Below are positions 1 through 64,000 of a stretch of 64,000 nucleotides of DNA, in pieces. The stretch comes from Minisyncoccia bacterium. Its GTDB lineage: Bacteria > Patescibacteriota > Minisyncoccia > Phycocordibacterales > DATDWN01. The notes below the pieces were generated by a model. That model ran no database searches. It had not been told where the DNA came from and saw only the letters and a program-made list of their open reading frames with translations. The translations under genes were made by a program, and so were the position numbers. The DNA lies in NCBI GenBank assembly GCA_049297675.1, contig JBAQUS010000010.1, positions 6,781 through 70,780 on the forward strand, given 5' to 3'. Numbering within the stretch: position 1 is the stretch's first letter; each line of letters starts with the position of its first letter.

Positions 1-846
1 GGGAAAATTATTTTTGAAATAGAGTCAGGCGAGTTAAAAAAATACGGATCGGAAGAGGTCAGAGTATCTGACCTCGAAGAATTTGTAGAAGAGCTCCACC
101 TTAAAAATATTTACGTAATAGGTCGCGTGGCTGTTTTTCAAGATGAATACTTTGTAAAATTCAGACCAGATTTAGCAATAAAAAATAGGTCAGGTGAAAA
201 TATTTGGAAGGACAGGAAGGGAATATCTTGGATAGATCCTGCATCAAAAGAATATTGGGACTATATAATATTAATATCAAAGGAAGCTAGAAAAATTGGT
301 TTTGATGAGATAAATTTTGATTATATTAGATTTCCATCGGATGGAAACATGGTAGACATTTCATATCCCTTGAGCTCGACTACTCCAAAGTCTGAAGTTA
401 TGGAAAGTTTTTTTCGATATTTAAAAGAAAATCTGTCAGGAACAGGATTGAAAACCTCTGCAGATCTTTTTGGTATGACGACGACCTCGTATGACGACAT
501 GGGCATCGGTCAAGTTTTGGAAAAGGCTTTGCCTTATTTTGATTATGTTTCTCCTATGGTTTATCCATCGCATTATCCTCCAGGCTTTCAAGGCTATAAG
601 GATCCAGAAGCTCATCCATATGAGATGATTAGTTTTACATTAAAATCAGCATTGGATAGGACTATAAAAGCTAGTTCCACACCCGAAAAAATCAGACCTT
701 GGCTTCAAGACTTCGGGCTGAGGGTCTTTTACAGTTCAAAGGATGTTAGGGCTCAGATTAAGGCAGTAAATGACCTAGGTCTCTCATCTTGGATGCTCTG
801 GTCTCCATCAAACAAATATTCAAAAGACTCCTTTAATAATATATAG
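1..846 (+). CDS. 5'-truncated putative glycoside hydrolase-like TIM-barrel protein (GHL10/DUF4015-like)
   Basis: Frame 1 is open from base 1 through the first Met at 127, so the gene runs off the window start. Motifs such as FDEINFDYIRFP and WIDPASKEYWDYI resemble the DUF4015 hypothetical glycosyl-hydrolase family. Assignment is from memory of the family only. Confidence 0.45.
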   Translation, partial: GKIIFEIESGELKKYGSEEVRVSDLEEFVEELHLKNIYVIGRVAVFQDEYFVKFRPDLAIKNRSGENIWKDRKGISWIDPASKEYWDYIILISKEARKIGFDEINFDYIRFPSDGNMVDISYPLSSTTPKSEVMESFFRYLKENLSGTGLKTSADLFGMTTTSYDDMGIGQVLEKALPYFDYVSPMVYPSHYPPGFQGYKDPEAHPYEMISFTLKSALDRTIKASSTPEKIRPWLQDFGLRVFYSSKDVRAQIKAVNDLGLSSWMLWSPSNKYSKDSFNNI

Positions 847-950
847 GGCTTTTGTCTTTTGTAAATTCGAGTTATACTTTGTTAGGTTTAGTAATATAAA
901 AAACATGACACGGGGTTCACCCCTGCACTAAGTTTGCTCTAGCATTTTTG

Positions 951-986
951 TTGACACATGACATTAACTCTATAAAGTTTTATAAT
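951..986 (+). promoter_or_regulatory. Candidate sigma70-like promoter upstream of the pilin gene (TTGACA ... TATAAT)
   Basis: A perfect TTGACA lies at 951-956 and a perfect TATAAT at 981-986. The 24-nt spacing is too long for a canonical promoter, but an alternative TATAAA lies at 971-976 with 14-nt spacing. Real usage is uncertain. Confidence 0.2.
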
Positions 987-1008
987 GTAACATTAAGTGA
1001 TTTTATTT

Positions 1009-1464
1009 ATGAAAATTAAAAAAATGCTGACAACAAGACCAAACTTAGTGCGGGGGTTTACTCTCATAGAGCTCTTGGTGGTTATTGCAATTATTGGAAT
1101 ACTAAGTTCAATTGTCTTGGTTTCTTTAAGTACCGCAAGAGACAAAGCCGCAAATGCTGGAGTTAAGTCAAATATAAGTGGGATACGAAATCAAGCAGAA
1201 ATTTCCTATGATGAAAATAATAATCTCTATACAAGTGTTTGTTCTGATTCAAAGGTCATGCAGGCACTCTCTGCCGCCAGTTTAGCTGGAACTGCTACAA
1301 CAACTAGTTATATTTGCAATGATGATGACAATTATTGGGTGGCTCAAACTCCACTTAAGATTGCGGATAATGATGGAAGTACGCTTTGGTGTATTGATAG
1401 CTCAGGGTCACCTAAGGGGGGGACGACTGCCATCATCCAAGATGTGGACACCTCCTGCCCATAA
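1009..1464 (+). CDS. Type IV pilin / pseudopilin with prepilin-type N-terminal cleavage-methylation motif
   Basis: The sequence MKIKKMLTTRPNLVRG|FTLIELLVVIAIIGILSSIVLVSL is a classic class III signal peptide, with G-1, F+1 and E+5 followed by a hydrophobic helix. The C-terminal region carries four Cys. The ORF track starts at GTG 997; the ATG at 1009 (or the one at 1024) is the more likely start. Confidence 0.85.
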   Translation: MKIKKMLTTRPNLVRGFTLIELLVVIAIIGILSSIVLVSLSTARDKAANAGVKSNISGIRNQAEISYDENNNLYTSVCSDSKVMQALSAASLAGTATTTSYICNDDDNYWVAQTPLKIADNDGSTLWCIDSSGSPKGGTTAIIQDVDTSCP

Positions 1465-1803
1465 TTAAACTTTCAAAACTGGCGCATTTCGTCGTTGGAA
1501 AGGCAAATGTGCTCGTCAACGTATATCCAATACGTCTCCTCGCCCATTCACCTTTCCGCCTAGAACTGCATCCAGTTTTGAAAGTTTAAGTGTTACGGAT
1601 GCAACGCTTCAGTATTTTGTACATCTGATGTCCAAGTGGCACTAACAAAATTTCGTTGACTAAATACTTTTCAGAGACTCCGCAACCCTCTAGCATGGTG
1701 TCGTCAATGACCCGAGCAAAGCGAGGGCTCTTGACGACTAGAGGGTGAGGACAAGGCTCAAAAAATTCACTGGAATTTTTTGAGCTCGCTCTGAAAAGTA
1801 TTT
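1465..1803. repeat. Two tandem large nested inverted-repeat (cruciform/hairpin) structures in a 370-bp non-coding spacer
   Basis: An 18-bp perfect IR pairs ttaaactttcaaaactgg (1465-1482) with ccagttttgaaagtttaa (1573-1590). A 15-bp perfect IR pairs aaatacttttcagag (1662-1676) with ctctgaaaagtattt (1789-1803). Inside the second are nested IRs: ccctctag/ctagaggg, gtcgtcaa/ttgacgac, and gctcaaaaaattc/gaattttttgagc. Confidence 0.6.
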
Positions 1804-1837
1804 AGGAGAAAGAAATTTTGTGTTATAATACGCCGAA

Positions 1838-3661
1838 ATGGATAACGATATAACATATTTTGCAGAAACTGATGCTAGAAATAAAAAAGTTAAATTTGGA
1901 ATAAAGGCCAAGGATAGATTAAAACATCTCTATGTTATTGGGAAAACAGGAATGGGAAAGTCTACCCTTCTTGAGAATATGGCCATTCAGGATATTCAAA
2001 GCGGAAACGGCTTGGCCGTTATTGATCCTCACGGAAGTATGGCCGAGAAGCTTTTGGATTATGTGCCAGAAAATAGAATAGACGATGTTTTGTATTTTGC
2101 TCCTTTTGATCTAGATTACCCAATTTCCTTTAACATTATGGAGGATGTTGGAGCTGACAAAAGGCACTTGGTAGTGGCGGGACTGATGGCCACATTTGAG
2201 AAGATTTGGGCCGATGCTTGGTCGGCAAGAATGGCATATATATTACAGAACACACTTTTAGCCCTCCTTGAATTTCCGGGAGCGACTCTTCTCGGTGTAA
2301 ACAGGATGTATACCGACAAGAATTTTCGAAATCAGGTAGTTGATAATATAAAGGATGTTGCTGTGCGCTCTTTTTGGGTTGATGAGTTTACAAAATATAC
2401 AGATAGATATACTCAGGAAGCGACGCCTGCAATACAGAACAAAATTGGTCAATTTGCTAGTAATCCTCTCATTAGAAACATTATCGGTCAGAGTAAATCA
2501 AGTTTTAATTTGAGAGACATAATGGATCAAAAAAAGATTCTTATAATGAATCTTTCAAAAGGTCTGGTCGGTGAGGGCAATGCCAAACTACTTGGCTCAA
2601 TGCTTATCACCAAAATTTACCTAGCTGCCATGAGTCGAGCTGACCTCAGTGCCAAAGAGATGATTTCAACTCCTAATTTTTATTTTTATGTTGATGAGTT
2701 TCAATCTTTCGCTAACAAATCATTTGCTGATATTTTATCTGAGGCCAGAAAATACAAACTCAATTTGACGATTGCTCACCAGTACATTGAGCAGATGGAA
2801 GAAGAGGTTCGGGATGCTGTTTTTGGAAACGTTGGAACAATGATTACTTTTAGAGTGGGAGCTTTTGATGCAGAAGTGTTAGAGAAAGAATTTTTCCCTA
2901 CATTTACTGCATCAGATTTGGTCAATCTTGGTTTTGCTCAAGTTTACTTGAAACTGATGATAGACGGAGTGTCATCTCAACCTTTTTCGGCTAGAACAAT
3001 TGCTCCAATACCTAAACCGGTAATTAGCTATAAAAATGCAGTAATAAAAAGTTCCAGAGATCAGTTCGGTCGTTCGAGAATAGATGTGGAGAAAGAAATA
3101 AATGAGTGGCATGGATCAAGTCCAGCAAGCACAAAAGAAGAGAAGCCTCAACAAAGAAGAGAATGGGATAGACCAAAGGAGTATCCAAAACCAAGTGATG
3201 GTGGAAGACCTAATCCACAGTTAGCTCAAGTTCTAACACAATTTACAAAACCTATTGAGCACAAAGAGAGCTTTCAAAAGCCAACAGAGGAGTTTAGAAA
3301 AAGAGAGACTTCTCCAAAACCAATTGCACCAGTGCATAACAATCCTAATCCAAACCAGACGGTTTCACTTTCAAATTTAAGTAGTATAAAAGACAATAAA
3401 AAACCGACAATGGAAGGCATATCCAGTTTAAAAGAAGCACTTTCTAAAGTAATAAATAAACCCAGAATTGAGCCCGAGACAAAACCAATAGTAAAACTTG
3501 AGGCAAAACCACTAGAGAGAAAAATTACCACAGAGAACAATAAAGATAATAGTAAAGATATGAAAGATCAGCAGAGAGAGAATGTTAAAAAAGAAACGCC
3601 TCCAAAAGAGGTCCCAGAAGAAGTTCTTAGGAAAATATTAAGCATGGATGGAAACAAATAG
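1838..3661 (+). CDS. FtsK/HerA-superfamily P-loop NTPase (TraD/VirD4 coupling-protein-like or DUF87/DUF853-like) with a ~200-aa Lys/Glu/Pro-rich low-complexity C-terminal tail
   Basis: Walker A (VIGKTGMGKST) is followed by VIDPHG, and a Walker B-like FYVDEFQSF is followed by IAHQ. There is no N-terminal TM segment. The C-terminus (about aa 400-607) is K/E/P-rich and predicted disordered. Confidence 0.5.
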   Translation: MDNDITYFAETDARNKKVKFGIKAKDRLKHLYVIGKTGMGKSTLLENMAIQDIQSGNGLAVIDPHGSMAEKLLDYVPENRIDDVLYFAPFDLDYPISFNIMEDVGADKRHLVVAGLMATFEKIWADAWSARMAYILQNTLLALLEFPGATLLGVNRMYTDKNFRNQVVDNIKDVAVRSFWVDEFTKYTDRYTQEATPAIQNKIGQFASNPLIRNIIGQSKSSFNLRDIMDQKKILIMNLSKGLVGEGNAKLLGSMLITKIYLAAMSRADLSAKEMISTPNFYFYVDEFQSFANKSFADILSEARKYKLNLTIAHQYIEQMEEEVRDAVFGNVGTMITFRVGAFDAEVLEKEFFPTFTASDLVNLGFAQVYLKLMIDGVSSQPFSARTIAPIPKPVISYKNAVIKSSRDQFGRSRIDVEKEINEWHGSSPASTKEEKPQQRREWDRPKEYPKPSDGGRPNPQLAQVLTQFTKPIEHKESFQKPTEEFRKRETSPKPIAPVHNNPNPNQTVSLSNLSSIKDNKKPTMEGISSLKEALSKVINKPRIEPETKPIVKLEAKPLERKITTENNKDNSKDMKDQQRENVKKETPPKEVPEEVLRKILSMDGNK

Positions 3662-4859
3662 AAATATGATGTACGAAGATCGAAGCACTAAAAGGAGAAT
3701 ATTAATTTTTTCGACAGCCTATTATCCTTTCATGGCAGGGGCCGAGATAGCAATAAAGGAAATAACAAATAGATTGTCGGAAGATTTTGAATTTGACTTG
3801 ATTACCGCAAAACTAGATAAAAATTTAAAAAGTTTTGAGAAAATTGGGGTAGTAAATGTCTATAGGTTGGGTTCTGGCAAGCCTATATTTGATAAATTTT
3901 TTTTACCTTTTCTTGGTGCAATTCGGGCATATAAACTTAGCAGGCAAAATAACTATTTTTGTCTTTGGGCGGTTATGATTACTTTTGCAAGTGGAGCTGG
4001 ATTTCTCTTAAATATTCTTAGATTCTTAACTGGAAAAAATAGAATCCCTATGGTTCTTTCACTTCAAGAAGGGGATTCAGAAAGCCACTTGAAATACAGA
4101 TGGGCAGGCTTAATCTCATTGTCGTGGCGCTTGGCTCTTAGTCAGACGGATATATTGACCGGATTAAGTAATTTTTTATTGAATAGAGCAAAAAAATATG
4201 GTTATAAAGGTGAGGCTGTTCTAGTTCCAAACGGCGTGGATTTATCAATTTTTTTAAATGAAGTTAGTCTGGATGATAAAAATTCACTTAAAGTAAAATT
4301 AGGTAAAAAAGATGAAGAAGTTTTTCTGGTCACAACAAGCAGACTTAACCACAAAAATGCAGTTGATGATATTATAAGAAGTTTAGTAAGTCTTCCGGAA
4401 AATATAACCTTGATTGTTATTGGAAAAGGTGAAGAAGGCCAAAGGCTTCAAAAACTGGCAGATGATTTGAAGGTAGCGCATAGGGTGAAATTTTTAGGTT
4501 TTTTGGATTATGAGGAATTACCAAAACATCTTTCAGTTTGTGATATTTTTATAAGACCCTCTCGTTCGGAAGGATTCGGAAATTCTTTCATAGAGGCGAT
4601 GGCAGTAGGGCTACCGGTTATAGGGACACCAGTTGGCGGTATACCTGATTTTCTTGACGATAAAGAAACTGGAGTTTTTTGCTCACCTGACAATCCGCAG
4701 AGCATTGCTATGGCAGTAAATTTAATTCTTTCGGACAGAGAGCTCCGAGAAAAAATAATTTATAACGCAAAAGACAGGGTTGTTGCCATGTATGGTTGGG
4801 ATCACATATCTCAAAAAATGAAAGGTCTTGCATTTGATAGATTGCTAAAATATGTATAG
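3648..4859 (+). CDS. Glycosyltransferase family 1 (GT4-type, GT-B fold)
   Basis: Carries the C-terminal GT1 signature EGFGNSFIEAMAVGLPVIGTPVGGIPDFL. The start overlaps the upstream gene by 14 nt, consistent with an operon. Confidence 0.8.
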   Translation: METNRNMMYEDRSTKRRILIFSTAYYPFMAGAEIAIKEITNRLSEDFEFDLITAKLDKNLKSFEKIGVVNVYRLGSGKPIFDKFFLPFLGAIRAYKLSRQNNYFCLWAVMITFASGAGFLLNILRFLTGKNRIPMVLSLQEGDSESHLKYRWAGLISLSWRLALSQTDILTGLSNFLLNRAKKYGYKGEAVLVPNGVDLSIFLNEVSLDDKNSLKVKLGKKDEEVFLVTTSRLNHKNAVDDIIRSLVSLPENITLIVIGKGEEGQRLQKLADDLKVAHRVKFLGFLDYEELPKHLSVCDIFIRPSRSEGFGNSFIEAMAVGLPVIGTPVGGIPDFLDDKETGVFCSPDNPQSIAMAVNLILSDRELREKIIYNAKDRVVAMYGWDHISQKMKGLAFDRLLKYV

Positions 4860-4876
4860 TATAGACGCCTTATGAG

Positions 4877-4991
4877 TCCCGTTAGAAACCGCGGTCACGA
4901 AGTAGTATGATTAGTTATAAAAAGTATATGTTAGTCGAATATAAATTAACAAAATTACAGATTGCGATGATCGCGACCTGTTTCTAACGGG
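4877..4991. repeat. MITE-like palindromic element, family 1 copy a (terminal IR CCCGTTAGAAAC / GTTTCTAACGGG)
   Basis: Reads tcccgttagaaaccgcggtcacgaagt ... ttaacaaaattacagattgcgatgatcgcgacctgtttctaacggga, with perfect 12-bp terminal inverted repeats. It is near-identical at both ends to the copy at 13555-13670. The right terminus abuts the ATG of the downstream GT gene (ctaacggg-ATG). Confidence 0.65.
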
Positions 4992-5999
4992 ATGAGAATT
5001 CTAATTACAACAGGTATATATCCACCAAAGGTAGGTGGTCCATCACAGTATGCCAAAAACTTATTTGAAGTCTGGCAAAAGGCGGGTCATGAAGTTTTAG
5101 TTCGAACTTACACTATTGAGAATAGTATACCTACTGGAATAAGACACATTTGGTTTTTTTTGAAAATTATTCCTGCAGTGTTAAAATCGGATTTTGTCCT
5201 AAGCCTTGATACTTATAGTGTTGGGTTTCCCTCTGTCTTTGCCTCAAAAATTTTTGGGAAAAAAGTAATGATTCGTACAGGAGGAGATTTTCTCTGGGAG
5301 AGCTATGTAGAAAGAACAAGAGAAAGAGTATTGTTTAGAAATTTCTACGAAGATAAAGCTGTCAAACTGAATCTTAAAGAAAAAGTTATTTTTTCTATCA
5401 CCAAGTGGACTTTGAAAAATGCTAATAAACTCATTTTTTCGACAAATTGGCAGAGGGACATTTTCGTTAAAGCTTACCAGTTGGATATAGAAAAAACATC
5501 TATTATAGAAAATTATTATGGCCAGAAAGAATCCAGTTTGGGTCCAAATTCTAAAGATTTTATAGCTTCGACTAGAAATTTGTATTGGAAAAATCTCGAT
5601 GTATTGAAAAAGATCTTCGTGAGAATTGTTCGCAAGAACTCGCAGGTAAAGCTTTACACTTTGAATACCGATTATGATTCATTTATGGAAAGGATGAGGG
5701 GTAGTTTTGCTGTTGTTCTTGTCTCACTTGGGGACATAAGTCCAAACATGATTCTCGATGCCATAAGACTAAATAAGCCTTTTATTTGCACAAAAGAAGT
5801 TGGGATTTTTGATAGAATAAAAGATGCCGGTATTTTTGTGGATCCACTGAATGAAAATGAAATTGAGGAGGCTGTTTTAAAACTACTCAATCCTGAGGAA
5901 TATTCAAAAGCTAAAGAGAAGGTCAAAAATTTTAATTTTACACATACATGGGAAGAGATTTGTAATGAATTCATAACAATTTATAATTCAATAGAATAA
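4992..5999 (+). CDS. Glycosyltransferase (GT-B, GT4-like N-terminal domain)
   Basis: The N-terminus MRILITTGIYPPKVGGPSQYAKNL is the typical GT4 N-terminal motif. The C-terminal half is only weakly GT1-like. Confidence 0.55.
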   Translation: MRILITTGIYPPKVGGPSQYAKNLFEVWQKAGHEVLVRTYTIENSIPTGIRHIWFFLKIIPAVLKSDFVLSLDTYSVGFPSVFASKIFGKKVMIRTGGDFLWESYVERTRERVLFRNFYEDKAVKLNLKEKVIFSITKWTLKNANKLIFSTNWQRDIFVKAYQLDIEKTSIIENYYGQKESSLGPNSKDFIASTRNLYWKNLDVLKKIFVRIVRKNSQVKLYTLNTDYDSFMERMRGSFAVVLVSLGDISPNMILDAIRLNKPFICTKEVGIFDRIKDAGIFVDPLNENEIEEAVLKLLNPEEYSKAKEKVKNFNFTHTWEEICNEFITIYNSIE

Positions 6000-6003
6000 A
6001 GGG

Positions 6004-7155
6004 ATGAAAGTCTTATCAATCGGAATGGATAGAAAGTTGTTTGAAGAGGGAAGTTCTGTTTTGGAGCGTTCAAAAGAATATGCCGAAAAAATGGAGGAGC
6101 TCCACATAGTTGTCTTTTCATTACAAAGACACAACCTTTTATACAAAAAATACCAAAATTTGCATATTTATCCGACAAATTCATATTCCAGGATCACTTT
6201 TTTGTTCGGGGCATACTTCCTCGGAAAGAAAATAATAGAGGAGAATAATTTTTTGACGAGTAGATCAATTATAACAGTCCAAGATCCTATGACCATAGTC
6301 GGATATTGCCTATCAAAGAAATTCAAACTTCCCATTCAGCTTCAGATTCACACTGATATATTCAACTCTAATTTTAAAAAATCTCTGATTGGATTTGGAA
6401 ATTTCTGGTATTCTGGGCTCGTTCAGGTTCCACTGACTACTTATTTTCTACCTAGAGTTTCTGGAATAAGAGTGGTTAGCCAATCGATCAAAGATTCTAT
6501 TTTGACTAAGTTTAGTTTTTTAGATAGAAAAATAGAAGTTTTACCAATATATGTCGATATAAATCATCTAATAAGTAGTTATCCAGGAAGGGATATAAAA
6601 AAGGATTTTCCTGGGTTCAACAGTATCATTCTTATGGCCTCTAGATTATCAAAAGAGAAAAGAATCGATATTGCTTTAAATTCCTTTAAGAAAGTATTGT
6701 CAAAGTTTCCACTGGCCGGATTGGTTATTTGTGGGGAGGGTCTTGAAAGAGAAAATCTCATAGTCAAAGCTAAGGAGTTAGATATTTCAAAAAGTGTCGT
6801 TTTTTTGCCTTGGCAGAGCGATCTCATGTCATACTATAAAACTTGCGATGTTTTTCTTCTTACTTCTGAGTATGAGGGGTACGGAATGACGCTTATAGAA
6901 GCTGGGGCATCGGGCTGTCCTGTAGTTACAACAAAGGTAGGTGTGGCTAACTCAAATCTTTTTGAGGATGGAAGAAATTCTTACGTTTGCGAAATCAACG
7001 ATACCGATTGTCTCTCTGAAAAAATTACCATATTATTAGATAACAATACCAAGAGAGACGATTTCAAGAGGAATTTGCAGAAAAACATAAAAAATTATTC
7101 AAAGACAAAAGAAGAGTATGTTGATCAATATGTTTCCTTACTTGAAAAACTTTAA
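6004..7155 (+). CDS. Glycosyltransferase family 1 (GT4-type)
   Basis: Carries the GT1 C-terminal signature SEYEGYGMTLIEAGASGCPVVTTKVG. Confidence 0.75.
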   Translation: MKVLSIGMDRKLFEEGSSVLERSKEYAEKMEELHIVVFSLQRHNLLYKKYQNLHIYPTNSYSRITFLFGAYFLGKKIIEENNFLTSRSIITVQDPMTIVGYCLSKKFKLPIQLQIHTDIFNSNFKKSLIGFGNFWYSGLVQVPLTTYFLPRVSGIRVVSQSIKDSILTKFSFLDRKIEVLPIYVDINHLISSYPGRDIKKDFPGFNSIILMASRLSKEKRIDIALNSFKKVLSKFPLAGLVICGEGLERENLIVKAKELDISKSVVFLPWQSDLMSYYKTCDVFLLTSEYEGYGMTLIEAGASGCPVVTTKVGVANSNLFEDGRNSYVCEINDTDCLSEKITILLDNNTKRDDFKRNLQKNIKNYSKTKEEYVDQYVSLLEKL

Positions 7156-7164
7156 AAAATTTCG

Positions 7165-7590
7165 ATGCATAAAAAAATATTTACTCTAGTTTTGGATGTT
7201 TTGGAGGAACACAAAATACTTAGATACATTATCTCTGGCGGTATGAGTGCTACGGTAAACATTTCTCTTTTCTCTCTATTTTTTTATATCTTTGATATTT
7301 ATTACATAATCTCAAACATTATGGCTTTTTCGGTAGCTTTTTTTGTCAGTTTGTTTTTACAAAAATTTTGGACATTTAGAGATCATTCAACAGAAAATAT
7401 GCACATTCAAGGGATGTATTATCTTCTCAACTCTCTTTTAGGTTTGGCAATAAACACCACAGTCCTTTATGTTTGTGTTGATTATTTGAAATTTATACCG
7501 ATTGTAGGAGTAATCATAGCTGGAATATGTACTGCTCTAGTAACATTTCAGATTTCTAGTAGATATGTGTTTAATAATAGCTTTAAATGA
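7165..7590 (+). CDS. GtrA-family small membrane protein (putative polyprenol-phosphate-sugar flippase)
   Basis: A 141-aa protein with four predicted TM segments. The N-terminal LRYIISGGMSATVNISLFSLF matches the GtrA-family pattern. Confidence 0.6.
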   Translation: MHKKIFTLVLDVLEEHKILRYIISGGMSATVNISLFSLFFYIFDIYYIISNIMAFSVAFFVSLFLQKFWTFRDHSTENMHIQGMYYLLNSLLGLAINTTVLYVCVDYLKFIPIVGVIIAGICTALVTFQISSRYVFNNSFK

Positions 7591-7622
7591 TTCCATAATT
7601 TTGACAGAAATGAGTGTGTATA

Positions 7623-7641
7623 ATGGTACCTGACACCATTT
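7623..7641 (+). repeat. REP-like palindromic sequence (AATGGTACCTGACACCAtt), copy 1
   Basis: One of four copies of the 17-18-bp motif AATGGTACCTGACACCA. It contains the TGGT...ACCA stem and a KpnI-type GGTACC core. It sits at the left edge of the RAYT-containing cassette. Confidence 0.6.
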
Positions 7642-7682
7642 CTCCCTTGGTGTTCCAGTTGATAAATTGCTAAAATAATAAT

Positions 7683-8699
7683 ATGAAAAATCTTGGACAG
7701 TTAACTCCTGCACATGAAAGTGTAGAGAAAAAAGAAAATGGTGTAGAAATTTCTGCTACGAAAGAATCGGCAGTCGTTTCATTTCGTAATCTTGAATTAA
7801 ATGAACAAAACCCCAGATCGCCAGAGATTAAAATTGTTGTTGAAAAACAACCTGTTGAATTAGTTGAGGGGAAAAGCTATGTCAATTCTGCGGTTTTAAT
7901 TGATAAAGAAACGGAAAGAATGCAGTCACTTGCAACTCAGGCGGAAGCACTTTTAGAAATACCAGAAAATGAGAGGCCAGCAAAAGTTTTAGAGATTTTG
8001 AGAAGCAAAATGCACTACGCATACAATGATGTTCTTGATAAACTTTCTGAAAGTGATCCTGATTTAGCAAAATGGGTTGCAGAAAATACTGGTCTTAGTT
8101 CTCCATTTTCCCATGATGTTCCTTTATCGGATCTTGTGGAGAAAGGCTATGGTGTATGTAGGCATTTGTCCGTTGCATATTTATGGTTGGCACAAAAGGC
8201 AGGATTGAAAGGCGTTTTGTTGAGTAGTGAGTATGGTTCAATAAAAAATATTGAAAGAACTGATACAAAACAAAAATTATTTAGATCGGCAGATATTGGT
8301 AAACCAGTTTCTGCTCATTCTTGGGTAGAAATAAAAACAAGTGACGGACAGTGGATTCCAGTTGATCCATCCACGAAACTTGTTGGTGATTCAGAAGAAG
8401 GGCTAGCCATGTTTAAAGAAGCAAATTATTTGGCTATTGGATATGGGATAGACATTGACGCGGAACCAGGAGATAAGTTGGGGGTTGATAGAACAGCAAT
8501 ATTTTTTGCTCCTGCAGAGCCAACATCTTCTGGAACGTTTTGTTTAGAACTTCGTAGTTCAAAACCCACTATCAGATTCGGAAAAGAAAATTTACCGCCT
8601 ACTAATGTCCCGTATTCAGGAGAAGGAAAATTGAAAATAGAAAAAGACGATAATTATGGAGGTTTTGCACTTGATATTTTGGAAGTTAAGGTAGAATAA
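7683..8699 (+). CDS. Transglutaminase-like cysteine-protease-superfamily protein
   Basis: Shows a Cys-His-Asp triad pattern: GYGVCRHLSVAYLW (Cys), SAHSWVEIKTSDGQWIPVDPS (His and Asp). Confidence 0.6.
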   Translation: MKNLGQLTPAHESVEKKENGVEISATKESAVVSFRNLELNEQNPRSPEIKIVVEKQPVELVEGKSYVNSAVLIDKETERMQSLATQAEALLEIPENERPAKVLEILRSKMHYAYNDVLDKLSESDPDLAKWVAENTGLSSPFSHDVPLSDLVEKGYGVCRHLSVAYLWLAQKAGLKGVLLSSEYGSIKNIERTDTKQKLFRSADIGKPVSAHSWVEIKTSDGQWIPVDPSTKLVGDSEEGLAMFKEANYLAIGYGIDIDAEPGDKLGVDRTAIFFAPAEPTSSGTFCLELRSSKPTIRFGKENLPPTNVPYSGEGKLKIEKDDNYGGFALDILEVKVE

Positions 8700-8740
8700 A
8701 AATTATTTTATCAATCCACAGTCTCCATGAAATTGGGAAA

Positions 8741-8758
8741 TTGGTGTCAGGTACCATT
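8741..8758 (-). repeat. REP-like palindromic sequence, copy 2 (inverted orientation)
   Basis: ttggtgtcaggtaccatt is the reverse complement of aatggtacctgacaccaa. It lies immediately upstream of the RAYT gene and is inverted relative to copy 3. Confidence 0.6.
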
Positions 8759-8786
8759 TTTTGTAATTACATGCTAGAGTCACTAA

Positions 8787-9449
8787 ATGTCACGAGTACC
8801 TAGAGTAGATATAGGAGATGAGATTTACCATGTTCTCAACAGAAGTAATGGTCGTGTAAAAATATTCAATAATGACAAAGACTACAAAAACTTTGTAGAT
8901 TTACTGATCGAGACAAAAGAGAAGTTTGATATGAGGATTCTTGCTTACTGTATAATGCCGAATCATTGGCATCTAGTTCTGTATCCAAAGAAAGACGGAG
9001 ATCTTTCAAAATTCATGCAATGGTTATCATTAACTCATACACAAAGATATCATGTTAAAACCGAGACTGTTGGATTTGGTCACCTGTACCAAGGAAGGTA
9101 TAAATCATTTTTAGTATCAAGAGACAACTATCTTCTCCAGGTTATTAGATATGTCGAACAAAATCCACTAAGGGCAAAAATTGTTAAAAGAGCTGAGGAT
9201 TGGAAGTGGGGAAGTGGGTTTAATAGATTTAATCCTTCAGAAAAAAACTTTGTTTCTGAATGTCCGATTGATCTACCAAACGATTATAGACAATGGTTAA
9301 ATGAGGTTCACGAAAAAGATGAATTAGAGAACATTAGACTGTCAGTAGAAAAGAGTAAACCATTTGGTACAATTAGTTGGGTAGATAAAATGGTCGAAAC
9401 TTTTAAATTGGGTTTAACCACAAGACTAAGAGGAAGACCCACGAAATAA
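8787..9449 (+). CDS. REP-associated tyrosine transposase (RAYT; IS200/IS605 TnpA-like HUH Y1 transposase)
   Basis: Has the HUH motif MPNHWHLVLYP and the C-terminal catalytic Tyr helix LLQVIRYVEQNPLRAKIV. It is about 220 aa, typical of the Y1_Tnp family. It is flanked by inverted REP copies at 8741-8758 and 9449-9467. Confidence 0.8.
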   Translation: MSRVPRVDIGDEIYHVLNRSNGRVKIFNNDKDYKNFVDLLIETKEKFDMRILAYCIMPNHWHLVLYPKKDGDLSKFMQWLSLTHTQRYHVKTETVGFGHLYQGRYKSFLVSRDNYLLQVIRYVEQNPLRAKIVKRAEDWKWGSGFNRFNPSEKNFVSECPIDLPNDYRQWLNEVHEKDELENIRLSVEKSKPFGTISWVDKMVETFKLGLTTRLRGRPTK

Positions 9450-9467
9450 TGGTACCTGACACCATTT
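9449..9467 (+). repeat. REP-like palindromic sequence, copy 3
   Basis: aatggtacctgacaccatt overlaps the RAYT stop codon. It is followed by the tandem tacattcatt tacattta. Confidence 0.6.
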
Positions 9468-9502
9468 ACATTCATTTACATTTATCTTGAGGTAAAAAAA
9501 AT

Positions 9503-10723
9503 ATGAAAAAAAATATTCCAAAATTGAACAAAATAATAGGACAATCAAATATAAGTGATCACATTACAACATTCGAGAAGAAATTAGAGGAATTTCTTAA
9601 GAAACACAATAAACCAATCCAATTATCTGTTAATGATATTAAAGATATGGTCTGGAATGATAGGGACAACAAAACTTTAATGAGGCTGGTTTTTTTAATT
9701 GCTGAAAGAAATAATATTAAAGATATAAATATGGTCATGTCCATTCTATCCGAAGCATGGAATAATTTTCCGAGGATAGATATGAACGGATTATCACCCC
9801 AAGAAATGACTCTACGATTAAAAATTGATCCAGATTTTGACTATAAAGATAGACCAGACTTTACACAAATTTTCATTGATGATTTTCCAGAAAAAGATTC
9901 TATAGAAAAAATTAACGAGCATGATTGGCAATGGAGTTTTTCCGGGACAACAAGATTAGATATGGACAAACTAGAATTTATTGATAGTCCAAATAATTTC
10001 AATGATGAAAGTGGTGAATTAGTTGACGAAATATTTAGTCCGCTAAAAATCGAAATGGCAAAGGAACTTTTGTCTGTTAACCCGTTACTTTTCAAGGCAT
10101 CTATCATACTTGCTAATCACGAATTTCAATCTGGATTTTCAAACAGGGCAAAACAAATTCTCCTTGAAACCATAACAAACGCAAAAAAAATGATTCCAAG
10201 CGAATTTGAAATTGGAAAGGATTTGATTCAATGGGGATTTTTGGATAACAGATCATATATCCTACTTTTGGGAGAGCATGCAACTTTAATTGAAGCTGTA
10301 GATGGTATGAAAGCAGCAATACCTCTATATGAAGAGATAGTCTCAATAAATCCAAATGACAATACCGGTATCAGGTCATTTTTAGCAACGGCATATATAG
10401 CAACAAACCAACTTGATAAGCTGTTTATTCTTGATAATAAATATCCGGATGATATGGTTACAGAATTATCAATGGGGACTGTACTTGCTTGGATAAAAGT
10501 TGGAAATTTTGATTTAGCAAAAAAGCGTATCCAAAAGAATAAGAAAATTTGGAAAAATTTATATAGTGAGATTTTAAGTCATGAACACATAAAACCAGAC
10601 TTACTTAGGGATAGGATTTTGATGGGCGGAGAAGATGAAGCATGGTTATACTGGATAAACCAAGGTAATTTTTGGATGACAACAAAGGGAGCAAGAGAAT
10701 TTCTTCAAGAATGCATAAAGTAA
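9503..10723 (+). CDS. Hypothetical protein (406 aa), no recognisable domain
   Basis: A long ORF with plausible codon usage and a GAGGT Shine-Dalgarno 10 nt upstream. No motif recognised. Confidence 0.5.
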   Translation: MKKNIPKLNKIIGQSNISDHITTFEKKLEEFLKKHNKPIQLSVNDIKDMVWNDRDNKTLMRLVFLIAERNNIKDINMVMSILSEAWNNFPRIDMNGLSPQEMTLRLKIDPDFDYKDRPDFTQIFIDDFPEKDSIEKINEHDWQWSFSGTTRLDMDKLEFIDSPNNFNDESGELVDEIFSPLKIEMAKELLSVNPLLFKASIILANHEFQSGFSNRAKQILLETITNAKKMIPSEFEIGKDLIQWGFLDNRSYILLLGEHATLIEAVDGMKAAIPLYEEIVSINPNDNTGIRSFLATAYIATNQLDKLFILDNKYPDDMVTELSMGTVLAWIKVGNFDLAKKRIQKNKKIWKNLYSEILSHEHIKPDLLRDRILMGGEDEAWLYWINQGNFWMTTKGAREFLQECIK

Positions 10724-10748
10724 GAATGATTACTTTTGTACAAAAAAT

Positions 10749-10766
10749 AATGGTACCTGACACCAA
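10749..10766 (+). repeat. REP-like palindromic sequence, copy 4
   Basis: aatggtacctgacaccaa, preceded by the same ataatggtacc context as copy 3. It marks the right boundary of the cassette. Confidence 0.6.
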
Positions 10767-10772
10767 ATAGTA

Positions 10773-11813
10773 ATGAAACTTCTAATCTTTACACAAAAAG
10801 TTGATACAGATGATGTGGTGCTAGGGTTTTTTCACGAGTGGATTTTGGAATTTTCAAAAAAATGTCAGTCAATCAAGGTAATTTGTTTGTATAAGAGTGA
10901 ATTTGACTTACCTGAAAACGTGGAAGTTTTTTCTTTGGGAAAGGAAGATGGTACTTCAAAGATTGGTCAGGGAATAAACTTGTTCAAATATTTATTTCGA
11001 TTGAACGGCTCTTACGACAAAGTTTTTGTTCACATGGATCCCATTTATCTGGTTTTGTGCGGTTGGTATCTATGGATAAAAGATGTACCTGTTTATATGT
11101 GGTATGTGCATAGAAGTGTAGACTTGAAACTAAGGATTGCAACTTTTTTTTCTAGAAAAATTTTCACATCCTCTCCAGAAAGTTTTGGTATAAAGACACC
11201 TAAAGTGGTTTACATGGGTCACGGTATTAACACAGACGAACTGATATATATTGAAAGAGATTTTTCAAAAAAACCCTTGTCTCTGGTTCATCTCGGAAGA
11301 GTTACTCCGATCAAAAATTTAGACACATTGATTTTGACAGGAGCTAATTTGAAAGAAAAAGGGGTAAACGTTTCCGTATCATTTCATGGAGATTGTGTAA
11401 CCGAGACTGACAAAGATTACAAAGCATCTCTTGAGTCTCTTGCTGACACAAAAGGGCTTAAAAACGAGATTATTTGGGCTGGCAAATATAGGCATGATAA
11501 TTTGGCGGAAGTGCTAAAAAATGCTCAAATAAGCCTAAATTTAGCCCCTACAGGGGGTATGGATAAGGCAGTTTTGGAGTCTATACTCATGGGGATTCCT
11601 GTCTTTGTCTCTAATAATGCATTCAACGATCTGTTCGGAGATAATAAGAATCTGTTTGTCTTTAATAACAAAGACCATCTCGATCTCTCTCAAAAAATAG
11701 TCAGATTTTTGGAGCTTGAAAACAAGAAAGAAATAATGAAAAATCTAGACAAAAAAGTCAGAGAAAATTTCAGTTTAACTCGTTTGATAGACAGAATGAT
11801 TGAGACAATGTAA
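10773..11813 (+). CDS. Glycosyltransferase family 1 (GT-B)
   Basis: The N-terminus MKLLIFTQKVDTDDVVLGFFHEW is typical of many GT4 proteins. The C-terminal GGMDKAVLESILMGIPVFVSN matches the GT1 E-x7-E region. Confidence 0.6.
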   Translation: MKLLIFTQKVDTDDVVLGFFHEWILEFSKKCQSIKVICLYKSEFDLPENVEVFSLGKEDGTSKIGQGINLFKYLFRLNGSYDKVFVHMDPIYLVLCGWYLWIKDVPVYMWYVHRSVDLKLRIATFFSRKIFTSSPESFGIKTPKVVYMGHGINTDELIYIERDFSKKPLSLVHLGRVTPIKNLDTLILTGANLKEKGVNVSVSFHGDCVTETDKDYKASLESLADTKGLKNEIIWAGKYRHDNLAEVLKNAQISLNLAPTGGMDKAVLESILMGIPVFVSNNAFNDLFGDNKNLFVFNNKDHLDLSQKIVRFLELENKKEIMKNLDKKVRENFSLTRLIDRMIETM

Positions 11814-11879
11814 TCTATCTAAATATTTTGACTCTTGACTTTTAAACTTATTTGTCTACAATGGAGCTATATCAATACG

Positions 11880-11926
11880 AAAAGGGGTCCGAAAAGTGCA
11901 GGTGCTTAAGGCACCCTTTTCTTTTG
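11880..11926. terminator. Bidirectional rho-independent terminator between convergent genes
   Basis: aaaaggggtcc...ggtgcttaaggcaccctttt cttttg forms a stem (aaaaggg/ccctttt outer, ggtgc/gcacc inner). It is followed by a T-run on the + strand and preceded by an A-run (a T-run on the - strand). Confidence 0.5.
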
Positions 11927-12385
11927 CAAAAATTCTATTTTAGATTTTATGTCTTCTCTTTCTAGAAAATCAAAATAAAAGTTACTCAAATATTTAAATA
12001 ATGATGATGAAAATTTTCGATTTGGGAAAAGTATTTTTTTGAATTTATTTTTCTTTATCAAATAGTCAACTATCTTTATGTAGTCACCATCTCCAGATAC
12101 AAGTATTATTTTATCAAAATTCTTATTATCGATAAGGTTCTTCATAATTTCAAAAACTATATCAGTGTCAACATTTCCTTTCTTTGTTCCCATTAATGTT
12201 GAATCATGTTTTTTGAATGAAATAATAAATCCAGCTTTTTGAATATTATTATATAAATCTTGCTCAGTTTCTGAAACATAACCCAAGAAGTAATACGCCT
12301 CAGTAACCGAATATTTATCTCTCAGGTATGTTCTAAACTTAAAAAGATCTACCCTCCATTCATTTTGGATAGTTCCAAGATGCAA
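11906..12385 (-). CDS. NYN-domain (LabA/YacP-like) putative ribonuclease
   Basis: ILVSGDGDYIKIVDYLIKKNKFKKILFP is the characteristic NYN/DUF88 core. The called start is TTG. The conserved N-terminal motif (N-I-A-F-I-D-G-Q-N) is encoded in-frame immediately upstream (12386-12415), before any canonical start codon. Confidence 0.6.
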   Translation of the reverse strand: MHLGTIQNEWRVDLFKFRTYLRDKYSVTEAYYFLGYVSETEQDLYNNIQKAGFIISFKKHDSTLMGTKKGNVDTDIVFEIMKNLIDNKNFDKIILVSGDGDYIKIVDYLIKKNKFKKILFPNRKFSSSLFKYLSNFYFDFLEREDIKSKIEFLQKKRVP

Positions 12386-12466
12386 GTTTTGACCATCAAT
12401 AAACGCTATGTTGGATTACCTATCTTTTTTCATGCCGAAACTATAGGATAATCTAAACTTCAAAGC

Positions 12467-12475
12467 GTGTATAAT
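12467..12475 (+). promoter_or_regulatory. Candidate extended -10 element (TGTATAAT) immediately upstream of the GT gene
   Basis: The sequence reads gtgtataat at 12467-12475, and the annotated ATG (12478) or the second ATG (12484) follows within 10 nt. This suggests a possible leaderless transcript. Confidence 0.25.
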
Positions 12476-12477
12476 AT

Positions 12478-13545
12478 ATGATTATGAGAGTTTGTTATTT
12501 TGGCACATACGATCCTGCTTATAGCAGAAATAAGATTTTAATAAGAGGACTCGAGGAGAACGAGGTCACTGTTTTGGAGTGTCGGACTGACAAGAGAGGT
12601 TTATCAAAGTATTTTGATCTTTTTAAGAAACATTGGGTTATTAGAAAAGATTATGATGTTATGGTGGTTGGTTTTCCTGGATTTCAGGCAGTCATTCTAG
12701 CAAGATTTCTAACATCGAAACCGATTATTTTTGATGCTTTTGTTTCTATGTATGATTCAATGGTTTTGGATAGGGGAGAAGCCAAGCCTTTTTCTCTAAG
12801 AGCAAAATATTATTGGTGGCTGGATAAAATTTCTATGACATTTCCTGAGGTTGTTCTTTTTGATACACAGAATCACATAGATTTTGTCAAAAATGAATTT
12901 GGCATACAAGACAATAAATTTGTCAGAATTTTTGTTGGTGCAGATATGGAAGTTTTTTTTCCAAAAAAAGAAAGTAAGTGGCAACCAAAGGGAGAGAAGT
13001 TTAAGGTAGTAAGTTATGGCCACTACGTTCCGCTTCAAGGAATGGAGTATGTAGTGAAGTCTGCTTATTTTTTGAAAGATTATGACGATATTGAATTTAA
13101 GATAATTGGCGATGGTAAAGGCAAAGATGACCTAATTAGTTTTTCAGAAGAAAATAACCTGAGAAATATTGAATTTATTTCCAATATTCCACTAGAAGAT
13201 CTGGCTCTACTTATGTCAGAGGCGGATGTATGCCTAGGTATTTTCGGCAACTCTCCGAAGACTAAAAGGGTTATACCGAATAAGGTTTATGAGGCGGTTG
13301 CTTTAAAAAAACCAGTTATAACATCTGATACTCCAGCAGTCAGAGAATTATTTTCTCCAGAGGATTTGTTTCTGATAGAAGTTTCTTCGGCAGAGTCTAT
13401 AGCTAAAAATATTCTTTTTGTGAAGGAAAATAAAGAGGAAGCAGAAAGAAGAGCCGAAAATGCTTACAGTAAACTTCTTGAGTTTGCTTCAACAAAAGAG
13501 TTGGGGTTACAGCTTAAGAAAATTGCCGAAATGTATGTAAAATAA
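12478..13545 (+). CDS. Glycosyltransferase family 1/4-like (GT-B)
   Basis: The N-terminus VCYFGTYDPAYSRNKILIRGLEENEV resembles the GT4/WbuB-like N-terminal pattern. The C-terminal half has an E..A...P GT1-like region (KVYEAVALKKPVITSD). Confidence 0.5.
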   Translation: MIMRVCYFGTYDPAYSRNKILIRGLEENEVTVLECRTDKRGLSKYFDLFKKHWVIRKDYDVMVVGFPGFQAVILARFLTSKPIIFDAFVSMYDSMVLDRGEAKPFSLRAKYYWWLDKISMTFPEVVLFDTQNHIDFVKNEFGIQDNKFVRIFVGADMEVFFPKKESKWQPKGEKFKVVSYGHYVPLQGMEYVVKSAYFLKDYDDIEFKIIGDGKGKDDLISFSEENNLRNIEFISNIPLEDLALLMSEADVCLGIFGNSPKTKRVIPNKVYEAVALKKPVITSDTPAVRELFSPEDLFLIEVSSAESIAKNILFVKENKEEAERRAENAYSKLLEFASTKELGLQLKKIAEMYVK

Positions 13546-13554
13546 AACTATTTA

Positions 13555-13670
13555 TCCCGTCAGAAACCGCGGTCACGAAGTGATATAATCAGTCAAGTAA
13601 GATTTATATTATATTAATTTACATTAACAAAATTACAGATCGTGATGATCGCGACCTGTTTCTAACGGGA
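13555..13670. repeat. MITE-like palindromic element, family 1 copy b
   Basis: Reads tcccgtcagaaaccgcggtcacgaagt ... ttaacaaaattacagatcgtgatgatcgcgacctgtttctaacggga. The left 28 nt and right about 45 nt are near-identical to the copy at 4877-4991. Again the right end abuts the ATG of the downstream gene. Confidence 0.65.
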
Positions 13671-14650
13671 TGAAATACAAAATAACAGTTATTACCCCAA
13701 AGAATAAAAACGATTATTTGACCGATACAGTTATTGACGGTCTTCTGGCTCTGAGAGAGGAGAATTACGATCTAGAGTTTTACATGCCGGATTCTTATCC
13801 AACAGACTTGGAAGTTTTGAGTTTTCGGAAAAGCGAGGGGGATTTTTTTAACTACGCTATTGAAGCGGACATAATTTTATTTGCTTGGGGAAAAGACAAT
13901 ACGAACTATGAACTTGCAGAAAAAATAAATAGATACGAGAGAACTATTTTTATAGATGGATCTGAAATAGGCAGAAATGGAAGATATGATGAGAAAATAC
14001 AAAAATCAATAATTGAAGGAACATATGAGGGTAGGAGCAAAATTGATTTAGAGATGGAGAAAAAATGTACCCAATACTTAAGAAGAGAAAAACCATACTT
14101 AAGAAACATCATTCCTTTTCCTTTTGGAATAGAAAGAAAATATACTAAGCATTACTCAGAAAATACGAAAAAAGATATAGATTTTTTCTGTGTATTTGGA
14201 CAGGACGAATATCCTATAATGCGTAGGGAAGTCAGAGGGACACTAATAGAGTTTTGCAAGAAAAATAATTTTAAATGTTTTACTGAAAAGACTGATAAGG
14301 ATAATTTTTATAGAATGCTCTCTCGATCACGGGTTGGGATTTCTGTCGGTGGGGGTGGTTTTGATACGGCACGCTTCTGGGAGATATTGGGGAACAATTG
14401 CATTCTTTTGACTGAAACGATTGATATCTACGAGCCAAATTCCAATAGACTTAAATATGAGAGAATCAGGCAGTTTAAGGATTTGTCAGAATTTAAGCTT
14501 AAACTTGAGAAGCTTGGGGAGTACTTAAAATCAGAATATGACCAAGATTCACTAAGCTCAGAATATCAAAAAATTATAGTAGATCACTCATCCAAATCAA
14601 GAGTTTTAGAGATAATAAAGAAAGCCAAAGAAAAGGGTATAATTGATTAA
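13670..14650 (+). CDS. CgeB-like glycosyltransferase (Glyco_trans_1_2 / DUF3880-type)
   Basis: The C-terminal RFWEILGNNCILLTE matches the CgeB/Glyco_trans_1_2 motif (R.FE.la.g.lllt). The N-terminal region is not otherwise recognisable. Confidence 0.4.
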   Translation: MKYKITVITPKNKNDYLTDTVIDGLLALREENYDLEFYMPDSYPTDLEVLSFRKSEGDFFNYAIEADIILFAWGKDNTNYELAEKINRYERTIFIDGSEIGRNGRYDEKIQKSIIEGTYEGRSKIDLEMEKKCTQYLRREKPYLRNIIPFPFGIERKYTKHYSENTKKDIDFFCVFGQDEYPIMRREVRGTLIEFCKKNNFKCFTEKTDKDNFYRMLSRSRVGISVGGGGFDTARFWEILGNNCILLTETIDIYEPNSNRLKYERIRQFKDLSEFKLKLEKLGEYLKSEYDQDSLSSEYQKIIVDHSSKSRVLEIIKKAKEKGIID

Positions 14651-14653
14651 GCT

Positions 14654-15556
14654 ATGGATAAAAAATGTTACATCTGCCAGAGTACAACATCTTTTTTTAT
14701 AAGTCAGCAAGGTTTTACTTTTAATAAATGCAAAAACTGCAGTTTGTTTTTTGTAGATCCAATGCCAACTGATCAGGAGTTATCACGAGTTTATTCTCCC
14801 ACAACAAACTACCAGTCCAATAAGATAAGAAAGGATTACAAAAAAGAGAAAAATCTAAAATTTATAAAGATTTTCGATAAGTTGAGAAAGTATGAACTGC
14901 CAAATCAGAAGGTTCTAGATGTCGGAGCTTCAGATGGGGAGTTTTTATATTATGCTAAAAATAATGGATTTGAACCCTTTGGAGTTGAACCAAACAAGAC
15001 CACAGCAGACTTGGCAAATAAAAATAACCTCAATGTTTTTAACGGCTTTTTATCAGATTGTAACTTTTCAAAAAACTCCTTTGGTTTATTAAGACTGGGA
15101 GACGTTTTAGAGCACTCAAATAATCCGCAAAAGCTTATTAATGAGTGTCAGTCCTTCCTGGTTTCAGGGGGGTTACTTGTTGTTTCAATACCAAACATGG
15201 ACTCAAATTGGGTTAGGAGTACTTATTTATTAAAAAAAATATTCAGCATACCCTGGTCAATTTTAGAGCCACCCCACCATTTGTTGTATTTTAGAGAAAA
15301 TAATTTGGATTTATTTATGGACAAGGAAGGTTTTAAGAAAATTACATCATGGTATGATAGACCACCAACCCTAAAATACGAGTTAGGCAACACTCACCTT
15401 TTCGGCAAATTTAATAAACAAAAAAATCTGACAAATTTTCTTCAGTTTTTTTTCGGTTTCTCACTATACACCATTCTCTATTCATTGGATTACATCATTA
15501 CACCTTTAAAGAAAAAAGATTATAGTATGGTTTGTATATACAAAAAAAATGCTTAA
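14654..15556 (+). CDS. Class I SAM-dependent methyltransferase with N-terminal Zn-ribbon (CxxC...CxxC)
   Basis: The Zn ribbon is CYICQ...CKNC. The SAM-binding motif I is VLDVGASDGEFLYYAKNNGFEPFGVE. Confidence 0.75.
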   Translation: MDKKCYICQSTTSFFISQQGFTFNKCKNCSLFFVDPMPTDQELSRVYSPTTNYQSNKIRKDYKKEKNLKFIKIFDKLRKYELPNQKVLDVGASDGEFLYYAKNNGFEPFGVEPNKTTADLANKNNLNVFNGFLSDCNFSKNSFGLLRLGDVLEHSNNPQKLINECQSFLVSGGLLVVSIPNMDSNWVRSTYLLKKIFSIPWSILEPPHHLLYFRENNLDLFMDKEGFKKITSWYDRPPTLKYELGNTHLFGKFNKQKNLTNFLQFFFGFSLYTILYSLDYIITPLKKKDYSMVCIYKKNA

Positions 15557-16592
15557 TATTTATATCCACAAAAAACTTGATAAATTGTCACACATCCCAC
15601 TACTGGACTATTATTTTGGTAGGAGCAATTTAGGAGTAGAAAGATATGGTGATCAAGCCATTGGTCTTTTAAATAAGCAGTTTTTTAATTTAGTAATGTC
15701 TCCAGAAGAAGCGGATTATTTTTTAATACCTCATAATTTCTTTTATATAAAAGACCAAAAGTATCTTGATGATTTTGTTGGTTTATCCAAAAAATACAAC
15801 AAAAAAATTATTATTTTTTCCTATGGCGATTCAGATAATGATATAAATATTCCAAACAGCATCATCTTTCGAAGTTCGCAATATGCTTATAAAGCCAGGA
15901 GAAACGAAATAATAATGCCAGCTATAGCTGATGATTTATCTATAGGATTAGATTTGAGACCTAGACAAAAATCTGAGAAACCAGTTGTTGGATTTTGTGG
16001 TTGGGCAGACTATCCGAATTTTTACAGAGCTATAATCGAAAATATTAAATCAACCGTAGTTAGTTTTAAAAGTGTGTTCATTGGGAACTATTATTACCAA
16101 AAAAGAGGGCTCATGTTTCGAATAGAGGCGATAAAACATCTAAGAAAATCAAATTTATTGCAAGCGAACTTTATTATTCGTGATACATTTTCAGGTAACG
16201 AAAAAACAAGAAAAATAGACCCAAAAGTGGCAAGAGAAGAATATATTAAAAATATCTTAGAATCTGACATGTCCTTGGCTGTTAAGGGAGATGGCAATTT
16301 CTCTATAAGATTTTATGAAATTTTGAGCTTAGGAAGAATCCCTATTCTGGTTGATACAAGTTGTCCTTTGCCACTAAAAGATATTGTTAAATATAGCGAT
16401 TTTTCTGTAAGAGTTGATTCAAAAAATCTCAGCAATCTATCTGAAACAATATTAAAATTTTATACAAATTTGTCTGAAGATCAGTTCATAATGATGCAAA
16501 AAAATGCTAAGATAACCTTTGACTCGTATTTGAGAATCGATCAATTTTTCTCATACACTTTCACAGCTGAATTTCTAAAAAAATTTGACTAG
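15549..16592 (+). CDS. Putative glycosyltransferase (exostosin-like / CgeB-like GT-B C-terminal domain)
   Basis: DYFLIPHNFFY and the C-terminal IRFYEILSLGRIPILVDTS resemble the exostosin/Glyco_trans_1_2 motif. Confidence 0.4.
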   Translation: MLNIYIHKKLDKLSHIPLLDYYFGRSNLGVERYGDQAIGLLNKQFFNLVMSPEEADYFLIPHNFFYIKDQKYLDDFVGLSKKYNKKIIIFSYGDSDNDINIPNSIIFRSSQYAYKARRNEIIMPAIADDLSIGLDLRPRQKSEKPVVGFCGWADYPNFYRAIIENIKSTVVSFKSVFIGNYYYQKRGLMFRIEAIKHLRKSNLLQANFIIRDTFSGNEKTRKIDPKVAREEYIKNILESDMSLAVKGDGNFSIRFYEILSLGRIPILVDTSCPLPLKDIVKYSDFSVRVDSKNLSNLSETILKFYTNLSEDQFIMMQKNAKITFDSYLRIDQFFSYTFTAEFLKKFD

Positions 16593-18015
16593 CTCTATGG
16601 TAAAACCGCTCAAAATTGCTCCAGTTGTTTTTCTCTTATTAGTCACTACTTTTTTCTCTATTTACAAACTTTCTGAAAGTCCAAGAACATGGATGGATGA
16701 GGGTATTATCACACAGGTTTCAAAAAATGTTGCTGAATATGGAAAGCATGCTTTGCAGGTGGCACCAGAGAGATTTGTTTCGGCAGGTATAGTCTCAACA
16801 GGTTTTCCTGTCACTTTTCCTATAGCGTTATCTTTCAAATTCTTTGGCACTGGTTTGCTTCAGGCTAGAATAGTTATGGTTATTTTTATACTGCTACTTA
16901 TTTCTACAGTATTTTTTTATTTAAAGAGACTTTATGGAATGAAAGTTGGATTTTGGGGAACTTTACTTGTGGCCACTTTTTCTCCACTTTATGGTAATGG
17001 TAAAAATGTATTAGGTGAAGTTCCAGGTCTCTTTTTCTTTTTTGCAATGCTTTTGTTTATTGACAAAGCTATTCATGACAAAGAGAAAATTAGTAATTAT
17101 ATTCTTGCTGGTTTGTTTACAGGCTTAGCATTTTCAACTAAATCAATTTTCATTCTACTATTACCAGCACTATTGGTAGCTAGTTTATGGCATTTTTATA
17201 GAGGAGGTATTAATTTTGACAAGTATTACTTGTATTCATTTATAAGTTTTATAGCTGTCTTTTTTCTGTGGATATACATTCAGTTCAGTAATGATTCAAT
17301 ATCTAAGATATTGCTTATTTATGCTAATCCTTATTACATATCTGTAATTGATTCAATAAAAAATAATTTACTGTTGTTTATAGGTAGACCTGAACCAATT
17401 TATTTTCTAGGGACATTACTAATTTGGATAGTTTCATATTTCTATCGTATCAAAAAGGCAGTACCAATTAATTTTTCAGAGTCCCTTGCTCTCATGTTCT
17501 CAATACTGATCTTTCTGGCATTTTTTAGAACTCCTGGTTATTTTAGATATTTCTTTCTAGCACAGTTTATAAGTCTTGTGTATTTACTACCCTCATTGAA
17601 CTCTTTATTTTCACATACCAAACTATCAAAATTTATTTTATGGGGTATAGGAATCCTTATTGTTTTTCATATTTATATGACATCATTCCATTCTTGGGTG
17701 GCAAGTCATTACAGAGGTACTAGATCCCATGATATATCGATTTTGGCGAATGAAATATCGGATGATGGCAAAATATTGTTTTACCAAGTTCCAGAATTTA
17801 TTATTTTTCTAAAAAACAACAATTATCATCAGTTTATAGATATTACAGCTCTCATAAAAGTTGGAGAAGAAAATAAAGCATTAGTTGAGAATGGTTATTT
17901 TGATAAAATAGTCATTAATGATTCAGTCTATGATAAAAATGACTCAATGTTTAAATATTATGGTAGAGTTGGGGGTCTTGACCACTATATAATTCTGAAA
18001 AAAAATAAATTATGA
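16585..18015 (+). CDS. GT-C fold membrane glycosyltransferase (ArnT/PMT-like)
   Basis: About 11 predicted TM helices. The first extracytoplasmic loop reads ESPRTWMDEGIITQVSKNV (acidic DE motif), as in the ArnT/PMT family. Confidence 0.5.
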   Translation: MTSSMVKPLKIAPVVFLLLVTTFFSIYKLSESPRTWMDEGIITQVSKNVAEYGKHALQVAPERFVSAGIVSTGFPVTFPIALSFKFFGTGLLQARIVMVIFILLLISTVFFYLKRLYGMKVGFWGTLLVATFSPLYGNGKNVLGEVPGLFFFFAMLLFIDKAIHDKEKISNYILAGLFTGLAFSTKSIFILLLPALLVASLWHFYRGGINFDKYYLYSFISFIAVFFLWIYIQFSNDSISKILLIYANPYYISVIDSIKNNLLLFIGRPEPIYFLGTLLIWIVSYFYRIKKAVPINFSESLALMFSILIFLAFFRTPGYFRYFFLAQFISLVYLLPSLNSLFSHTKLSKFILWGIGILIVFHIYMTSFHSWVASHYRGTRSHDISILANEISDDGKILFYQVPEFIIFLKNNNYHQFIDITALIKVGEENKALVENGYFDKIVINDSVYDKNDSMFKYYGRVGGLDHYIILKKNKL

Positions 18016-19118
18016 AAATAGTCTATATAGCTTCCGTGAGGTTACCCACTGAGAAAGCTCATGGTGTTCAGATAATGAAAACCTGCGAAGCATTAGCTAA
18101 ATCAGGAATAAAAACATCTTTGTTTGTTCCGAATTATTCTAGTACAAATGATATAAAAGAAGACGCCTTTCTTTACTATGGAGTCAGAAAATTGTTTACC
18201 ATTAAGAAACTCTTTGGAATAAGGCTTATTCGTTTAGGTGCCCTTGGATTTTTTTCTGAGAGTTTAATATTTTTTATCTCGGTCATTTTTTCTTCTGATT
18301 TTTGGAAAGCCGACTACATATACAGTCGAGATGAGATGATCGTGGTTCTTTCAAGTCTTCTAGGCAGAAAATCTATTTGGGAGACTCACACTGGGAGCTA
18401 TAACTATTTTGCAAAAATAGCCTTGAAAAAGGCTTACTTAATAGTTGCAATTTCACAAGGTTTAAAAGACTTTTATGTAGAAAAAGGAACTAATAGTAAT
18501 AAGGTGGTAGTGGCTCATGACAGTGTTGATTTGGACGAGTTCAAAGTCTCTAAAACTAAAAACGAATTAAGGGAAAAATTCGGGTTACCACAAGACAAAA
18601 AAATAATTCTATATGTTGGTAGACTGGATGGATGGAAAGGAATAAAAGTTTTTCTTGATGCAACTAAATATTTCAACGATTTGCAAGTAGCACTAATAAT
18701 AGGAGGAGACAATGATCAAATAAATAATCTATCAAAGGATTACAAAAATGTTATTTTTTGGGGTTATAGGCCATACAAGGATTTACCAATGTATCAAAAA
18801 TTAGCTGATGTATTAGTTGTACCAAATACAGGCAAGAGCGAAGTATCAAAATTTTTTACTTCACCTCTTAAAGTTTTTGCTTATATGGCTTCTGGAGTTT
18901 CTATTGTTGCATCAGATTTACCCTCTATACGAGAGATATTAAATGAAGATAATTCAATACTGGTAGAGCCTGATAATCCTAAAGCTTTCGCGGACGCCAT
19001 TAATATGATTCTAGGGGATGAAGGAAGAGCAAGAATGATAAGAGAGCAGGCACTCAGAGATGTTAGAATGTATACATGGGATGAAAGAGTGAAAAATATT
19101 CTTTCTTCATTAAAATAG
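18012..19118 (+). CDS. Glycosyltransferase family 1 (GT4-type)
   Basis: The N-terminal EKAHGVQIMKTCEALAKSGI is the GT4 N-domain motif. The C-terminal region carries an E..A.G.P-type GT1 motif. Confidence 0.7.
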   Translation: MKIVYIASVRLPTEKAHGVQIMKTCEALAKSGIKTSLFVPNYSSTNDIKEDAFLYYGVRKLFTIKKLFGIRLIRLGALGFFSESLIFFISVIFSSDFWKADYIYSRDEMIVVLSSLLGRKSIWETHTGSYNYFAKIALKKAYLIVAISQGLKDFYVEKGTNSNKVVVAHDSVDLDEFKVSKTKNELREKFGLPQDKKIILYVGRLDGWKGIKVFLDATKYFNDLQVALIIGGDNDQINNLSKDYKNVIFWGYRPYKDLPMYQKLADVLVVPNTGKSEVSKFFTSPLKVFAYMASGVSIVASDLPSIREILNEDNSILVEPDNPKAFADAINMILGDEGRARMIREQALRDVRMYTWDERVKNILSSLK

Positions 19119-19823
19119 ATGAAAAATGTAGTCATTATTCCAACATATAATGAGAAGGAAAATATTGAGGTTATTATTCCTCTAATTTATAAATTATATC
19201 CGGAAATATATGTTTGTGTTGTTGATGACAATTCTCCTGATGGGACTGCAGGTTCAGTTAATTTATTAAAGAAACAATATGTGAATTTAAGTTTGATTTT
19301 ACGAAAAGGGAAAGAAGGTCTAGCAAAAGCATACATACATGCTTTCAAGGAGGTACTTAAAGACAATGACGTTGAAACAATAATAATGATGGATGCCGAT
19401 CTTTCTCATGATCCAAAGCATATAGGTGAAATGATTGAGCTTAGAAAAAAATATGATGTGATAGTTGGTTCTAGGTATATAAAAGGCGGAAGAACTGAGG
19501 GCTGGGAATTTTATAGAAGATTATTGAGTCGTTTAGGTAATATTTATGCCAAACTAATCACACAGATGCCTGTCAACGAGTGCACTGGAGGGTTTAACGC
19601 AATTAATGCTAATATACTAAGAAAGATAAACCTAGATGAGATTAATATGTCAGGTTACGCTTTCATAATGTATTTTAAGTATGTACTGTATAAAAATGGA
19701 GCAAAGTTTTTTGAGATTCCAATATGTTTCAAGAACAGAGTAGAAGGTGTCTCAAAGCTATCAAATATGATTATTCGCGAAGGGATACTTGCTCCATGGG
19801 AAATGATTTTTTCAAAGAAATAA
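19119..19823 (+). CDS. Polyprenol-phosphate sugar synthase (DPM1-like GT2, soluble)
   Basis: Motifs VIIPTYNEKENIE, VVDDNSPDGT and DADLSHDP form a DxD-type GT2 catalytic core typical of dolichol/undecaprenol-phosphate mannose or glucose synthases. Confidence 0.75.
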   Translation: MKNVVIIPTYNEKENIEVIIPLIYKLYPEIYVCVVDDNSPDGTAGSVNLLKKQYVNLSLILRKGKEGLAKAYIHAFKEVLKDNDVETIIMMDADLSHDPKHIGEMIELRKKYDVIVGSRYIKGGRTEGWEFYRRLLSRLGNIYAKLITQMPVNECTGGFNAINANILRKINLDEINMSGYAFIMYFKYVLYKNGAKFFEIPICFKNRVEGVSKLSNMIIREGILAPWEMIFSKK

Positions 19824-19875
19824 ATTTTAGATGCATTGGATTCTTTGAGTAAAAAGGATTATAGTACTCAATAAT

Positions 19876-20823
19876 ATGAAAATTTCTGTTGTTACACCCA
19901 TATACAATGAAGCCAAAAATATACCCATTTTACTTAAAGAGTTGAAGGATGTTCTAGTTAATATTAGTGATGATTATGAGATTATTACTATTGATGATGG
20001 TTCAAGGGATAATTCATTTGATGTATTATCAAATATTGCACAAAGTGATATTCACATTAAGGTAATAAATTTCAGAGTAAATAATGGTCAAACTGCAGCA
20101 ATATCTGCTGGAATTGAGCACGCAACTGGTGATCTAATTATCCCAATAGATAGTGATTTGGAAAATGATCCAAAGGATATTCCAAAATTGTTGTTAAAAA
20201 TAAATGAAGGTTTTGATGTTGTTTCTGGTTGGCGAAAAAATAGATGGAAGGACAAACTTTTGACAAGAAAATTACCATCAATGTGTGCTAATTGGATTAT
20301 ATCAAAGATTACGAGATTGAAGCTTCATGATTATGGTTGTACTTTGAAAGTTTACAAGAGGGAAGTAATAGAATATACAAATCTCTATGGTGAGATGCAC
20401 AGATTTATCCCAGCCTATGCATACTGGAGAGGGGCAAAAGTTACTGAGGTTATCATCAATCATAGATCCAGAATTCATGGTGAAAGTAATTATGGATTCA
20501 ATAGACTTTTCAAAGTTTTGCTGGACTTGATTGTAATAAAATTTCTAGAAAAATATATGAACAAGCCGATACATTTTTTCGGAGGACTCGGTTTTATATT
20601 ATTTGGTTTCGGTATATTTTTTGGCCTAACTTCTATAATTCTAAAAATTATCCAACTGAGAGATTTTGTCTCGACACCACTCCCTGTATTTTCCGCCTTC
20701 CTTTTAGTTGTAGGTATTCAACTTATTGTCATGGGAATTATTGCTGAAATACTGATGAGGACATATTACGAATCTCAAGGTAAGAAGTCATATATTATTA
20801 AGGATAAGATAAATTTGAAATAA
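19876..20823 (+). CDS. GtrB-like GT2 polyprenol-phosphate sugar synthase with C-terminal TM helices
   Basis: GT2 motifs ISVVTPIYNE, IDDGSRD and DSDLENDP are present. Two C-terminal hydrophobic helices follow, as in GtrB/ArnC. Confidence 0.75.
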   Translation: MKISVVTPIYNEAKNIPILLKELKDVLVNISDDYEIITIDDGSRDNSFDVLSNIAQSDIHIKVINFRVNNGQTAAISAGIEHATGDLIIPIDSDLENDPKDIPKLLLKINEGFDVVSGWRKNRWKDKLLTRKLPSMCANWIISKITRLKLHDYGCTLKVYKREVIEYTNLYGEMHRFIPAYAYWRGAKVTEVIINHRSRIHGESNYGFNRLFKVLLDLIVIKFLEKYMNKPIHFFGGLGFILFGFGIFFGLTSIILKIIQLRDFVSTPLPVFSAFLLVVGIQLIVMGIIAEILMRTYYESQGKKSYIIKDKINLK

Positions 20824-20824
20824 A

Positions 20825-22684
20825 ATGTGTGGTATAGCAGGTTTCGTTGGTCAAGGTGATGTATCAGACCTAGAAAAGATGACAGCATCCCTATCTAACA
20901 GAGGTCCTGATGATAGCGGTTTGTTTTGTGAAGACGGGGTTGGTTTGGGACACACAAGGCTAAGTATTATAGATCTAAGTCCTACTGGGCATCAACCAAT
21001 GTTTTCCAGTGATAAAAAAGTTGGCATCGTTTTTAATGGTGAGATGTATAATTACTTAGAATTGAAGGAAGAATTACGAAGTCAGAATTACAATTTTAAA
21101 TCTACTTCGGATACTGAAGTCATAATTGCTTTGTACATAAAGTATGGTGAGAAGTGTTTCGAAAAGATGAATGGTATGTTTGCCTTAGCTATTTATGATT
21201 TTGAGAAAGGGAAATTGATTCTCGCTCGAGACAGGCTAGGCAAAAAGCCTCTCTATTGGGCAATATTTGATAACACTTTAATTTTCGGTTCGGAACTCAA
21301 GTCTCTTCTTAAACACCCTTCATTTGTTAAAGAGATGGATCCAGAATCCCTGGAGTTATATCTTCAGCTGGATTATGTTCCCACACCGAAAACAATTTAC
21401 AAAAATGTTTTTAAGCTCGAACCAGCAAGTTTTCTTAAATTTCAAAACGGACAATATGAAGTAAAAAAGTTTTGGGAGTTGGGGGCAAAAGAAGAAGAAA
21501 AAATCTCACTAAGTGATGCCATGAAAAAACTTCATAGAGAGTTACAAGTTGCTGTAAAATCAAGAATGATCTCTGATGTTCCACTCGGTGTCTTTCTAAG
21601 CGGTGGCCTGGATAGTTCTACTGTAGCTTATTATGCTAAGAATGCTTATAAAAACGATATTCACACATTCTCAATTGGATTTAAGGAAAAAAGTTTTGAT
21701 GAGTCAAAATACGCTATTAAAGTGGCAAAATATCTTGGTACTACTCACCATCACAAAATTGTCTCGGCCAGGGACTGTTTTGAGACACTGGACGAAATAG
21801 TTGAAATTTTTGATGAACCAGTAGCCGATGCCTCTGTCATCCCAACATATCTTTTATCAAAATTTGCCAAAGAAAGCGTAACTGTAGCTATAGGTGGAGA
21901 CGGTGGGGATGAGTTGTTTGCAGGTTATCCAACTTTTCAAGCAGATAAATACCACAAAACTTATTTAAATCTACCTTCTGTGGTTAAGAAGCTAATTTCC
22001 GTAGTAATAAGTTTAATTCCGGCAACAGACAATAATTTTGGGTTGAAATTTAAACTCCAAAAATTTATTGAGGGTATTGATAAAGATAGGTTTATGAGTC
22101 ATCAAAACTGGTTAGGGACATTTTCCAGGTCTGACTTAGAAAGTTTGCTTAGGTCAAAGACTGGGAAAAATTTGGTAAAAGATTACTTGGGAAATGTATT
22201 AAGTGAGACAAAAATAAAAGATGAGGATAATAAATTACTTTACTCATACATGAGAACTTACATGATGGATGAAGTTTTGGTAAAGGTTGATAGAGCTAGT
22301 ATGTTTGCATCTCTTGAAACCAGATCACCCTTTCTCGATTATAGATTGGTAGAATTTGTATTTAGTCTACCATACTCCTTTAAACTGTATGGTTTTAAGA
22401 CAAAATTTATTCTAAAAATGCTTATGTCAACAAAATTGCCAAGATCGATTGTTTGGAGAAAAAAGAAAGGATTTGGAATACCGCTTACAAAGTGGCTAAA
22501 AGGGGACCTAAAAGAGTTTTGTCTCAGTTTGCTTTCCAAAGAAAATATTTTAAAGCAAGGTATATTTGATTATGAATTTATAGAAAAAACCTTAAATGAA
22601 CACTTTTCAAACAAACAAGACAATCGTAAAAAAATATGGAATTTGATGGTTTTTCAGATGTGGTATAGGAGGTATATGAAATAG
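20825..22684 (+). CDS. asnB: Asparagine synthetase, glutamine-hydrolysing (class II amidotransferase)
   Basis: The N-terminal MCGIAGFVG places the catalytic Cys at position 2. The PP-loop SGGLDSS marks the synthetase domain. Confidence 0.9.
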   Translation: MCGIAGFVGQGDVSDLEKMTASLSNRGPDDSGLFCEDGVGLGHTRLSIIDLSPTGHQPMFSSDKKVGIVFNGEMYNYLELKEELRSQNYNFKSTSDTEVIIALYIKYGEKCFEKMNGMFALAIYDFEKGKLILARDRLGKKPLYWAIFDNTLIFGSELKSLLKHPSFVKEMDPESLELYLQLDYVPTPKTIYKNVFKLEPASFLKFQNGQYEVKKFWELGAKEEEKISLSDAMKKLHRELQVAVKSRMISDVPLGVFLSGGLDSSTVAYYAKNAYKNDIHTFSIGFKEKSFDESKYAIKVAKYLGTTHHHKIVSARDCFETLDEIVEIFDEPVADASVIPTYLLSKFAKESVTVAIGGDGGDELFAGYPTFQADKYHKTYLNLPSVVKKLISVVISLIPATDNNFGLKFKLQKFIEGIDKDRFMSHQNWLGTFSRSDLESLLRSKTGKNLVKDYLGNVLSETKIKDEDNKLLYSYMRTYMMDEVLVKVDRASMFASLETRSPFLDYRLVEFVFSLPYSFKLYGFKTKFILKMLMSTKLPRSIVWRKKKGFGIPLTKWLKGDLKEFCLSLLSKENILKQGIFDYEFIEKTLNEHFSNKQDNRKKIWNLMVFQMWYRRYMK

Positions 22685-22802
22685 TTTTATTGTTTATCCA
22701 CAACTAACCATAATAAATCAATTTACACAATTTTAGTGATAATATATAATTGAAAGTAGAAAATATCACCTTTCCGTTATATATTATAAATAATACAATT
22801 TT

Positions 22803-23390
22803 ATGTCTACCGACAACCTTATTGCTAAGTTATATGAATCCACGAAAACAATTCTAACCATAAAGGACATAGCTTTAATTTGGGGGGAAACTAACACCGT
22901 CAGTCTTATCTCAAAGATCAAATACTATGCTAAACAAGGGTCGCTCAACCGCCTGACTCGTGGTGTGTTTGCAAAAAATAATGGGTATGATGTTAAAGAA
23001 TTAGCGACTAGCATCTATACCCCATCATATATAAGTTTTGAAACAGTCCTAAGAGAAGCCGGGATTATTTTTCAGCATCAGACTGCTATCTTTGTAGCCG
23101 GTCCATATCCAACTACAAAAAAGATTGGTGATAAAACAATTACATTTAGAAAATTAAAAGACAGTATTCTCTACAGTGCAGTTGGTGTGAAAAATGAAAA
23201 AAATTACAGCATTGCTACACCGGAGCGAGCATTTCTAGATACAATTTATTTATCTCCTAAATTATATTTTGACAATCTCCAATCCATTAACTGGGAGACA
23301 TGTTTTGAAATCGTGAAAATTTACGATAATAAACAACTAATAAAACGCCTAAAAAAATATCAGACTAACTACCAAAAACATGCTCAATAA
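22803..23390 (+). CDS. AbiEi-family antitoxin (type IV TA system)
   Basis: RLTRGVFAKN and PSYISFETVLREAGII match the AbiEi_4 pattern (rGvY ... SYiSlesAL). It overlaps the downstream toxin gene by 11 nt. Confidence 0.65.
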   Translation: MSTDNLIAKLYESTKTILTIKDIALIWGETNTVSLISKIKYYAKQGSLNRLTRGVFAKNNGYDVKELATSIYTPSYISFETVLREAGIIFQHQTAIFVAGPYPTTKKIGDKTITFRKLKDSILYSAVGVKNEKNYSIATPERAFLDTIYLSPKLYFDNLQSINWETCFEIVKIYDNKQLIKRLKKYQTNYQKHAQ

Positions 23391-24093
23391 AGAAAAACAC
23401 CAGCTTATCATGGGACAGATTCTCCGAGACATTTACTCGGATACTTCCATTTCTTCCCTTATCGGATTCAAGGGCGGTACCTGTGCCTACTTTTTCTATG
23501 GACTGACTCGTTTCTCTGTTGATTTAGACTTTGATCTCTTCTCTACCGATGAAGCCACACAAAAATTGGTGTACGAAAGAATCCAGAGGCTATTAGGAAA
23601 ATACGGAGAGGTTAAAGATAACTATATAAAACGTAACACCATCTTCTTCCTGATATCCTATGGTGATGCGGACCACAATATCAAAGTTGAAGTGAATGTC
23701 AGAATCCTTGTGCCGGATATTAGAAAACATTATGAAGTGATGAAATATCTTGGAATTTCCATGTTGGTTGGAAAAAAAGATTATATCTTTGCCAGTAAGC
23801 TTACTGCTCTGACAAGTCGAAGCGAAACAGCCATGCGTGATATTTATGACATCTGGTTTTTTGGCATCAATCATTGGGACATCAATGCCGAGGTGATCAA
23901 AGCTCGAACTGGCAAGACTATTAAAGAATATATAGCTGATTGTATTCCTGTTGTTGAAGTGGTTAAAGATAATGAAATCTTGAGAGGTCTGGCAGAGTTA
24001 TTGACTGATGAAAAAGAAAAGATGTGGGTTAAAACACATCTGCGAAAGGAGGTTATCTTCCTGCTTAAGAACTATCAGTCAATATTAAAATAA
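23380..24093 (+). CDS. AbiEii/AbiGii-family nucleotidyltransferase toxin (DUF1814)
   Basis: FKGGTCAYFFYGLTRFSVDLDFDL carries the GG[ST]...D.D nucleotidyltransferase motif of AbiEii toxins. Confidence 0.7.
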   Translation: MLNKEKHQLIMGQILRDIYSDTSISSLIGFKGGTCAYFFYGLTRFSVDLDFDLFSTDEATQKLVYERIQRLLGKYGEVKDNYIKRNTIFFLISYGDADHNIKVEVNVRILVPDIRKHYEVMKYLGISMLVGKKDYIFASKLTALTSRSETAMRDIYDIWFFGINHWDINAEVIKARTGKTIKEYIADCIPVVEVVKDNEILRGLAELLTDEKEKMWVKTHLRKEVIFLLKNYQSILK

Positions 24094-24110
24094 AATTTAT
24101 GATTCACAAA

Positions 24111-24198
24111 ATGACCACTTTTCAAGCCGAGAAGATAATCGTAAAAAAATCTGGAATCTAGTGGTTTTTCAGATGTGGTATGATAGATATATGAAATA
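24111..24198 (+). pseudogene. Diverged duplicate of the asnB 3' end (remnant fragment)
   Basis: About 88 nt with roughly 85% identity to 22597-22684. It would encode ...NRKKIWNLVVFQMWYDRYMK*, against the asnB C-terminus ...NRKKIWNLMVFQMWYRRYMK*. Confidence 0.7.
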
Positions 24199-24230
24199 AC
24201 TTTTATTATTAATAATAAATTTAAACCTTA

Positions 24231-25712
24231 ATGAAAAAAATAACTAATGTATTTATGTCGATCATTTTGTCTGTTTTGGTGGCAATTCCATTCAATGTTT
24301 TTGCCTTTACTTCTGAGTGTACTGGTGGAACTATTACTAATGTCGGAGCAAATACAGTTCACACTTTTACATCGAGCGGAACTTTTGAATGTTCTAGTGC
24401 AGGAACAGGAAATGTAGATTATTTGGTTGTTGCAGGCGGTGGTGGAGGTGGTGGAGCAAACAGTGCTGGTGGTGGCGGTGCTGGTGGTGTGAGGATGGGT
24501 ACTTCACTCTCATTCTCGGGCAGTTCATCTGTAACAGTTGGTTCTGGAGGTACAGGTGGGGCTGACACTGGGGTAACTGGATCGAATGGTTCTGACTCGG
24601 TGTGGAATAGTATAATCTCAATTGGTGGCAGTGGAGGTGGTGGCAATACTGCCCCCTCAAACGCTGGGACTAATGGTGGTTCAGGCGGTGGAAATGCTGG
24701 ATTTGGTACTGGACTTGCTGGATCGGGAATAGTTGGTCAAGGTAATGATGGGGGTGTTGGTGCAGATAATCCTTTTCCTTCTGGTGGGGGTGGTGGAGCA
24801 GGTTCAACTGGACAAGCTGGGACGGGTTTTCAATCAGGGTCTGGAGGAGCTGGCATAGTTAGTTCAATTTCTGGTTCTGCTATTTACTATGGAGGCGGAG
24901 GTGGTGGAGGCTCTAGCTCACAAGGATCATTATATGGACTCGGTGGTATAGGTGGTGGTGGAAATGGAGGAGAATTGGGGAATCCAACGTTAGGTGTTGC
25001 CAATACTGGAGGGGGAGGTGGTGGTTCGGGTAGTGCTAACACTGTTGGAGCGTCAGGCGGTTCGGGTATTGTAATACTGAGTTATGTAACCCCGGTCTAT
25101 CTTCCACCAATAACTGGAACTGGAATAAATAATAGATTAGCAAAATTTTCATCAGCCACCACAATAACTAACTCCTTACTTTCCGATGATGGACTAAACA
25201 TATCTCTTACCTCTGGTAACTTATTTATCTCGAACGGTTCTTTATTTTCACAATTTATTAGTTTATTAGCTGACGGTTTGGGTTTAGATACTGATACTCC
25301 CAGACTTCTCTCTATTGGCTCTACAACCGCAACTTCAATAAATATTGGTAGGGCAAATGTTACAACTACAATATTTGGTACAACAAAAATATCAAATATT
25401 GGTACTGTCTCAAATTGTGTTTCAACAATCACTCCTGCTGTATGTGGTTCTGCTCCATCTGGAAGTGTAGCAATGTCAACTGGAGGTAGTACTTTAATAG
25501 TGAATACAACAGCAGTGACATCAGATAGTCAGATATTTGTAATAGAAGATGCATCACTTGGTGCAAGACTAGGTATTACTTGTAGTGGTGCAGGGGCAAA
25601 TAGAAGTTTTAGTATTAGTGCTAGAACGGCTAATACTAGTTACACTATTAAATCTAGTGGTAATATAACTGGTGCTAACAAAGCTTGTTTGAGTTATTTT
25701 ATAGTGAACTAA
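24231..25712 (+). CDS. Secreted glycine-rich domain protein (Gly_rich-like) with conserved C-terminal Ser/Thr-rich domain; paralog A
   Basis: A signal peptide (MKKITNVFMSIILSVLVAIPFNVFA) is followed by VDYLVVAGGGGGGG and long GGxGG tracts, then GSGIVILSY. The C-terminal roughly 190 aa are about 75-80% identical to the paralog at 52750-54213. Both end in CLSYFIVN. Confidence 0.75.
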   Translation: MKKITNVFMSIILSVLVAIPFNVFAFTSECTGGTITNVGANTVHTFTSSGTFECSSAGTGNVDYLVVAGGGGGGGANSAGGGGAGGVRMGTSLSFSGSSSVTVGSGGTGGADTGVTGSNGSDSVWNSIISIGGSGGGGNTAPSNAGTNGGSGGGNAGFGTGLAGSGIVGQGNDGGVGADNPFPSGGGGGAGSTGQAGTGFQSGSGGAGIVSSISGSAIYYGGGGGGGSSSQGSLYGLGGIGGGGNGGELGNPTLGVANTGGGGGGSGSANTVGASGGSGIVILSYVTPVYLPPITGTGINNRLAKFSSATTITNSLLSDDGLNISLTSGNLFISNGSLFSQFISLLADGLGLDTDTPRLLSIGSTTATSINIGRANVTTTIFGTTKISNIGTVSNCVSTITPAVCGSAPSGSVAMSTGGSTLIVNTTAVTSDSQIFVIEDASLGARLGITCSGAGANRSFSISARTANTSYTIKSSGNITGANKACLSYFIVN

Positions 25713-25757
25713 ACTTTGATTAAAAAACAGATTTTTTATAGCTAACAATTCAGTGCA

Positions 25758-26582
25758 TTGAAAGATATGTCTAATGATGATAAAACAGCACAAGCCTTTG
25801 CCACTTCATGGAATAATTTACCTAAAGGATCAATTTACACTGCGGACCAGTTCGTTGATTGGATGACTCCAATTACAAAAGGAGATGTAAAAAATAAAAG
25901 AGTGCTTGAGCTCGGTTGTGGTAATGCTAGTCTCATGGTTCATATATTGAATTGGGGACCATCCTATCTTGAGGGTGTTGATTTGGGTGATTCTGTTCTA
26001 TCGGCAGAAGAAAACTTATTAAGCAAGAAAAATTGGAAAATTGTTAAAGCTGATCTTACACAATATCGAAGTGAGGGTTTTGATGTGGTTTATTGCATTG
26101 GGGTAATACATCATTTAAAAAGTCCCAAGTCAGGATTTGATTCTGTGATTAAAAATACAGAAAAAGGAGGGAAATTTCATGTCTGGGTATATGCTAAAGA
26201 GGGAAACGGGATAATAATATATATTGTTGATCCAATTAGAAAAGTTGCTTCGGCACTACCGTGGTGGATTATAAAATATTTTATTGCCACTCCTCTCGTT
26301 ACACCATTCTTTTTTTATGCTAATATTGTTAGGATTTTTAAAAATGTTGGTTTTGTAAAGAGATTGCCTCTTTATGAATATAGTCAGTGGATTTCAAAAA
26401 GAGAATATAGTTTTTTTAGACATGTTGCTTTCGATCAGCTGGTTACACCACAGACTACATATATAACACGAAGCACAATTGAAAGTTGGCTTGTCTCTAA
26501 CGATAGAATTGATAAAAATACTACTTATGTAATATTAAGAAATGGTAACTCTTGGAAATTTGGTGGAAGTTTAAAGTTGTAG
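25758..26582 (+). CDS. Class I SAM-dependent methyltransferase
   Basis: Motif I is VLELGCGNASLMVHIL, followed by VDLGDSV. Confidence 0.7.
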   Translation: MKDMSNDDKTAQAFATSWNNLPKGSIYTADQFVDWMTPITKGDVKNKRVLELGCGNASLMVHILNWGPSYLEGVDLGDSVLSAEENLLSKKNWKIVKADLTQYRSEGFDVVYCIGVIHHLKSPKSGFDSVIKNTEKGGKFHVWVYAKEGNGIIIYIVDPIRKVASALPWWIIKYFIATPLVTPFFFYANIVRIFKNVGFVKRLPLYEYSQWISKREYSFFRHVAFDQLVTPQTTYITRSTIESWLVSNDRIDKNTTYVILRNGNSWKFGGSLKL

Positions 26583-26635
26583 TGTTTCGTTTGACATAAT
26601 ATATTTTTCTGTTAATACTTAGCTGTATAAATTAA

Positions 26636-27565
26636 ATGATTTCTATTGTTATCCCCGTGTATAATGAGGAAGAAAATGTTGTCTTGTTATATAACAAGAT
26701 AGTTTCAGTGATGGAAAAAATGAAAGATAATTATGAAATTATTTTTAGTGATAATGCTTCTACAGACTCTACATTAAAAAAACTTAAAACATTACCAAGA
26801 GTAAAAATTTTGTTGTTGTCTAGAAATTTCGGACAAACATCTAATCTTGATGCTGCAATTCATGAGGCTATTGGTGATATTATAGTGACAATGGACGGTG
26901 ATTTACAAAATGATCCTGAAGATATTCCAAAACTAGTTGAGAAAATTAACGAGGGTTATGATGTTGTTTCTGGATGGAGAATTGAAAGAAATGATTCATT
27001 TAGTAGAAGGTCATTATCTAGGTCTGCTAATTGGCTTGCCAGCATTGTTACTGGTTTAAAACTAAAAGACTCTGCATGTGCTATCAAGGCGTATAAAAGT
27101 GAAGTATTAAGTGATATTCATTTGTATGGAGAGATGCACGTGTTTTTGCCAGCATATTTGTATATGAGAGGAGCAAAAGTTTGTGAGATTCCAGTTAAAC
27201 ACCATTCAAGGAAGCATGGATTTTCAAAACATAATTTTATGAAAGCGGTAAAGGACATATCCGATTTACTAACCATTCGTTTCTTATCAAGTATGAATGG
27301 TAGACCACTCGTGTTTTTTGGTGGTGTTGGTGTTGTATCTATGTTTCTTGGATTTATCATTTTTGCTATTTCAGTATACTTAAAACTTGCTTCAATAAGA
27401 AATTTTGGACAAACACCCTTACCAATTCTCGCTATATTTTTTGTTTTATCATCAATTATTTTCATACTTTTAGGGTTTCTTGCTGAATTGATGTTGAGAA
27501 TATATTTTGAAACAAGTAACAAAAAACCATATTCAATAAGGGAAAGGATAATTATAGGTAAATAA
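26636..27565 (+). CDS. GtrB-like GT2 polyprenol-phosphate sugar synthase with C-terminal TM helices (paralog of 19876..20823)
   Basis: Motifs ISIVIPVYNEEENV and DGDLQNDPEDIPKLVEKINEGYDVVSGWR, plus two C-terminal TM helices. It is co-linear with the paralog at 19876..20823. Confidence 0.75.
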   Translation: MISIVIPVYNEEENVVLLYNKIVSVMEKMKDNYEIIFSDNASTDSTLKKLKTLPRVKILLLSRNFGQTSNLDAAIHEAIGDIIVTMDGDLQNDPEDIPKLVEKINEGYDVVSGWRIERNDSFSRRSLSRSANWLASIVTGLKLKDSACAIKAYKSEVLSDIHLYGEMHVFLPAYLYMRGAKVCEIPVKHHSRKHGFSKHNFMKAVKDISDLLTIRFLSSMNGRPLVFFGGVGVVSMFLGFIIFAISVYLKLASIRNFGQTPLPILAIFFVLSSIIFILLGFLAELMLRIYFETSNKKPYSIRERIIIGK

Positions 27566-27569
27566 AATT

Positions 27570-28259
27570 ATGAAAGTAGTAATATTGGCTGCAGGTGAAG
27601 GTGTTCGTATGAGACCACTTACTCTTACAACACCAAAACCACTTATTATAGTATCTGGTAAACCAATACTCGATCATATTTTTGTGGCACTGCCTTTGGA
27701 AATTAATGAAGTTATAATAGTAGTTGGACATCTCGGCAACAAAATAAAAGATTATTGTGGTGATAGTTTTTACAACAGAAGAATAAAGTATGTTGAGGGT
27801 TCAAAGGAGGGTAACGCTATGAGTTTTTTGTCAGCAAAACCATTTTTAGAAAATGAAGAACGTTTTTTGCTAGTACAAGGTGATGAATTGCCATATAAAA
27901 AAGACGTAGAAAGATGCTTGAGTCATAAATCAAGCAGTCTTTGTTGGGAGATAAATGACCCATGGAATCATGGAGTTATAACTTTAAAAGATGGAATGAT
28001 AAATGATATTATTGAGAAGCCAAAAAATCCACTATCAAATTTAATAAGTAATGGTGTAATGGTTATTACGAGTAAAATTTTTGATTGTATTCCAAAAAGA
28101 GAAAACAATGGTGAGTATTATTTTTCATCCATGTTTAATCAGTACATTAAAAAAGAAAATGTTGTAGCGGTTTCAACGATCTATGGTACAGTGGGTTTTT
28201 CAAGTCCAGAAGATATAAAAAGAAACGAGGAGGTTTTAAAATCTCGACCAAAAATCTAA
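27570..28259 (+). CDS. Sugar-1-phosphate nucleotidyltransferase (HddC-like heptose-1-P guanylyltransferase candidate)
   Basis: The NTP_transferase N-terminus is MKVVILAAGEGVRMRPLTLTTPKPLIIVSGKPILDHI. The HddC assignment is inferred from the pathway context (adjacent HddA-like kinase, GmhA, GmhB). Confidence 0.55.
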   Translation: MKVVILAAGEGVRMRPLTLTTPKPLIIVSGKPILDHIFVALPLEINEVIIVVGHLGNKIKDYCGDSFYNRRIKYVEGSKEGNAMSFLSAKPFLENEERFLLVQGDELPYKKDVERCLSHKSSSLCWEINDPWNHGVITLKDGMINDIIEKPKNPLSNLISNGVMVITSKIFDCIPKRENNGEYYFSSMFNQYIKKENVVAVSTIYGTVGFSSPEDIKRNEEVLKSRPKI

Positions 28260-28287
28260 GTTGAAAAAATGGCTGACATGACCTATA

Positions 28288-29307
28288 GTGAGTGGTATGA
28301 TAATTAGTCGTACCCCATTTCGAATACCATTAGGAGGAGGATCAACAGATTTACCAGCATATTACGAGAAGTATGGAGGTTTTATTTTTGCTGTAACTAT
28401 TAATTTGTATATGTATATAGGGGCAAATAGGCCACCGGTTGATGATTTAATAAGAGTAAAATATCATGAAAGTGAGACGGTTTCAGATGTGAATGATTTA
28501 AGGCACGGATTAGCGAAGTATGCCTTAAAAAGAACCAGGTTGAACAAAATGATTGAGATATCTTCAAAGGCTGATGTTCCCGATGGTACTGGACTAGGAA
28601 GTTCGGCAAGTTATCTTGTGGGACTTCTTAATGTTCTCCATACATTGAATGGTCGTAATATTTCGAGACGTCAAATTGCTGAAGAGGCATTTCAGATTGC
28701 CACAAAGGATTTAGATCTACCAGATGGTAAACAGGATTTTTATGTTACGTCCTTCGGAAATTTTACTGTTTTAGATATTGATAAAAATGGAAACGTAAAA
28801 GTGTCCAACGCAAAAGTTAGCAGTGATACACAGAAGAAATTTGAGGATCAAACCCTTTTATTTTATACCGGGGTAAGAAGATCCAGCACTGACATTTTGA
28901 AAGAGCAACAAAAAAAGATTAAATCAAATGATTTAAAATCTATAAAACTAAAACATGAGATAAAAAAAATTGGTCAGCAGATACATAAAGTATTTGAAGA
29001 GGGAGACCTTGATACTTTTGGTAAATTAATGCACAAACATTGGGAACTTAAGAAAAAGATGTCAGATAAAATGTCCAATGATATTTTTGATGAAATCTAT
29101 GAGAAAGTTAGGAAGCAAGGGGTAGTAGGAGGGAAAATATTGGGTGCAGGTGGCGGGGGATTTTTTCTTGTTTATTGTAGAAAGGGAACTCAAAATGCAA
29201 TTAAAAAGATATTTAGTAACTACAAAATGAGGCATATTCCTATTAGAGTTGACTCGGGAGGAACACAAATAATCGTTAATCACCCACGTAATTCAAATAC
29301 AATATAA
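28288..29307 (+). CDS. GHMP kinase, D-glycero-alpha-D-manno-heptose-7-phosphate kinase (HddA)-like
   Basis: The N-terminal IISRTPFRIPLGGGSTDLP resembles HddA. The GHMP ATP-binding motif is PDGTGLGSSASYLVGLL. Confidence 0.65.
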   Translation: MSGMIISRTPFRIPLGGGSTDLPAYYEKYGGFIFAVTINLYMYIGANRPPVDDLIRVKYHESETVSDVNDLRHGLAKYALKRTRLNKMIEISSKADVPDGTGLGSSASYLVGLLNVLHTLNGRNISRRQIAEEAFQIATKDLDLPDGKQDFYVTSFGNFTVLDIDKNGNVKVSNAKVSSDTQKKFEDQTLLFYTGVRRSSTDILKEQQKKIKSNDLKSIKLKHEIKKIGQQIHKVFEEGDLDTFGKLMHKHWELKKKMSDKMSNDIFDEIYEKVRKQGVVGGKILGAGGGGFFLVYCRKGTQNAIKKIFSNYKMRHIPIRVDSGGTQIIVNHPRNSNTI

Positions 29308-30134
29308 TGTCTAGGAAAAAAGTTATAGTAATAGTTGGTGCCACGGGTGTACTTGGCTCTTCTATTGCTGAAAAATTTACTGACTCTGATGCTGAATTAG
29401 TATTAACTTGTAGCACAAGGAACAAAATTAAATTGCTAAAAGGTTCAATGACCGAAGTTGTTGATGTTACATCGGACAAGTCGGTTAAAAATTTCTTCAA
29501 AAAAGTACAAATAAGATACAAAAAAATTGACGTTTTGATTACAGCCTTTGGGGTTTATGGAAGCATCGGTCTTTTAAGTGATATTGACCCAAGGAGATGG
29601 GAAAATGCAATCAATGTAAATTTATTTGGGAATGTTAAATGTTTTTATTATGCAATTCCACTTCTTAAAAAATCTAAAAATGGGAAAATAATAACTTTTG
29701 CTGGTGGTGGAGAGGGGGCGAAGCCAAACTTCACTTCTTATGTCAGTAGTAAAATGGCTGTAGTAAGATTGATCGAAACTTTGGGTGAAGAATTAAAGGA
29801 TAATAACATTGATGTGAACGCCATCTCTCCGGGTCCTATAAAATCTAGATTCACTGAAGATATAATAAAAGCCGGTGCTAAGCTTGCTGGTAAAAAATCA
29901 TTTGATGAGGCAAAGGAGCAAATGAGTGGTAGAAAAGAAACAGTAGATCCAAAATTAATTGCGAATCTTGTAGAATTTCTTTCATCATCTGATTCAGATG
30001 GCATAACTGGTAAAAACATTAGCGCAGTTCATGATCCATGGAGGGATTTTTCAAATCATAAAAAAGATATAATAAACTCCAAGGTTTATACATTTCATAG
30101 AATTAAGCCTAAGGAAGAAGGTTATGACTGGTAA
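29307..30134 (+). CDS. Short-chain dehydrogenase/reductase (SDR) family oxidoreductase
   Basis: The Rossmann motif is VIVIVGATGVLGSSIAEKF. The SDR catalytic region YVSSKMAV has the YxxxK signature. Confidence 0.75.
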   Translation: MSRKKVIVIVGATGVLGSSIAEKFTDSDAELVLTCSTRNKIKLLKGSMTEVVDVTSDKSVKNFFKKVQIRYKKIDVLITAFGVYGSIGLLSDIDPRRWENAINVNLFGNVKCFYYAIPLLKKSKNGKIITFAGGGEGAKPNFTSYVSSKMAVVRLIETLGEELKDNNIDVNAISPGPIKSRFTEDIIKAGAKLAGKKSFDEAKEQMSGRKETVDPKLIANLVEFLSSSDSDGITGKNISAVHDPWRDFSNHKKDIINSKVYTFHRIKPKEEGYDW

Positions 30135-31131
30135 AAATATTAAAATTGGAATCATTGGAGCTGGGAAAATGGGTTCGCGTTGGGCAGATATTGTAAGCAA
30201 AAATAAGGATACTAATCTAACAGTTATTATTGATACAAATAATGCTTCAGGATTAAATTTATCAAAAAAATATTCTGCTAAATACTACCAAGACCTCAAG
30301 TCAATTTTAGAATCTGATATTCCAGATGCTTTTTTAGTTATAACACCACACAGGTTTTTATCAGATTATGCAAGAGAAATTTTGACCATGAATAAGCACG
30401 TTTTTATCGAAAAACCAGGTGCATCATCAGCTAAGGACATGAAAAGCATTATCGGTTTAGCAAAAAGAAAGAAGAGGATTTTAATGGTAGGATTTAATTA
30501 CCGATTTTTTGATGCTATTAGTCGTGCTTATAATATTGTTAAAAAAGGCGAGATAGGTAAATTGTTATCTATACGTATCAAACACGGTCACGCTGGTCGT
30601 CCTGGTTATGAAAATGAATGGAGAATGAACAAAAAAATGGCTGGTGGTGGGGTCTTGATGGATCAAGGGGTCCATCTTATTGACCTGGCACTTTGGTTTT
30701 TTGGTAGTCAAAAAAAAGGCAAGATCAAATTTGTTTCAGGAGTAATGAGTAATTTATTTTTAAATACAAAGGTAGAAGATAATGCCATGGTGGTTCTGAA
30801 ACATTCCAACGGAAGCATTGCTTCGATTTCTGTTGGAGTTAGTGAGTGGCAACCTGTTTTCCAATTAGAGGCCATATGTACTTTAGGTTTGTGTAGGGTA
30901 GATGGTGTAGGTAGGAAATATGGAGGTAGGGAGTTGTTGACAGTGACGAAACATGACAGTAAAGCTGAACTCAGTTCCAAGGAATTTGAGTGTAATTCAG
31001 ACCCTGATAATTCTTTAAGATATGAATTAGCAGAATTTATCAATGCTATTAAGGGTCATAGAAAACCAGTTCCTGGCGGGGATGATGCCCTAAACACCCT
31101 TTTAGTTATTGGTAAAATTTACTCTAAATAA
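30124..31131 (+). CDS. Gfo/Idh/MocA-family NAD(P)-dependent oxidoreductase
   Basis: Contains IKIGIIGAGKMGSRWADIV and the EKP motif FIEKPGASS. Confidence 0.75.
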   Translation: MTGKNIKIGIIGAGKMGSRWADIVSKNKDTNLTVIIDTNNASGLNLSKKYSAKYYQDLKSILESDIPDAFLVITPHRFLSDYAREILTMNKHVFIEKPGASSAKDMKSIIGLAKRKKRILMVGFNYRFFDAISRAYNIVKKGEIGKLLSIRIKHGHAGRPGYENEWRMNKKMAGGGVLMDQGVHLIDLALWFFGSQKKGKIKFVSGVMSNLFLNTKVEDNAMVVLKHSNGSIASISVGVSEWQPVFQLEAICTLGLCRVDGVGRKYGGRELLTVTKHDSKAELSSKEFECNSDPDNSLRYELAEFINAIKGHRKPVPGGDDALNTLLVIGKIYSK

Positions 31132-31132
31132 A

Positions 31133-32260
31133 ATGAGAAAAAAATTTAAAAAAATACTTGTTACGGGGGGGGCTGGCTTCATAGGTTCACATGTAGTAGA
31201 TGAGCTAGTCAAATCTGGCTACAAGGTAAGAATATTAGATTCACTTTGTTATCCCTCTCATGATGGCAAATTGCCGTTTTGGATAAACAAAAAGGCTGAG
31301 TTTATACATGGAGATGTAACTAAAAAGAAAGACTGGGTTAGAGCTTTAGATGGAGTTGAAGCCATAATACATCTTGCCGCCTACATGGATTATCATAAAA
31401 ATTTTAGTGGATATGTTAGAACAAACATAGAAAGTATCGCTTTAATGTTTGAGGTTATACTTGAAAACAATATTAAAATAAAAAAAATTATTTCAGCATC
31501 CTCACAATCTGTATATGGTGAGGGTAAGTACAAATGTATCAAACACGGAGAGTTTTATGGGGTGAAAAGAAGTGAGGATCAACTCAGAAAACACATTTGG
31601 GAACAACTTTGTCCTCGATGTGATAGAGTTTCACTTCCTGTTATAGAAGAAGAAGAAGATGATAATTTAAATCCTCTTTCTCCTTACGGTATTTCCAAAT
31701 TATCAAGTGAATTAATGCTAAAAAATTTAGGGCATGAGTATAATGTACCCGTGGTTCTTTTGAGATTTAGTATAGTACTTGGTGCTAGACAATCATATCG
31801 TCACTTTTATTCCGGAGCCTTAAGATCATTTACAGTAAATGTATTGAGTAATGACCCTATCCAACTAAATGAGGATGGTAAACAAATAAGGGATTTTGTC
31901 CATGTTCGCGATGTTGCCTTGGTCCATATCTTTGTTCTCGAGGATAACAGAACTAATTTTGAAAGTTATAATGTTGGTAGAGGTAAATCTACATCAGTTC
32001 TTGAGTTGGCAAAAATGGTTGCCAAGGTTGGCATGGTTGATTTTAATCCATTATTAAATAATCGTTTTAGAGTAGGAAGCACACGTCATTCCATGATGAG
32101 CATTGCAAAATTAAGAAAATTAGGTTGGAAACCAAAGTACTCAATAGAAGATGCTGTCAAAGAATATTATAAATGGATAAGGCAATTTAAAGATCTTGAT
32201 AAGATATTGACTAGTAACGAATTACAAATGAAAAATAGTGGGATTATAAAAAATTACTAA
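31133..32260 (+). CDS. NAD-dependent epimerase/dehydratase (extended SDR) acting on a nucleotide sugar
   Basis: The motif ILVTGGAGFIGSHVVDELVKSGYKV is present and the YxxxK region reads YGISKLSSE. The start was moved to the ATG at 31133, just after the upstream stop. Confidence 0.75.
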   Translation: MRKKFKKILVTGGAGFIGSHVVDELVKSGYKVRILDSLCYPSHDGKLPFWINKKAEFIHGDVTKKKDWVRALDGVEAIIHLAAYMDYHKNFSGYVRTNIESIALMFEVILENNIKIKKIISASSQSVYGEGKYKCIKHGEFYGVKRSEDQLRKHIWEQLCPRCDRVSLPVIEEEEDDNLNPLSPYGISKLSSELMLKNLGHEYNVPVVLLRFSIVLGARQSYRHFYSGALRSFTVNVLSNDPIQLNEDGKQIRDFVHVRDVALVHIFVLEDNRTNFESYNVGRGKSTSVLELAKMVAKVGMVDFNPLLNNRFRVGSTRHSMMSIAKLRKLGWKPKYSIEDAVKEYYKWIRQFKDLDKILTSNELQMKNSGIIKNY

Positions 32261-32261
32261 T

Positions 32262-33539
32262 ATGAAAATTTCTGTAATAGGATTGTGGCATTTAGGAAAC
32301 GTAATATCAGCGTCAATGGCAGAATTAGGACATGATGTTGTAGGTATTGATTTCGATGACAAAAAAATAGATGAGTTAAGAAGAAATAAAATTCCTGTCA
32401 ATGAACAAGGTTTATCACAAATGCTTAATAAGCATCAAAGTAAGGGTAGACTGAAATTTGATTCAAATCCTGAAGCAGTAAAAAATTCTAATGTTTTAAT
32501 TATTGCATATGATACTCCTGTATCTAAAAATGATGAAGTTGATACTACAGTTATTTTTCAAGCAATGAAGAAGATTAGGCCATTTTTGAATAAAAATGTA
32601 CTTGTAGTTGTAATGAGCCAAGTTCCAGTTGGCACCACAGCTTTATTGTCAAAAGGTTTTAAAAAAATAATTTATTGTCCAGAAAATTTGCAACTCGGAA
32701 AAGCTATCGATTGTTTTTTAAATCCAGATAGAATCATTATTGGTTCAAATGATAAGGATTCTACCGAGATGTTCATTAAAGTAATAAAAGACATAAAAGG
32801 ACCAAGAATTTTTATGAGTATTGCCTCTGCTGAAATGAGTAAGCACGCCTTAAATGCATTTTTAGCCACATCCCTTTCCTTTACTTATAACATTTCAGAT
32901 TTATGTGAAAGGGTTAACGCGGATGTAATAGATGTTATGAAGGCGTTAAAAAGTGATAATCGTGTAGGAAATTTAGCCTATTTGGACACGAGTTTAGGTT
33001 TTTCCGGAGGAACTTTAATGAGAGATTTAAGGATTTTAGAATCTTTTGGCAAAAAATACAAAACACATATTCCAGTTGTCAGAGCAGTATTAAAAACAAA
33101 TGAACTAAGAAGAAAGTTAGTTGTAAAAAAGCTTGAGAAAGTATTATCACAACTTTCTACTAAAAAAATTACTATATATGGAGTTACTTATAAGCCTGGG
33201 ACCTCAACATTAAGACAATCAATTTCCATTGAACTAATTAGTGTATTAAAAAAATATAGAATAAGTGTTTCAGCATTTGATCCAAGTGCCGATAAAAATG
33301 AATTTTATAAGCAAACTGGTTTTCATTTATCAGACGATCCATATTTAGCTGCAGAAGGAAGTCATTGTCTACTTTTTATTACGCCATGCCCTGAATTCCT
33401 CAATCTAAACATCAATAATCTAAAGTCTAAAATGAAAAAACCTTACATATTTTTTGATACAAGAGGTATGTTTAAAAACATAGAATTAAATATTTCTAAA
33501 ACTGGATTAAATTATATGAGACTTGGCAAGGGTTTTTAA
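32262..33539 (+). CDS. Nucleotide-sugar dehydrogenase (UDP-glucose/GDP-mannose dehydrogenase family)
   Basis: The N-terminal MKISVIGLWHLGNVISASMAELGHDVVGIDFDDKKIDEL matches the family. The C-terminal YGVTYKPGTSTLRQSISIELI is the UDPG_MGDP_dh_C region. Confidence 0.75.
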   Translation: MKISVIGLWHLGNVISASMAELGHDVVGIDFDDKKIDELRRNKIPVNEQGLSQMLNKHQSKGRLKFDSNPEAVKNSNVLIIAYDTPVSKNDEVDTTVIFQAMKKIRPFLNKNVLVVVMSQVPVGTTALLSKGFKKIIYCPENLQLGKAIDCFLNPDRIIIGSNDKDSTEMFIKVIKDIKGPRIFMSIASAEMSKHALNAFLATSLSFTYNISDLCERVNADVIDVMKALKSDNRVGNLAYLDTSLGFSGGTLMRDLRILESFGKKYKTHIPVVRAVLKTNELRRKLVVKKLEKVLSQLSTKKITIYGVTYKPGTSTLRQSISIELISVLKKYRISVSAFDPSADKNEFYKQTGFHLSDDPYLAAEGSHCLLFITPCPEFLNLNINNLKSKMKKPYIFFDTRGMFKNIELNISKTGLNYMRLGKGF

Positions 33540-33561
33540 AGTGCTATGATGTCTAAAATAT

Positions 33562-34230
33562 ATGAATAATAATAAAAAAATTAAATCATTTTCAGATAAT
33601 TTTTTGAAGGATATTGAGGATGTTGTAATTCGTACATCCAGAGAGTATTCTTCCAAGTTAGATAATGCAATAGAGCTTCTTTTCAATGCGTGGAAAAATG
33701 ATAACTGGGTTTATATTATGGGGAATGGTGGTTCTGCATCTACTGCCACCCATATTGCTGCCGACTTGGCAAAAACTATTTGTTCTGGTCCTGAAGATCG
33801 AGGTATGAAGGCAATGGCTCTTGTAGATAATATTCCCTTGGTTAGTGCTTTAACTAACGATTGGGGTTGGGAGAATATATATGTTAACCAATTAACAACT
33901 TTTTATGAGAAGGATGGTGTAGGCGTCGGTATAAGTGTTCATGGTGGAAGTGGAAAAGATATCTCTGGTAAGTGGTCTCAAAATCTATTAAAAGGTCTGC
34001 AGTATATTAAAGATAGAGGGGGGAAAACAATTGGACTGTCTGGTTTTGATGGAGGTCCAATGAAAAAATTAGTTGATGTGAGTATAGTTGTTTCAGCAGA
34101 TTCAACTCCTATCGTTGAAGGCATGCACGTTGTACTGCATCATTTGATTGTTTTTGGTCTTAAAGAAAAAATTAATGAATACAAAAAAACTATTAATCCG
34201 GCAAAAAAGAAAAGCAGTATTTCTAGATAG
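33562..34230 (+). CDS. gmhA: Sedoheptulose-7-phosphate isomerase (SIS domain, GmhA-like)
   Basis: The SIS core GNGGSASTATHIAADLAKT and the downstream DxxxxSxSG-type region are present. Confidence 0.7.
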   Translation: MNNNKKIKSFSDNFLKDIEDVVIRTSREYSSKLDNAIELLFNAWKNDNWVYIMGNGGSASTATHIAADLAKTICSGPEDRGMKAMALVDNIPLVSALTNDWGWENIYVNQLTTFYEKDGVGVGISVHGGSGKDISGKWSQNLLKGLQYIKDRGGKTIGLSGFDGGPMKKLVDVSIVVSADSTPIVEGMHVVLHHLIVFGLKEKINEYKKTINPAKKKSSISR

Positions 34231-34750
34231 AGATGGAGTGATAAATGAACTAGTTTTTAGAGGGGAAGATTTTTTGGTTGCAAACGAAAAAGTGAGTCAC
34301 ACTGCTCCATTTTTTTTACATGAACTAAAAATCAAGAATGAAATAATTGACTCGATTATTAAAATAAAGGATATGGGTTTTTTGTGTATCTTAGTGACTA
34401 ACCAACCGGATGTGTATTATGGGGTAATGCAAGATGAAGAGTATCATAAAATTATGTCTGAAATTTCTAAATTGCCTCTGGACGATATTTTTGTTTGTAG
34501 ACATGGTAGAGACGAAAATTGTCAATGCAAAAAACCAAAAACAGGCATGTTCATAAAAGCTTCAAAGAAGTGGGATATTGATTTTGAAAAATCATTTATG
34601 GTTGGAGATAGTGATACAGACATTTTAGCAGGTAGGCATGTTGGATGTACTACCGTTTTAGTCAAAGATTGTGAACTAGAAAATGTCGATTATCATCATC
34701 GAATTAGCCATTTAAGTGAACTTTCGTCAATTCTTGTTAAGTACTCCTAG
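34175..34750 (+). CDS. gmhB: D,D-heptose-1,7-bisphosphate phosphatase (HAD family, GmhB-like)
   Basis: The HAD motif I is AVFLDRDGVINE. The GmhB Zn-binding signature CQCKKPKTGM matches CxCRKPxPGM. The ORF track starts at 34148; the ATG at 34175 gives the typical short N-terminus. Either start overlaps gmhA. Confidence 0.7.
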   Translation: MNTKKLLIRQKRKAVFLDRDGVINELVFRGEDFLVANEKVSHTAPFFLHELKIKNEIIDSIIKIKDMGFLCILVTNQPDVYYGVMQDEEYHKIMSEISKLPLDDIFVCRHGRDENCQCKKPKTGMFIKASKKWDIDFEKSFMVGDSDTDILAGRHVGCTTVLVKDCELENVDYHHRISHLSELSSILVKYS

Positions 34751-34768
34751 ATACAGTAAAATTAATTC

Positions 34769-35503
34769 ATGAAAATATTTATAGACAGTGCGAATCTTGC
34801 TGATATAGAAGAGTCATTGAGAAGGGGTTTTGCTCATGGCATTACTACTAACCCGTCTTTATTAGCTAAGGAACCAAAAGGGTCATTTAATAGTCATGTA
34901 CTAAAAATAATAAAGTTAATAAAAAAATATAAGCCTGGTACGCATTTAAGTATAGAGGTTTTTTCAAAGAATCCTGAGGAAATATATAAACAAGCATGTG
35001 ATTTTGTTAAGCGTTTCAACTATTCTCATTTAAGCATAAAGGTTCAGGTTGGATGGGATGAACTTGAGGTTATAAAAAAATTATCTGATAAAAGAATTTC
35101 AGTTAACTGTACTGCATGTATGAATACAACACAGGCTGTCATGGCTGCAAAAGCTGGAGCAAAATACGTTAGTCTTTTTTGGGGTAGGATAAAGGACGGT
35201 GGTATAGACACTGCATTTGAAAAAGTTAGAAGTGAGATGATTGAGAAAAGTGTGATAGACAAAAACGACTTCAATCCTGCGTTTGTAGTAAAGTCAGTTA
35301 GGCAAATCTTGGATGATCAAAATATTAAGTCAGAGATTATTGTCGGAAGTATTCGTGGTGTAACGGATATTCGCGATGCGGCCTTATCAGGTGCTCATAT
35401 TGTGACTATACCACCAAAATTTTTCCCTCAGATGATGAATCATTTCAAAACTGATCAGGTAGTTGAGCAGTTTTTAAGTGATTTTGATCACTGGTTGTCC
35501 TGA
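34769..35503 (+). CDS. Transaldolase / fructose-6-phosphate aldolase family (TalC/FSA-like)
   Basis: MKIFIDSANLADIEE...GITTNPSLL and IKVQVGWDELEVIKKLSDKRISVNCTACMNTTQAVMAAKAGAKYVSLFWGRIKD match the FSA/TalC core. The Schiff-base Lys lies in IKV. Confidence 0.75.
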   Translation: MKIFIDSANLADIEESLRRGFAHGITTNPSLLAKEPKGSFNSHVLKIIKLIKKYKPGTHLSIEVFSKNPEEIYKQACDFVKRFNYSHLSIKVQVGWDELEVIKKLSDKRISVNCTACMNTTQAVMAAKAGAKYVSLFWGRIKDGGIDTAFEKVRSEMIEKSVIDKNDFNPAFVVKSVRQILDDQNIKSEIIVGSIRGVTDIRDAALSGAHIVTIPPKFFPQMMNHFKTDQVVEQFLSDFDHWLS

Positions 35504-35522
35504 TTGGTTTAAGTAAAATTTT

Positions 35523-37475
35523 GTGTTAACCATATTACTAACACTTCTATTCTTCATAGTTACCTTTTTCTTTGGAATAACCTTCTCTATTGTTGTTATA
35601 GATGAAAAAAGATGTTTTGCATTGTTGGGACTGAGTATAATTATTGGTATTAATAGTTACGTCTTTTTTTTGAATTTTCTTTCTTACTTTCTACCATTTT
35701 TTTACAGTTCTTGGCTTTCCTTGATCTCATTGTTACTTATCTCTTTATTTATATATTTACTTTATATAAAAGGTAATAGAGTAGGTAATTTGTTTGAAAA
35801 CACACTAGATAAAGGTCAATCTAAATTACTCTATATCGTTATATCAATTATTGTTATTATCTGTGGGGTTGCCACTTTCAGAACCAATGTCTTTGATCCA
35901 CTCCACATAGCTTTTGCTCATACAATAAGTGAAGGTAATTTTCCTATGGTAGATCCTACATCACCAGATCATCCATTTGCATATCATTATGGTTCTGACT
36001 TACTTACAGCAGGTATGTATAAAATAGCTGGGGGACCTCTTCTATGGTTAGCTTTTAATCTCCAGATAGTATTTTTTCTTTTTGGTATATTATTGATTCT
36101 ATTCACTATCGCATATGATTTCTCTAAAAATTTTTACAAAGCATTAATTTGTTCAGTTTTTTTCGTTTTTGTATCTGGTCTTCAATTTCTCAACCTTTTC
36201 TTAGAGGGTTTTCCAGTTTTATATCAAAAATTTTTTCTGAATACAGAAGTTGTCGCTCAATGGAAATTTGTGGCTTCTGCAGTTTTTCCCCCCTTGAACA
36301 CGAGTTATGTGTTTGGCATGCATAATCACTCACTAGCAATGGGGATGCCACTATTACTACTTGTTTTGTATCTATATTTTAAATTTCACCATAGTTTAGA
36401 TTATTCAAATAAAGGTAATCTTGTAGTAGCAGTTTTTTCCGGTTTGTTTTTTGGTCTTAGCGCCTTAAGTGTCGAAACTTACTTTGGAGTTTTTGCAATT
36501 GCCTTCATTCTTCTTTTCTTAAAACAAGCTGTAATTGACAAGAGATTAAATTTTTATATTATAGTCATATTGTTCGTTGGTTTTTTTACTGCTTTTTTAC
36601 AAGGTGGTGTTTTAACTCATATTTTTGATTCAAGTGATGGTAGTACTAAGTTAGTGTTTGTAAAGAGTCTACATGACTTGATAAACTGGAATTTATCAAT
36701 AAATCAGCCAGGTATAATCGACCCCAATAGCATAACTAGAGTATTCAGTCTTAACTTCATTATTCAATTTGGTTTGTCAATTTTTCTAATTATCCCAGCA
36801 CTTATACATTACAGAAAAAATGAAAAGATTTTGTTTCTGGGTGTTATAGGTCTTGGTGCTTTTTTTGCACCAGTATTGTTTCATTATACAGAAAGACCTT
36901 GGGAAATGACCAGATTTTTTACGTTGGCATTACCTTTTTTTGCGTATGTAGTTGGTATGTATTTTGTTGATTTGTATGATAAGGGATTTCCTAGATGGAT
37001 AATTTATCTTAGTTCCGTGTTTATTATAATAACAGGATTATTCTCCCAAGTAATGTTTATGTTGACGCCGTTAGATAATTTTGGTGCAATTAGTGTTCCA
37101 TTTGTGGGAGGGCTAATGGAGCCAACTCAGGCAAAAAAAGATTTATATGAGTGGATAGACAAAAATACTACAATCAACGACAGATTTTTTCCTTACAATA
37201 CGGATATCATGACGTATACTGGTAGATTTACACCCGGTTACTCTCTCATATCTTTCTCATCTAGAAATAAAGATTTTGAAAATTATAATTCTATTCTCTC
37301 TTCCTGCAGTCAACAGACTTTGGGTATACTCAAAATAACTCATATCGTAGTTGTTTCTCCAGAAATAGAGAAGTTTTTCAGTGATAGGTGCGATACAAAA
37401 TTATTTACTAAGTTGTATAATGATTTGGAAAATCATTATTATGTATACAAAATTAATATCAACCTTAAGAAATAA
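35523..37475 (+). CDS. Large polytopic membrane protein (>12 TM), candidate GT-C-like glycosyltransferase/polymerase
   Basis: 650 aa, highly hydrophobic, with a GTG start. Extracytoplasmic loops contain acidic and aromatic clusters (VDPTSPDHPFAYHYG). No firm family recognised. Confidence 0.45.
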   Translation: MLTILLTLLFFIVTFFFGITFSIVVIDEKRCFALLGLSIIIGINSYVFFLNFLSYFLPFFYSSWLSLISLLLISLFIYLLYIKGNRVGNLFENTLDKGQSKLLYIVISIIVIICGVATFRTNVFDPLHIAFAHTISEGNFPMVDPTSPDHPFAYHYGSDLLTAGMYKIAGGPLLWLAFNLQIVFFLFGILLILFTIAYDFSKNFYKALICSVFFVFVSGLQFLNLFLEGFPVLYQKFFLNTEVVAQWKFVASAVFPPLNTSYVFGMHNHSLAMGMPLLLLVLYLYFKFHHSLDYSNKGNLVVAVFSGLFFGLSALSVETYFGVFAIAFILLFLKQAVIDKRLNFYIIVILFVGFFTAFLQGGVLTHIFDSSDGSTKLVFVKSLHDLINWNLSINQPGIIDPNSITRVFSLNFIIQFGLSIFLIIPALIHYRKNEKILFLGVIGLGAFFAPVLFHYTERPWEMTRFFTLALPFFAYVVGMYFVDLYDKGFPRWIIYLSSVFIIITGLFSQVMFMLTPLDNFGAISVPFVGGLMEPTQAKKDLYEWIDKNTTINDRFFPYNTDIMTYTGRFTPGYSLISFSSRNKDFENYNSILSSCSQQTLGILKITHIVVVSPEIEKFFSDRCDTKLFTKLYNDLENHYYVYKININLKK

Positions 37476-39219
37476 CTACATAGCTTTTCTGTTTTCACTG
37501 TTAGTTGGTATTGTATATATTTTCCCACATGTTTATTTTATTTTGGATCAGGGAGAAAATTACAAAGGTATATACATATCTAGATCGTACGACGAAGACA
37601 CATACTACTCATCCATAAGGCAAATTTATGATGGAAAATCTGCCACCATGAATCCCTATCTACCTGAATATGAAGAAAAGACCATTGTTTCAGCTTATAA
37701 GTTTATTGAGAGTATAATAGGATATTTGGGGGTATTTTTCAATTTGAGCATATCCAGTCTAGCAATTTTATCTAAATTTATCTTTCCGACATTAATATTT
37801 TTGTCAGTATACTTCTTTATTCTTGTGCTTTTCCACGATAAATTAACGGCTATTTTCACAGCGTTTTTTGTGCTTCTCGGACAGGAATTAGCACCACTCA
37901 ATATTACATCTGCCATAGAAACATTCATGTTCCAGAGCCCATTTCATAGTTTTCTCCTATTCAATCGTCCCATAAATCCACAAGTAAGTATAATTTTCTT
38001 TTTCTTAGTTTTGTGTTTACTAGCTAAGCTTTGGAACAATACTCATTCAAAAAAATATGCAATTTTGAGTGGTATTATTGTTGGTTTTTTGTCATATATA
38101 TATTTTTATTATTGGAATTTCACTTTAATATTTCTTGGGTTAATTTTTCTGTACTCTATTTTTTTGAAGGAAAAGGAGTTATTGAAAAACATTTCAATTT
38201 CTATTATTGTAAGTTTAGCTGTAGCAATGCCATTTATAGTAAATACATTACTAGCACTCAAGACAGGAGCCATGAGTGTTAGTAAAAATTATATTCTTAC
38301 CCACAGATATATAAACGAAAAAGTTATCCTTCTTCCACTTATAGTGTTCATTGTTATTTATCTTTGGAATACAATAATTTCAAAAAAATTTAACATTAGT
38401 GTGGTGTTATCATTTATCAATGAAAAAAAATTTTTGTTTATATTCCTTCTGGTTGTCACAGGATTTCTTGCTACGAATCAACAGGTGATTCATGGTTATG
38501 AGATACAACAACATCACTATCATTTCATGACTAATATTTCAGTATTTATCATTACTATGTCAGTAATTTTTAGTACTTTTTTAAAGAGTCATATCAATAA
38601 ATACAAATTATTTATAGTTTCCTTAGTAATGTTTGTTATTTTCATCCATGCAATAAGTGTTCAGGCTTCATCATATAAGTACTGGGTGGATAAATTCGGA
38701 CATTTTCAGGATTATTCCCCAGTATTTGATTGGTTAAATAATAATTCAAAAGCTGATGACGTAGTTTATTCAAGCACAGAAATTTCCGAGATCATTCCTG
38801 TCTACACACATAATAGTGTTTACGGCTCTCTTCATGCAAGTGTTTATCCTGTGCCAACAGAAAGACTTGCTCACAATTATTTCACCTTAATGTATTTAAG
38901 AGGAATTTCAGGAAAGGAAGTTAAAACTTATCTATATGATGAAAAGTATAGAAACGAATTCGGTCATATGGTTTTTGAGGGACAATATTGGAGAAGTGTA
39001 TGCGGGTCATTTGGCTGTTTTCCGGACTCTGTATTGGATAGTTACATAAAAAATTATGAACTACTTGTCAAGGACTCGTTTGAAACTAATTTAAAAAAAT
39101 ATAAAATTGACTACATTTTATGGGATAGTGAATTAAACCCTGAATGGGAGATTGATAAATTCAATTTTGTTAAAGAAGTGTTTAGACACGAAAGTATTCA
39201 CTTATTTTCTGTCATATGA
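37441..39219 (+). CDS. Large polytopic membrane protein, candidate GT-C-like glycosyltransferase
   Basis: About 590 aa with many TM helices and a large C-terminal soluble domain. The ORF track starts at 37381 inside the upstream gene; the ATG at 37441 is the more plausible start. Confidence 0.45.
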   Translation: MYTKLISTLRNNYIAFLFSLLVGIVYIFPHVYFILDQGENYKGIYISRSYDEDTYYSSIRQIYDGKSATMNPYLPEYEEKTIVSAYKFIESIIGYLGVFFNLSISSLAILSKFIFPTLIFLSVYFFILVLFHDKLTAIFTAFFVLLGQELAPLNITSAIETFMFQSPFHSFLLFNRPINPQVSIIFFFLVLCLLAKLWNNTHSKKYAILSGIIVGFLSYIYFYYWNFTLIFLGLIFLYSIFLKEKELLKNISISIIVSLAVAMPFIVNTLLALKTGAMSVSKNYILTHRYINEKVILLPLIVFIVIYLWNTIISKKFNISVVLSFINEKKFLFIFLLVVTGFLATNQQVIHGYEIQQHHYHFMTNISVFIITMSVIFSTFLKSHINKYKLFIVSLVMFVIFIHAISVQASSYKYWVDKFGHFQDYSPVFDWLNNNSKADDVVYSSTEISEIIPVYTHNSVYGSLHASVYPVPTERLAHNYFTLMYLRGISGKEVKTYLYDEKYRNEFGHMVFEGQYWRSVCGSFGCFPDSVLDSYIKNYELLVKDSFETNLKKYKIDYILWDSELNPEWEIDKFNFVKEVFRHESIHLFSVI

Positions 39220-39281
39220 TCCGATTCTATCAGCTTCGTTGTATACAGTGATTATTATTGATAGAAAAATTTCTTCCATTT

Positions 39282-40232
39282 TTATTCTTTATGCCAATTT
39301 GAGAGTGATTCAATCAAGGCTTCCTCAACAGTTCGGATTTTTACTCCTGTTTTAAGGAGTTTAGACACGTCAAGAATACAATTTGATCTTGGAGTTTTTG
39401 CTATTTTAGAGTAGAATTCTTTATCGTTTTTCCAAAAAATAAGTTTTTTCTTTGGTCTCAGTGTTTTTTCAACCATTTCCACTACTTTTTTGGTCGTAAT
39501 AAATCCAGGGTTAGCTATGTTATATATTCCATATGGAGCACCTATTTTCCACAAATCTAAAGAAGCTTTGACAAAATCTCCGAGATGGGAAAGTGTGTTG
39601 GTGTTGTTGTAAACCTTGCTATATCTTTGAATTTTAGAGAGATAGTTACGATTATTATCGAATTCATCAAACGGCACACGAAGTCTTAGTATATATACTT
39701 TTCCTGAATTTTTTAAAAGAATTTCTTCAGCCAGTGCTTTTGTACCACTATAAAAACTACATGGTCCATTTCTAAAAGAAAAATTTGGGGTGTCCTTTTC
39801 GTTAAATCCTCGGATTTTTTCTGGACTGTTTTCAATAATAGATCTTATTTCTGGTTTATTAAGATTTTTTTCAATAACAGTCTTTCCGTTCCTTGATATT
39901 TTTGTCCCGTTGTATATACAGCCAGACGATATGTGCGCCCATGGTATGTTTTCCGTCTGACAAACCTCCGCAATAGTAGTGGGAAGGACTACGTTTCCAA
40001 GAAGCGTATCTGCCCAGTTCAGTTCGCAAGCGTCGATATTTGGTTTTCCCGTATATCCAGCAGCATTAATGACAAAATCAGGTTTTCTTTTTTTGAGTAA
40101 TTTTAGAAGTTTACTGTAGTTTGTGTAGTCTAATGCTTTTCGTGTTGGGGCAAAAAAACGAATCTTTCTTGCCCTGAGTTCTTTTTTGAAAGCTTCTCCA
40201 ACATACCCTGATCCGCCTAATAATATAATCAT
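39282..40232 (-). CDS. RmlD-like NAD(P)-dependent sugar-nucleotide reductase (dTDP-4-dehydrorhamnose reductase family)
   Basis: MIILLGGSGYVGEAFKKEL...FVINAAGYTGKPNIDACE is the RmlD substrate-binding-domain pattern. Confidence 0.65.
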   Translation of the reverse strand: MIILLGGSGYVGEAFKKELRARKIRFFAPTRKALDYTNYSKLLKLLKKRKPDFVINAAGYTGKPNIDACELNWADTLLGNVVLPTTIAEVCQTENIPWAHISSGCIYNGTKISRNGKTVIEKNLNKPEIRSIIENSPEKIRGFNEKDTPNFSFRNGPCSFYSGTKALAEEILLKNSGKVYILRLRVPFDEFDNNRNYLSKIQRYSKVYNNTNTLSHLGDFVKASLDLWKIGAPYGIYNIANPGFITTKKVVEMVEKTLRPKKKLIFWKNDKEFYSKIAKTPRSNCILDVSKLLKTGVKIRTVEEALIESLSNWHKE

Positions 40233-41155
40233 TTTTTATATATTTTAAGGATTGTTTTCACAATAGATGTTGAATCAAGCCCAGCTTTATTCAGTAGAAA
40301 ATTACGACTTCCAACATCTTTTATAAAATGATCAGGTAATCCAAATATTTTGAAAAGTTTAGGTCTCATTGATGATTGCATTAAAAGCTCGGAGACTGCT
40401 CCACCAAATCCTCCTTGCATTCCATTTTCTTCTATCGTAAAAATTGCCTCAGCTTTTTTATTTTTATACAGTATGAGTTTTTTATCAAGCGGTTTTACCG
40501 ATGGCATACTAATAACAGAAATACTCTTTTTTAGTTTTTTCTCCAAAATATTTCCTGCTTCAACAACCACATCCAAAATGTTACCAGTTGATAAAAGTAT
40601 AACATCTTCACCTTTCTTTACCTCATATCCCTTGCCTATTTCAAATTTCCAACCTGGTTTCTCGAAATGTGTGCTGGGACTTTTGCCAAGACGCATATAT
40701 GTTGGTCCTTTGGTCTCAAAAGCTACTCTAGTTGCGCCTTCCGCTTCCCATGCATATGCAGGATTCATGACCTTCATATTTGGTAAGGAGCGCATTATGG
40801 CCAAATCCTCCACGGTATGGTGAGTTATGCCGTGAGTTGCATAGTTATATCCTCCACCAGCCCCAAACAGTTTAACGTCAAGGTTGTGATAGCAAATGTC
40901 TGTCCTAATTTGTTCAAAACAACGTAGAGTTAAAAATGAAGCTATGGAGTAGGCGATAACCGTCTTACCAGTCAAGGCTAGACCACAGGCAACGCCAATC
41001 ATATTTGATTCTGCAACGCCCACATTTATAAATCTATCTGGAAAAGCATCTCTTATTGGTTCAAGAGCATTAAACCCCAAGTCACCAGTTAGAAAGAATA
41101 TATTTTTATTCTTTTTCATTTCAACCAAAGCTTGTTTTACAAAACTATTTCGCAT
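40229..41155 (-). CDS. Transketolase, C-terminal (pyrimidine-binding) subunit
   Basis: FPDRFINVGVAESNMIGVACGLALTGK is the transketolase pyrimidine-binding domain. It overlaps the upstream N-terminal subunit by 11 nt. Confidence 0.85.
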   Translation of the reverse strand: MRNSFVKQALVEMKKNKNIFFLTGDLGFNALEPIRDAFPDRFINVGVAESNMIGVACGLALTGKTVIAYSIASFLTLRCFEQIRTDICYHNLDVKLFGAGGGYNYATHGITHHTVEDLAIMRSLPNMKVMNPAYAWEAEGATRVAFETKGPTYMRLGKSPSTHFEKPGWKFEIGKGYEVKKGEDVILLSTGNILDVVVEAGNILEKKLKKSISVISMPSVKPLDKKLILYKNKKAEAIFTIEENGMQGGFGGAVSELLMQSSMRPKLFKIFGLPDHFIKDVGSRNFLLNKAGLDSTSIVKTILKIYKK

Positions 41156-41981
41156 GTTTTTTCCGGGTCATTTTTTGACTCTCTATGTATGTTTCCTTGT
41201 CAGGAACAAAGTAGTGAGCAAGCAAAGTGTTTTCTATTTTTGGAACTCCCTTACCGCTCACAGTATCTGCTAGTACTATTGCCGGACGATCGGTGTATAT
41301 CGCTTCTGTAATAATTTGCTCTAGTTCTTTTATATCATGACCTGATGATCTAAAGACATCCCATCCAAAAGCCGACCACTTTTTCACTAAATCCATAGTG
41401 TGAACTTTTTTCGTCTCGCCAAATCCTTGGAATTTATTTTCGTCTATTATAGCCACTACATTATTTAGTTTATGAGTTGATGTAAACATAGCCGCTTCCC
41501 ATATTGATCCTTCGTTGCATTCTCCGTCTCCCATGAGTACAAATACTTTTCGATCAGGATGGGTTTCTCTTATAGATAGAGCAACACCAGCTCCAATCGA
41601 TAAACCGTGTCCAAGTGAACCGGTTGAGACCTCAATTCCCTTGGCAGCAAATGAGCAAGGATGAAGATGAAAAATGCCATTATCAACTCTATATTTTTTT
41701 AGATCAGATTTTGGGAAAAAACCGCGTAAAGCTAAGGCCGAGTATAGTGCCGCTCCACCATGACCTTTGCTCAAAATAAACCTATCTCGATTTGGGTGAT
41801 CTGGTTTTTTGGGGTCTATGTGAAGAATACGAAAATAAAGTACTGCTAATATGTCACTAATACAAAGTGCTGAGCCACTTTCTCCAGATTGGCTATTATA
41901 CGACATCTCAATAATCAGTCGTTTCATTTCTGCACTTATCGCTGTAACATCTTTATGTGTATAGAGCTTATTATGAGCCAT
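41145..41981 (-). CDS. Transketolase, N-terminal (thiamine-diphosphate-binding) subunit
   Basis: Carries the TPP-binding region GHGGAALYSALALRGFF, GSLGHGLSIGAGVALS, MGDGECNEGSIWEAAMF. Confidence 0.85.
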   Translation of the reverse strand: MAHNKLYTHKDVTAISAEMKRLIIEMSYNSQSGESGSALCISDILAVLYFRILHIDPKKPDHPNRDRFILSKGHGGAALYSALALRGFFPKSDLKKYRVDNGIFHLHPCSFAAKGIEVSTGSLGHGLSIGAGVALSIRETHPDRKVFVLMGDGECNEGSIWEAAMFTSTHKLNNVVAIIDENKFQGFGETKKVHTMDLVKKWSAFGWDVFRSSGHDIKELEQIITEAIYTDRPAIVLADTVSGKGVPKIENTLLAHYFVPDKETYIESQKMTRKKHAK

Positions 41982-42089
41982 ATGTAGTCACAAAGTATTG
42001 TCTATTTTAGGACTGATGTCAATTCTATTCTTCTGGTCAAAAGAAAAGTTTTGAGATAGTATAGGTCATAATAAATTGCTAAGCCTAAA

Positions 42090-43052
42090 ATGACTAGTCA
42101 CTCCCCAGAATCAATAAAGAATAAGAAAATTTCCGCTATTATCGCCTGTTACAGGGATGGTCAAGCTATTCCTTTTATGCATGAACGTTTAACCAAAACT
42201 TTTAAAGAGATTGGATGTAAATACGAAATTATCTTTGTTAATGATGGAAGTCCAGATAATTCTGAAGCCGTTTTGGATAAAATCGCAGAAGCTGACCACA
42301 ATGTGGTTGCTATCACACATTCGAGGAATTTCAGTTCTCAAAATGCCTTCTTTAGCGGTTTAACAGTCTCAACAGGGGATTCAGCTGTATTTTTAGATGG
42401 TGATTTACAAGATCCTCCAGAGGTTATAAAGGAGTTCGCTCAAAAGTGGATGGAAGGGTTCGATGTGGTTTATGGTGTGAGGGTTAAAAGAGATGCTTCA
42501 CTTTCTCTACGTGTCGGATTTAAGGCTTTCTATTGGATATTCAGTAAACTCTCATACATTAAAATTCCTCGAGATGCAGGGGACTTTGGTCTAATCGATC
42601 GAAAGGTTATTGATGTTATTTTGTCCATGCCAGAGAAAGATCTTTTTATCCGTGGTATGAGAGCCTGGGCAGGCTACAAGCAAGTTGGAGTTCCGTATTT
42701 TAGACCAGAGAGAATGTTTGGAGTTACAACTAATAGTTTTTGGAAAAACGTACGCTGGGCTAAAAAGGGGGTCTTCTCATTCTCCTATGAGCCACTAGAG
42801 TTTATTTTTTATCTATCACTAGTTACATTCTGTATTGCACTAATAGGTATTATCACATACATAAGTTTTTACTTTGTATACCCAGATCAACCGCGAGGAA
42901 TTACCACTATAATAGTACTCATACTTTTTTTCAGTAGTGTACAGCTACTGAGTATAAGTATTATTGGGGAATATCTCGGGCGTATTTTTGAAGAAGTTAA
43001 AGATAGACCACGGTTTGTGGTTAAGAAAATATTAAATAAACCCAAAAAATAG
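42090..43052 (+). CDS. GtrB-like GT2 polyprenol-phosphate sugar synthase with C-terminal TM helices (third paralog)
   Basis: Motifs ISAIIACYRDGQAIP, VNDGSPDNS and LDGDLQDPPE, plus C-terminal TM helices. Confidence 0.75.
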   Translation: MTSHSPESIKNKKISAIIACYRDGQAIPFMHERLTKTFKEIGCKYEIIFVNDGSPDNSEAVLDKIAEADHNVVAITHSRNFSSQNAFFSGLTVSTGDSAVFLDGDLQDPPEVIKEFAQKWMEGFDVVYGVRVKRDASLSLRVGFKAFYWIFSKLSYIKIPRDAGDFGLIDRKVIDVILSMPEKDLFIRGMRAWAGYKQVGVPYFRPERMFGVTTNSFWKNVRWAKKGVFSFSYEPLEFIFYLSLVTFCIALIGIITYISFYFVYPDQPRGITTIIVLILFFSSVQLLSISIIGEYLGRIFEEVKDRPRFVVKKILNKPKK

Positions 43053-43063
43053 AAGATTGCAAA

Positions 43064-43199
43064 ATTCAAAACTCGACGAAAACACACGTTTTCTGGCGTA
43101 TCTCGGAGAGCGTGAAGCTCGAGAGCTAAGGAAAATTTTTAGCATAAAATTATTCCGGCGCCAGAAAATATGTGTTGAGTAAGAGTTTTGTATTTAGCG
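43064..43199. repeat. MITE-like palindromic element, family 2 copy A
   Basis: Reads aaaactcgacgaaaacacacgttttctggcgtatctcggagagcgtgaagctcgagagctaaggaaaattt...attattccggcgccagaaaatatgtgttgagtaagagttttgta. The internal IR is acacgttttctggcg / cgccagaaaatatgtgt. It is near-identical to 57611-57780 apart from a 34-bp insertion in that copy. Confidence 0.65.
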
Positions 43200-43207
43200 A
43201 CTATCGA

Positions 43208-44152
43208 TTATTTTTGATAGTAGGATTTGTGATCTTTCATCCAAGTAATCATTTTCTCTAAACCATTCTCAAAAGACATTTCAGTTTTAAAACCAAGAAG
43301 TTTTTCTGCCTTCGAGCTATCGGCTACCCAAATAGAGGTATCAAAAGGTCTTTTTGGATAGCTATTCCAAAGAAGTTTTGATGTGCTTTTTGTTACCCTC
43401 ATACAGGTGTCCACGGCAGTTTTTATTGTTTCTTGTTTTCCGCTACCTATATTGAAGACTTCTCCTGAAAGATCTGGTCTTTCTCCCGCGAGTATAAATG
43501 CTCTGACAACATCATCTATATAAATAAAGTCTCTTGCCGTATCTGGCGAGGCTAGTGGTGCATCTTTATTCTCTAGGGTATTAAGTATAAGTGTCGGGAC
43601 AAATCTTCCTGGTTCTTCAAAAGCCCCGTATACAGAAAAAAGACGTAGGGTTATTGTAGGCAAGCCTTTCTCTTTGGAGAAGTGAGAGCAAAGTAGAGTT
43701 TGTGCCACTTTCCCCACAGCATAAAAACTGTTTGGCACAACTATTTCGTCTTCACGCATGGGATGATCTTTTGTGCCGTATTCAGAGGAGCTTCCAGTGT
43801 TTACAAACATTTTTACATCGTTTTCCTTTGCTGATTCAAGAAGATAGAGTGTTGCCATAACCGATGACTCTAGTGTCAGTTCAGGATCTTTTTGAGTAGG
43901 GTAGGCACCATAGACAGCTAGATGATATATTACATCTGGTTTTACTTCTGAAATAACTTTTTTAATAAATTCTTTATCTATAATACTACCAGTATGTATT
44001 TTTATTTTTGATTTTATTTCTTCTAGCCTCCATGCATTCTTGGATTCATCTCTGACAATACCATGGACTTCGTGCCCGTTTTCTACTACTCCTCTTGCCA
44101 GGTTTGCACCGACAAATCCAGAGATTCCTGTTATTAGTATTTTTTGTGACAT
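43208..44152 (-). CDS. NAD-dependent sugar-nucleotide epimerase/dehydratase (GMD/Rmd-like extended SDR)
   Basis: Contains KILITGISGFVGANLARGVVENGHEVHGI. The Y-x3-K region reads YAVGKVAQTLL. Confidence 0.75.
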   Translation of the reverse strand: MSQKILITGISGFVGANLARGVVENGHEVHGIVRDESKNAWRLEEIKSKIKIHTGSIIDKEFIKKVISEVKPDVIYHLAVYGAYPTQKDPELTLESSVMATLYLLESAKENDVKMFVNTGSSSEYGTKDHPMREDEIVVPNSFYAVGKVAQTLLCSHFSKEKGLPTITLRLFSVYGAFEEPGRFVPTLILNTLENKDAPLASPDTARDFIYIDDVVRAFILAGERPDLSGEVFNIGSGKQETIKTAVDTCMRVTKSTSKLLWNSYPKRPFDTSIWVADSSKAEKLLGFKTEMSFENGLEKMITWMKDHKSYYQK

Positions 44153-44245
44153 ATTGTTTCCAATAATTTTACCTTAATTATTTCTGAATATAAAGAGTTG
44201 ACAAAGAAATATTAACATGATCCTATTTATGGTAGGAGGATAAAG

Positions 44246-44527
44246 GTGAGTCCAGAAACAATGGGAGTGCTGGCGACGGCTGTCACACTGCTCTACACTC
44301 TTCTCGGTCTGCCGTCGCAGATTTGGAAGAATTACCAGAACAAGTCTATTGAGGGCATTTCGCTCTCGATGACCATTCTGCTCTGCCTGACCTTTACCAC
44401 ATGGGTCGTGTACGGATGGGTGATGAAGGACATCTACATCATCATCTCGAACACGACCGGAGGTATTGGAGGGTACGCGATCCTCTTTCAGTTCTTTCAC
44501 TTTCGAAGCGGGAGGCGACATGTCTGA
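44246..44527 (+). CDS. SemiSWEET / PQ-loop family 3-TM sugar transporter, encoded in a G+C-rich islet
   Basis: 93 aa with three TM helices. GLPSQIWKNYQNKSIEGISL matches the PQ-loop motif (l[PS]Qi.k.y.tks..gis). A strong GGAGGA Shine-Dalgarno lies 6 nt upstream of the GTG start. The local G+C is visibly far above the genome background. Confidence 0.6.
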   Translation: MSPETMGVLATAVTLLYTLLGLPSQIWKNYQNKSIEGISLSMTILLCLTFTTWVVYGWVMKDIYIIISNTTGGIGGYAILFQFFHFRSGRRHV

Positions 44528-45101
44528 GTCAGACGTCTTGCTCACCGAGGACGAGCAGGTAGAGCTCGCTCGTCTCATGGAGAAGCGGGCACTCCACCCT
44601 CGTCAGAGGGTTACGCTAGATCTGTTCTTAGCGGGGATTAAGGTCCACACGTCGAACTCGTCGGAGGTGGCAATCCTTCGCCACGGTTCGAATGGTCTCG
44701 AGATCTACCTCTTGCAGAGACCGGAGAACGACCCGTTCTACGCTGGCGAGTGGCACATGCCCGGGGTGATGCTCTTCTACGATGAACTCATCCACGACGG
44801 CGCAGTCCGCGCCATGAAGGAGGCGCTCAAAGAGGAGGTGGATCCGAGTACGATCCCGCCTCATCACCAGGTCTTCGAGTGGCTCATGGGCAACAAGTCC
44901 GGTCACTGCCCTCGCGGTCACACTGTCTGTTTCCTCCACACGATCATCGTGTCGGAGGAACATGCATGGAAACTCACGAAGGGACAGTTCTTTCCACTCA
45001 AGTCTACACCGACGCCGATGATCGAGGTACACGGAAGGTATCTTACATGGCTTCGGGCCAATCTCCAGTCTGTTCTGAACCGACACAGACAACTGGTCTA
45101 G
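44520..45101 (+). CDS. NUDIX-family hydrolase-like protein, encoded in the G+C-rich islet
   Basis: GEWHMPGVMLFYDELIHDGAVRAMKEALKEEVD partly matches the NUDIX box (G.5E.7REuxEExGu). The ATG at 44520 overlaps the SemiSWEET stop. The ORF track lists a TTG start at 44466. Confidence 0.45.
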   Translation: MSESDVLLTEDEQVELARLMEKRALHPRQRVTLDLFLAGIKVHTSNSSEVAILRHGSNGLEIYLLQRPENDPFYAGEWHMPGVMLFYDELIHDGAVRAMKEALKEEVDPSTIPPHHQVFEWLMGNKSGHCPRGHTVCFLHTIIVSEEHAWKLTKGQFFPLKSTPTPMIEVHGRYLTWLRANLQSVLNRHRQLV

Positions 45102-45125
45102 GTCGAACGACAACAAGTACAAAAG

Positions 45126-45164
45126 ACGGTCCCACGCATACGCGGGGACCGTTCTTCTTTTTAT
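45126..45164 (+). terminator. Rho-independent terminator closing the G+C-rich islet
   Basis: The stem acggtccc / gggaccgt (with an extra cgc/gcg) is followed by tcttctttttat. Confidence 0.55.
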
Positions 45165-45214
45165 AAATTTATAGAGAATGGACAATTTGTTGTTTTTTAG
45201 GATAATGTTATGTA

Positions 45215-46156
45215 ATGAATGAAGGCAATTCTCCCATAGTTCTAAGTATAGTTACTAAATGTGCGATTTGTGGAACTTTTGGTAATTCTAGGGAAATTTA
45301 TAAAGCTAGACTCCATGGAGAAAATTTAGATGAAAAGGCCTTTTCAGCTCGTCGTTTTTACAATGAAAAAATTCATTTTAGAATGGTAAAGTGTCTTACA
45401 TGCGGGCTACTGCGTTCTGATCCGATCATTGACCCAAAAATATATGATGAATTGTATCTTAGAAGTGAGTTTACATATATCGGGCTGGTAGAAAATCTCA
45501 AAAAAACTTACGGATATTATTTGAAAAAGGCTGAAAAATATGTACCATCCAAAAATTCTTTGCTTGAAATTGGATGTGGAAACGGATTCTTTCTTGAAGA
45601 GGCACTGGAGCAAGGGTATAAAAACGTCTCTGGGGTTGAACCAGGACGAGAGGCAATAGAGAAGGCAAGAGGGGATATAAAAAAACATATAAAGATGGAA
45701 ATGTTTACAAAAGATTCTTTACCTCCCAATTCCTTTGATTGTATATGCATTTTTCAGACGCTAGATCACTTACTTGATCCAGTAAAAATGCTGGAGGATG
45801 CTCTGGCTATTCTAAAACCCGGAGGAGTGTTGATTGCTATAAATCATAATCTCAATTCTTTAAGTAGCAAGATTCTTGGAGAAAAATCACCCATAATAGA
45901 TATAGAGCATACATATCTATATAATAAAAATACAATTAGAAAGTTATTTGAAAAAAGCGGATTTGAAGTTATAAAAATTTTCTTCCCTTACAGCAGGCAT
46001 TCTGTTGGTTATTTGTTTTCTCTTTTGCCTATACAACCTGTTGGATTAAAAAAAATGATTCACAGAATCTTAGATTTTCTCCGAGTTTCAGATGTTCCAC
46101 TTTTTGTACCGATAGGTAATCTTGGGATTGTTGCTAAAAAGAAAGTTAATTTTTAA
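45215..46156 (+). CDS. Class I SAM-dependent methyltransferase with N-terminal Zn-ribbon
   Basis: The Zn ribbon is CAICG...CLTCG. Motif I is LLEIGCGNGFFLEEALEQGYKNVSGVEPG. Confidence 0.75.
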   Translation: MNEGNSPIVLSIVTKCAICGTFGNSREIYKARLHGENLDEKAFSARRFYNEKIHFRMVKCLTCGLLRSDPIIDPKIYDELYLRSEFTYIGLVENLKKTYGYYLKKAEKYVPSKNSLLEIGCGNGFFLEEALEQGYKNVSGVEPGREAIEKARGDIKKHIKMEMFTKDSLPPNSFDCICIFQTLDHLLDPVKMLEDALAILKPGGVLIAINHNLNSLSSKILGEKSPIIDIEHTYLYNKNTIRKLFEKSGFEVIKIFFPYSRHSVGYLFSLLPIQPVGLKKMIHRILDFLRVSDVPLFVPIGNLGIVAKKKVNF

Positions 46157-46158
46157 AA

Positions 46159-48459
46159 ATGAGCAAGTTTTTCTTCTATATATTTATACCAGTACTAGTC
46201 ATCATAACCCCAATATTTTTTTTTGGGAAAGTTTTTTTATCAGGAGACACACTACATTATGTTTATCCTGCCGTTGAGTTTTTCCAGAATAACTATCTTT
46301 CTGGACTTAATCCAAATCTTTATTTAGGTTTTCCAGTAGCCTCTTCATTTCATTATGCTTTTTTTAATCCTGTATATTTATTAATTTTTGGCTTGTTTGA
46401 TTTTTTGACTGGCTTCAATTTAGTTTTAGCATTTGATATTTTTCTAGGAGCGCTGTTTTTCTATTTTTTTGCAAGAAATCTCTCATTTGATAAGGAGGAG
46501 TCTACATTGGCGAGCATCACATATATTTTCAGCCAGTTCAGCACATTCTGGTTTGCTTCACTTACTATTTCTAATGGGCTTTTTATTTTACCAGCTATTT
46601 GTTTTGTTGTTTGCAAAATTACGACTGGAAAAAGGTGGTATTTCTTACTTTTGTCGGTCATATTGGGATACGCTTTTTTAAGCTCACACACTCAGTTTAT
46701 TGTTATGGCATTTGTAGGAGGGGCGGTTTTTCTCCTCTATCGCATCTGGGAAATGTATGACAGCAACATATCAATTTTTAAAAATTTTACACCAATATTT
46801 TTATATTTTCTTGGATTAGTCGGTGGGGTGATTTTGGGTGCACCGCAAATTTTAAATATTCTTAGGTTTTTCAAATACATTACTCGTTCAGACTTTATTA
46901 CGTTCGATTATATTAAGATTCTGGATCCCTTAAAGTACTTATTGCCTAGCTTTAATGTATACAAGCTTACTAGTCAGGAGTTTCTGCCTTACGTAGGACT
47001 GATCCCTTTGTTTTTGATTCTATATGCCGTAATATACAAAGTTCGTACTGACAAGAAAATATTTTTCTATTCAGCGTCGTTCGTTCTTTTTTTCAGTCTA
47101 ATGATCAAATATTCACCAACTGCTTATGTCTTAAAACATCTACCGGTTTTTCAGTATTTTTCTCAACCAGTTAGGTGGCTATATGTCGGTAATTTGTTTC
47201 TAGCACTTCTTTCCGGGGTAGGTTTGAGATTATTGAGAGAAAACAAAGAATCTGAATTTTTCAAAACTGCTTTAAAGTATTATAAGAAGACATTAATTCT
47301 AGTAGTTTTTCTATTTATCTTGTTGAACGCTTTAGGGTACTTCTTTGGGACCTATTTTGTCAGTAAAGTTCAGAATTATTTTGATCTGCACTTGTATGCC
47401 AAAACCTCACAGCTTTCAACAGACTATTATCATAATATTATTAAAGTTCTTGTTGACGGTATTATATATAATTTTAGCTTTACTAACCCTAATGTGCTTC
47501 TGTTTTTCTCAGTAGTTGTTTCGTTTTATATATTACTTAAGTATTTTCGAAATAGTCGATTTTTTGTAAATAACATCTTAATTCTGGTAATTTTTAATCT
47601 ATTAGGGTCGTTTTTTATAAATACTAAATTTACTGATAAAAATCAAGTATTAAATAAACCAGACTTTGTGAAATTTATACAAGATAAAGAAAAAGACACA
47701 AATTCTTTTAGAGTTTTCAGTTATGCTATTCCTGATGCTCAATATAAAAAAATTGCGGCCATATATCCAAATGAATCACTTGAGATTGAGAAGTTTGCTA
47801 TCGAGGGTATTATTGGAAACACAAACGACTTAGCATTAGTTGGGGGACTGGAGCCAAATGGAGATAAAAAAGTCCAACAAATTATATATTTTTATTTAAA
47901 TCAAAAGGAGGATAATTTTGATAAAAAAATTCCTATACTTTCAGCCATTAACACAAAATATATTGTTACTCCCTATATATTAAATTCCAAAGGTCTATCT
48001 TTAGCCACAAGTACTTCGGTAACCAAATTTAATGTTCCACTTTACTTGTATGAAAATAAGAATGCTTTACCAAGAGTCTATTTATCAAAAAAAGTTACTT
48101 ATCTTAATGAGGGTGAAGATAAAAAAAACCTAAGTCTTGTTTTAGACGATAAAAATGATTTTTCTAAAATTACTTTTATTGAATGTGACACTTGCAGTGA
48201 CTATGTCTTAAGTCAGGTTAGTACAGACTCAGCCTCTGTTTTAGAATATAATAATGAGTATATTAGAATTAGTGTTAAAAGCAGATTAGGTGGCTGGGTT
48301 GTTATTGGAAATGCAAATGTGCTTGGCTGGACAGCCAGTGTTGATGGCGTTGATACTAAGATATATCCTGCGAACTACATATTACAAGGAGTTTATCTAA
48401 GCGGAGGAGAACGTCTTTTGGAGTTATCTCATAAAACTATTTGGTATCCATCCATATGA
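46159..48459 (+). CDS. YfhO-like GT-C family membrane glycosyltransferase
   Basis: 766 aa and polytopic. The N-terminal region FFGKVFLSGDTLHYVYPAVEFFQNNYLSGLNPNLYLGFPVASSF matches the YfhO pattern (f.g.d...Q..P......l..G..P.W...G.P). Confidence 0.55.
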   Translation: MSKFFFYIFIPVLVIITPIFFFGKVFLSGDTLHYVYPAVEFFQNNYLSGLNPNLYLGFPVASSFHYAFFNPVYLLIFGLFDFLTGFNLVLAFDIFLGALFFYFFARNLSFDKEESTLASITYIFSQFSTFWFASLTISNGLFILPAICFVVCKITTGKRWYFLLLSVILGYAFLSSHTQFIVMAFVGGAVFLLYRIWEMYDSNISIFKNFTPIFLYFLGLVGGVILGAPQILNILRFFKYITRSDFITFDYIKILDPLKYLLPSFNVYKLTSQEFLPYVGLIPLFLILYAVIYKVRTDKKIFFYSASFVLFFSLMIKYSPTAYVLKHLPVFQYFSQPVRWLYVGNLFLALLSGVGLRLLRENKESEFFKTALKYYKKTLILVVFLFILLNALGYFFGTYFVSKVQNYFDLHLYAKTSQLSTDYYHNIIKVLVDGIIYNFSFTNPNVLLFFSVVVSFYILLKYFRNSRFFVNNILILVIFNLLGSFFINTKFTDKNQVLNKPDFVKFIQDKEKDTNSFRVFSYAIPDAQYKKIAAIYPNESLEIEKFAIEGIIGNTNDLALVGGLEPNGDKKVQQIIYFYLNQKEDNFDKKIPILSAINTKYIVTPYILNSKGLSLATSTSVTKFNVPLYLYENKNALPRVYLSKKVTYLNEGEDKKNLSLVLDDKNDFSKITFIECDTCSDYVLSQVSTDSASVLEYNNEYIRISVKSRLGGWVVIGNANVLGWTASVDGVDTKIYPANYILQGVYLSGGERLLELSHKTIWYPSI

Positions 48460-49529
48460 AAGTATTAGTAATTACTAAAACAGTAAAAAAAGATTCTGGT
48501 TGGGGACGGTATTCTAGCTCAGTTGTAGAGGAGTACAAGAATTTTGGTATTGATTATAGAGTTATAACAGAAGGGGAAGAGTTATTGCCCTTAAATTCCT
48601 TTTTTTTATTTATAAAAAATTGCCTAGGAGTTAGAAGGATTTCCAAAGAGTTTGATATTGTTCATGCCTTTGATGGTTGGCCGTATGGTGTTTATGCGTG
48701 GTTTTCAACAATAGGTACAAATAAGAAATTATTTATAAACGCCATCGGTACTTACTCTGTGGCACCACTGAATGATCTTTTCAAAGGTCTATTATTGAAG
48801 ATTGCATATAAAAATTCTAACGCGGTGTTCGCTATAAGTAATTTTTTGAAAGAAAAGATTTTGTCACTGGTTAGTCTTAAAAATATACATACAGTTTATT
48901 TGGCTTCATCGGATTTTCCTCATCTATCACAACTGGAAATAGATGGATATAAATCTCGTTTTGGTATTTCAGGAGTGAGCCCGATTATATTAACGGTCGG
49001 TGAGATAAAGGATAGAAAGGGTCAGTACGAAGTGGTGGAGGCAATTGAGATTTTAAAAAATAAATATCCCAATATACTGTATATTATGGTTGGTTCGATC
49101 GAGAGAAATAAAGGTTATACAGGAGAGATAAATAATTTTATTCTAAAAAAATCGCTTCAGAAAAACATAAAGATAGTTTCTGATGCAAAAAACGATTCAG
49201 ATCTGGTATTTTTCTACAATATAGCGGATGTGTTTGTGCTCAATGCCAAGAAAAATGATAGACACTTTGAGGGATTTGGTATTGTCATGCTTGAAGCCGC
49301 AAGTTTTGGAAAGGCAGTAATTGGTGTATCTGGTACTGCACTTGAAGAAACCATGAAAGATGGATTAAACGGCTTACTAATAAGAGACCAGAGCAAAGAG
49401 GGTATAAGTGAAACAATGAAAAAAGTTCTAGTGAATAAAGACAAATATGCTTCCAACTCTATTAATTTTAGAAATAACTTTTCTTGGAAGAAAACAGCTT
49501 CTGAGTATGTTAAGTATTATGAAAAATAA
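48456..49529 (+). CDS. Glycosyltransferase family 1 (GT4-type)
   Basis: Carries the signature EGFGIVMLEAASFGKAVIGVSGTALEETMKDGLNGLL. The start was moved to the ATG at 48456, which overlaps the upstream stop (ATGA). Confidence 0.8.
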   Translation: MKVLVITKTVKKDSGWGRYSSSVVEEYKNFGIDYRVITEGEELLPLNSFFLFIKNCLGVRRISKEFDIVHAFDGWPYGVYAWFSTIGTNKKLFINAIGTYSVAPLNDLFKGLLLKIAYKNSNAVFAISNFLKEKILSLVSLKNIHTVYLASSDFPHLSQLEIDGYKSRFGISGVSPIILTVGEIKDRKGQYEVVEAIEILKNKYPNILYIMVGSIERNKGYTGEINNFILKKSLQKNIKIVSDAKNDSDLVFFYNIADVFVLNAKKNDRHFEGFGIVMLEAASFGKAVIGVSGTALEETMKDGLNGLLIRDQSKEGISETMKKVLVNKDKYASNSINFRNNFSWKKTASEYVKYYEK

Positions 49530-50994
49530 TTTATACAAACACATAGATCATCTATCTTTTTTTATGGATAACAGAGAGAGAAAGTTATACATTTTTACTA
49601 TAGCAATTAGGGTAGTGTTTTTGATATTTGTGCTTTTTAGTTTTGGAGACAGGGGTTTAGTTATGATGGGGGATTCACCAGACTATCTTGTTCTTGCTCA
49701 AAAAATTGTTACAACTAATTCTATGATATCTGGAGGAGAAGGTTACGAGGATATATATGAAACAACAAGACTCCCAGGATTTCCTCTATTTTTGAGTGTT
49801 TTAGTTTTTTTCCAAATTCCTTTTTTTATTGGATCGTTAGTCCAGATACTTATTACTTCCTCCATTCCAATAATCATAATGCGTTTGGGTAAATATTGCG
49901 GACTCGACGGAAAAATAACTTTTCTAACAGGAATATTGTGTGCTTTTGAGCCTTCTGGAATAGTTTATGGCACTATGCTTTTACCAGATGCTTTCAATGC
50001 TTGGATGTTTATAGTTGCATTTTCTTATTTAGTCTATTTTATTAAGGAGACTAATTCTAAGTATCTTTATGCTTCAGCAGTTTTGTTTTCTATAATGAAT
50101 TATATACGTCCCTCAGGTTTGTTTTTAGGCATTATTCTTCCAGTTTGTCTGGTGTTGTATTCTCTTTTCCTTGAACGAGAGAAATTTAAGTCATACTTAA
50201 AAAATGCAATTGTTTTCGGGTTTATATTTTTTGCTATTCTTCTACCATGGATGACTCGTAACTATATACATTATAGGGTGTTCAGTTTTGCCTCTGGGAT
50301 AGAAAGACAAATTTATGAAATTACTGCCGTGGGAGTAAGAGCCTCATTTGAAAAGGTGTCTCAGGCGGAAATGCTTCAGAAAATGAGAGGAGAAATACTT
50401 CCTAAGCTTATTGAAAAAAGAGATCTTGCCAATTTCAGAAATAATGGAATATTACTTTCTCCAGCTTTAGATATAATTATTTCACACCCAGTCCAATACT
50501 TAAAACTCTACGTAATGTCTCTAGTTACTTTTTTTGCTTCTGGGAATTATCACTATATTGGTTCAGTTTTTCACCTGTTTGACAATTCAGAGATTTCAAC
50601 ATCTTACACAATGATTTATGCAACACAGGGAATTATACCAATGATAAAAGCTTTGTTTATGAGTGTTATGCGTCCCTACGGTGCCACAATCATATTTGGT
50701 AGGATATTGTGGGTGTTACTAGCGGTATTTACTATTATCGGGATGTTTATAGAAAGAAAAAATAAAGAAATTAGACCAATCACTATCTTTTTTTTATGTA
50801 TATGTATTTATATGGTCATCGTCATTTCTCATATAACTGTCGGTATTGAAGCGCGTCATCGTCTGTTTATTAATCCTTTTTATTATTTATTTACCGCTAT
50901 TTCCGTTCATGCTATGATTGCTCTATTAAAAAAATCTAAATATGTCAAAGCTATTTCCCAACAAAAAGATAGTAGTGGTACTTCCGGCGTATAA
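49519..50994 (+). CDS. GT-C fold membrane glycosyltransferase (PMT/ArnT GT39/GT83-like)
   Basis: Polytopic. The first loop ETTRLPGFPLFLS resembles the RLPsal motif of the PMT/ArnT family. The start is uncertain (ATG 49507 or 49519; the track gives 49447). Confidence 0.5.
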   Translation: MKNNLYKHIDHLSFFMDNRERKLYIFTIAIRVVFLIFVLFSFGDRGLVMMGDSPDYLVLAQKIVTTNSMISGGEGYEDIYETTRLPGFPLFLSVLVFFQIPFFIGSLVQILITSSIPIIIMRLGKYCGLDGKITFLTGILCAFEPSGIVYGTMLLPDAFNAWMFIVAFSYLVYFIKETNSKYLYASAVLFSIMNYIRPSGLFLGIILPVCLVLYSLFLEREKFKSYLKNAIVFGFIFFAILLPWMTRNYIHYRVFSFASGIERQIYEITAVGVRASFEKVSQAEMLQKMRGEILPKLIEKRDLANFRNNGILLSPALDIIISHPVQYLKLYVMSLVTFFASGNYHYIGSVFHLFDNSEISTSYTMIYATQGIIPMIKALFMSVMRPYGATIIFGRILWVLLAVFTIIGMFIERKNKEIRPITIFFLCICIYMVIVISHITVGIEARHRLFINPFYYLFTAISVHAMIALLKKSKYVKAISQQKDSSGTSGV

Positions 50995-52567
50995 TGCAGA
51001 AAAGACTCTCAAAAAGACTTTTGACACAATACCTAAGGATTATATTGACGACATAATATTGGTTGACGATTGTTCTAAAGATAATACAGTTTCGTATTCT
51101 CGATCACTTGGGATCAAGACTTTTAGACATGATATAAATCTTGGTTATGGAGGCAATCAGAAAACATGTTACAGAGAAGCAATAAAGCTTGGAGCAGATA
51201 TAGTCGTTATGGTTCATCCAGATTTTCAGTATAATCCGGTTTATATTCCAGATATGATTAAACCGATTGCAGAAGGTAAAGCCGAAGCTGTTTTCGGTTC
51301 AAGAATGATTATAAAAGGTGGGGCAAGAAAAGGAGGTATGCCACTATGGAAGTATATAGCTAATATAACTCTTACAAAGATTGCAAATTTATTTTTGTGG
51401 CTAAACTTGAGTGAATATCATTCTGGTTTTAGGGCTTATAGTAAAAAAGCTCTAGAGACGATGCCTATTCAAACAAACTCAAACAATTTTGTTTTTGATG
51501 CTCAAATTATCGCCCAATTAAAGCAATTCAATTTAAATATCGCAGAAGTTCCTATTACCACGAAATATTTCCCAGGTGCCTCAATGATAGGTTTTTGGAA
51601 GAGTGTTGAGTACGGAATATCTATTCTTCTGGTACTTTCATTATATATTCTTCACAATATAGGATTAAGAAAATATAGAATTCTGTTGCCACCCGTTAAA
51701 TCTAAGTGTAGAATTTGTGATTCTGAGACAGCCCAGCTGATTTATAAAGAAAGCGAAGATTGGAACAATTCAAATAACAAGTTCAAATCCTATCGCATAA
51801 CTGACAGTATTCGATCGCATGGAAAGATTTTGAAATGTGTAAAGTGTGATTTAATTTATGTATCAGTTGATTCATCTCCTGATGTAGCAAAAATATATTC
51901 TGAGCAAGTAATTGATGATGAATATATAAAGGAAGAATTTGGCAGAAGAAAGCAATATAAAAAAATTGTTTCATTTTTAAAAAGCATTGGTTCATTTGGT
52001 GAGTTGGTCGATATAGGTTCTGGTCCAGGTTTCTTTTTAGATGAAGCTAAAAAAGCTGGGTTTAAGGTCTCCGGAATTGAGTCCGGGAAAGTTTGGGTAA
52101 ATTATGCTAAGGAAAAATTAAGACTAACCCAAGTCAGTCTAGGTAGTTTCGAAGATTTAACAAAATACCCAGATAATTATTTTTCTGTTATTACGGCGTG
52201 GGATGTTATTGAACATGTTGATTCGCCCAAGTTTTTTATGGAATTAATACACAAGAAATTAAAAGTTGGAGGAATTTTTGCACTATCAACCCCGATTATT
52301 GATAGTTTAGCATCACGTGTTTTAGGAGAGAGGTGGCATGCTGTTATTCCTTCTCACTTGACTTACTTTACCAGGAGCACATTACTCAATAATCTAAAGG
52401 ATGTCGGATTTGTTGTAAAGAGAACAAAGTTTTACACTAGATTTTTTTCTTTGCAATATTTATTCAACCGATTATTTAAAAAGACCAAGGACAGTTTTAT
52501 GAGAAAAATTGTGGTTCCAGTATCCCTGTTTGATGAAATAGAATTATATGTTATAAAAAAACATTAA
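50942..52567 (+). CDS. Bifunctional GT2 glycosyltransferase fused to C-terminal Zn-ribbon class I SAM methyltransferase
   Basis: The N-terminal half reads VVLPAYNAEKTL...VDDCSKDNT...VHPD (GT2). A C-terminal TM segment follows. Then come CRICDSE...CVKCDL (Zn ribbon) and LVDIGSGPGFFLDEAKKAGFKVSGIESG (SAM motif I). Confidence 0.7.
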   Translation: MSKLFPNKKIVVVLPAYNAEKTLKKTFDTIPKDYIDDIILVDDCSKDNTVSYSRSLGIKTFRHDINLGYGGNQKTCYREAIKLGADIVVMVHPDFQYNPVYIPDMIKPIAEGKAEAVFGSRMIIKGGARKGGMPLWKYIANITLTKIANLFLWLNLSEYHSGFRAYSKKALETMPIQTNSNNFVFDAQIIAQLKQFNLNIAEVPITTKYFPGASMIGFWKSVEYGISILLVLSLYILHNIGLRKYRILLPPVKSKCRICDSETAQLIYKESEDWNNSNNKFKSYRITDSIRSHGKILKCVKCDLIYVSVDSSPDVAKIYSEQVIDDEYIKEEFGRRKQYKKIVSFLKSIGSFGELVDIGSGPGFFLDEAKKAGFKVSGIESGKVWVNYAKEKLRLTQVSLGSFEDLTKYPDNYFSVITAWDVIEHVDSPKFFMELIHKKLKVGGIFALSTPIIDSLASRVLGERWHAVIPSHLTYFTRSTLLNNLKDVGFVVKRTKFYTRFFSLQYLFNRLFKKTKDSFMRKIVVPVSLFDEIELYVIKKH

Positions 52568-52749
52568 AACTTAAGTTTAATTTGCAAACTAGATGTGTTA
52601 GAGTTAGAAGTTCTAGTTTCATATTTCGACTGGATTCAATCTAGTGTTTTTGTCAGTATTAATTCTACCACTGGAGATGTGGACAGGAGGTATATATAGT
52701 GTATACTCGTGAAATTAATATAGATTAATATTAAATATCCACTAAAATT

Positions 52750-54213
52750 ATGAAAAAAATAACCAGCTTATTAACATCATTATTTTTATCAATCTTACTT
52801 CTTTTCCCAATAAATAGTGCAAATGCATTTATCTCTGATTGTAGCGGGGGTAGCGTAACTCATGCTGGAGGAAAAACTATACATACTTTTAATTCAAGCG
52901 ATATATTAGATTGTACTGGAACAAGTGGTGGGGCAGTTGATTATCTAATTGTTGGAGGGGGTGGGGGAGGATCTTATCAAGATAGTGGTGCCGGCGGAGG
53001 TGCCGGCGGAGTATTGGTGGGTAATGATTACGTATTAAATGCACAATCTTATTCAGTTGTTGTGGGTGGTGGGGGTGCTATATTTTCAAAAGGAAACGAC
53101 TCTGTCTTTGATGGAATGACTGCTTACGGAGGGGGTACTCCAGTTACAGGTGGTACTGGCGACGCTATTGGTGGTTCTGGAGCTGGTGGGGGTGGCGGTG
53201 ATATTCCTGGTGCAGGAATATCTGGTCAGGGACATTCAGGTGGTTATGGACACACTGGTAGTGGCGGTGCGTGTTCTGGTGATCCCTATTCTACTGGTGG
53301 AGGTGGTGGGGCAAGTTCGATTGGGGTTGCAGGGACATCTTCTGGTTCAGGTAATGGTGGCGATGGTATAATGAGTTCAATATCTGGATCAAATTCATAT
53401 TATGGCGGAGGAGGTGGCGGAGGAGCTGAAATTTTTAGGCAATGTAGCGGGGGAAATGGGACAGGTGGTTTGGGTGGTGGCGGTAATGGTGGAACTGCTC
53501 CAAATGGTGACACAGGTTCGACTGCAGGAAGCGTAAATACAGGTGGAGGTGGTGGGAATTTTCGTTCAGGAGGTTCAGGTGTAGTAATAATAAGTTATCC
53601 TTCACTTCCAACAATAATAGGCTTGGGTGTAACAAATAGATTAGCAAAGTTCTCAACGACTAATACTATAGCTAGTTCTCTCTTCTCTGATGATGGATTA
53701 AACATCACTCTAACTTCTGGAAATTTATTTATCTCAGGAGGATCATTATTTACACAATTTATTAATATACTAGCAGATGGTCTAGGTTTAGATACAAGTA
53801 CAGCAGGACTTCTTTCCATCGGCTCTACTACTGCGACTTCAATTAATATAGGCAGATCAGGTGTAACCACAACGATACTTGGGAAGACAAAATTATCAAA
53901 TATTGGCACAATCTCAAATTGTAACTCCGTAGCTTCTCCAGCGGTATGTGGATCTGCACCGTCAGGTAGTGTTACAATGTCTAAAGGTGGCAGTACTTTA
54001 ATAGTGAATACAACATCTGTAACTCCTGATAGCCAGATATTTATCATTGAAGACTCATCACTTGGTGTAAGATTGGGAATTACCTGTAACACCGCTACAA
54101 ATCGTACTTATACAATAAGTGCAAGAGTACCTAGTACAAGCTTTACAATAAAATCAAGTAACAATGTGAATGGTGCAAACAATGCATGTCTAAGTTACTT
54201 TATTGTGAATTAA
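52750..54213 (+). CDS. Secreted glycine-rich domain protein (Gly_rich-like) with conserved C-terminal Ser/Thr-rich domain; paralog B
   Basis: A signal peptide (MKKITSLLTSLFLSILLLFPINSANA) is followed by VDYLIVGGGGGGS, GGxGG tracts and GSGVVIISY. The C-terminal domain is shared with the paralog at 24231..25712 and ends CLSYFIVN. Confidence 0.75.
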   Translation: MKKITSLLTSLFLSILLLFPINSANAFISDCSGGSVTHAGGKTIHTFNSSDILDCTGTSGGAVDYLIVGGGGGGSYQDSGAGGGAGGVLVGNDYVLNAQSYSVVVGGGGAIFSKGNDSVFDGMTAYGGGTPVTGGTGDAIGGSGAGGGGGDIPGAGISGQGHSGGYGHTGSGGACSGDPYSTGGGGGASSIGVAGTSSGSGNGGDGIMSSISGSNSYYGGGGGGGAEIFRQCSGGNGTGGLGGGGNGGTAPNGDTGSTAGSVNTGGGGGNFRSGGSGVVIISYPSLPTIIGLGVTNRLAKFSTTNTIASSLFSDDGLNITLTSGNLFISGGSLFTQFINILADGLGLDTSTAGLLSIGSTTATSINIGRSGVTTTILGKTKLSNIGTISNCNSVASPAVCGSAPSGSVTMSKGGSTLIVNTTSVTPDSQIFIIEDSSLGVRLGITCNTATNRTYTISARVPSTSFTIKSSNNVNGANNACLSYFIVN

Positions 54214-54222
54214 TAGTTATTA

Positions 54223-55458
54223 ATGAAAATTGTTATTTTATCAGATGGTTTTCCTCCACTTGCCTTGGGTGGCGCGGAAGTCATTGCTAGAAATTTAGCA
54301 AAGGCTTTAGCGGAAAGAGGTCATGAGGTTTCGGTTATAACTTCTACAAAAGATATAAATGATGCAGGAAAGTTTACGGACGGAAAAATAAATATATACA
54401 AAATATATAGTGATTATTCTGATAGGTGGAGAGCTTACAGGAGTTTGTACAATTCAGGGGTTGTTCATAAGGTAGAGTCGATTTTGTCAAAAATAAAACC
54501 TGATATTGTTCATATTCATAATATTCATAAGCATCTGTCATATGCTTGCATTAATGTGGCAAAAAAATACTCGAGAGGGATTGTATTGACTGCACATGAT
54601 CTTATGCTTGTACATTACGGGAAATTAGGTGCACATGTAGGCAAAAACAATGAGGTTGAAGTGGACAAAATAAGTTTTTTGAGTCAAATAATGCAATACA
54701 AATTTAGATATAATCCATTTAGGAATTTTGTAATACGGTACTATCTTCGCAAAGTAGATAAGATTTTTGCTGTTAGTAGTGCATTGAAGAATATCTTAGA
54801 AAGAGAGGGTATCTCCGGAATAGAAGTTTTACATAACGGTATTAAGGTTTCGGATTGGATTATTGATAAAAGTAAATTAATTGATTTTAAAAATAAATAC
54901 GAACTCTCTGACAAAAAAGTTCTTTTTTTTGGTGGTCGTTTAACTGGGATAAAAGGGGGTATCGTTGCACTTCAAGTATTGGAAAAAGTGTTATCAAAAA
55001 TCGATAATGCAGTTTTGATTGTTGTAGGTCACAAGGATGATTGGGGGAAAGAGATGTTGGAGAAAACAAAAGATATGAGAATAGATAGAAAAGTCATCTT
55101 TACAGGGTGGATTCCCCATGAAGATATCCGTTATGCTTACGCTTCTTCGGATGTGGTGCTAGTTTTATCTAGGTATCTAGATCCATTTCCTACAATAAAT
55201 CTTGAGGCTATGGCTACAAGCAAAGCTGTAGTTGGTACAATTTTAGGTGGTACTCCAGAGGCAGTATTAGATAACAAGACAGGGTATATAGTTGATCCAA
55301 ATAATATTGAGTTGGTAAGTGAAAAAGTGTTAGATTTGCTGAGTGACATTGATAAATTAAAATCATTTGGACTTTCAGGTTTCAAGAGAGTTTCAAATAT
55401 TAATAACGAAGAGATTTGGGTAGATAAAACTATTTTATGCTATACTTCAGTACTTTAG
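54223..55458 (+). CDS. Glycosyltransferase family 1 (GT4-type)
   Basis: The N-terminus is MKIVILSDGFPPLALGGAEVIARNLAKALAERGHEV. The C-terminal region carries the GT1 E..A...PVV-type motif. Confidence 0.75.
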   Translation: MKIVILSDGFPPLALGGAEVIARNLAKALAERGHEVSVITSTKDINDAGKFTDGKINIYKIYSDYSDRWRAYRSLYNSGVVHKVESILSKIKPDIVHIHNIHKHLSYACINVAKKYSRGIVLTAHDLMLVHYGKLGAHVGKNNEVEVDKISFLSQIMQYKFRYNPFRNFVIRYYLRKVDKIFAVSSALKNILEREGISGIEVLHNGIKVSDWIIDKSKLIDFKNKYELSDKKVLFFGGRLTGIKGGIVALQVLEKVLSKIDNAVLIVVGHKDDWGKEMLEKTKDMRIDRKVIFTGWIPHEDIRYAYASSDVVLVLSRYLDPFPTINLEAMATSKAVVGTILGGTPEAVLDNKTGYIVDPNNIELVSEKVLDLLSDIDKLKSFGLSGFKRVSNINNEEIWVDKTILCYTSVL

Positions 55459-55468
55459 AGTAAATCTC

Positions 55469-56185
55469 ATGGCAAATGAAAGTACTATAGATTACTACGA
55501 TAATCAAAGCGGTCAATACTCCCAGAAACGTTACGAAGGGAAGACAGAGACTTATTTTCAATTTCTCTTTAAGAGAAGAAGGCAGATTTTTTTGGGTTTT
55601 ATAGCTAGTCTTGGTGATTTTAAGGATTTTAGACTATTTGAAATTGGTTGTGCTGATGGTGTTTTAATAAAAAAAATATTACAGAAAATGCCAAACAGTT
55701 TTAGTAAAATAGTTGGCATAGACATTTCTCCAAAAATGTTGGAGAAGGCGAGAGCTACTACGGCAGACTCGAGGGTCAGTTACTTTTTGAGAGGTGAAGA
55801 AGATTTTTCAATAAAATATAACCTTGTTCTTGAGGTGGGTGTACACGTCTCAGATCTTTTAACTGAGGTAAAATTTGTAAGTAACAAACTTTCTGTTGGT
55901 GGCTATTTTATATATTCTACTGCAGGCAAGAATTCCCTCCATGCAAGAATAAAACTAAGAGATAAGGATTATGCCAAAGAATATATAACTTATTTTAAAT
56001 GTGAAGAAATCTTAAACAGATATTTTGAGATAATCTCATCCCAAGGCTATGGTCTTTTCATTCCCAAACTTTGGGCGGTTCCGGCTTTGGCAAGAGTGGT
56101 CCAGCCGATTGCCGAAGCTTTATTTCGAAAAATACTTCCAAATCTATTTCATGAAAAAATTTATCTTCTAAGAAAGAAAAACTAG
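55469..56185 (+). CDS. Class I SAM-dependent methyltransferase
   Basis: Motif I is LFEIGCADGVLIKKIL, followed by IVGIDISPKMLEKA. Confidence 0.7.
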   Translation: MANESTIDYYDNQSGQYSQKRYEGKTETYFQFLFKRRRQIFLGFIASLGDFKDFRLFEIGCADGVLIKKILQKMPNSFSKIVGIDISPKMLEKARATTADSRVSYFLRGEEDFSIKYNLVLEVGVHVSDLLTEVKFVSNKLSVGGYFIYSTAGKNSLHARIKLRDKDYAKEYITYFKCEEILNRYFEIISSQGYGLFIPKLWAVPALARVVQPIAEALFRKILPNLFHEKIYLLRKKN

Positions 56186-56190
56186 GAAAG

Positions 56191-56309
56191 TCCCGTTAGA
56201 AATCACTCGGTTATATTTAGAGAAAAAATGTATATTTAAAAAATCAGTGACTTTATATATATTATTCACCTAAACTACGGAAACAATAGGTTTCCTATCT
56301 CTAACGGGA
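56191..56309. repeat. MITE-like palindromic element, family 1 copy c (diverged interior)
   Basis: Has the terminal IRs tcccgttagaaatc and gatctctaacggga, matching the termini of the copies at 4877 and 13555. The interior is unrelated. The right terminus encodes the last codons and the stop (…LSR*) of the minus-strand Wzx gene. Confidence 0.55.
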
Positions 56310-57569
56310 TAGATCCTCCTTGTGTGTCGCGAAGAAGTAGTAGTTTACTAAAAGCATGATGAGCCAAGAGATGCCGTTTTCTATGACTGCACCTTTTAGT
56401 CCGAAATTGTAAATAAGCACAAAAGTTAGGGCAATAGTTATCAGGTTGCTAATTGTAGTTAGTTTGTACATTGTCTTTGCGTCTTTCTTTATCTGGAAAT
56501 AGATGCCAAAGAGTGATATGCCAGGAATAGCTATGAGTCCGAGCATGTAGATCTGTGAGTAAATAACTGCCTCGGTGTATTTGGGAAAGAAAAGCTCAAA
56601 GACAAATGGAGCTAAGACAATGTACACGGCAACAATGACAATTGTTATTAATGTAAGTTGCCATGTTTTCTTCATGATGCTACTTCGGAGGTTCGCTTCA
56701 TCCAACACAGCATATTTTGGAAGAGCAATGTTAAAGAGATTTTTATAGCTACCTTTTATTTGTTCAGGTATTGCTTGTGAAAAGGCATATATTGCCAAGT
56801 TAGCCGCACCAAGATAATGAAAGACTAAAATTTTGTCTAGCTGGTTTGCTAAACTGTTAAAGAAATTCATAAAGCTGACATGTTTGCCGTAAGAAAGGAA
56901 AGAATCATCTGTTTCCGTGTTGGGACGATATTTTGAGATTACATGAAAATAAGACCATGTGGCTGATCCCGCACTCAAAACAAAATATACTGCAACTAGA
57001 GATAAGACACTCTCAGAGAAAAGGGCTATAGCGATTATCCCCATGTTTAGAAGAAGTTGAGAAAAAATCCAGTAAACTGTGCTCAGCTTAAAATTTTTCT
57101 TTCCTGAAAAATATGTGCCGTATAATCCATATGAGTTTATAATCGGTAAGCAAACTGAAGCTATGGCAAAAGAAAATCCAAGAACTTTGTTTCCATTTAG
57201 AAGATAGTAGATAGACATACTTAAACCTACTAAAACCATAATAAAGCTCCATTTAAATGATAGAGAAACGGTTTTTCTAAGCATTCCTTCTTTTCCCTTA
57301 GCAATTGCTTGAGTTAATACGTTCGGCATTCCCGTTAAGGAAAGTGTTCCGAGGATGCCAATTGCTGAGAGTATAAATTTATACTGACCGTAAAAATCTT
57401 TTGAAACAAAGTTTGCAAAAAAGACAGACAGTCCGAATGCCATTACCACGGCTGAAATTTGCCCTACAGTCATCCAGAAACCACTTTTCGCAACATAAGC
57501 CATGTCGGTTTCGAAATAGTTTCCTAGCCAGTTTATGGCGTAGAGCCTCTTATCTTTGAGCTTTTGCAT
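56301..57569 (-). CDS. Wzx-like oligosaccharide/polysaccharide flippase (MOP superfamily, Polysacc_synt)
   Basis: 422 aa with about 12 TM helices. The N-terminal KSGFWMTVGQISAVVMAFGLSVFFANFVSKDFYGQYKFILSAIGILG is typical of Wzx. Confidence 0.65.
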   Translation of the reverse strand: MQKLKDKRLYAINWLGNYFETDMAYVAKSGFWMTVGQISAVVMAFGLSVFFANFVSKDFYGQYKFILSAIGILGTLSLTGMPNVLTQAIAKGKEGMLRKTVSLSFKWSFIMVLVGLSMSIYYLLNGNKVLGFSFAIASVCLPIINSYGLYGTYFSGKKNFKLSTVYWIFSQLLLNMGIIAIALFSESVLSLVAVYFVLSAGSATWSYFHVISKYRPNTETDDSFLSYGKHVSFMNFFNSLANQLDKILVFHYLGAANLAIYAFSQAIPEQIKGSYKNLFNIALPKYAVLDEANLRSSIMKKTWQLTLITIVIVAVYIVLAPFVFELFFPKYTEAVIYSQIYMLGLIAIPGISLFGIYFQIKKDAKTMYKLTTISNLITIALTFVLIYNFGLKGAVIENGISWLIMLLVNYYFFATHKEDLSR

Positions 57570-57610
57570 GGCGTCATATTACTTTATTTTTCATCTATTT
57601 GCCAACGCGA

Positions 57611-57780
57611 ATTATAAAACTCGACGAAAATACATGTTTTCTGGCGTATCTCGGAGAGCGTGAAGCTCAAGAGTTAAGGAAAATTTTCAGCCCGCCCGTA
57701 CCCGAACGGTACGTTCGGGCGGGCAGAAAATTATTCCGGCGCCAGAAAATATGTGTTGAGTAAGAGTTTTGTAGTTCGCG
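57611..57780. repeat. MITE-like palindromic element, family 2 copy B, carrying a 34-bp G+C-rich perfect-palindrome insertion
   Basis: The copy is co-linear with 43064-43199. An extra gcccgcccgtacccgaacggtacgttcgggcgggc lies at about 57690-57724. Its nested perfect stems are gcccgcccg/cgggcgggc and cccgaacg/cgttcggg with loop gta. The G+C content there is strikingly above the local level. Confidence 0.65.
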
Positions 57781-57806
57781 ATTTACTAGCTTGTGGGAAT
57801 ACCATT

Positions 57807-57815
57807 TGCTATACT
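57807..57815 (+). promoter_or_regulatory. Candidate extended -10 promoter element (TGCTATACT) giving a leaderless transcript for the ligase-like gene
   Basis: tgctatact at 57807-57815 has a TGn-TATACT architecture. The ATG at 57822 lies 7 nt downstream, and there is no Shine-Dalgarno. Confidence 0.3.
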
Positions 57816-57821
57816 CGACCC

Positions 57822-59999
57822 ATGAAAAATACAAAAAAAATACTTGAATATTTAATTATAAGCGGTTTGTTTTTATTGCCATTTATTCCTTTTATTGTTC
57901 CATCAAATTTCTTTTTCCCTTTTATTACAGGCAAAGGTTTTGCTTTCAGAATTTTGGTAGAAATTTTGTTCGGGCTTTTTGTCATACTTTGCTTTGTAGA
58001 TAAAGAATATAGACCAAATTTTTCGTGGATTACTAAATCCGTTTTACTTTTCACTTTCGTTACTTTTGTCGCAGATATTTTTGGTGAGAATCCTTACAAA
58101 AGCATGTGGAGTAACTTCGAAAGAATGGAAGGATTTGTCCTCATAGCTCACCTCTGTCTTTTTTATCTGGTTATATCTTCATTTATTAAACAGAAGAAAA
58201 AATGGCATCAATATATTAACCTAACCATAGGAGCAAGTGTCCTCATGTCCGTCTATTCACTTTTTCAGCTAGCAGGTAAGTTAAACATAAATCAAGGAGG
58301 AGTTCGTGTTGATGCTACGTTTGGAAACGCCACATACATGGCTATTTACGTTGTTTTTCATATATTCTTGTCTCTTTATATGCTTACAGAGAAAGAGAGC
58401 AAGAAATGGCAAAAATGGACGTATGGTGGCATTATCCTTCTCGAAACCACCATACTCTATTTCACAGCAACTAGAGGGGCAATCTTGGGGTTAATAGGAG
58501 GTGTTCTCCTTACAGGACTTATTCTTCTTTTCAAAGATAGAGGTAACGCACATTTGAGAAAAATTTCTTATTCTATCTTGGGATTGGTAGTGGCTATTGT
58601 GCTCATTTTTATTTCTGTAAAAGATACAGGTTATGTAAAAACAAGTCCAGTTCTCTCGAGATTTTCCTCACTTAGTTTTTCTGAAATAAAAACTCAGGGC
58701 AGATATTTTGTTTGGCCAATGGCAGTAAAGGGGGTTATCGAGCGACCGATTTTGGGTTGGGGACAGGAGAATTTTAACTTTGTCTTTAATAAAAATTACG
58801 ATCCAAGAATGTGGAATCAAGAACAGTGGTTTGATAGGACTCACAATGTTTTTCTCGATTGGCTTATCGCTGGAGGTCTCTTAGGTTTTCTGTCTTATGC
58901 CAGTATGTATTTGGCGCTCTTCTACTATATCTGGAGAAAGAAAACCGATCTGACAGTTCTTGAGAGGAGTGTTCTGACAGGGATGATATCGGCATATATT
59001 TTCCACAATATATTCGTATTCGACAATCTCATAAGTTACATAATGTTCTTTACTGTCTTGGGTTATATTCATGCCATTTCTACCCATGACGAACCTCGGT
59101 ATCATAAATTCCATTCTCTAAATTTCTCACACGATACAGTAAACTATGTTGTCTTTCCCACTGTTCTGGTGGCTACGATCGGGATGATTTACTTTGTAAA
59201 TATTCCTGCTATTTCTGCAAATATTAATCTAATCAAAGCTTTAACCCCGAGTGGTAATTATGAAAAGAATCTTGAGCTATTTAAAAAAGCATACAGTTAT
59301 AACTCCTTAGCTGATTCAGAAATAACAGAGCAGATTGTGACATCGGCGATTCAAGCAATAGGTACCCAGGGTGTCGATAATAAAATTAAAAATGATTTTT
59401 ACAATCTCGCTAAAACCCAAATTGAGAAGAAAATAAATAAAGTCCCAAATGATGCAAGGTATCTCGTTTTCGCTGGGAGTTTTTTCAACAGAGTAGGGCA
59501 GTTTGATGAGGCAATAAAGTATCTGGATATGGCAGTTAAAGAATCACCTAGAAAGCAATCAATTTTATTTGAGCTCGGTTCTTCATACATAGGCAAAGGA
59601 GATTTACCAAAAATGTTTGAAATGTTTAAGAAAGCATACGAACTTGAACCAAGCTCAAACGAGGCTTTAGCTTTGTATGCAGTTGGGGCAATATATACTA
59701 AAAATATTGCCGTACTTAAAGAACTACAATCAAAAATAAGTACTGAAGACCTCATTAAAGACGATAGATTTTTGAGGGCATATAGTGAGATAGGGGATTA
59801 TCAAACAGTCCTGACAATACTAAATGCCAGACTAGAAAAGGATCCAAAGAATCCTCAAAATAATTTACTTCTTGCTTCCACTTATGCTTCGCTTGGTCAA
59901 AAACAAAAAGCAATAGAAATTATTCAAAAAATAATAAATGAAAATCCTAGCTTCAAAGCACAAGGGGAAGGGTATATAAAAGAGATCGAATCAAGATAG
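57822..59999 (+). CDS. O-antigen ligase-like (Wzy_C domain) polytopic membrane protein fused to C-terminal TPR repeats
   Basis: TRGAILGLIGGVLLTGL and FVWPMAVKGVIERPILGWGQENFNFVF match the Wzy_C/O-antigen ligase signature. The C-terminal roughly 250 aa form TPR-like repeats (YLDMAVKESPRKQSILFELGSSYIGKGDLPKMFEMFKKAYELEPSS...). The track starts at 57753 within the repeat element; the ATG at 57822 is preferred. Confidence 0.65.
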   Translation: MKNTKKILEYLIISGLFLLPFIPFIVPSNFFFPFITGKGFAFRILVEILFGLFVILCFVDKEYRPNFSWITKSVLLFTFVTFVADIFGENPYKSMWSNFERMEGFVLIAHLCLFYLVISSFIKQKKKWHQYINLTIGASVLMSVYSLFQLAGKLNINQGGVRVDATFGNATYMAIYVVFHIFLSLYMLTEKESKKWQKWTYGGIILLETTILYFTATRGAILGLIGGVLLTGLILLFKDRGNAHLRKISYSILGLVVAIVLIFISVKDTGYVKTSPVLSRFSSLSFSEIKTQGRYFVWPMAVKGVIERPILGWGQENFNFVFNKNYDPRMWNQEQWFDRTHNVFLDWLIAGGLLGFLSYASMYLALFYYIWRKKTDLTVLERSVLTGMISAYIFHNIFVFDNLISYIMFFTVLGYIHAISTHDEPRYHKFHSLNFSHDTVNYVVFPTVLVATIGMIYFVNIPAISANINLIKALTPSGNYEKNLELFKKAYSYNSLADSEITEQIVTSAIQAIGTQGVDNKIKNDFYNLAKTQIEKKINKVPNDARYLVFAGSFFNRVGQFDEAIKYLDMAVKESPRKQSILFELGSSYIGKGDLPKMFEMFKKAYELEPSSNEALALYAVGAIYTKNIAVLKELQSKISTEDLIKDDRFLRAYSEIGDYQTVLTILNARLEKDPKNPQNNLLLASTYASLGQKQKAIEIIQKIINENPSFKAQGEGYIKEIESR

Positions 60000-61296
60000 T
60001 TTAGGGAAATAGTTTTCAACCAAAAGACGCAGATGGGCGTCTTTTGATTTGCTCAAATTGTTTGCACGACTGACCATTTAGGTCTATTGAAATTAATTAC
60101 TTATGTGTTGTAACTTTTTCTGTTCTCAGACAATAATATTAAAATTTATACAGAAGCATAAAATAAATCTGGGCAAATATTCAGAAAATGAAAACAACTT
60201 TTATCTACCATCTGCAGATATTTAATGGACAGATAAAAATTACAAATAAATATATGATCTACAGCTCAAGAATAAACATTAATAGATAATTAAAAATATG
60301 GCTAATAATAGTAAGTAAATTATATCTTATATTGATGTACAGAAATCCTACAATGGACAAATTAAAGTCAACAATGCTGAATACTCTCATCAATTTAAAT
60401 GTACAGAGTGATAATTAGGTAAGTCACATTGCATAGTACACAATTATAGAGCCAAAAAATTGAAAATTCAGTCGAAACCACAAAGCAAAATTCAGGTTCG
60501 AAATATTGAAACATATATTAACTCGCAGTCACTGCATTTGGTAGCAGAAGTAACATTCAGACTCAGAGAAATTGCTAAAACATTGAACTCGTCTAAACGA
60601 TATTTACCTTAATATATGAATATTACTGCAAATTAGTAATTTCATGACATATGTCAAAACTAGGAATATAAATGCATTATGTATTAATAAAGTACTAACC
60701 TGGTCTGATCTCTTAATTGATTCATTACAAGTTAATGGAAGATATTGTTTGTCATAAGCAATGAACTTAGAAGAAAGAATGTATGCGGGTAGGATGCCCG
60801 ATAATAAGTAGTTAGTGTCATAATAGGCTAGTAACTAGTAGTGTGTAGTTTCATCATCCCTCCTGAGGAGAACAGACTAATACATACAATAAACTGCATG
60901 GTTATAAATTAGTGAACGAAACTATACGAACAGGCGTGAGCTCCTTTGAACGAAGATGCTCATAACAACATATTACTCACTTAGGCAAAACAAACATATA
61001 TAAACATTGATAAAGATATATAAGTCTGCATGAAAATTTATATATGATTAATAATATTTAGTATGGAAAACTAGAATTACAGTTTTAATATTAGAGTTTT
61101 GTGATACATATTATTTTCTGACTATAGGTAACTCTATAGTTTTGGACTCTTCTCTAATTTAATTTTCTCTTTATTCTTTTGAAATAATTTTTTTATGAGG
61201 GCATTTTTAATCAATCTCGGATTAACAATAAATCCTTATTTATCCACACTTTTCTTCGATATTTTGGTGACTCGTTGTCAATTAAATCGTATAATA

Positions 61297-64000
61297 TTTT
61301 CAATGTCGCCAGATCTATTTTTTGAAAATAAAAAGTTCATAACTTCAAAGCAGGCGAGTAAGTTGACAGGCTACTCAAAAGATTACATCGGTCAGCTTTC
61401 TAGAAGTCAGAAAATTGAGTCACGAAGAATCGGACATACTTGGTATGTTTGTGAGGAGTCACTTTTGAACTATAAAAATTCTCCAACGGATTATGACTTC
61501 TCAAAAAATTTTTTGGGTAAGGAATTACTTAGTAGTGAGAAAGCTGAAGTTTTAAGTTTACCTGAAAATGCTACAAAGGAGGAGGTCAGTCAAGTAATCA
61601 ATGATGACATAAGTAGTTTTGTTAAATCTGTATCGTTAGGAAAATCTCACACTTCCATTTTTGAAAAGCATAATAATCATACATCTCTTTCTGAAGTTCA
61701 GAAGGTTAGAAAAACTGTTGATAATAAATCCCCTTACTTTGGAGAAATCTCAAAATATATTTTCCATCGTGGTGTTCCAGTTTTTGTTTCATTAGTTTTA
61801 TTTTTAGCTTTTGTTTTATCTGGAGCAAATTTTTCAAACATCAGAAGTTCTATGTTGGCTTCTGTTGCCACAACAACAGGCGATCTAAATTTGGTTGATG
61901 AGTCTGGAGTAGTTGTTTATCATGAAGTTAACGATTGGTTTTATTTTAATATTTACGAACCAGTTGCGGAACTTCTAAATAGAAGAATAATCGAGGTCAA
62001 TAATGTTTACATCGCAAAAAATCTGCCAGCAGTTTCGACAACTACAAATCGAATAATTCTTGCACAAGGGAATCCTGCACCTGTTGCTCCTAGAGTTGTA
62101 AACACAACAAACGTTGTTGAAAGAATATATGAGAGAGAAGTTCCATCTGATTTTTCAAAAGATTATTTGGAGTTGAGATTACAGGAATTAAATAACAAAA
62201 TTCAATCACAGCTTTCACAACTTTCAACCGGCAGTGGTGGAAATGTTACAAACATTTATCGTGAAATTGCTCAGAGTCAGAGGATCGATCAGCTCTCTGG
62301 AACTCAAATCAACAACCCAATAATTACAGGCGGATCAATAACTAACACTTCGATTAATGCTAGTAGTCTAAATGCCACAAGTCTTTCGGTTTCTGGCAGT
62401 GTTACTTTAGGTACGACAACAGTTACAAATCTCATAGTTACAAACACCTCGACCTCGACATTCTCTGGTGGAATTTCAGTAACTGGTGGATGTGTCTCTG
62501 TAAATGGAACCTGCCTTGGTACCGGATCTAGTGGAGGTGTATCTACTGGTGGAACATTCTCAACCACAACCTCTACAGTAGCCGGAATACTTGTGAACTA
62601 CTCAAATAACTCTACAGATATACTTGCAATTGGAGGAAATTCCACATCTTCATCAAAATTCTTTTATGATCCAAACTCACTAACCGGTTATCTTGCTGGT
62701 TCCTTAGGCATAGGCACTACCTCTCCTTATACTTCTCTAGGTGTAGCTGGCACAGTAGTAGCTAACAACTTTCTAGCTACCTCTACAACAGCTACCTCAA
62801 CCTTTTCAGGCGGTGTCTCAATCAATTCTCTTGCTGTAACTGGCACGATCTCTTCCTCAACTTTTGCAAATGGTATCAACCTAACAACTGGTTGTTTTGC
62901 AGTAAATGGAGTCTGTCTTGGAAATTCATCACCACTAACTTTTACATATCCTCTAACAAATTCTTCAAACGTAATCTCTTTAGCTTTCGGAACAACAACA
63001 GCAAACAGTTGGTCAGCCCTTCAAACATTTGCATACTCATCATCAACTGCTTACTCATCCTTCACAACTGCTTCAACAACAAATCTTTTTGCAGGAACAC
63101 TATCACTTCCAAACATCACACAAGGTTTTGCTTACTTTGGAACAAATGGAATCGTAAACTCTGTCGCTAGTTCATCCATCCGTCTCTCATGGTTTAACAA
63201 CGATAGCAACTTCCTATCATCATACGATGCATTCACACATCCACTTGCAGGTCAATCTGCAACAACATCTCTAGTATTATTTTACGGTCAAGCATCCTCC
63301 ACACAACTATCCGCTAACGTAGCTTACTTTGGAGGTACAGCCACAACCACAATCTCTCAGAACGGTAACCTAACAACTCAACAAGCTACAACAACAAATC
63401 TAGCTATCACAAACATTCTCTCCACTCTCCTCAAAACAAATGCACAAGGTTCAGTTATCCCAGCCATAGCTGGAACAGATTATCTTGCATCAACCTTCGC
63501 TTTCCCATTCACCACGAATGCTAACTACAACTCCACCTCAACAGTCATCGGATTCTCTGGCGGTCTCTTCTCCACAGCTTCATCAACATTTAACTCATCT
63601 CTCTTCTTATCAAATCTAACACAAGGTTACTCCTTCATCGGTTCAAACGGTCTAGTACAAACAGTATCTACATCAACACTAGCAGGACAAGTATTTCCTT
63701 TCACTAACAATGTTGGTTACAACTCTACATCAACTACACTAGGTCTACTCAATGGATTCTTCTCAACAGCCTCATCAACAATATCTGGAACATTTAACCT
63801 ACCAACACTCACTACAGGAGGCTTAGCAGTAAACCCTGCAGGACAAGTCTACAGCTATTCAACATCAACGTGGACTTTTGCATCATCTACCCTCCTATCC
63901 GACACTAACTTCTGGAGTGGAGTAAATAGATTCGCTTTCTCATCAACCACATACGGATCATTCACAACAGCTTCTACAACAAATCTTTTTGCAGGAACAC
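61297..64000 (+). CDS. 3'-truncated giant surface protein: N-terminal HTH (excisionase/MerR-like) domain + single TM helix + >650-aa Ser/Thr-rich repetitive extracellular region
   Basis: Frame 1 is open from the ATG at 61297 to the window end. It is not in the ORF track because no stop lies within the window. The HTH is KKFITSKQASKLTGYSKDYIGQLSRSQKIESRRIGHTWYV. The TM helix is VPVFVSLVLFLAFVLSGA. The remainder is S/T-rich, with repeated FxTASxT...NLTQG[FY]x[FY]xG[ST]NG[IL]V units. A 40-nt near-identical DNA repeat at 63061 and 63961 shows an approximately 300-aa period. Confidence 0.7.

Follow-up and report, generated by a model that had tools for sequence, protein, structure and literature searches.

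A variable surface-glycan island with an NDP-heptose operon and a candidate O-oligosaccharyltransferase in a Paceibacteria genome

Genes for the synthesis and transfer of glycans occupy most of a 64,000-nucleotide stretch of DNA (hereafter the window) from a metagenome-assembled genome of Paceibacteria ("Minisyncoccia"), which belong to the ultra-small Patescibacteria. The locus raises the question of what these genes build and to which acceptor the product is attached. A sequence-only reading of the same DNA had proposed a complete surface-protein glycosylation system, built around a GDP-heptose pathway and unusual for a small genome. Our analysis retains the core of this proposal, namely a surface-glycan island with an NDP-heptose pathway and a Wzy_C-TPR protein that is a credible candidate for an O-oligosaccharyltransferase, but neither its completeness nor the central place of heptose nor its rarity.

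Extent and gene content of the island

The gene inventory was compiled by Pfam and NCBIfam scans of every open reading frame of 100 aa or longer. Some 40 of the 50 genes located at 3.6–60 kb were found to be glycan-related, a density far beyond chance, and the scans bore out the proposed ensemble of glycan genes at the coordinates given for it. These 56 kb represent the lineage's variable island for surface glycans. To state that essentially every + strand gene is glycan-related was nevertheless an overstatement, since the + strand also encodes an IS200-type transposase, the two secreted Gly-rich proteins described below, a transglutaminase-like protein, a TPR protein of unclear role, a NUDIX-like protein in a patch of 43% GC and an AbiEii toxin (23380); a 195-aa reading frame without a family match upstream of the toxin gene (22803, + strand) is probably its AbiEi partner. 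On the − strand, an NYN gene (11906–12385) splits the glycosyltransferase block at 10773–19118. Islands of this kind are the norm in the lineage, and 20 glycosyltransferases have been reported previously from a Parcubacterium genome, so the claim that the island is unusual is unsupported. The system cannot be called complete either, as the scans found no priming phosphoglycosyltransferase of the Bac_transf or MraY/WecA family in the window.

All glycosyltransferase genes described here lie on the + strand. Seven GT-B enzymes pass the Glycos_transf_1 cut-off: two of GT4 type at 3648–4859 (146 bits) and 6004–7155 (123 bits), four further GT4 enzymes at 10773, 18012 (closing its block at 19118), 48441 and 54223 (in a block with the methyltransferase gene at 55469 that ends at 56185), and a GT1-like enzyme at 12478. 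Added to these are a GT47/exostosin-like protein (15549), which is above its own cut-off, and two sub-threshold candidates, one of GT4 type below the Pfam cut-offs (4992–5999) and one weak GT-B match (13670).

Four GT2 proteins resembling polyprenol-phosphate sugar synthases, as anticipated earlier, were also recovered. One is a short DPM1-like GT2 protein without a membrane helix (19119–19823), and three are GtrB-like GT2 proteins with two C-terminal membrane helices each: a GtrB/ArnC-like one at 19876–20823 (198.7 bits to the ArnC-type family NF007986, under the equivalog cut-off), one at 26636, within the heptose operon, and a PgfS/GtrB-like one at 42090–43052 (231.5 bits to the PgfS family NF047588). 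A fifth GT2 domain is fused to a methyltransferase (50942, ending its block at 52567). The GtrA-family small membrane protein, a putative polyprenyl-phosphate-sugar flippase, is present on the + strand at 7165–7590 (GtrA_DPMS_TM, 73.7 bits against a cut-off of 26.1). Among the five proposed GT-C proteins, only that at 16585 passes a Pfam cut-off (PMT_2), and that at 46159 is YfhO-like by its 61% identity to a relative bearing a YfhO match. The other three are less secure, comprising a polytopic protein with a sub-threshold PMT_2 match (49564–50994) and the two proteins encoded last in the heptose operon, a polytopic near-orphan and putative GT-C (35523–37475) and a polytopic candidate GT-C-like transferase without a Pfam model (37441–39219). 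Relatives of the latter occur as fusions to Glycos_transf_2, GtrA or LPG_synthase_TM domains.

The heptose operon and glycan tailoring

A self-contained operon on the + strand extends from 25758 to 39219, with genes that overlap or are separated by 5–54 nt throughout. It opens with a methyltransferase gene (25758), which together with the GtrB-like gene at 26636 spans to 27565, and encodes four NDP-heptose enzymes: a sugar-1-phosphate nucleotidyltransferase (27570–28259), an HddA-type GHMP D-glycero-D-manno-heptose-7-phosphate kinase (28288–29307), a GmhA sedoheptulose-7-phosphate isomerase (33562) and a GmhB-type HAD phosphatase (34148). Support is good for the predicted functions of kinase and isomerase, solved heptose-pathway enzymes matching both far better than other families do. 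The closest PDB relatives of the kinase are heptose-7-phosphate kinases (E-values of 1e-37 to 1e-39, against 1e-16 for fucokinase), and the top PDB matches of the isomerase are all phosphoheptose isomerases. The nucleotidyltransferase, however, scores about equally against RmlA, mannose-1-phosphate guanylyltransferases and HddC; what had been described as a full GDP-heptose pathway thus holds as an NDP-heptose gene set, with GDP as the presumed nucleotide.

Between the kinase and isomerase genes lies a block for sugar-nucleotide tailoring, which encodes an SDR protein (29307), a GFO/IDH/MocA oxidoreductase (30124), an extended SDR epimerase/dehydratase (31109) and an NDP-sugar 6-dehydrogenase (32262, to 33539; TIGR03026, 303.6 bits, above the cut-off). 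A transaldolase gene (34769, to 35503) follows that of the phosphatase. Genes for an RmlD-like reductase (39282–40232), a split transketolase (40229–41981) and an SDR epimerase/dehydratase (43208–44152) are located beyond the operon on the − strand. The view that the island is built around heptose is not supported: the operon is one of several modules, and heptose genes occur near the conserved wzx/wzy_C-TPR pair described below in one of 80 related loci.

Five SAM methyltransferase domains were found, one fewer than had been counted, all encoded on the + strand (14654, 25758, 45215, the C-terminal half of 50942, and 55469). A candidate uronic-acid amidating enzyme is an AsnB-type glutamine amidotransferase (20825–22684, + strand), for which the top family is the XrtA/PEP-CTERM system amidotransferase (577 bits).

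The conserved Wzx/Wzy_C-TPR end of the island

The island ends in a divergent wzx/wzy_C-TPR pair at a conserved chromosomal site. Both proteins are present as predicted, a Wzx-type flippase on the − strand (56301–57569; Polysacc_synt, 80.9 bits) and the Wzy_C-TPR fusion on the + strand (57822–59999; Wzy_C, 74.6 bits against a cut-off of 31.7). The reading frame of the latter, which is the island's anchor gene, spans 57753–59999, the true start being the ATG at 57822, for a protein of 725 aa. Its AlphaFold2 model (pLDDT 85), in which TPR repeats come after 13 membrane helices, suggests a WaaL fold with an added 13th helix, the ligase WaaL being the nearest solved fold; the likeness comes from the predicted fold, and no solved relative was found with a sequence profile for the membrane domain. 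Because of the 13th helix the TPR domain is predicted to sit outside the cell. Invariant arginine and histidine residues (R218, R280, R294 and H341) are located within the large outer loop and close to it.

Wzy_C-TPR is a lineage-wide core gene and not a locus-specific polymerase. The protein has more than 5000 homologues, the top 120 of which are full-length and 57–70% identical, and is encoded by at least 589 species-level genomes. Its median identity across 52 genomes (51.6%) is close to those of DsbB (55.0%) and MYG1 (52.1%), compared with 37.3% for Wzx. In the 80 related loci, secA lies downstream of the gene in 52 and a divergent wzx upstream in 32; direct inspection of relatives showed the divergent arrangement as well. 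The other window genes each recur in at most 21 of the loci, mostly at 25–40% identity, and the content of glycan genes upstream of the anchor changes in almost every genome. In our assessment, a conserved Wzy_C-TPR beside variable glycan genes favours a glycan-promiscuous ligase or O-oligosaccharyltransferase.

Comparison with known systems points in the same direction. The architecture of Wzy_C with a C-terminal TPR motif is shared with WsfB and PglL, which are listed in a review as known or predicted protein O-oligosaccharyltransferases. An asnB homologue is also found in the S-layer glycosylation (slg) locus of P. alvei, and the general O-glycosylation cluster of T. forsythia contains, like the window, wzx, a sugar pathway, glycosyltransferases, methyltransferases, asnB and a sugar dehydrogenase. 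We therefore tentatively prefer, at slightly less than an even chance, a general system of O-glycosylation whose glycan varies between strains and which has two cooperating routes, in which Wzy_C-TPR would most likely act as such a promiscuous enzyme on secreted or surface proteins; a protein acceptor is plausible.

The same genes could, with a lesser but appreciable likelihood, form an ordinary Wzx/Wzy locus for a cell-wall or capsular heteropolysaccharide, in which Wzy_C-TPR either polymerizes a conserved backbone or serves as a ligase for an acceptor other than protein (peptidoglycan or a membrane glycolipid, for example), strain-specific side chains are added by the GtrB/GtrA/GT-C proteins, and the S/T-rich proteins are unrelated neighbours. 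Wzx, Wzy_C and many glycosyltransferases are the canonical layout of such loci, and a fixed backbone with variable side chains would equally explain a conserved Wzy_C beside variable genes. The TPR domain is not specific to protein acceptors, since scaffolds for polysaccharide export can also contain one, as in a paper cited by the review. Characterised monoderm GT-A/GtrA/GT-C systems mostly decorate lipoteichoic acid, wall teichoic acid and rhamnose polysaccharides. On the other hand, neither the window nor the 80 loci contain a Wzz/PCP chain-length regulator, an LCP ligase or a conserved backbone-type glycosyltransferase, and the solved fold closest to the model is that of a ligase. Wzy polymerases are among the most divergent genes in polysaccharide loci, unlike Wzy_C-TPR with its housekeeping-level conservation. 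To our knowledge, peptidoglycan also has no precedent as the ligation acceptor of a Wzy_C enzyme, which counts against it.

Proposed routes and candidate acceptors

Under the O-glycosylation reading, 8–10 cytoplasmic GT-B enzymes of the first route would assemble, with polyprenyl pyrophosphate as the carrier, an oligosaccharide whose sugars are activated in situ. These would be NDP-D-glycero-alpha-D-manno-heptose and a uronic acid, which the AsnB-like enzyme probably amidates, and the five methyltransferase domains would supply O-methyl groups. Wzx would carry the lipid-linked glycan across the membrane, and Wzy_C-TPR would then transfer it en bloc on the outer side. In the second route, polyprenyl-phosphate-monosaccharides produced by the DPM1/GtrB-type synthases would be flipped by the GtrA-family protein and used by the GT-C-type enzymes (PMT_2, YfhO-like and the Pfam-less family) to attach single sugars outside the cell. 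Heptose may use this route, as its operon has a GtrB-like gene at the start and genes for two such membrane proteins at the end. The data establish the gene families, the operon structure, the patterns of conservation and synteny and the predicted fold and topology; we infer the nucleotide of the donor, the sequence of steps, the convergence of both routes on one product and, above all, a protein as acceptor. The second route had been given too little weight earlier, for GtrB/GtrA/GT-C modules can by themselves modify polymers of the cell wall or S/T-rich regions of proteins: streptococcal GT-A/GT-C systems glycosylate S/T-rich extracytoplasmic regions, and the known acceptors of monoderm YfhO and most PMT_2 enzymes are teichoic acids and wall polysaccharides.

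It is improbable that the island is instead a gene-flux hotspot, in which different acceptors are served by a GT4/Wzx set, an NDP-heptose/GT-C decoration module and another two or three of GtrB/GT-C type, and Wzy_C-TPR and secA are simply the conserved chromosomal border. The mobile and defence genes (IS200-type transposase, AbiEii with its probable partner, NYN, NUDIX patch), the variable content near the anchor, the self-contained heptose operon and same-orientation transketolase genes near the anchor in two other loci, which suggest interleaved backbone genes, fit this view. Over 56 kb, however, the genes are strongly biased to one strand and tightly spaced, which suggests co-ordinated expression, the same gene classes serve one glycan in known O-glycosylation clusters, and a single GtrA and a single Wzx would have to serve all modules.

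The searched literature contained no glycoprotein evidence for the organism or its lineage. Candidate acceptors had been described as bracketing the island. The pilin (997–1464, with an N_methyl motif) does exist, but shows no link to the system, no homologue being found near the anchor in any of the 80 loci. Two paralogous secreted Gly-rich proteins (24231–25712 and 52750–54213, both + strand) are likewise real; in the first, a signal peptide and a Gly_rich_2 head are followed by an S/T-rich stalk and, at the C terminus, a conserved beta-sandwich, and the C-terminal 214 aa of the two are 73% identical. No homologue was found up to 10 kb from the anchor in any of the 80 loci; apart from the two copies here, homologues occur in three other genomes within glycan clusters of differing content, which speaks for them as candidate acceptors. 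The proteins resemble phage tail fibre/tailspike modules (all E-values above 1e-3), and could be lectins or adhesins instead of acceptors. The giant S/T-rich protein (61303 to beyond the window end at 64000, + strand) lies outside the range claimed for the system. It has an HTH_17-like N-terminal segment, one membrane helix and a long S/T/G/N-rich region, with about 32% serine plus threonine beyond residue 230, and in 16 related loci its N-terminal part has homologues encoded 10–11 kb downstream of the anchor gene.

Gene content of the island

All ORFs of at least 100 aa were compared with Pfam, and key ORFs also with NCBIfam. The window has a GC content of ∼33% and a strong bias towards the + strand, and about 40 of the 50 genes in the interval from 3.6 to 60 kb are related to glycans. 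The same gene strings are present in three sequencing runs and in GCA_049296155.1. The glycan gene classes put forward by the sequence-only reading were recovered, with corrections. For its minimum of nine GT-B glycosyltransferases, eight matches above the cut-offs and two sub-threshold ones were obtained; the polyprenol-P sugar synthases comprise, as proposed, one DPM1-like and three GtrB/ArnC/PgfS-like GT2 proteins, an additional GT2 being a GT2-methyltransferase fusion; and GtrA, Wzx and Wzy_C-TPR are encoded once each. Five methyltransferase domains were found in place of the six SAM methyltransferases. The island also includes genes for an AsnB-type amidotransferase, an NDP-sugar 6-dehydrogenase, several SDR and GFO oxidoreductases, and epimerases.

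No priming phosphoglycosyltransferase is encoded in the window, and the system can thus not be called complete, as had been proposed. Since such genes are often encoded elsewhere (wecA of E. coli is located outside the O-antigen clusters), the missing gene is not decisive. The window likewise holds no LCP ligase, ABC exporter or LPS gene, and none of its ORFs matched a Wzz/PCP family. Scans of the whole window for tRNAs and Rfam families gave no match, so that the signature of a tRNA-flanked island is missing.

The non-glycan exceptions between 3.6 and 60 kb are genes for a transglutaminase-like protein, an IS200/Y1-type transposase (8787–9449), a TPR protein, an NYN-domain protein (11906–12385, − strand), the AbiEii toxin (gene 23380, forming with the preceding ORF 22803 a segment at 22803–24093), a NUDIX-like protein, a transaldolase, a transketolase and two secreted Gly-rich proteins (24231–25712 and 52750–54213). 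ORF 22803, which has no family match, is probably the AbiEi partner of AbiEii. The transposase, NYN and AbiEii genes, as mobile or defence genes, agree with a flux of genes through this site. A patch of 43% GC (44174–45185) in the 33% GC genome looks like a foreign insertion; it contains the NUDIX-like gene (44520–45101; a weak match) and overlapping, unsupported minus-strand ORFs. The gene at 1838–3661, which comes shortly after that of the type IV pilin, encodes a TraG/VirD4-like coupling ATPase whose long tail is rich in K, P and E, and it shares 14 nt with the first GT4 gene. An origin of the whole island from a mobile element or prophage, brought to mind by the TraG-like ATPase, the IS200 transposase and tailspike-like domains, was rejected because the same chromosomal site carries equivalent islands in many genomes.

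Genes located between 25758 and 39219 are spaced by 0–54 nt or overlap. They encode, in this order, a methyltransferase, a GtrB-like GT2, a nucleotidyltransferase, a GHMP kinase, an SDR, a GFO oxidoreductase, an epimerase/dehydratase, an NDP-sugar dehydrogenase, GmhA, a GmhB-like phosphatase, a transaldolase and two polytopic membrane proteins. The sequence-only reading saw here a full GDP-heptose pathway, of which the kinase and the isomerase hold firm. The kinase is a GHMP-family heptose-7-P kinase, for which HddA is the best NCBIfam family (153 bits; cut-off 600) and whose closest PDB relatives are the heptose-7-P kinases 3k85, 4n3o and 4usk (E = 1e-37 to 1e-39, versus 1e-16 for the next PDB family, fucokinase). 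GmhA was assigned as a phosphoheptose isomerase, with TIGR00441 gmhA as the best NCBIfam match (97 bits; equivalog cut-off 209) and its best 13 PDB matches all belonging to phosphoheptose isomerases. The other two steps are less specific: the phosphatase has the GmhB equivalog as its top match (103 bits; cut-off 178) and passes only generic HAD-IIIA and histidinol-phosphatase-domain models, and the nucleotidyltransferase scores 52–54 bits against HddC, no better than against RmlA, GlmU N-terminal domains and Man-1-P guanylyltransferases (all 52–62 bits), leaving the nucleotide ambiguous. Its operon position supports heptose-1-P as the substrate. That all these scores fall short of the NCBIfam equivalog cut-offs is as expected for a deep lineage. 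The combination of a GHMP kinase and an RmlA-fold transferase marks the alpha-anomer route, the known cases of which yield GDP-heptose, and it is from this pathway type that we infer GDP as the donor nucleotide. It was for an S-layer glycan that the GmhA/HddA/GmhB/HddC route to GDP-D-glycero-alpha-D-manno-heptose was originally described, and the GDP-heptose-containing S-layer glycan of Aneurinibacillus thermoaerophilus is among the closest known systems.

The dehydrogenase and the AsnB-like enzyme together suggest a uronamide sugar, so the tailoring enzymes need not all act on heptose. With a GtrB-like synthase at the beginning of the operon and two polytopic proteins at its end, heptose or a derivative may travel in the form of a polyprenyl-phosphate monosaccharide and be attached extracellularly. 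The extended SDR epimerase/dehydratase encoded at 31109–32260 matches Pfam in two stretches, split by an insertion of ∼40 residues whose CxxH...CPRC motif is possibly a zinc ribbon.

Three GT2 proteins (genes 19876, 26636 and 42090) match the ArnC/PgfS families end to end (141–232 bits) and carry two C-terminal hydrophobic helices each, as read from their sequences; they are therefore membrane-anchored polyprenyl-P-sugar synthases. Flippases of the GtrA and Wzx types and polytopic GT-C-fold transferases occur alongside them. The five GT-C proteins claimed for the island are upheld in part. The product of gene 16585 matches PMT_2 (50.3 bits), and that of 46159, with no Pfam hit of its own, shares 61% identity along its entire length with a relative that has a YfhO hit. 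The protein encoded at 37441–39219 belongs to a large family without a Pfam model (1415 cluster representatives at E ≤1e-3), and a GT-C role is supported by natural fusions: some relatives carry Glycos_transf_2 at the N-terminus (four cases, one of them 50% identical), and others are joined to GtrA or to LPG_synthase_TM. This Rosetta-stone evidence points to a membrane partner of polyprenyl-P-sugar synthase/flippase systems, and the family is probably an undescribed, GT-C-like one. The remaining two proteins are unproven. The PMT_2 match of 49564–50994 is sub-threshold; the 650-aa product of 35523 has only three homologues among 5.8 billion proteins, a distant homologue gives a sub-threshold DUF2298 match, and its similarity to the PMT_2 protein (E = 1e-7 unadjusted) is lost in composition-adjusted BLAST (E = 0.019), for which reasons it is left out of the demonstrated GT-C proteins. 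The island therefore carries three or four 'multi-component transmembrane glycosylation' modules. Modules of this kind are known to act on teichoic acids and wall polysaccharides and, in streptococci, also on S/T-rich regions of extracytoplasmic proteins.

The Wzy_C-TPR protein and its conserved neighbourhood

The Wzy_C-TPR gene (57822–59999, + strand) has its true start at ATG 57822 and encodes 725 aa. The Wzy_C domain scores 74.6 bits against a cut-off of 31.7 (residues 229–382 of the 748-aa ORF). In the AF2 model (pLDDT 85, pTM 0.81) a loop formed by residues 267–342 separates helices 9 and 10 of 13 long helices, which extend up to residue 474, and TPR repeats continue from there to the C-terminus. 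The N-terminus (MKNTKK) is basic and thus probably cytoplasmic; given the odd number of helices, the TPR domain is predicted to be located on the outer side of the membrane, together with the 267–342 loop. R218, R280, R294, D338, R339 and H341, the last three within the motif DRTHNVFLDW, do not vary among 36 sequences, in which a large part of the TPR domain is conserved too. The predicted fold is a WaaL-like polytopic one with a large extracytoplasmic Arg/His loop, and the combination of Wzy_C with C-terminal TPR motifs is the architecture reported for WsfB and PglL. The membrane domain gave only a weak IctB-family match in NCBIfam and no hit even at E = 10 in a sequence-profile search against PDB sequences, among which the full-length protein retrieved TPR proteins only.

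More than 5000 members of the family are detectable, and at least 589 species-representative genomes encode the protein, which across these is 43–70% identical over its full length. The best 120 homologues are all ∼725 aa long and 57–70% identical, and the close relatives all come from Parcubacteria/Paceibacteria MAGs (Zambryski-, Kaiser-, Taylorbacteria and similar groups), which places the present organism in the CPR/Patescibacteria. One 8.9-kb contig with a 64%-identical gene (locus L012, JBEBJM010000018.1) is binned as Nitrospira, and many loci are found on TPA contigs labelled 'uncultured Candidatus Saccharibacteria', the genes of which group with Paceibacteria; mis-binning or generic labels are the likely cause.

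Gene neighbourhoods were compared in 80 loci with flanks of up to 10 kb. The gene is followed by secA in 52 of the 80 loci (median +3.0 kb), that is, in nearly every locus with enough downstream sequence; dsbB is located downstream in 29, and a divergent wzx upstream, as in the window (56301–57569, − strand), in 32, the directly viewed loci being alike. None of the remaining window genes is found in more than 21 of the 80 loci, and their identity is mostly 25–40%, a paralogue-level value. Heptose genes near this conserved pair were found in a single locus (L083), and the string YfhO-GT4-GT4-methyltransferase is shared with just one other (L023). When one reference genome was compared across 52 genomes, the median identity of Wzy_C-TPR was 51.6% (55.9% for the membrane domain, 43.1% for the TPR domain), as against 55.0% for DsbB, 52.1% for MYG1, 70.1% for SecA and 37.3% for Wzx. 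The evolution of Wzy_C-TPR is thus that of a housekeeping gene, next to glycan genes that turn over.

This pattern bears on whether Wzy_C-TPR acts as a classical Wzy. Repeat-unit polymerases normally co-vary with their glycan, and the housekeeping-like conservation of the protein beside variable glycan genes argues against such a role. The high divergence expected of a Wzy polymerase between loci of differing glycan content is not seen, and no Wzz/PCP co-polymerase accompanies the gene in the window. The pattern fits a transferase recognizing a lipid carrier and a conserved acceptor; by itself it does not tell protein from non-protein acceptors. PglL is known for its relaxed glycan specificity, and a conserved Wzy_C-TPR beside variable glycan genes is what such specificity would lead one to expect, but it is expected equally of a conserved backbone with variable side chains.

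Candidate acceptor proteins

Both Gly-rich proteins (24231–25712 and 52750–54213) possess a Sec signal peptide and a Gly_rich_2 head, and their C-terminal 214 residues are 73% identical. Database relatives retain the C-terminal ∼200 residues (roughly 50% identical), including four invariant Cys, beneath heads that vary between Gly_rich_2, SPRY, LamG or none. Three such relatives (loci L008, L009 and L010, at 10001–11650) were viewed on their own contigs, where all of them are located within glycan clusters of quite different content, with genes for fucosyltransferases, FdtA, DegT, C-methyltransferases and an ABC exporter; one is encoded 10 kb upstream of a wzx/wzy_C-TPR pair. We thus take the Gly-rich proteins to be secreted, fibre-like and linked in function to glycan islands. 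They may serve as acceptors or, just as well, as lectin-like partners of the glycan.

In the AF2 model of a Gly-rich protein the head and the last 100 residues are confidently predicted and are connected by an S/T-rich stalk of 100 residues with pLDDT <50. Fold searches returned weak but consistent matches, none at E ≤1e-3: for the head, these were a cyanophage fibre and the ALK/LTK glycine-rich domain; for the tail, a tailspike-like beta-sandwich, they were the C-terminal domains of phage tailspikes/depolymerases, in agreement with a sub-threshold Pfam hit to K1-lyase_C. This resemblance to tailspikes and fibres serves as a lead rather than as a classification.

Among the 80 loci, homologues of neither the pilin nor the Gly-rich proteins were found within 10 kb of the wzx/wzy_C-TPR pair as conserved neighbours. 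The type IV pilin, which had been proposed as a candidate acceptor, accordingly shows no linkage to that pair. A giant S/T-rich protein, encoded from 61303 on the + strand to beyond the window end, begins with an HTH_17-like segment followed by a single membrane helix. Homologues of this N-terminal part are encoded in 16 loci (including L029, L030, L038, L045 and L046) about 10–11 kb downstream of the Wzy_C-TPR gene, past the secA block; in the present genome the giant gene directly follows Wzy_C-TPR, so the secA block appears to be displaced. The two genes are separated by a 1.3-kb AT-rich interval (60000–61300; ∼30% GC), in which neither an ORF of at least 60 aa nor an Rfam match was found. 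No similarity of the giant protein to the Gly-rich proteins or the pilin was found.

Likeness to known systems and interpretation

Like the S-layer protein O-glycosylation (slg) loci of P. alvei (Paenibacillus) and Geobacillus stearothermophilus, with their O-oligosaccharyltransferases WsfB and WsaB, the island is found in a monoderm host and encodes a Wzy_C enzyme that is predicted to carry out the final transfer. According to a review of S-layer glycosylation, WsaB and WsfB carry Wzy_C, and WsfB and PglL end in a TPR motif. On the slg side, TPR motifs are found at the C-terminus of WsfB and in a protein encoded beside WsaB; the likeness of our protein to WsfB and PglL is one of domain architecture. 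An asnB homologue (P. alvei), methyltransferase activity and a nucleotide-sugar pathway are further shared features, and in G. stearothermophilus the acceptor protein is encoded beside the cluster. Unlike the slg loci, the window contains no recognisable S-layer protein or SLH domain and many additional GtrB/GT-C modules; export would rely on Wzx, whereas G. stearothermophilus uses an ABC transporter; and Wzy_C-TPR belongs to the syntenic core of an entire class, whereas its slg counterpart is a strain-specific cluster member.

The general O-glycosylation cluster of Tannerella forsythia, of 27 kb, has conserved borders and species-specific content; it encodes five Gtfs and three Mtfs, and contains asnB and wecC, making ManNAcCONH2. 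The present island resembles it in its wzx, sugar pathway, Gtfs, Mtfs, asnB and sugar dehydrogenase, the last two of which would give a uronamide; the OTase of the Bacteroidota cluster was still to be identified in that paper. With the PglL systems of Neisseria, Burkholderia and Acinetobacter it has the Wzy_C enzyme in common. The hosts of the Bacteroidota and PglL systems are diderm and transfer is periplasmic, which differs from the situation here.

Systems combining CsbB/GtrB, GtcA/GtrA and YfhO or PMT_2 are paralleled by the three membrane-anchored GT2 synthases, the GtrA flippase and the YfhO-like, PMT_2 and Pfam-less polytopic transferases, although all matches to such multi-component systems are below the NCBIfam equivalog cut-offs. 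As in streptococcal O-glycosylation (Pgf, GtrB/PgtC2), one GT2 is closest to PgfS, an epimerase gene adjoins the PgfS-like gene, and S/T-rich secreted proteins are encoded nearby. Unlike in those systems, several modules are located in one island, one of them inside an NDP-heptose operon.

With WaaL (PDB 7TPG/7TPJ) the protein shares the Wzy_C Pfam domain and conserved Arg and His residues in outer loops. It differs in a sequence identity of just 13–15% and, according to the model, in an extra 13th membrane helix and a predicted external TPR domain of 250 residues. The acceptor of WaaL is probably absent, as the lineage is reported to be without lipid A/LPS genes: lpxC and kdsA are missing from a published Parcubacterium genome. 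For that genome 20 glycosyltransferases were reported, and its authors considered that glycoproteins or a glycosylated S-layer might be present; the cell envelope of CPR/Patescibacteria has been described as still unclear. A glycan gene ensemble of this kind, taken by the sequence-only reading to be unusual for a small genome, is typical of the lineage. In the literature searched, we found no relevant study on protein glycosylation or O-antigen ligases in Patescibacteria.

Taken together, O-linked protein glycosylation via Wzy_C-TPR, as initially proposed, is the best single reading, at slightly less than an even chance. A wall or capsular polysaccharide locus is a serious rival, itself less likely than not. 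The parts found in the window agree equally well with these protein-glycosylation clusters and with such a locus. Were the rival correct, the island would be an ordinary, though large, polysaccharide locus.

Protein glycosylation may be extended to a broader proposal that we consider rather unlikely as a whole: a class-wide O-glycosylation system of Paceibacteria, in which the conserved 13-helix Wzy_C enzyme, its TPR domain on the outer side and its gene next to secA, would be the oligosaccharyltransferase and would act with a hypervariable island and island-encoded fibre-like acceptors. The island upstream may diversify the glycan, and the acceptors may share a conserved C-terminal module, rich in S/T, that is topped by exchangeable lectin-like heads. 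If so, a strain-variable glycoprotein coat would be the main surface identity of these ultra-small symbionts, which depend on surface contact with their hosts, and a likely target of their phages and determinant of host attachment. The class-wide syntenic Wzy_C-TPR gene beside a hypervariable island offers a clonable handle for distinguishing protein glycosylation from a wall polymer, with heptose, methyl-sugars and uronamide as the predicted mass signatures. All components of the island are of known kinds; new are the recognition of the class-wide syntenic anchor wzx/wzy_C-TPR/secA, the island-embedded fibre-like proteins and the Pfam-less, putative GT-C-like family.

Follow-up and report, generated by a model that had tools for sequence, protein, structure and literature searches.

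Small Palindromic Elements Placed on Start Codons in Patescibacteria and Their Probable Derivation from a 275–280-bp Element Encoding a GIY-YIG Nuclease

The Correia elements (CREE) of Neisseria, the RPEs of Rickettsia and the MIRUs of Mycobacterium are sequences of ∼100–150 bp that carry inverted repeats and a short duplication, occur in many copies and form hairpins in mRNA. RPEs insert without destroying reading frames, and in MIRUs small ORFs are present that overlap, at their ends, the stop and start codons of neighbouring genes. The piggyBac/IS1380 elements (1.5–2.5 kb) possess a 13-bp inverted repeat starting from CCC and a 4-bp duplication of the T..A type, with TTAA as the target; the piggyBac repeat reads CCCTAGAAAGATA. 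In the 2006 survey of GIY-YIG proteins (PMC1564403), the bacterial Slx1-like group was taken to consist of non-selfish, vertically inherited repair factors.

The locus analyzed here is a 64-kb stretch of DNA (hereafter, the window), in which three elements of 115–119 nt without coding capacity were located where the original prediction had placed them. Copies a, b and c have in common terminal inverted repeats of the form Y-CCCGTTAGAAAY...RTTTCTAACGGG-R. These repeats had been described as 12 bp long; the inverted repeat is present, but its true length is 13 bp, given that the base just outside CCCG/CGGG was complementary in 99% of 123 family members. Because the repeat measures 13 bp, the elements occupy positions 4877–4992 (copy a), 13555–13670 (copy b) and 56191–56309 (copy c), all on the plus strand. 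Copy a is a non-autonomous element, T-CCCGTTAGAAAC...GTTTCTAACGGG-A, with perfect repeats; copy b belongs to the same subfamily and has one mismatch, with CCCGTCAG as its left repeat; and copy c is degenerate, its left repeat CCCGTTAGAAAT and right repeat ATCTCTAACGGG also differing by one mismatch. Copies a and b were 82% identical over 119 nt (family D4), and copy c shared only its ends with them, as had been proposed for the third copy. The target-site duplication was intact in copy a (TGAG), decayed in copy b and absent from copy c. When the window was searched for the CCCGTTAGAAAC 12-mer with up to 2 mismatches, 12 matches were obtained against 3.3 expected, a number that none of 100 shuffles reached, and the six top matches formed three inverted pairs with a spacing of 90–93 nt. 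The RNA hairpins predicted for copies a, b and c had energies of -33.7, -31.2 and -27.2 kcal/mol (z = -4.5, -4.6 and -3.9), respectively. Neither a nuclease-encoding copy of the element nor a tRNA was found within the 64-kb window. A RAYT-like gene (Y1_Tnp), flanked by its own, different repeat ATAATGGTACCTGACACCATTT, was located at 8787..9449.

Copy a is bordered by TGAG on the left (4873..4876) and on the right (4993..4996). The old start codon of this locus (ATG, 4872–4874) consists of A4872 and the TG of the left duplication, and the TG of the right duplication completes a rebuilt start codon at 4992–4994, the A of which (A4992) is the final base of the element. The proposal that a terminal GGGATG of the element gives the ATG was correct in that copies a and b abut the ATGs of ORFs, but only the final A is the element's, and the TG is that of the duplication. 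The host gene of copy a (4992..5999, plus strand) encodes a GT4-like glycosyltransferase, and according to its orthologues, in which it is conserved, MRILITTG is the true N-terminus. Copy a was absent at the orthologous loci L121, L123 and L124. From the old ATG, a relic upstream ORF (MSPVRNRGHEVV-stop, 4872..4910, plus strand) runs through the left repeat, as is the pattern in the family, and stops after 12 codons; it is the counterpart of the N-terminal M-x-P-V-R-N/D in the parent nuclease described below. A promoter-like sequence, TTGATA-17-TAGTAT (4834..4862, plus strand; a match to the consensus only), ends 9 nt 5' of the old ATG, and in the orthologue L124, TACAAT lies at the same distance from its own ATG. 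Within copy a, a putative -10-like hexamer, TATGAT, was noted at 4906..4911 (plus strand), and its putative equivalent TGaTATAAT occupies the same position in copy b (13581–13589, plus strand).

Copy b is followed by TGAA (13671–13674, plus strand) and preceded by a left duplication that has decayed to TTTA (13551–13554, plus strand). The host ATG takes its A from the final base of the element (A13670), and no upstream ORF from the old start was present. The N-terminus of the host gene (13670..14650, plus strand), MKYKI(A/T)VITPKNK..., was confirmed by orthologues, in which the start is overlapped by the upstream gene (ATGA); copy b was absent at the syntenic orthologous loci L133 and L134. 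In the Pfam analysis, which covered 10 ORFs flanking the elements and one further ORF, this ORF had no match of its own; PF13524 was found in some of its homologues, and two close homologues were named glycosyltransferase by their sources. The absence of a Shine-Dalgarno sequence before both host genes was confirmed, and most genes of the window likewise lack one.

Copy c, an older element, lies between convergent genes. It has retained 21 nt of the 3' end of the nuclease gene, GGTTTCCTATCTCTAACGGGA (G-F-L-S-L-T-G), at 56289..56309 (plus strand), which matches complete elements such as L126. A Wzx-like flippase ORF on the minus strand (56301..57569) has its stop codon TAG (56301..56303) inside the right repeat of copy c, and it ends in L-S-R-stop, in agreement with the predicted C-terminus. 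Across the family, ∼20 long ORFs stop in the same way at a TAG within a repeat.

The ends shared with the window copies were found to bound elements of 45–130 nt in at least 118 genome loci, mostly from Patescibacteria; the family extends over many Patescibacteria classes and several other phyla. A phage or viral origin was rejected, as a pattern scan of IMG/VR gave 0 matches. A 4-nt target-site duplication, usually TGAA, was perfect in 82 of 126 copies, a sample gathered by a pattern that demanded nearly perfect repeats and favoured intact copies. The direct repeat was limited to these four flanking positions (match of 0.85, 0.76, 0.77 and 0.86, vs. 0.52 and 0.45 just outside). Empty sites were also found: syntenic orthologues of the host genes of copies a and b, with 65–77% protein identity, lack the element and start with ATGAGAAT... 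and ATGAAATAC..., respectively, right after the upstream gene. Changes in the repeat arms comprised 33 symmetric double changes and 60 one-sided ones, when ∼1–2 doubles were expected, and elements of 91–95% identity occurred between unrelated flanks. The interiors of family members were unrelated in sequence, and conservation was confined to the ends. Copies a, b and c are therefore mobile DNA of the MITE type, not a conserved 5' UTR. The original prediction of a MITE-like family was borne out by the duplications, the hundreds of copies in other genomes and the empty orthologous sites; its alternative, a set of three copies in an ordinary conserved 5' UTR, disagrees with the numerous loci elsewhere and the element-free orthologues.

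The placement of the elements is exact to the nucleotide. When ORFs of at least 60 codons were considered, the terminal base of the element coincided with the opening base of a start codon in 70 of 123 copies, so that, together with the TAG stops, the supply of start or stop codons by the terminus, first noticed in the window, is a property of the whole family. In each case of regeneration, the terminal A (or G) of the element joins the TG of the duplication to give ATG or GTG. Among T/A-type copies with a TGAA duplication, 26 of 27 evaluable ones were on a gene start, compared with 41.5% expected from counts of ATGAA sites (P = 2e-9). Part of this bias may reflect the loss of insertions elsewhere rather than targeting. 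Hexamers resembling a -10 box peaked 6–8 nt 5' of the old ATG (18/55), and Shine-Dalgarno-like motifs were seen in just 4/55. A relic upstream ORF was open across the entire element in 18 of 54 copies (7.0 ± 2.4 in shuffles). In-frame N-terminal extension of the host proteins was considered and rejected: distances between the old and the new ATG showed no preference for multiples of three, and a single copy of 54 reads through in frame.

Complete elements of 275–280 bp were identified, with 13-bp repeats of the form Y-CCCGTTAGA(A/G)AY...RT(T/C)TCTAACGGG-R and a 4-bp duplication. Their sole gene encodes a GIY-YIG nuclease of 86–95 aa belonging to the YhbQ/Slx1 branch. At seven loci (L106, L048, L126, L129, L132, L215 and L216), the repeats enclose a single GIY-YIG ORF, which shares 4 nt with the host gene, and at two of these, L215 and L216, the ends T-CCCGTTAGAAAT...ATTTCTAACGGG-A are the exact AGAAAT-type repeat of the MITEs. 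The nuclease matched 2293 protein clusters; among the best 120 of these, 71 begin with M-x-PVR(D/N), from the host's old ATG, and 108 end in ...TG, typically ...LTG. The PVRD/N of the nuclease is encoded by the left repeat and the SLTG by the right repeat, and the stop codon TGA, which comes from the second copy of the duplication, overlaps the rebuilt host ATG (ATGA). In metagenomes, the repeat pair was 240–330 nt apart at 75 of 80 loci. The terminal pair was complementary in all 72 evaluable pairs (72/72); 36 of them had a perfect duplication, TGAA in 29 of these, and 54 had a regenerated ATG or GTG.

The identity of the nuclease was examined by sequence and by predicted structure. In a Pfam search, it matched PF01541 (E = 1e-16). 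The catalytic Tyr, Tyr, Gly, Arg and Glu expected of a GIY-YIG enzyme were present, and Y12, Y14, G27, R33, R35, H39, N40, E59, E71 and N85 were invariant in 24 nuclease sequences. The best PDB sequence matches were UPF0213 BH0048 (1zg2, 1.4e-8) and Slx1 (0.007). When the predicted fold (pLDDT 83) was compared by Foldseek, 1zg2 and Slx1 chains took ranks 1–9, and I-TevI and UvrC took ranks 16 and 26, respectively; the modelled fold is thus closest to Slx1/UPF0213, not to I-TevI/UvrC.

The end CCT-R-TYTCTAACGGG of the MITEs corresponds to codons of the nuclease C-terminus, and it points toward the host gene in 26 copies and away from it in 4. Beyond the ends, no similarity between the interiors of copies a and b and the nuclease gene was detected. 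Taken together, these results make it probable that copies a, b and c arose by deletion, as non-autonomous MITEs, from a tiny GIY-YIG element of the cut-and-paste type that is common in Patescibacteria. For the further proposal, that the 275–280-bp units are an unrecognised class of autonomous DNA transposon with a bare Slx1/YhbQ-like GIY-YIG protein as the mobility enzyme and the window copies as its MITEs, we consider the chances to be even.

The mechanism that we propose is as follows. The element would insert into an A|TGAA-type sequence at the very start of a host gene that is leaderless or lies at an ATGA stop/start junction within an operon. The left copy of the duplication would keep the old ATG of the host ahead of the element, and the nuclease would be read from this ATG as M-N-P-V-R-D/N..., on the promoter and initiation site of the host. 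The right copy would provide the stop codon TGA of the nuclease and, with the terminal A or G of the element, a new host ATG or GTG; the resulting ATGA overlap of the nuclease and host genes would be a classical termination–reinitiation arrangement, by which the host gene is presumably translated. The host ORF would stay intact after insertion, and the insertion would be tolerated because the host start is rebuilt. The MITEs would have lost the nuclease gene and kept the ends, which still supply a start codon (copies a and b) or an in-frame TAG stop (copy c). Mobility would be the work of the nuclease, which would probably recognise a structure formed by the paired repeats. As a GIY-YIG enzyme alone cannot explain strand joining, host ligation or repair, or a transposase acting in trans, may contribute. 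The reinitiation route does not apply to the present copies a and b, since the frame from the old start closes after 12 codons in copy a and is missing from copy b; in these copies, the hairpin may lower or modulate translation.

A different origin, in which the copies are MITEs of a DDE insertion sequence (IS1380/piggyBac-like) and an unseen transposase elsewhere moves all of them, with the GIY-YIG gene as a mere passenger, was judged unlikely. DDE transposition is typically recognised by inverted repeats and a duplication of fixed length, CCCGTTAGAAAT bears a loose resemblance to the piggyBac repeat, the ends start with CCC and the duplications are mostly TNNA; moreover, hydrolytic GIY-YIG nucleases have no known strand joining. 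However, in 0.93 Mb of loci these ends were not found to bound any longer unit with a transposase gene, and the complete element has no room for anything else. Unlike a passenger, the nuclease ORF extends into both repeats, and in the majority of hundreds of copies the duplication provides its start and stop. A conventional autonomous insertion sequence was sought in all fetched loci as repeat pairs 140–7000 nt apart with matching duplication, and was rejected: the few long pairs, at L076, L086 and L098, each consisted of two small elements, independent of each other but sharing one frequent type of duplication, with no transposase.

Very little weight was given to a free-standing homing endonuclease with unoccupied start-codon sites as its cleavage target, into which repair would copy it, the gene-less copies being decayed remnants and not independently mobile MITEs. 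The GIY-YIG family is a classical source of homing endonucleases, each element has a precise, recurrent type of site, and copies b and c have a decayed look. Against this, homing moves between homologous alleles and makes no target-site duplication, whereas the occupied genes are unrelated (transaldolase, MacB/FtsX-type permease, tRNA synthetase, glycosyltransferases) and their sites have just ∼5 nt in common, each with a 4-nt duplication. MITE subfamilies with unrelated interiors also retain perfect repeats at both ends, and the nuclease falls in the Slx1/YhbQ branch, not in the I-TevI/UvrC branch behind the known homing enzymes (PMC1564403).

A regulatory role for the elements had also been suggested. 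The hairpin at the start codon was confirmed as a prediction: in a read-through transcript, the first two bases of the AUG would be buried in a long stem of -37 kcal/mol. Because of this stem and the internal -10-like boxes of copies a and b, an effect of the element on translation, or an internal promoter in these two copies, is possible on the evidence of the sequence. Supply of the codon as a regulatory design was not supported as stated; it fits a built-in feature of a selfish element, given that the parent element depends, for its own nuclease gene, on the ATG of the host and on the TGA within the duplication, and rebuilds the host start. By inspection, no outward promoter was evident in the repeat, which lacks a hexamer of the -10 type suitably spaced from the start codon. 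A structured cis-regulatory RNA or riboswitch was rejected, since no relevant Rfam match was obtained (whole window at the gathering threshold; E ≤ 10 around copy a) and the ends, not the core, are conserved; with unrelated interiors, no regulatory RNA shared by the family is evident. No evidence was obtained that the three gene-less copies were selected as regulators, and a dedicated regulatory or promoter role for them is unproven. That the elements are a cis-regulatory device of the host (an attenuator, a structured RNA in the 5' UTR, or an invertible or portable polysaccharide-gene promoter) was considered hardly credible: the stability of the hairpin at the AUG (-33 to -37 kcal/mol, z of about -4.5), a stem and T-run resembling a terminator on the side nearest the gene, a -10-like box conserved between copies a and b and glycosyltransferase genes 3' of two of the three copies speak for it, but sizes vary from 45 to 130 nt, host genes are of all functional kinds across the family, close orthologues lack the element, the terminator-like stem is explained as C-terminal codons of the nuclease, and the 26:4 orientation bias argues against frequent inversion.

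No description of the element was found in the searchable literature, which leaves out most subscription journals, by repeat sequence or by GIY-YIG combined with transposon, MITE or Patescibacteria, and a 2024 MITE census makes no mention of these taxa or of start codons; the family is apparently undescribed. If the proposal of an autonomous element is true, Slx1-like GIY-YIG proteins would be a new class of transposition enzyme, used by no known insertion-sequence family, and the elements would be the smallest autonomous transposable elements known, bringing the minimum size to ∼280 bp. They would also be the first elements shown to target start codons and to borrow the promoter, the start and, via the duplication, the stop from the host, a new route by which a parasite becomes harmless in a gene-dense, streamlined genome, using host expression signals and rebuilding the start. 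Thousands of small Patescibacteria proteins annotated as ‘GIY-YIG nuclease family protein’ would then be mobile elements, with M-N-P-V-R-D N-termini and ...LTG C-termini encoded by repeats, and annotators would gain a rule for palindromic inserts of ∼115 nt before genes. In the present window, two conserved envelope-polysaccharide genes would have gained a structured leader of 120 nt that may damp translation.

Compared with known systems, the family resembles integron attC sites in being imperfect palindromes of 60–140 nt between genes with GTTAG/CTAAC motifs; attC sites (R'' RYYYAAC 5', R' GTTRRRY 3') were rejected, as the order of the motifs is reversed here (GTTAG 5' and CTAAC 3' on either strand) and the three window copies are isolated, not in an array. 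Short palindromic intergenic repeats of ∼100 nt are shared with the REP/REPIN-RAYT systems, which were also rejected: REPINs are paired hairpin-forming REPs without a duplication, and the present family has non-palindromic ends and a 4-nt duplication. With piggyBac/IS1380, the length of the repeat, its CCC start and the type of duplication are the same; here, there is no DDE transposase, the target is TGAA and its relatives, and the size is 0.28 kb. The Correia, RPE and MIRU elements are alike in size, inverted repeats, duplication, copy number and hairpins, whereas placement in the present family is nucleotide-exact on the start codon, with the terminal base within the codon, and the parent is a 280-bp GIY-YIG unit, not a DDE insertion sequence. 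I-TevI and the T4 Seg proteins are likewise selfish, with a GIY-YIG nuclease as the sole gene and the function of the host gene preserved; those homing enzymes carry additional domains for DNA binding, are members of the UvrC-like branch, lack inverted repeats and duplication and move between alleles, whereas the nuclease described here consists of the 86-aa domain alone and falls in the Slx1/YhbQ branch. The closest matches in sequence and fold are the minimal GIY-YIG domains of Slx1 and UPF0213 (YhbQ, BH0048); these proteins, in contrast, use start and stop codons of their own and are not enclosed by repeats. Since the DNA cut by Slx1 is branched or contains a junction, inverted repeats that have paired would be a suitable substrate.

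Three copies of the inverted-repeat element were found on inspection of the window, as in the original prediction: copy a (4877-4992), copy b (13555-13670) and copy c (56191-56309). Copies a and b, for which near-identical ends had been claimed, were 82% identical over 119 nt, and copy c had only its ends in common with them. The terminal 12-mer (up to two mismatches) occurred 12 times in the window versus 3.3 expected, a count reached by none of the shuffles, and its six best matches formed three inverted pairs spaced by 90-93 nt. Each copy was predicted to fold into a stable, long stem whose base is formed by the paired ends (-33.7, -31.2 and -27.2 kcal/mol for copies a, b and c; z-scores about -4 to -4.6). 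The ATGs of the host genes, ORF 4992..5999 (GT4-like) and ORF 13670..14650, abut copies a and b and are supplied by their termini as proposed, and copy c, between convergent genes, likewise supplies the stop of the Wzx-like ORF 56301..57569, a TAG within its right repeat.

Other repeats were also observed in the window. Four intergenic gaps in a row contain copies of a second family, ATAATGGTACCTGACACCATTT, which forms a small hairpin internally (7620-7641, 8739-8762 in inverted orientation, 9446-9467 and 10747-10768). Two of the copies, in inverted orientation, lie on either side of a 220-aa ORF (8787..9449) with a Y1_Tnp (IS200-like) domain, an arrangement that is, to judge from the sequence, that of a REP/RAYT system, here within the polysaccharide cluster. 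An intergenic repeat of 140-175 nt (43059-43200 and 57607-57781, 83-95% identical) had no Rfam match; its copy at 57607-57781 contains an extra 33-nt G+C-rich perfect palindrome at about 57690-57722 (GCCCGCCCG...CGGGCGGGC), apparently a tiny palindromic insertion in its own right. A distance of 28.5 kb in the same cluster separates two paralogous genes with glycine-rich GGTGG-type internal repeats (24231..25712 and 52750..54213; repeats D1/D2, D5 and D9), which have 74-80% identity over about 480 nt. Directly upstream of the glycosyltransferase cluster, a T4SS coupling-protein-like ORF (1838..3661, TrwB/TraG domains) was found, and this neighbour is conserved in the relative L125.

The element proved to be a mobile family rather than a three-copy repeat: when the pattern CCCGTYAGAAAY-N75-105-RTYTCTAACGGG was scanned with one genome per species, the same ends were found in at least 118 loci elsewhere. 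The matches listed came from many Patescibacteria lineages (Saccharibacteria, Nomura-, Kaiser-, Doudna-, Berkelbacteria and Kazan) and a few outside them (Planctomycetota, Omnitrophota, Desulfobacterota, Nitrospirota and Elusimicrobiota); they ranged from about 45 to 130 nt, and their subfamily interiors were mutually unrelated. The pattern had no match in viral contigs (IMG/VR scan), and Rfam gave no relevant match for the whole window or around copy a at E <= 10. When six flanking bases per side were compared in 123 copies among the matches listed, the base directly outside CCCG/CGGG was complementary in 99%, and the direct-repeat signal was limited to four flank positions (0.85, 0.76, 0.77 and 0.86 versus 0.52 and 0.45 outside). 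This gives Y-CCCGTTAGAAAY...RTTTCTAACGGG-R as the element, an insertion with a 13-bp repeat and a 4-nt target-site duplication; the terminal inverted repeats originally described are real, with a length of 13 and not 12 bp. Among 126 listed copies, the terminal pairs were T..A (70), C..G (53), G..C (2) and T..G (1), and the duplication was perfect in 82, most commonly TGAA (others were TGAG, TGGA, TGCG, TAAA and TCAA). Copy a is flanked by TGAG at 4873-4876 and 4993-4996, copy b retains only the right copy (TGAA) and copy c has no duplication. Very short members of 45-60 nt, scarcely more than both repeats, were also observed (fetched loci L083 6125-6230, L104 833-881 and L067 1345-1404), some in tandem and some with perfect duplications.

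For the window, which belongs to a Minisyncoccia (Patescibacteria) genome, the orthologous loci were compared, and the element was absent at syntenic orthologues of both host genes. Orthologues of the copy a host gene (66-77% identical, same GT4 - gene - GT4 - GtrA synteny) begin ATGAGAAT... or ATGAAAAT..., 0-5 nt past the upstream gene or overlapping it, and in those of the copy b host gene (65-68% identical, same GT - gene - methyltransferase synteny) the upstream gene overlaps the start (ATGA). Copies a and b are thus insertions into A/TGAG/A and A/TGAA/A at conserved N-termini.

Start codons are the favoured insertion site, and codon supply by the terminus was seen family-wide. Among the matches listed, the terminal base of the element doubles as the first base of an ATG or GTG in 70 of 123 copies, with either side counted and ORFs of 60 codons or more; the codon is rebuilt from the terminal purine and the TG of the duplication. 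T/A-type copies (named from the terminal pair) with a perfect TGAA duplication were at a start codon in 26 of 27 evaluable cases; from the counts of ATGAA sites in these loci (245 start-like, 345 non-coding, 1830 intragenic), at most 41.5% would be expected there, supposing that sequence alone matters and intragenic insertions are purged (P = 2e-9). Other targets were ATGA stop/start junctions, with the upstream TGA in the left duplication copy (14 T/A-type cases), and a minor third context was gene 3' ends, where about 20 long ORFs, that at copy c included, stop at a TAG inside the repeat. Placement on start codons is not universal, since a G+C-rich C/G-type subfamily in Desulfobacterota and Syntrophorhabdus-like genomes (L002, L062, L076, L078, L089, L112, L114 and L116) has TTTA/TAAA duplications and positions away from gene starts. 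Before the old ATG, the host start codon left in the left duplication copy, -10-like hexamers peaked at 6-8 nt spacing (18/55) and Shine-Dalgarno-like motifs were rare (4/55), so that many targets look like leaderless genes. Most window genes are without Shine-Dalgarno motifs, and TATAAT-like boxes lie 6-12 nt before the ATG of several ORFs (starts e.g. 1838, 12478, 14654 and 19876), which suggests that leaderless or near-leaderless expression is widespread in this organism.

A complete form of the element was found as two repeat pairs about 278 nt apart around a small ORF with GIY-YIG motifs (L106 and L048). A protein search with this nuclease gave 2293 clusters, and among the best 120 the N-terminus was M-x-P-V-R-(D/N) in 71 (x = N in 62) and the C-terminus ...TG in 108, typically ...F-L-S-L-T-G. 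As shown by the DNA layout at L126, L129, L132, L215 and L216 (ATGAA / T-CCC GTT AGA GAT ... CTA TCT CTA ACG GG-A / TGA A), the duplicated target provides both the start and the stop of the single ORF: the ORF starts at the host's old ATG, the left and right repeats encode P-V-R-D/N and S-L-T-G, and its stop is the TGA in the right-hand duplication copy, which overlaps the rebuilt host ATG (ATGA). A minority class stops at a TAA within the right repeat (...G-A-S-Y-L-stop). The host genes include those for a transaldolase, a MacB/FtsX-type permease, a class II tRNA synthetase, a cupredoxin-like protein and a small membrane protein. Scanning of metagenomes yielded 583 coding relatives in 600 stretches, with the repeat pair 240-330 nt apart in 75 of the best 80 loci (mode 275-278). 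All 72 evaluable pairs had complementary terminal bases, 36 a perfect duplication (TGAA in 29), 54 a rebuilt ATG/GTG and 47 a host ORF of 60 codons or more. Elements 91-95% identical were found between unrelated flanks. A different small GIY-YIG ORF, without 13-bp repeats, was observed in L001 (about 4330-4850) between two tRNA-like 5' sequence copies (GGGCCCATAGCTCATCCGGTAGA...); this may represent insertion of a nuclease gene into or next to a tRNA gene.

The gene-less copies share specific sequences with the complete form, and the label "MITE-like" was correct. The repeat of L215 and L216 is exactly the AGAAAT type of the MITEs, and the right end of many MITEs has an asymmetric consensus, YCCT-R-TYTCTAACGGG, that corresponds to the last codons of the nuclease gene; copy c keeps GGTTTCCTATCTCTAACGGGA, matching the 3' end of complete elements, and copies a and b keep CCTGTTTCTAACGGGATGA (..L-F-L-T-G-stop). 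Among the matches listed, this nuclease-3' end points towards the host gene in 26 copies and away from it in 4, the majority orientation being that of a nuclease gene co-directional with the host gene. A relic ORF beginning at the old ATG spans the element in 18 of 54 copies (7.0 +/- 2.4 in shuffles), ending at a TAA 7 nt short of the new ATG (13), in an ATGA overlap (4) or in frame (1); that of copy a is MSPVRNRGHEVV-stop.

The nuclease would be expressed from the host promoter and initiation site, the host gene would be translated through termination-reinitiation, and the nuclease itself would be the mobility enzyme, possibly aided by host ligation or repair. That a DDE transposase encoded elsewhere moves the elements instead is improbable, no DDE gene having been found between repeats in the fetched loci (0.93 Mb searched). 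Classical homing by the nuclease is contradicted by duplications at unrelated genes, and a host regulatory RNA or invertible promoter by the unrelated interiors, the empty orthologous sites and the orientation bias. An integron attC reading was rejected, as the motif order is reversed. Repeat positions 1-12 of complete elements showed 33 symmetric double changes (for example CCTG..CAGG, CACG..CGTG and TTAAAG..CTTTAA) versus about 1-2 by chance, and 60 one-sided changes; the double changes are consistent with the paired repeats being recognised as a structure, though lineage effects are another possible source.

In copies a and b the nuclease ORF is lost, and a read-through transcript is predicted with a -37 kcal/mol stem taking in the A and U of the AUG, so a lowering or modulation of host translation is plausible. 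An internal -10-like box (4906-4911 in copy a, 13581-13589 in copy b) could yield a shorter, less structured leader. A dedicated regulatory role of copies a, b and c is unproven; start and stop codons are supplied because of the biology of a start-codon-inserting GIY-YIG mini-element, which is apparently new: no prior description was found in the searchable literature, which leaves out most subscription journals.

The nuclease belongs to Pfam PF01541 and has the invariant catalytic-type residues. Its closest solved structures by sequence were UPF0213 BH0048 (1.4e-8) and then Slx1, and for its AlphaFold model (pLDDT 83) BH0048 and nine Slx1 chains ranked as better matches than I-TevI and UvrC. 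According to a 2006 survey of the superfamily, the bacterial Slx1-like group consists of vertically inherited repair proteins, and all selfish GIY-YIG members trace to the other branch (PMC1564403).

Follow-up and report, generated by a model that had tools for sequence, protein, structure and literature searches.

TIRtrons, or TIRYTs, are RAYT-like genes with terminal inverted repeats (TIRs) of the GGGGWSAS type (Di Nocera 2013, PMC3733652). Among related transposases, Y---NP is the class-2 signature (PMC6006769), and TnpA_Y1 subclass 2.1 is equated in the same study with RAYT Group 1 of Bertels et al. 2017 (PMC5581495). REPtrons, by comparison, do not transpose as a unit according to that study (PMC6006769). 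RAYT-like genes outside the Proteobacteria are already documented (PMC5581495, PMC6006769), which corrects an earlier note on this DNA that had called the occurrence noteworthy. The gene analysed here lies in a 64-kb stretch of DNA (the window), within a module that sits in a glycan operon of an ultra-small bacterium (Patescibacteria, Minisyncoccia) between gtrA and a GT4 glycosyltransferase gene, beside a transglutaminase-like gene and a solo repeat. The element is of a type already described and not a new kind of system. We think it probable that it is a TIRtron, that is, an IS-like element with a TIRYT-type Y1 HUH transposase and inverted, hairpin-capable repeats, which carries a 406-aa passenger by way of a second right end (Table 1).

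Table 1. Features of the gtrA–GT4 junction, in window positions.
Feature	Position	Strand	Remarks
GtrA-like ORF	7165-7590		
Whole insertion	7591..10772	.	3.18 kb, gtrA stop codon to GT4 start codon
TIR copy 1	7622..7640	+	solo, right-end-type hairpin AATGGT-ACCTGAC-ACCATT
Degenerate inverted partner of copy 1	7648..7658	-	TGGTGTTCCAG in place of expected TGGTGTCAG; read from sequence
Transglutaminase-core (cysteine-protease-like) gene	7683..8699	+	PF01841, 33 bits, E 8e-8
Travelling module	8730..10765	+	left TIR, transposase, right TIR 1, passenger gene, right TIR 2
TIR copy 2, left end of element	8730..8762	-	one partial outer reiteration
Extended -10 element	8772..8780	+	TGCTAGAGT, end 6 nt before transposase ATG
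TIRYT/RAYT-like Y1 HUH transposase	8787..9449	+	220 aa; PF01797, E 5e-18
TIR copy 3, first right end	9448..9482	+	covers transposase stop codon
Passenger gene, 406-aa protein	9503..10723	+	rare family
TIR copy 4, second right end	10749..10765	+	stem truncated, 4 pairs left
GT4 glycosyltransferase	10773-11813		

The orthologous operons L160 and L161 lack the repeat motif, and their gtrA runs directly up to, or into, the GT gene (gap 0–7 nt). They are empty sites, and the block between gtrA and GT in the window is therefore a real insertion, in line with the earlier note. Its five ORFs (GtrA-like, transglutaminase-core, Y1_Tnp, 406-aa and GT) also agree with those noted, and the block has the same GC content as its surroundings. 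The locus L162 holds, at the same gtrA/GT junction, the arrangement TIR-transposase-TIR-406aa-TIR, and at the position of the transglutaminase-like gene it has instead a 503-aa protein, an M23 peptidase and a 223-aa protein. From this layout, the transglutaminase-like gene is placed in the island, outside the travelling module, and with copy 1 makes up a separate piece. A second lineage-specific insertion, an NYN gene, lies 1 kb away, and neither inverted repeats nor the motif were found around it.

The transposase carries the HUH motif NHWHLV (residues 59–64, with H60/H62), the catalytic Y122 in YVEQNP, which bears the class-2 signature Y---NP, and a C-terminal RGRP tail. Its catalytic residues are intact, and H60, H62, Y122 and N126-P127 are invariant in 20 aligned homologues (55–70% identity). 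The PF01797 profile search that the earlier note had suggested gave a match, and its reading of the enzyme as RAYT-like is supported by the finer models: the NCBIfam profile REP_Tyr_transpos scores 74.5 bits, just under the RAYT cut-off of 80, whereas the IS200 model NF033573 gives 17 bits, with its cut-off at 55. TnpA_REP (4ER8) was the sole relative in a PDB sequence search, and Y122 aligns with one of its tyrosines, which we take to be the catalytic Y115. The AlphaFold2 model (pLDDT 81.5) likewise has 4ER8 as its top structural match (E 8e-8), followed by ISDra2 and IS608 (1e-5 to 1e-3). The transposase groups with RAYT/TnpA_REP, apart from IS200 TnpA, so the grouping with canonical IS200/IS605 TnpA that the earlier note had named as speaking against a REPtron was not observed. 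A Pfam scan of 20 members with E up to 5 returned Y1_Tnp only, plus a weak AT_hook in three; HTH domains (Bac_DnaA_C, HTH_23, HTH_28) were not detected in the C-terminal part. In the structure model this region is small and helical, and it may correspond to a remote HTH. Upstream of the gene, the pattern TGnTAnnnT, ending 6–7 nt 5′ of the ATG, recurs at 41 of 77 homologue loci and in 2 of 77 control windows. The position of the element, 6 nt from the ATG, implies a leaderless mRNA. Scanned for consensus promoters and terminators, the block gave no excess over shuffled controls.

The 17-mer AATGGTACCTGACACCA is present in four exact copies, as the earlier note had counted, although three of the four coordinates given there were one base off: the copies lie at 7622–7638 (+), 8742–8758 (−), 9448–9464 (+) and 10749–10765 (+). 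By chance 0.09 copies are expected, and none of 100 shuffles gave four or more. With up to 3 mismatches allowed, no fifth copy was found in the 64-kb window, and a generalised pattern search of the same window returned the four known copies and no others. Each copy lies 7–44 nt 5′ of some start codon. The transposase gene sits exactly between an inverted pair, again as noted before: 28 nt separate the end of copy 2 from the ATG, and copy 3 lies over the stop codon. The inverted arms (8739–8762 and 9444–9467) are 24 nt each and 92% complementary. Copy 1 has no counterpart at the equivalent position in L162, and its degenerate partner pairs with ACACCA in the predicted fold. An Rfam scan of positions 7000–11500 yielded two matches, both at chance level, so the repeat does not correspond to a known RNA motif, and a literature search on the motif string retrieved unrelated primer matches only. 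A DnaA-box reading of the outer flank (TTATCCACA, two loci) was judged coincidental; the flanks differ by lineage.

Several copies are bordered by partial reiterations. At copy 2, AAATTGG at 8730–8736 is repeated at 8738–8744; copy 3 is followed by two tandem 10-nt units CATTTACATT (9463–9482), present singly in L162; and the 12-nt unit TTTATGACACCA found at copy 4 of L162 is absent from copy 4 of the window. Such reiterations accompany 92 of 332 motif instances, with the unit starting mostly in the loop at motif positions 8–10, and between the window and L162 they are recent indels. The repeat itself spans 17–24 nt and consists of a stem AANGG/CCN′TT and a loop with invariant CTG.C. Folded as single-stranded DNA, lone copies do form the motif hairpin expected in the earlier note, but it is weak (−1.6 to −3.8 kcal/mol), and whole-fragment folding z-scores range from +0.06 to −2.0. 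Across 126 flank motifs, pairing reaches 80% and double-change cells number 44, against 22.4 ± 3.1 after shuffling (a count as high came up in 0 of 500 shuffles); one stem pair occurs as UA 57, AU 22, GC 6 and CG 5 times. This covariation supports a small hairpin with a 5-bp stem within the TIR, and at a palindromic site it is also compatible with a dimer on double-stranded DNA.

Read as its reverse complement, the motif core (GGTGTCAG in the window) fits GGGGWSAS at 7 of 8 positions, and the commonest variant among relatives, AATGGTGGCTGACCCCATT, reads GGGGTCAG on the other strand and fits at all eight. In a search for a GT[AG]G (or CGTC) foot, no GTAG was found beside any of the four copies. 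With a stem of 5–6 bp and no dispersed copies in the 64 kb, the repeats are, on sequence grounds, TIRtron/TIRYT terminal inverted repeats and not the classical REPs of the earlier note. Conservation of their core, CTG[AT]C[AC]CC, seems to reach beyond Patescibacteria into Firmicutes and Proteobacteria.

The association of repeat and gene extends beyond this locus. A set of 80 homologue loci was sampled independently, with the protein as the sole criterion. At least 45 of them show a recognisable, matched motif at one end of the gene or at both: on the 5′ side it is inverted and stands 16–40 nt from the ATG, and on the 3′ side it is in direct orientation and overlies the stop codon. Flanks within 3 mismatches of the motif number 37 of 75 scorable on the 5′ side and 35 of 78 on the 3′ side. 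Of the other loci, most have a variant motif, with the two flanks of one gene matching each other. About 15–20 of 75 loci from a genome scan were chance matches and are left out of the repeat tally; they fall in conserved coding genes of Bacteroidota, Fibrobacter and Spirochaetes. The transposase family comprises at least 3,686 relatives, many in Patescibacteria, and a search for TIRYT/subclass-2.1 Y1 enzymes gave 493 clusters at 50% identity with E ≤ 1e-30 and 12,746 with E ≤ 1e-10. Its distribution is wide and patchy, some members are plasmid-borne, and a Bacillaceae homologue with YIHLNP adjoins the same 17-mer. Viral contigs and phage records contained one partial and one weak homologue, so a phage vehicle is unsupported.

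Comparison with L162 delimits the part of the insertion that travels. Module DNA is 96–100% identical to L162 and L163 in most 100-nt bins, and between the window and L162 the transposase and the 406-aa protein share 97.7% and 95.8% protein identity, whereas the flanking GT1, GtrA, GT2 and GT3 share 61–70%. The high-identity tract starts at copy 2 and ends at copy 4, within a few nucleotides, so we take this interval, near-identical while its flanks diverge, as the travelling unit; it holds the transposase and the 406-aa gene, rather than the three-gene cassette bounded by four copies that the earlier note had drawn. This pattern of identity shows that the module between the TIRs has evolved separately from the genes around it. 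A recombination tract reaching into GT2 was considered and set aside: identity is raised over its first 400 nt, equally so in comparison with the insert-less L161. Smaller units tell the same story of mobility. L088 and L090 are 99.2% identical over 761 nt, from TIR to TIR, with unrelated flanks, and similar pairs are L134/L142, L150/L156, L112/L146 and L115/L139. These 0.7-kb units contain no other genes and remain 94–99% identical in unrelated contexts, and each arrangement is present in independent assemblies. Such comparisons show the element to move as a unit. Its ends lie a few nucleotides 3′ of the subterminal hairpin, and the TIR-to-TIR comparisons revealed neither a target-site duplication nor a conserved target.

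The passenger belongs to a family with only 11 relatives found, and its match to TPR_19 is weak and sub-threshold (23.5 bits against a cut-off of 25). In the four contexts examined, these relatives have neither transposase nor motif nearby; their neighbours include PIF1-helicase genes (two loci), an SMC-like ATPase, DUF4325 and HicA. We rejected the idea that transposase and 406-aa gene are regularly paired: across 159 loci, homologues occur in the window's own population and in L162/L163 only.

A classical domesticated REPtron, in which a vertically inherited single-copy RAYT spreads REPs or REPINs while itself immobile and the four copies are ordinary clustered REPs, seems to us unlikely. 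Both the protein profile and the fold are indeed nearest to TnpA_REP, and the inverted flanks are REPtron-like. In Anaerobium acetethylicum (Firmicutes), moreover, the same 17-mer stands at no fewer than 11 loci as dispersed REPIN-like palindromic doublets, Nomurabacteria genomes have solo copies distant from transposase genes, and the nearest protein relative beyond the L162 population is just 71% identical. Nevertheless, the REP foot and the longer stem are lacking, the window has no copy beyond the block and related Patescibacteria genomes have 1–6 exact copies, and the recurrence of TIR-to-TIR units, gene included, in unrelated contexts, together with the divergence of flanks around a near-identical module, indicates that the gene itself moves.

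Improbable, and further down the scale, is a generic islet that arose in a hypervariable glycan locus through recombination, homologous or illegitimate, with the transposase an inactive passenger and the repeats its substrates or scars. GT2 is a recombination mosaic among four genomes, island content left of copy 2 differs between the window and L162, the NYN insertion is close by, one junction is occupied in two genomes and no target duplication is seen, all of which such an islet would accommodate. It fits less well with tract boundaries that meet repeat copies within a few nucleotides on both sides, with HUH, Tyr and NP residues invariant in 20 homologues, with the element's own conserved promoter and with the recurrence of minimal 0.7-kb units in unrelated contexts. 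A canonical IS200/IS605 insertion sequence, as the Pfam name 'Transposase IS200 like' might suggest, or an array of operators through which a transcription factor would control the glycan operon, as the proximity of copies to start codons might suggest, is very improbable, given the low IS200 score, Y---NP rather than Y---Q (PMC6006769), inverted-repeat ends and no tnpB gene on the one hand, and on the other a motif that is absent from the orthologous operons and tracks the transposase in many unrelated loci, over its stop codon, by which the operator alternative raised in the earlier note is eliminated.

Under the favoured TIRtron reading, the transposase would bind the hairpin on single-stranded DNA, nick in the loop or a few nucleotides 3′ of the hairpin foot, and move the DNA between a left end and a right end. 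Use of the more distal right end would then capture the neighbouring gene; a second right-end copy lies 1.3 kb downstream and puts the 406-aa gene inside the mobile unit. The nested partial repeats outside the hairpins may be by-products of cleavage and rejoining, and the 5′ repeat beside the leaderless promoter may permit transposase self-regulation. As a counterpoint, the junction occupied in both the window and L162 could go back not to transposition but to one ancient common insertion that recombination between repeat copies has since renewed. In addition, the ends are symmetrical with hairpins on opposite strands, unlike the single-strand peel-and-paste of IS200/IS605, lone hairpins are thermodynamically marginal, and the GT genes at the locus are themselves recombination mosaics.

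A bolder proposal, which we hold only tentatively and think rather doubtful, is that TIRYTs constitute a distinct, still-active autonomous Y1-HUH class, with opposite-strand hairpin ends, capture through distal right ends and nested half-hairpin footprints. Cleavage would fall in the loop (C/CTGAC) and 3–8 nt past the stem, and the footprints would be nested tandem partial copies of the 3′ half of the hairpin. If true, transposition in this class differs from both IS200/IS605 peel-and-paste and REP/REPIN dissemination.

What is new here is natural empty and filled sites with element boundaries to within a few nucleotides, together with a covarying repeat hairpin, a passenger-carrying derivative and recent indels at element ends. 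Together they make the status of TIRYTs as transposons, and their cut sites, directly testable. Small Patescibacteria genomes are usually thought poor in mobile elements, and the locus documents a route for accessory genes into their surface-glycan operons.

With IS200/IS605 elements (IS608, ISDra2) the element shares HUH and Tyr chemistry and ends a few nucleotides 3′ of a subterminal hairpin; those elements, however, have asymmetric one-strand ends, Y---Q and often tnpB, in place of the inverted repeats, Y---NP and missing tnpB seen here. Capture of adjacent DNA by use of a distal end resembles the read-through of IS91/ISCR, whose enzymes belong to an HUH family different from TIRYTs. The E. 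coli REPtron (TnpA_REP, 4ER8; PMC3333891, PMC3479197) offers the nearest solved structure, a gene between inverted hairpin-forming repeats and an enzyme expected to act on single-stranded hairpins, but REPs carry a GTAG foot, form longer stems and are dispersed in hundreds of copies, against no GTAG, a 5–6-bp stem and low copy number here, and REPtrons are not known to move as units, whereas the whole unit appears mobile here. The transposase probably belongs to subclass 2.1 of Quentin 2018, which it resembles in length class (median 238 aa), Y---NP, an HuH of the form NH.H, low copy number and a wide, patchy taxonomic distribution with plasmid-borne members. Its motifs, NHWH and YVE[QR]NP (consensus YVERNP), come close to those of subclass 2.1 without being identical to them (NHVH or NH[YF]H; YIELNP or Y[IV]HLNP); that subclass has a C-terminal HTH-like domain (Bac_DnaA_C, HTH_23, HTH_28), none being found here by Pfam, and the survey by Quentin et al. 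reported no REP-like structures around its genes (PMC6006769), in contrast to the covarying stem. The closest likeness is to TIRtrons, which share a RAYT-like Y1 HUH gene between terminal inverted repeats with GGGGWSAS, a 3′ repeat that may overlap the end of the gene, and moderately abundant repeat families with solo, dimeric and clustered copies. Unlike the TIRtrons of 2013, the clade described here is from Patescibacteria, its proteins have 220–228 aa and an invariant RGRPK tail, covariation points to a small hairpin within the TIR, a passenger gene lies between two right-end copies, and comparative evidence for movement as a unit, not shown in the TIRtron paper (PMC3733652), is now available.

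The repeat AATGGTACCTGACACCA, a 17-mer, occurs in the window at 7622 (+), 8742 (−), 9448 (+) and 10749 (+) (copies 1–4, left to right), against a chance expectation of 0.09 in 64 kb. Allowing up to three mismatches brought up no fifth copy within the 64-kb window, and a search with a generalised pattern returned the same four. Copies 2 and 3 form an inverted pair around a transposase gene; copy 2 ends 28 nt upstream of the ATG, copy 3 overlaps the stop codon, and the extended arms measure 24 nt with 92% complementarity. Motif, ORF and profile searches bear out the four copies and the gene layout described in the earlier note. Directly upstream of the glycan operon (window 1838–3661 and upstream), the annotation of L076 gives TraG/VirD4-like (T4SS coupling protein; weak) and N_methyl (pilin-like) genes.

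Features of the insertion and its surroundings, in window coordinates
Feature	Position	Remark
GtrA-like gene	7165–7590	
Transglutaminase-core protein gene	7683–8699	
Travelling unit	8730–10765	Left end and transposase, then right end 1, the passenger gene and right end 2
Upstream stretch with extended −10 element	8772–8786	Compared with upstream regions of L079–L158 (80 transposase-family loci); element present in 41 of 77 loci
Y1_Tnp protein gene	8787–9449	220 aa
406-aa protein (passenger) gene	9503–10723	TPR match below threshold, nothing else
GT4 glycosyltransferase gene (GT2)	10773–11813	

For comparison we took the operons that hold the nearest orthologues of the GT gene downstream of the block; they show two different arrangements. 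In L160 and L161 (GT2 81% and 66% identical, respectively), gtrA and the GT gene adjoin directly or overlap, and no repeat motif occurs in the operons; window 7591–10772 is therefore inserted DNA. In L162 and L163, two independent assemblies (GT2 65% identical), the same junction is occupied, in the order 503-aa gene, M23 peptidase, 223-aa gene (opposite strand), terminal inverted repeat (TIR) (−), transposase, TIR (+), 406-aa gene, TIR (+). Comparison of the window with L162 gives 97.7% identity for the transposase and 95.8% for the 406-aa protein, and most 100-nt bins of the module DNA are 96–100% identical; the flanking proteins GT1, GtrA, GT2 and GT3 stand at 61%, 70%, 65% and 67%. Identity is somewhat raised over the first 400 nt of GT2, a generic feature that L161 shares. 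The high-identity tract begins among the reiterations that border copy 2 on its outer side and runs to copy 4, and neither the transglutaminase-like gene nor copy 1 is common to the window and L162. The travelling unit of the table is therefore the part with a separate history, and the proposal that all four copies bound one three-gene unit is not borne out: the shared module extends from copy 2 to copy 4. The passenger family is rare (11 relatives found) and, in the four contexts looked up, showed no link to the transposase or the motif.

GT2 is separated from the GT gene that follows it by an NYN-domain nuclease-like gene (11906–12385 (−), within 11814–12477). L160, L161 and L162 lack this gene and have the two GT genes adjacent, which makes it another lineage-specific insertion, at a distance of 1 kb from the 7591–10772 block. 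Repeats flanking it were looked for in the window and none were found; NYN homologues occur in L054, close to a solo motif, and in L119, where a transposase gene lies directly upstream. GT2 itself is a recombination mosaic relative to L160, L161 and L162, with 100-nt segments 90–98% identical to differing relatives and others down to about 50%.

The window transposase scores 74.5 bits with the NCBIfam model REP_Tyr_transpos (cut-off 80) and 17 bits with the IS200 model; its database entry reads 'MAG: transposase [Minisyncoccia bacterium]', and the window gene order recurs in GCA_049298995.1 and two Logan assemblies. Among PDB entries, only E. coli TnpA_REP (4ER8) is related in sequence; Y122 of the window protein aligns with a tyrosine of 4ER8 that we take to be the catalytic Y115. 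An AlphaFold2 model (pLDDT 81.5) likewise has 4ER8 as its top structural match (E 8e-8), followed by the ISDra2 and IS608 transposases at 1e-5 to 1e-3. Across 20 homologues, H60/H62 (NHWH), Y122 and N126-P127 (YVE[QR]NP) are invariant, as is the C-terminal T.R..GRP(K) tail, and in many relatives the repeat encodes the final codons N-G-T-stop of the transposase (AAT GGT ACC TGA). In 41 of 77 loci, compared with 2 of 77 controls, an extended −10 element (TGnTAnnnT) ends 6–7 nt upstream of the transposase ATG; this conservation indicates that the element has its own promoter. Given its position, the mRNA is probably leaderless, and because the promoter adjoins the 5′ TIR, the transposase could regulate its own expression.

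For an unbiased sample of the family, we picked 80 metagenomic loci on protein alone. The window motif was present within three mismatches in 37 of 75 scorable 5′ flanks, inverted and 16–40 nt upstream of the ATG, and in 35 of 78 scorable 3′ flanks, direct and over or just past the stop codon. Most of the remaining loci carry variant motifs (for example, AATGGTGGCTGACCCCA, AAAGGTTCCTGACACCT and AACGGTTCCTGACACCG), identical on both flanks of a given transposase gene. Several pairs of these loci are 90–99% identical in a stretch confined from TIR to TIR, as in L088/L090 (99.2% over 761 nt), L134/L142, L150/L156, L112/L146 and L115/L139; the flanking kilobases of these pairs show no relatedness, even by tblastx. 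Homology stops 3–8 nt beyond the hairpin foot on both sides, and no target duplication was seen at the element ends. Relative to L115 (4657–4720), L139 (1412–2521) carries about 1.1 kb extra between the transposase GRP codons and the 3′ end and right repeat; here a further element of the family has itself undergone an insertion or capture. Elsewhere, left-end and right-end repeats are separated by only 9–70 nt that contain no gene (L036, L071, L074; L137 5866–5945 and 6846–6926; L130 4283–4369) and look like miniature (MITE-like) derivatives.

Among 126 distinct flank motifs, a stem of positions 1–6 with 14–19 is 80% paired. Double-change cells numbered 44, compared with 22.4 ± 3.1 after shuffling (none of 500 shuffles as high), slid-partner controls scored far lower than the true pairing, and positions 3 and 17 show all four Watson–Crick pairs (UA 57, AU 22, GC 6, CG 5). 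The invariant bases C9, T10, G11, C13 and C15 lie in or beside the loop. Single copies fold weakly, and a symmetric site bound as double-stranded DNA would also fit the covariation; we infer that the transposase recognises the repeat as a hairpin. Tandem partial copies of the 3′ half of this hairpin plus a few following nucleotides occupy the outer flank of 92 of 332 motif instances, the unit starting mostly at motif positions 8–10, around CC/TGAC. After copy 3 the window has two CATTTACATT units and L162 one; at copy 4, L162 has an extra TTTATGACACCA unit that is missing from the window, so the copy 4 stem is truncated there. As unit numbers differ between the two at both copies, the reiterations are recent; we interpret them as traces left when the DNA was cut and rejoined, or when the hairpin caused slippage.

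A genome scan for the exact 17-mer (one genome per species) found it in many Patescibacteria lineages and in Firmicutes (Anaerobium, Neobacillus, Heyndrickxia, Lachnospiraceae), arranged in the latter as palindromic doublets; by our reading, about 15–20 of the 75 scan loci are chance matches in coding genes. The dispersed Firmicutes copies form REPIN-like convergent doublets (AATGGTACCTGACACCATAAAC..GTTTATGGTGTCAGGTACC) and occur in Anaerobium acetethylicum (L014, L019, L021, L025, L032, L033, L048, L056, L058, L060, L064), Neobacillus (L022, L030, L031, L044, L047) and Heyndrickxia (L068). A Bacillaceae homologue with YIHLNP has a perfect doublet of the identical 17-mer alongside. Because the Heyndrickxia protein, about 30% identical to the window transposase, accompanies an identical 17-mer, conservation reaches much deeper for the repeat than for the protein. 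Homologues on proteobacterial plasmids are 23–42% identical; at the two loci examined (28–32%), the flanking inverted repeats preserve the core CTG[AT]CCCC. Pseudomonas aeruginosa NZ_CP116719.1 (L171) has three homologous 'transposase' genes (14239–14931, 16538–17230 and 22170–22862), each flanked by an inverted repeat of 32 nt (ATTAGAGTAGGGAAAATAAATCTGTCCCCTTT), scattered through an array resembling CDI-type orphan toxin/immunity genes, with DUF637, deaminase, EndoU and glutamine-deamidase toxin genes as neighbours.

RAYT-like genes with flanking TIRs that share GGGGWSAS have been named TIRtrons, and their enzymes TIRYTs; the TIRs may overlap the 3′ end of the gene, and solo, dimeric and clustered copies are moderately abundant (Di Nocera et al., PMC3733652). 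The commonest family motif here reads GGGGTCAG in reverse complement, and that of the window GGTGTCAG. TIRYTs have been equated with subclass 2.1, matched to Bertels's Group 1 and described as about 238 aa with class-2 Y---NP, a C-terminal HTH and 'no REP' (Quentin et al., PMC6006769). The clade studied here agrees with the TIRtron definition. Unlike subclass 2.1, it yields no HTH with Pfam in its C-terminal 75 residues, and its key motifs differ slightly; its membership of subclass 2.1 is thus tentative. Of the REPtron-like unit suggested in the earlier note, the RAYT-like Y1 transposase and the inverted repeat pair stand, and the repeats and the unit are of TIRtron type instead. The locus is thus best read as a Y1 transposase element of this known kind that carries a passenger gene. 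It sits in a Patescibacteria glycan operon beside another accessory gene, and its value lies in comparative evidence for mobility of the unit, with defined ends and a hairpin, rather than in a new kind of system.
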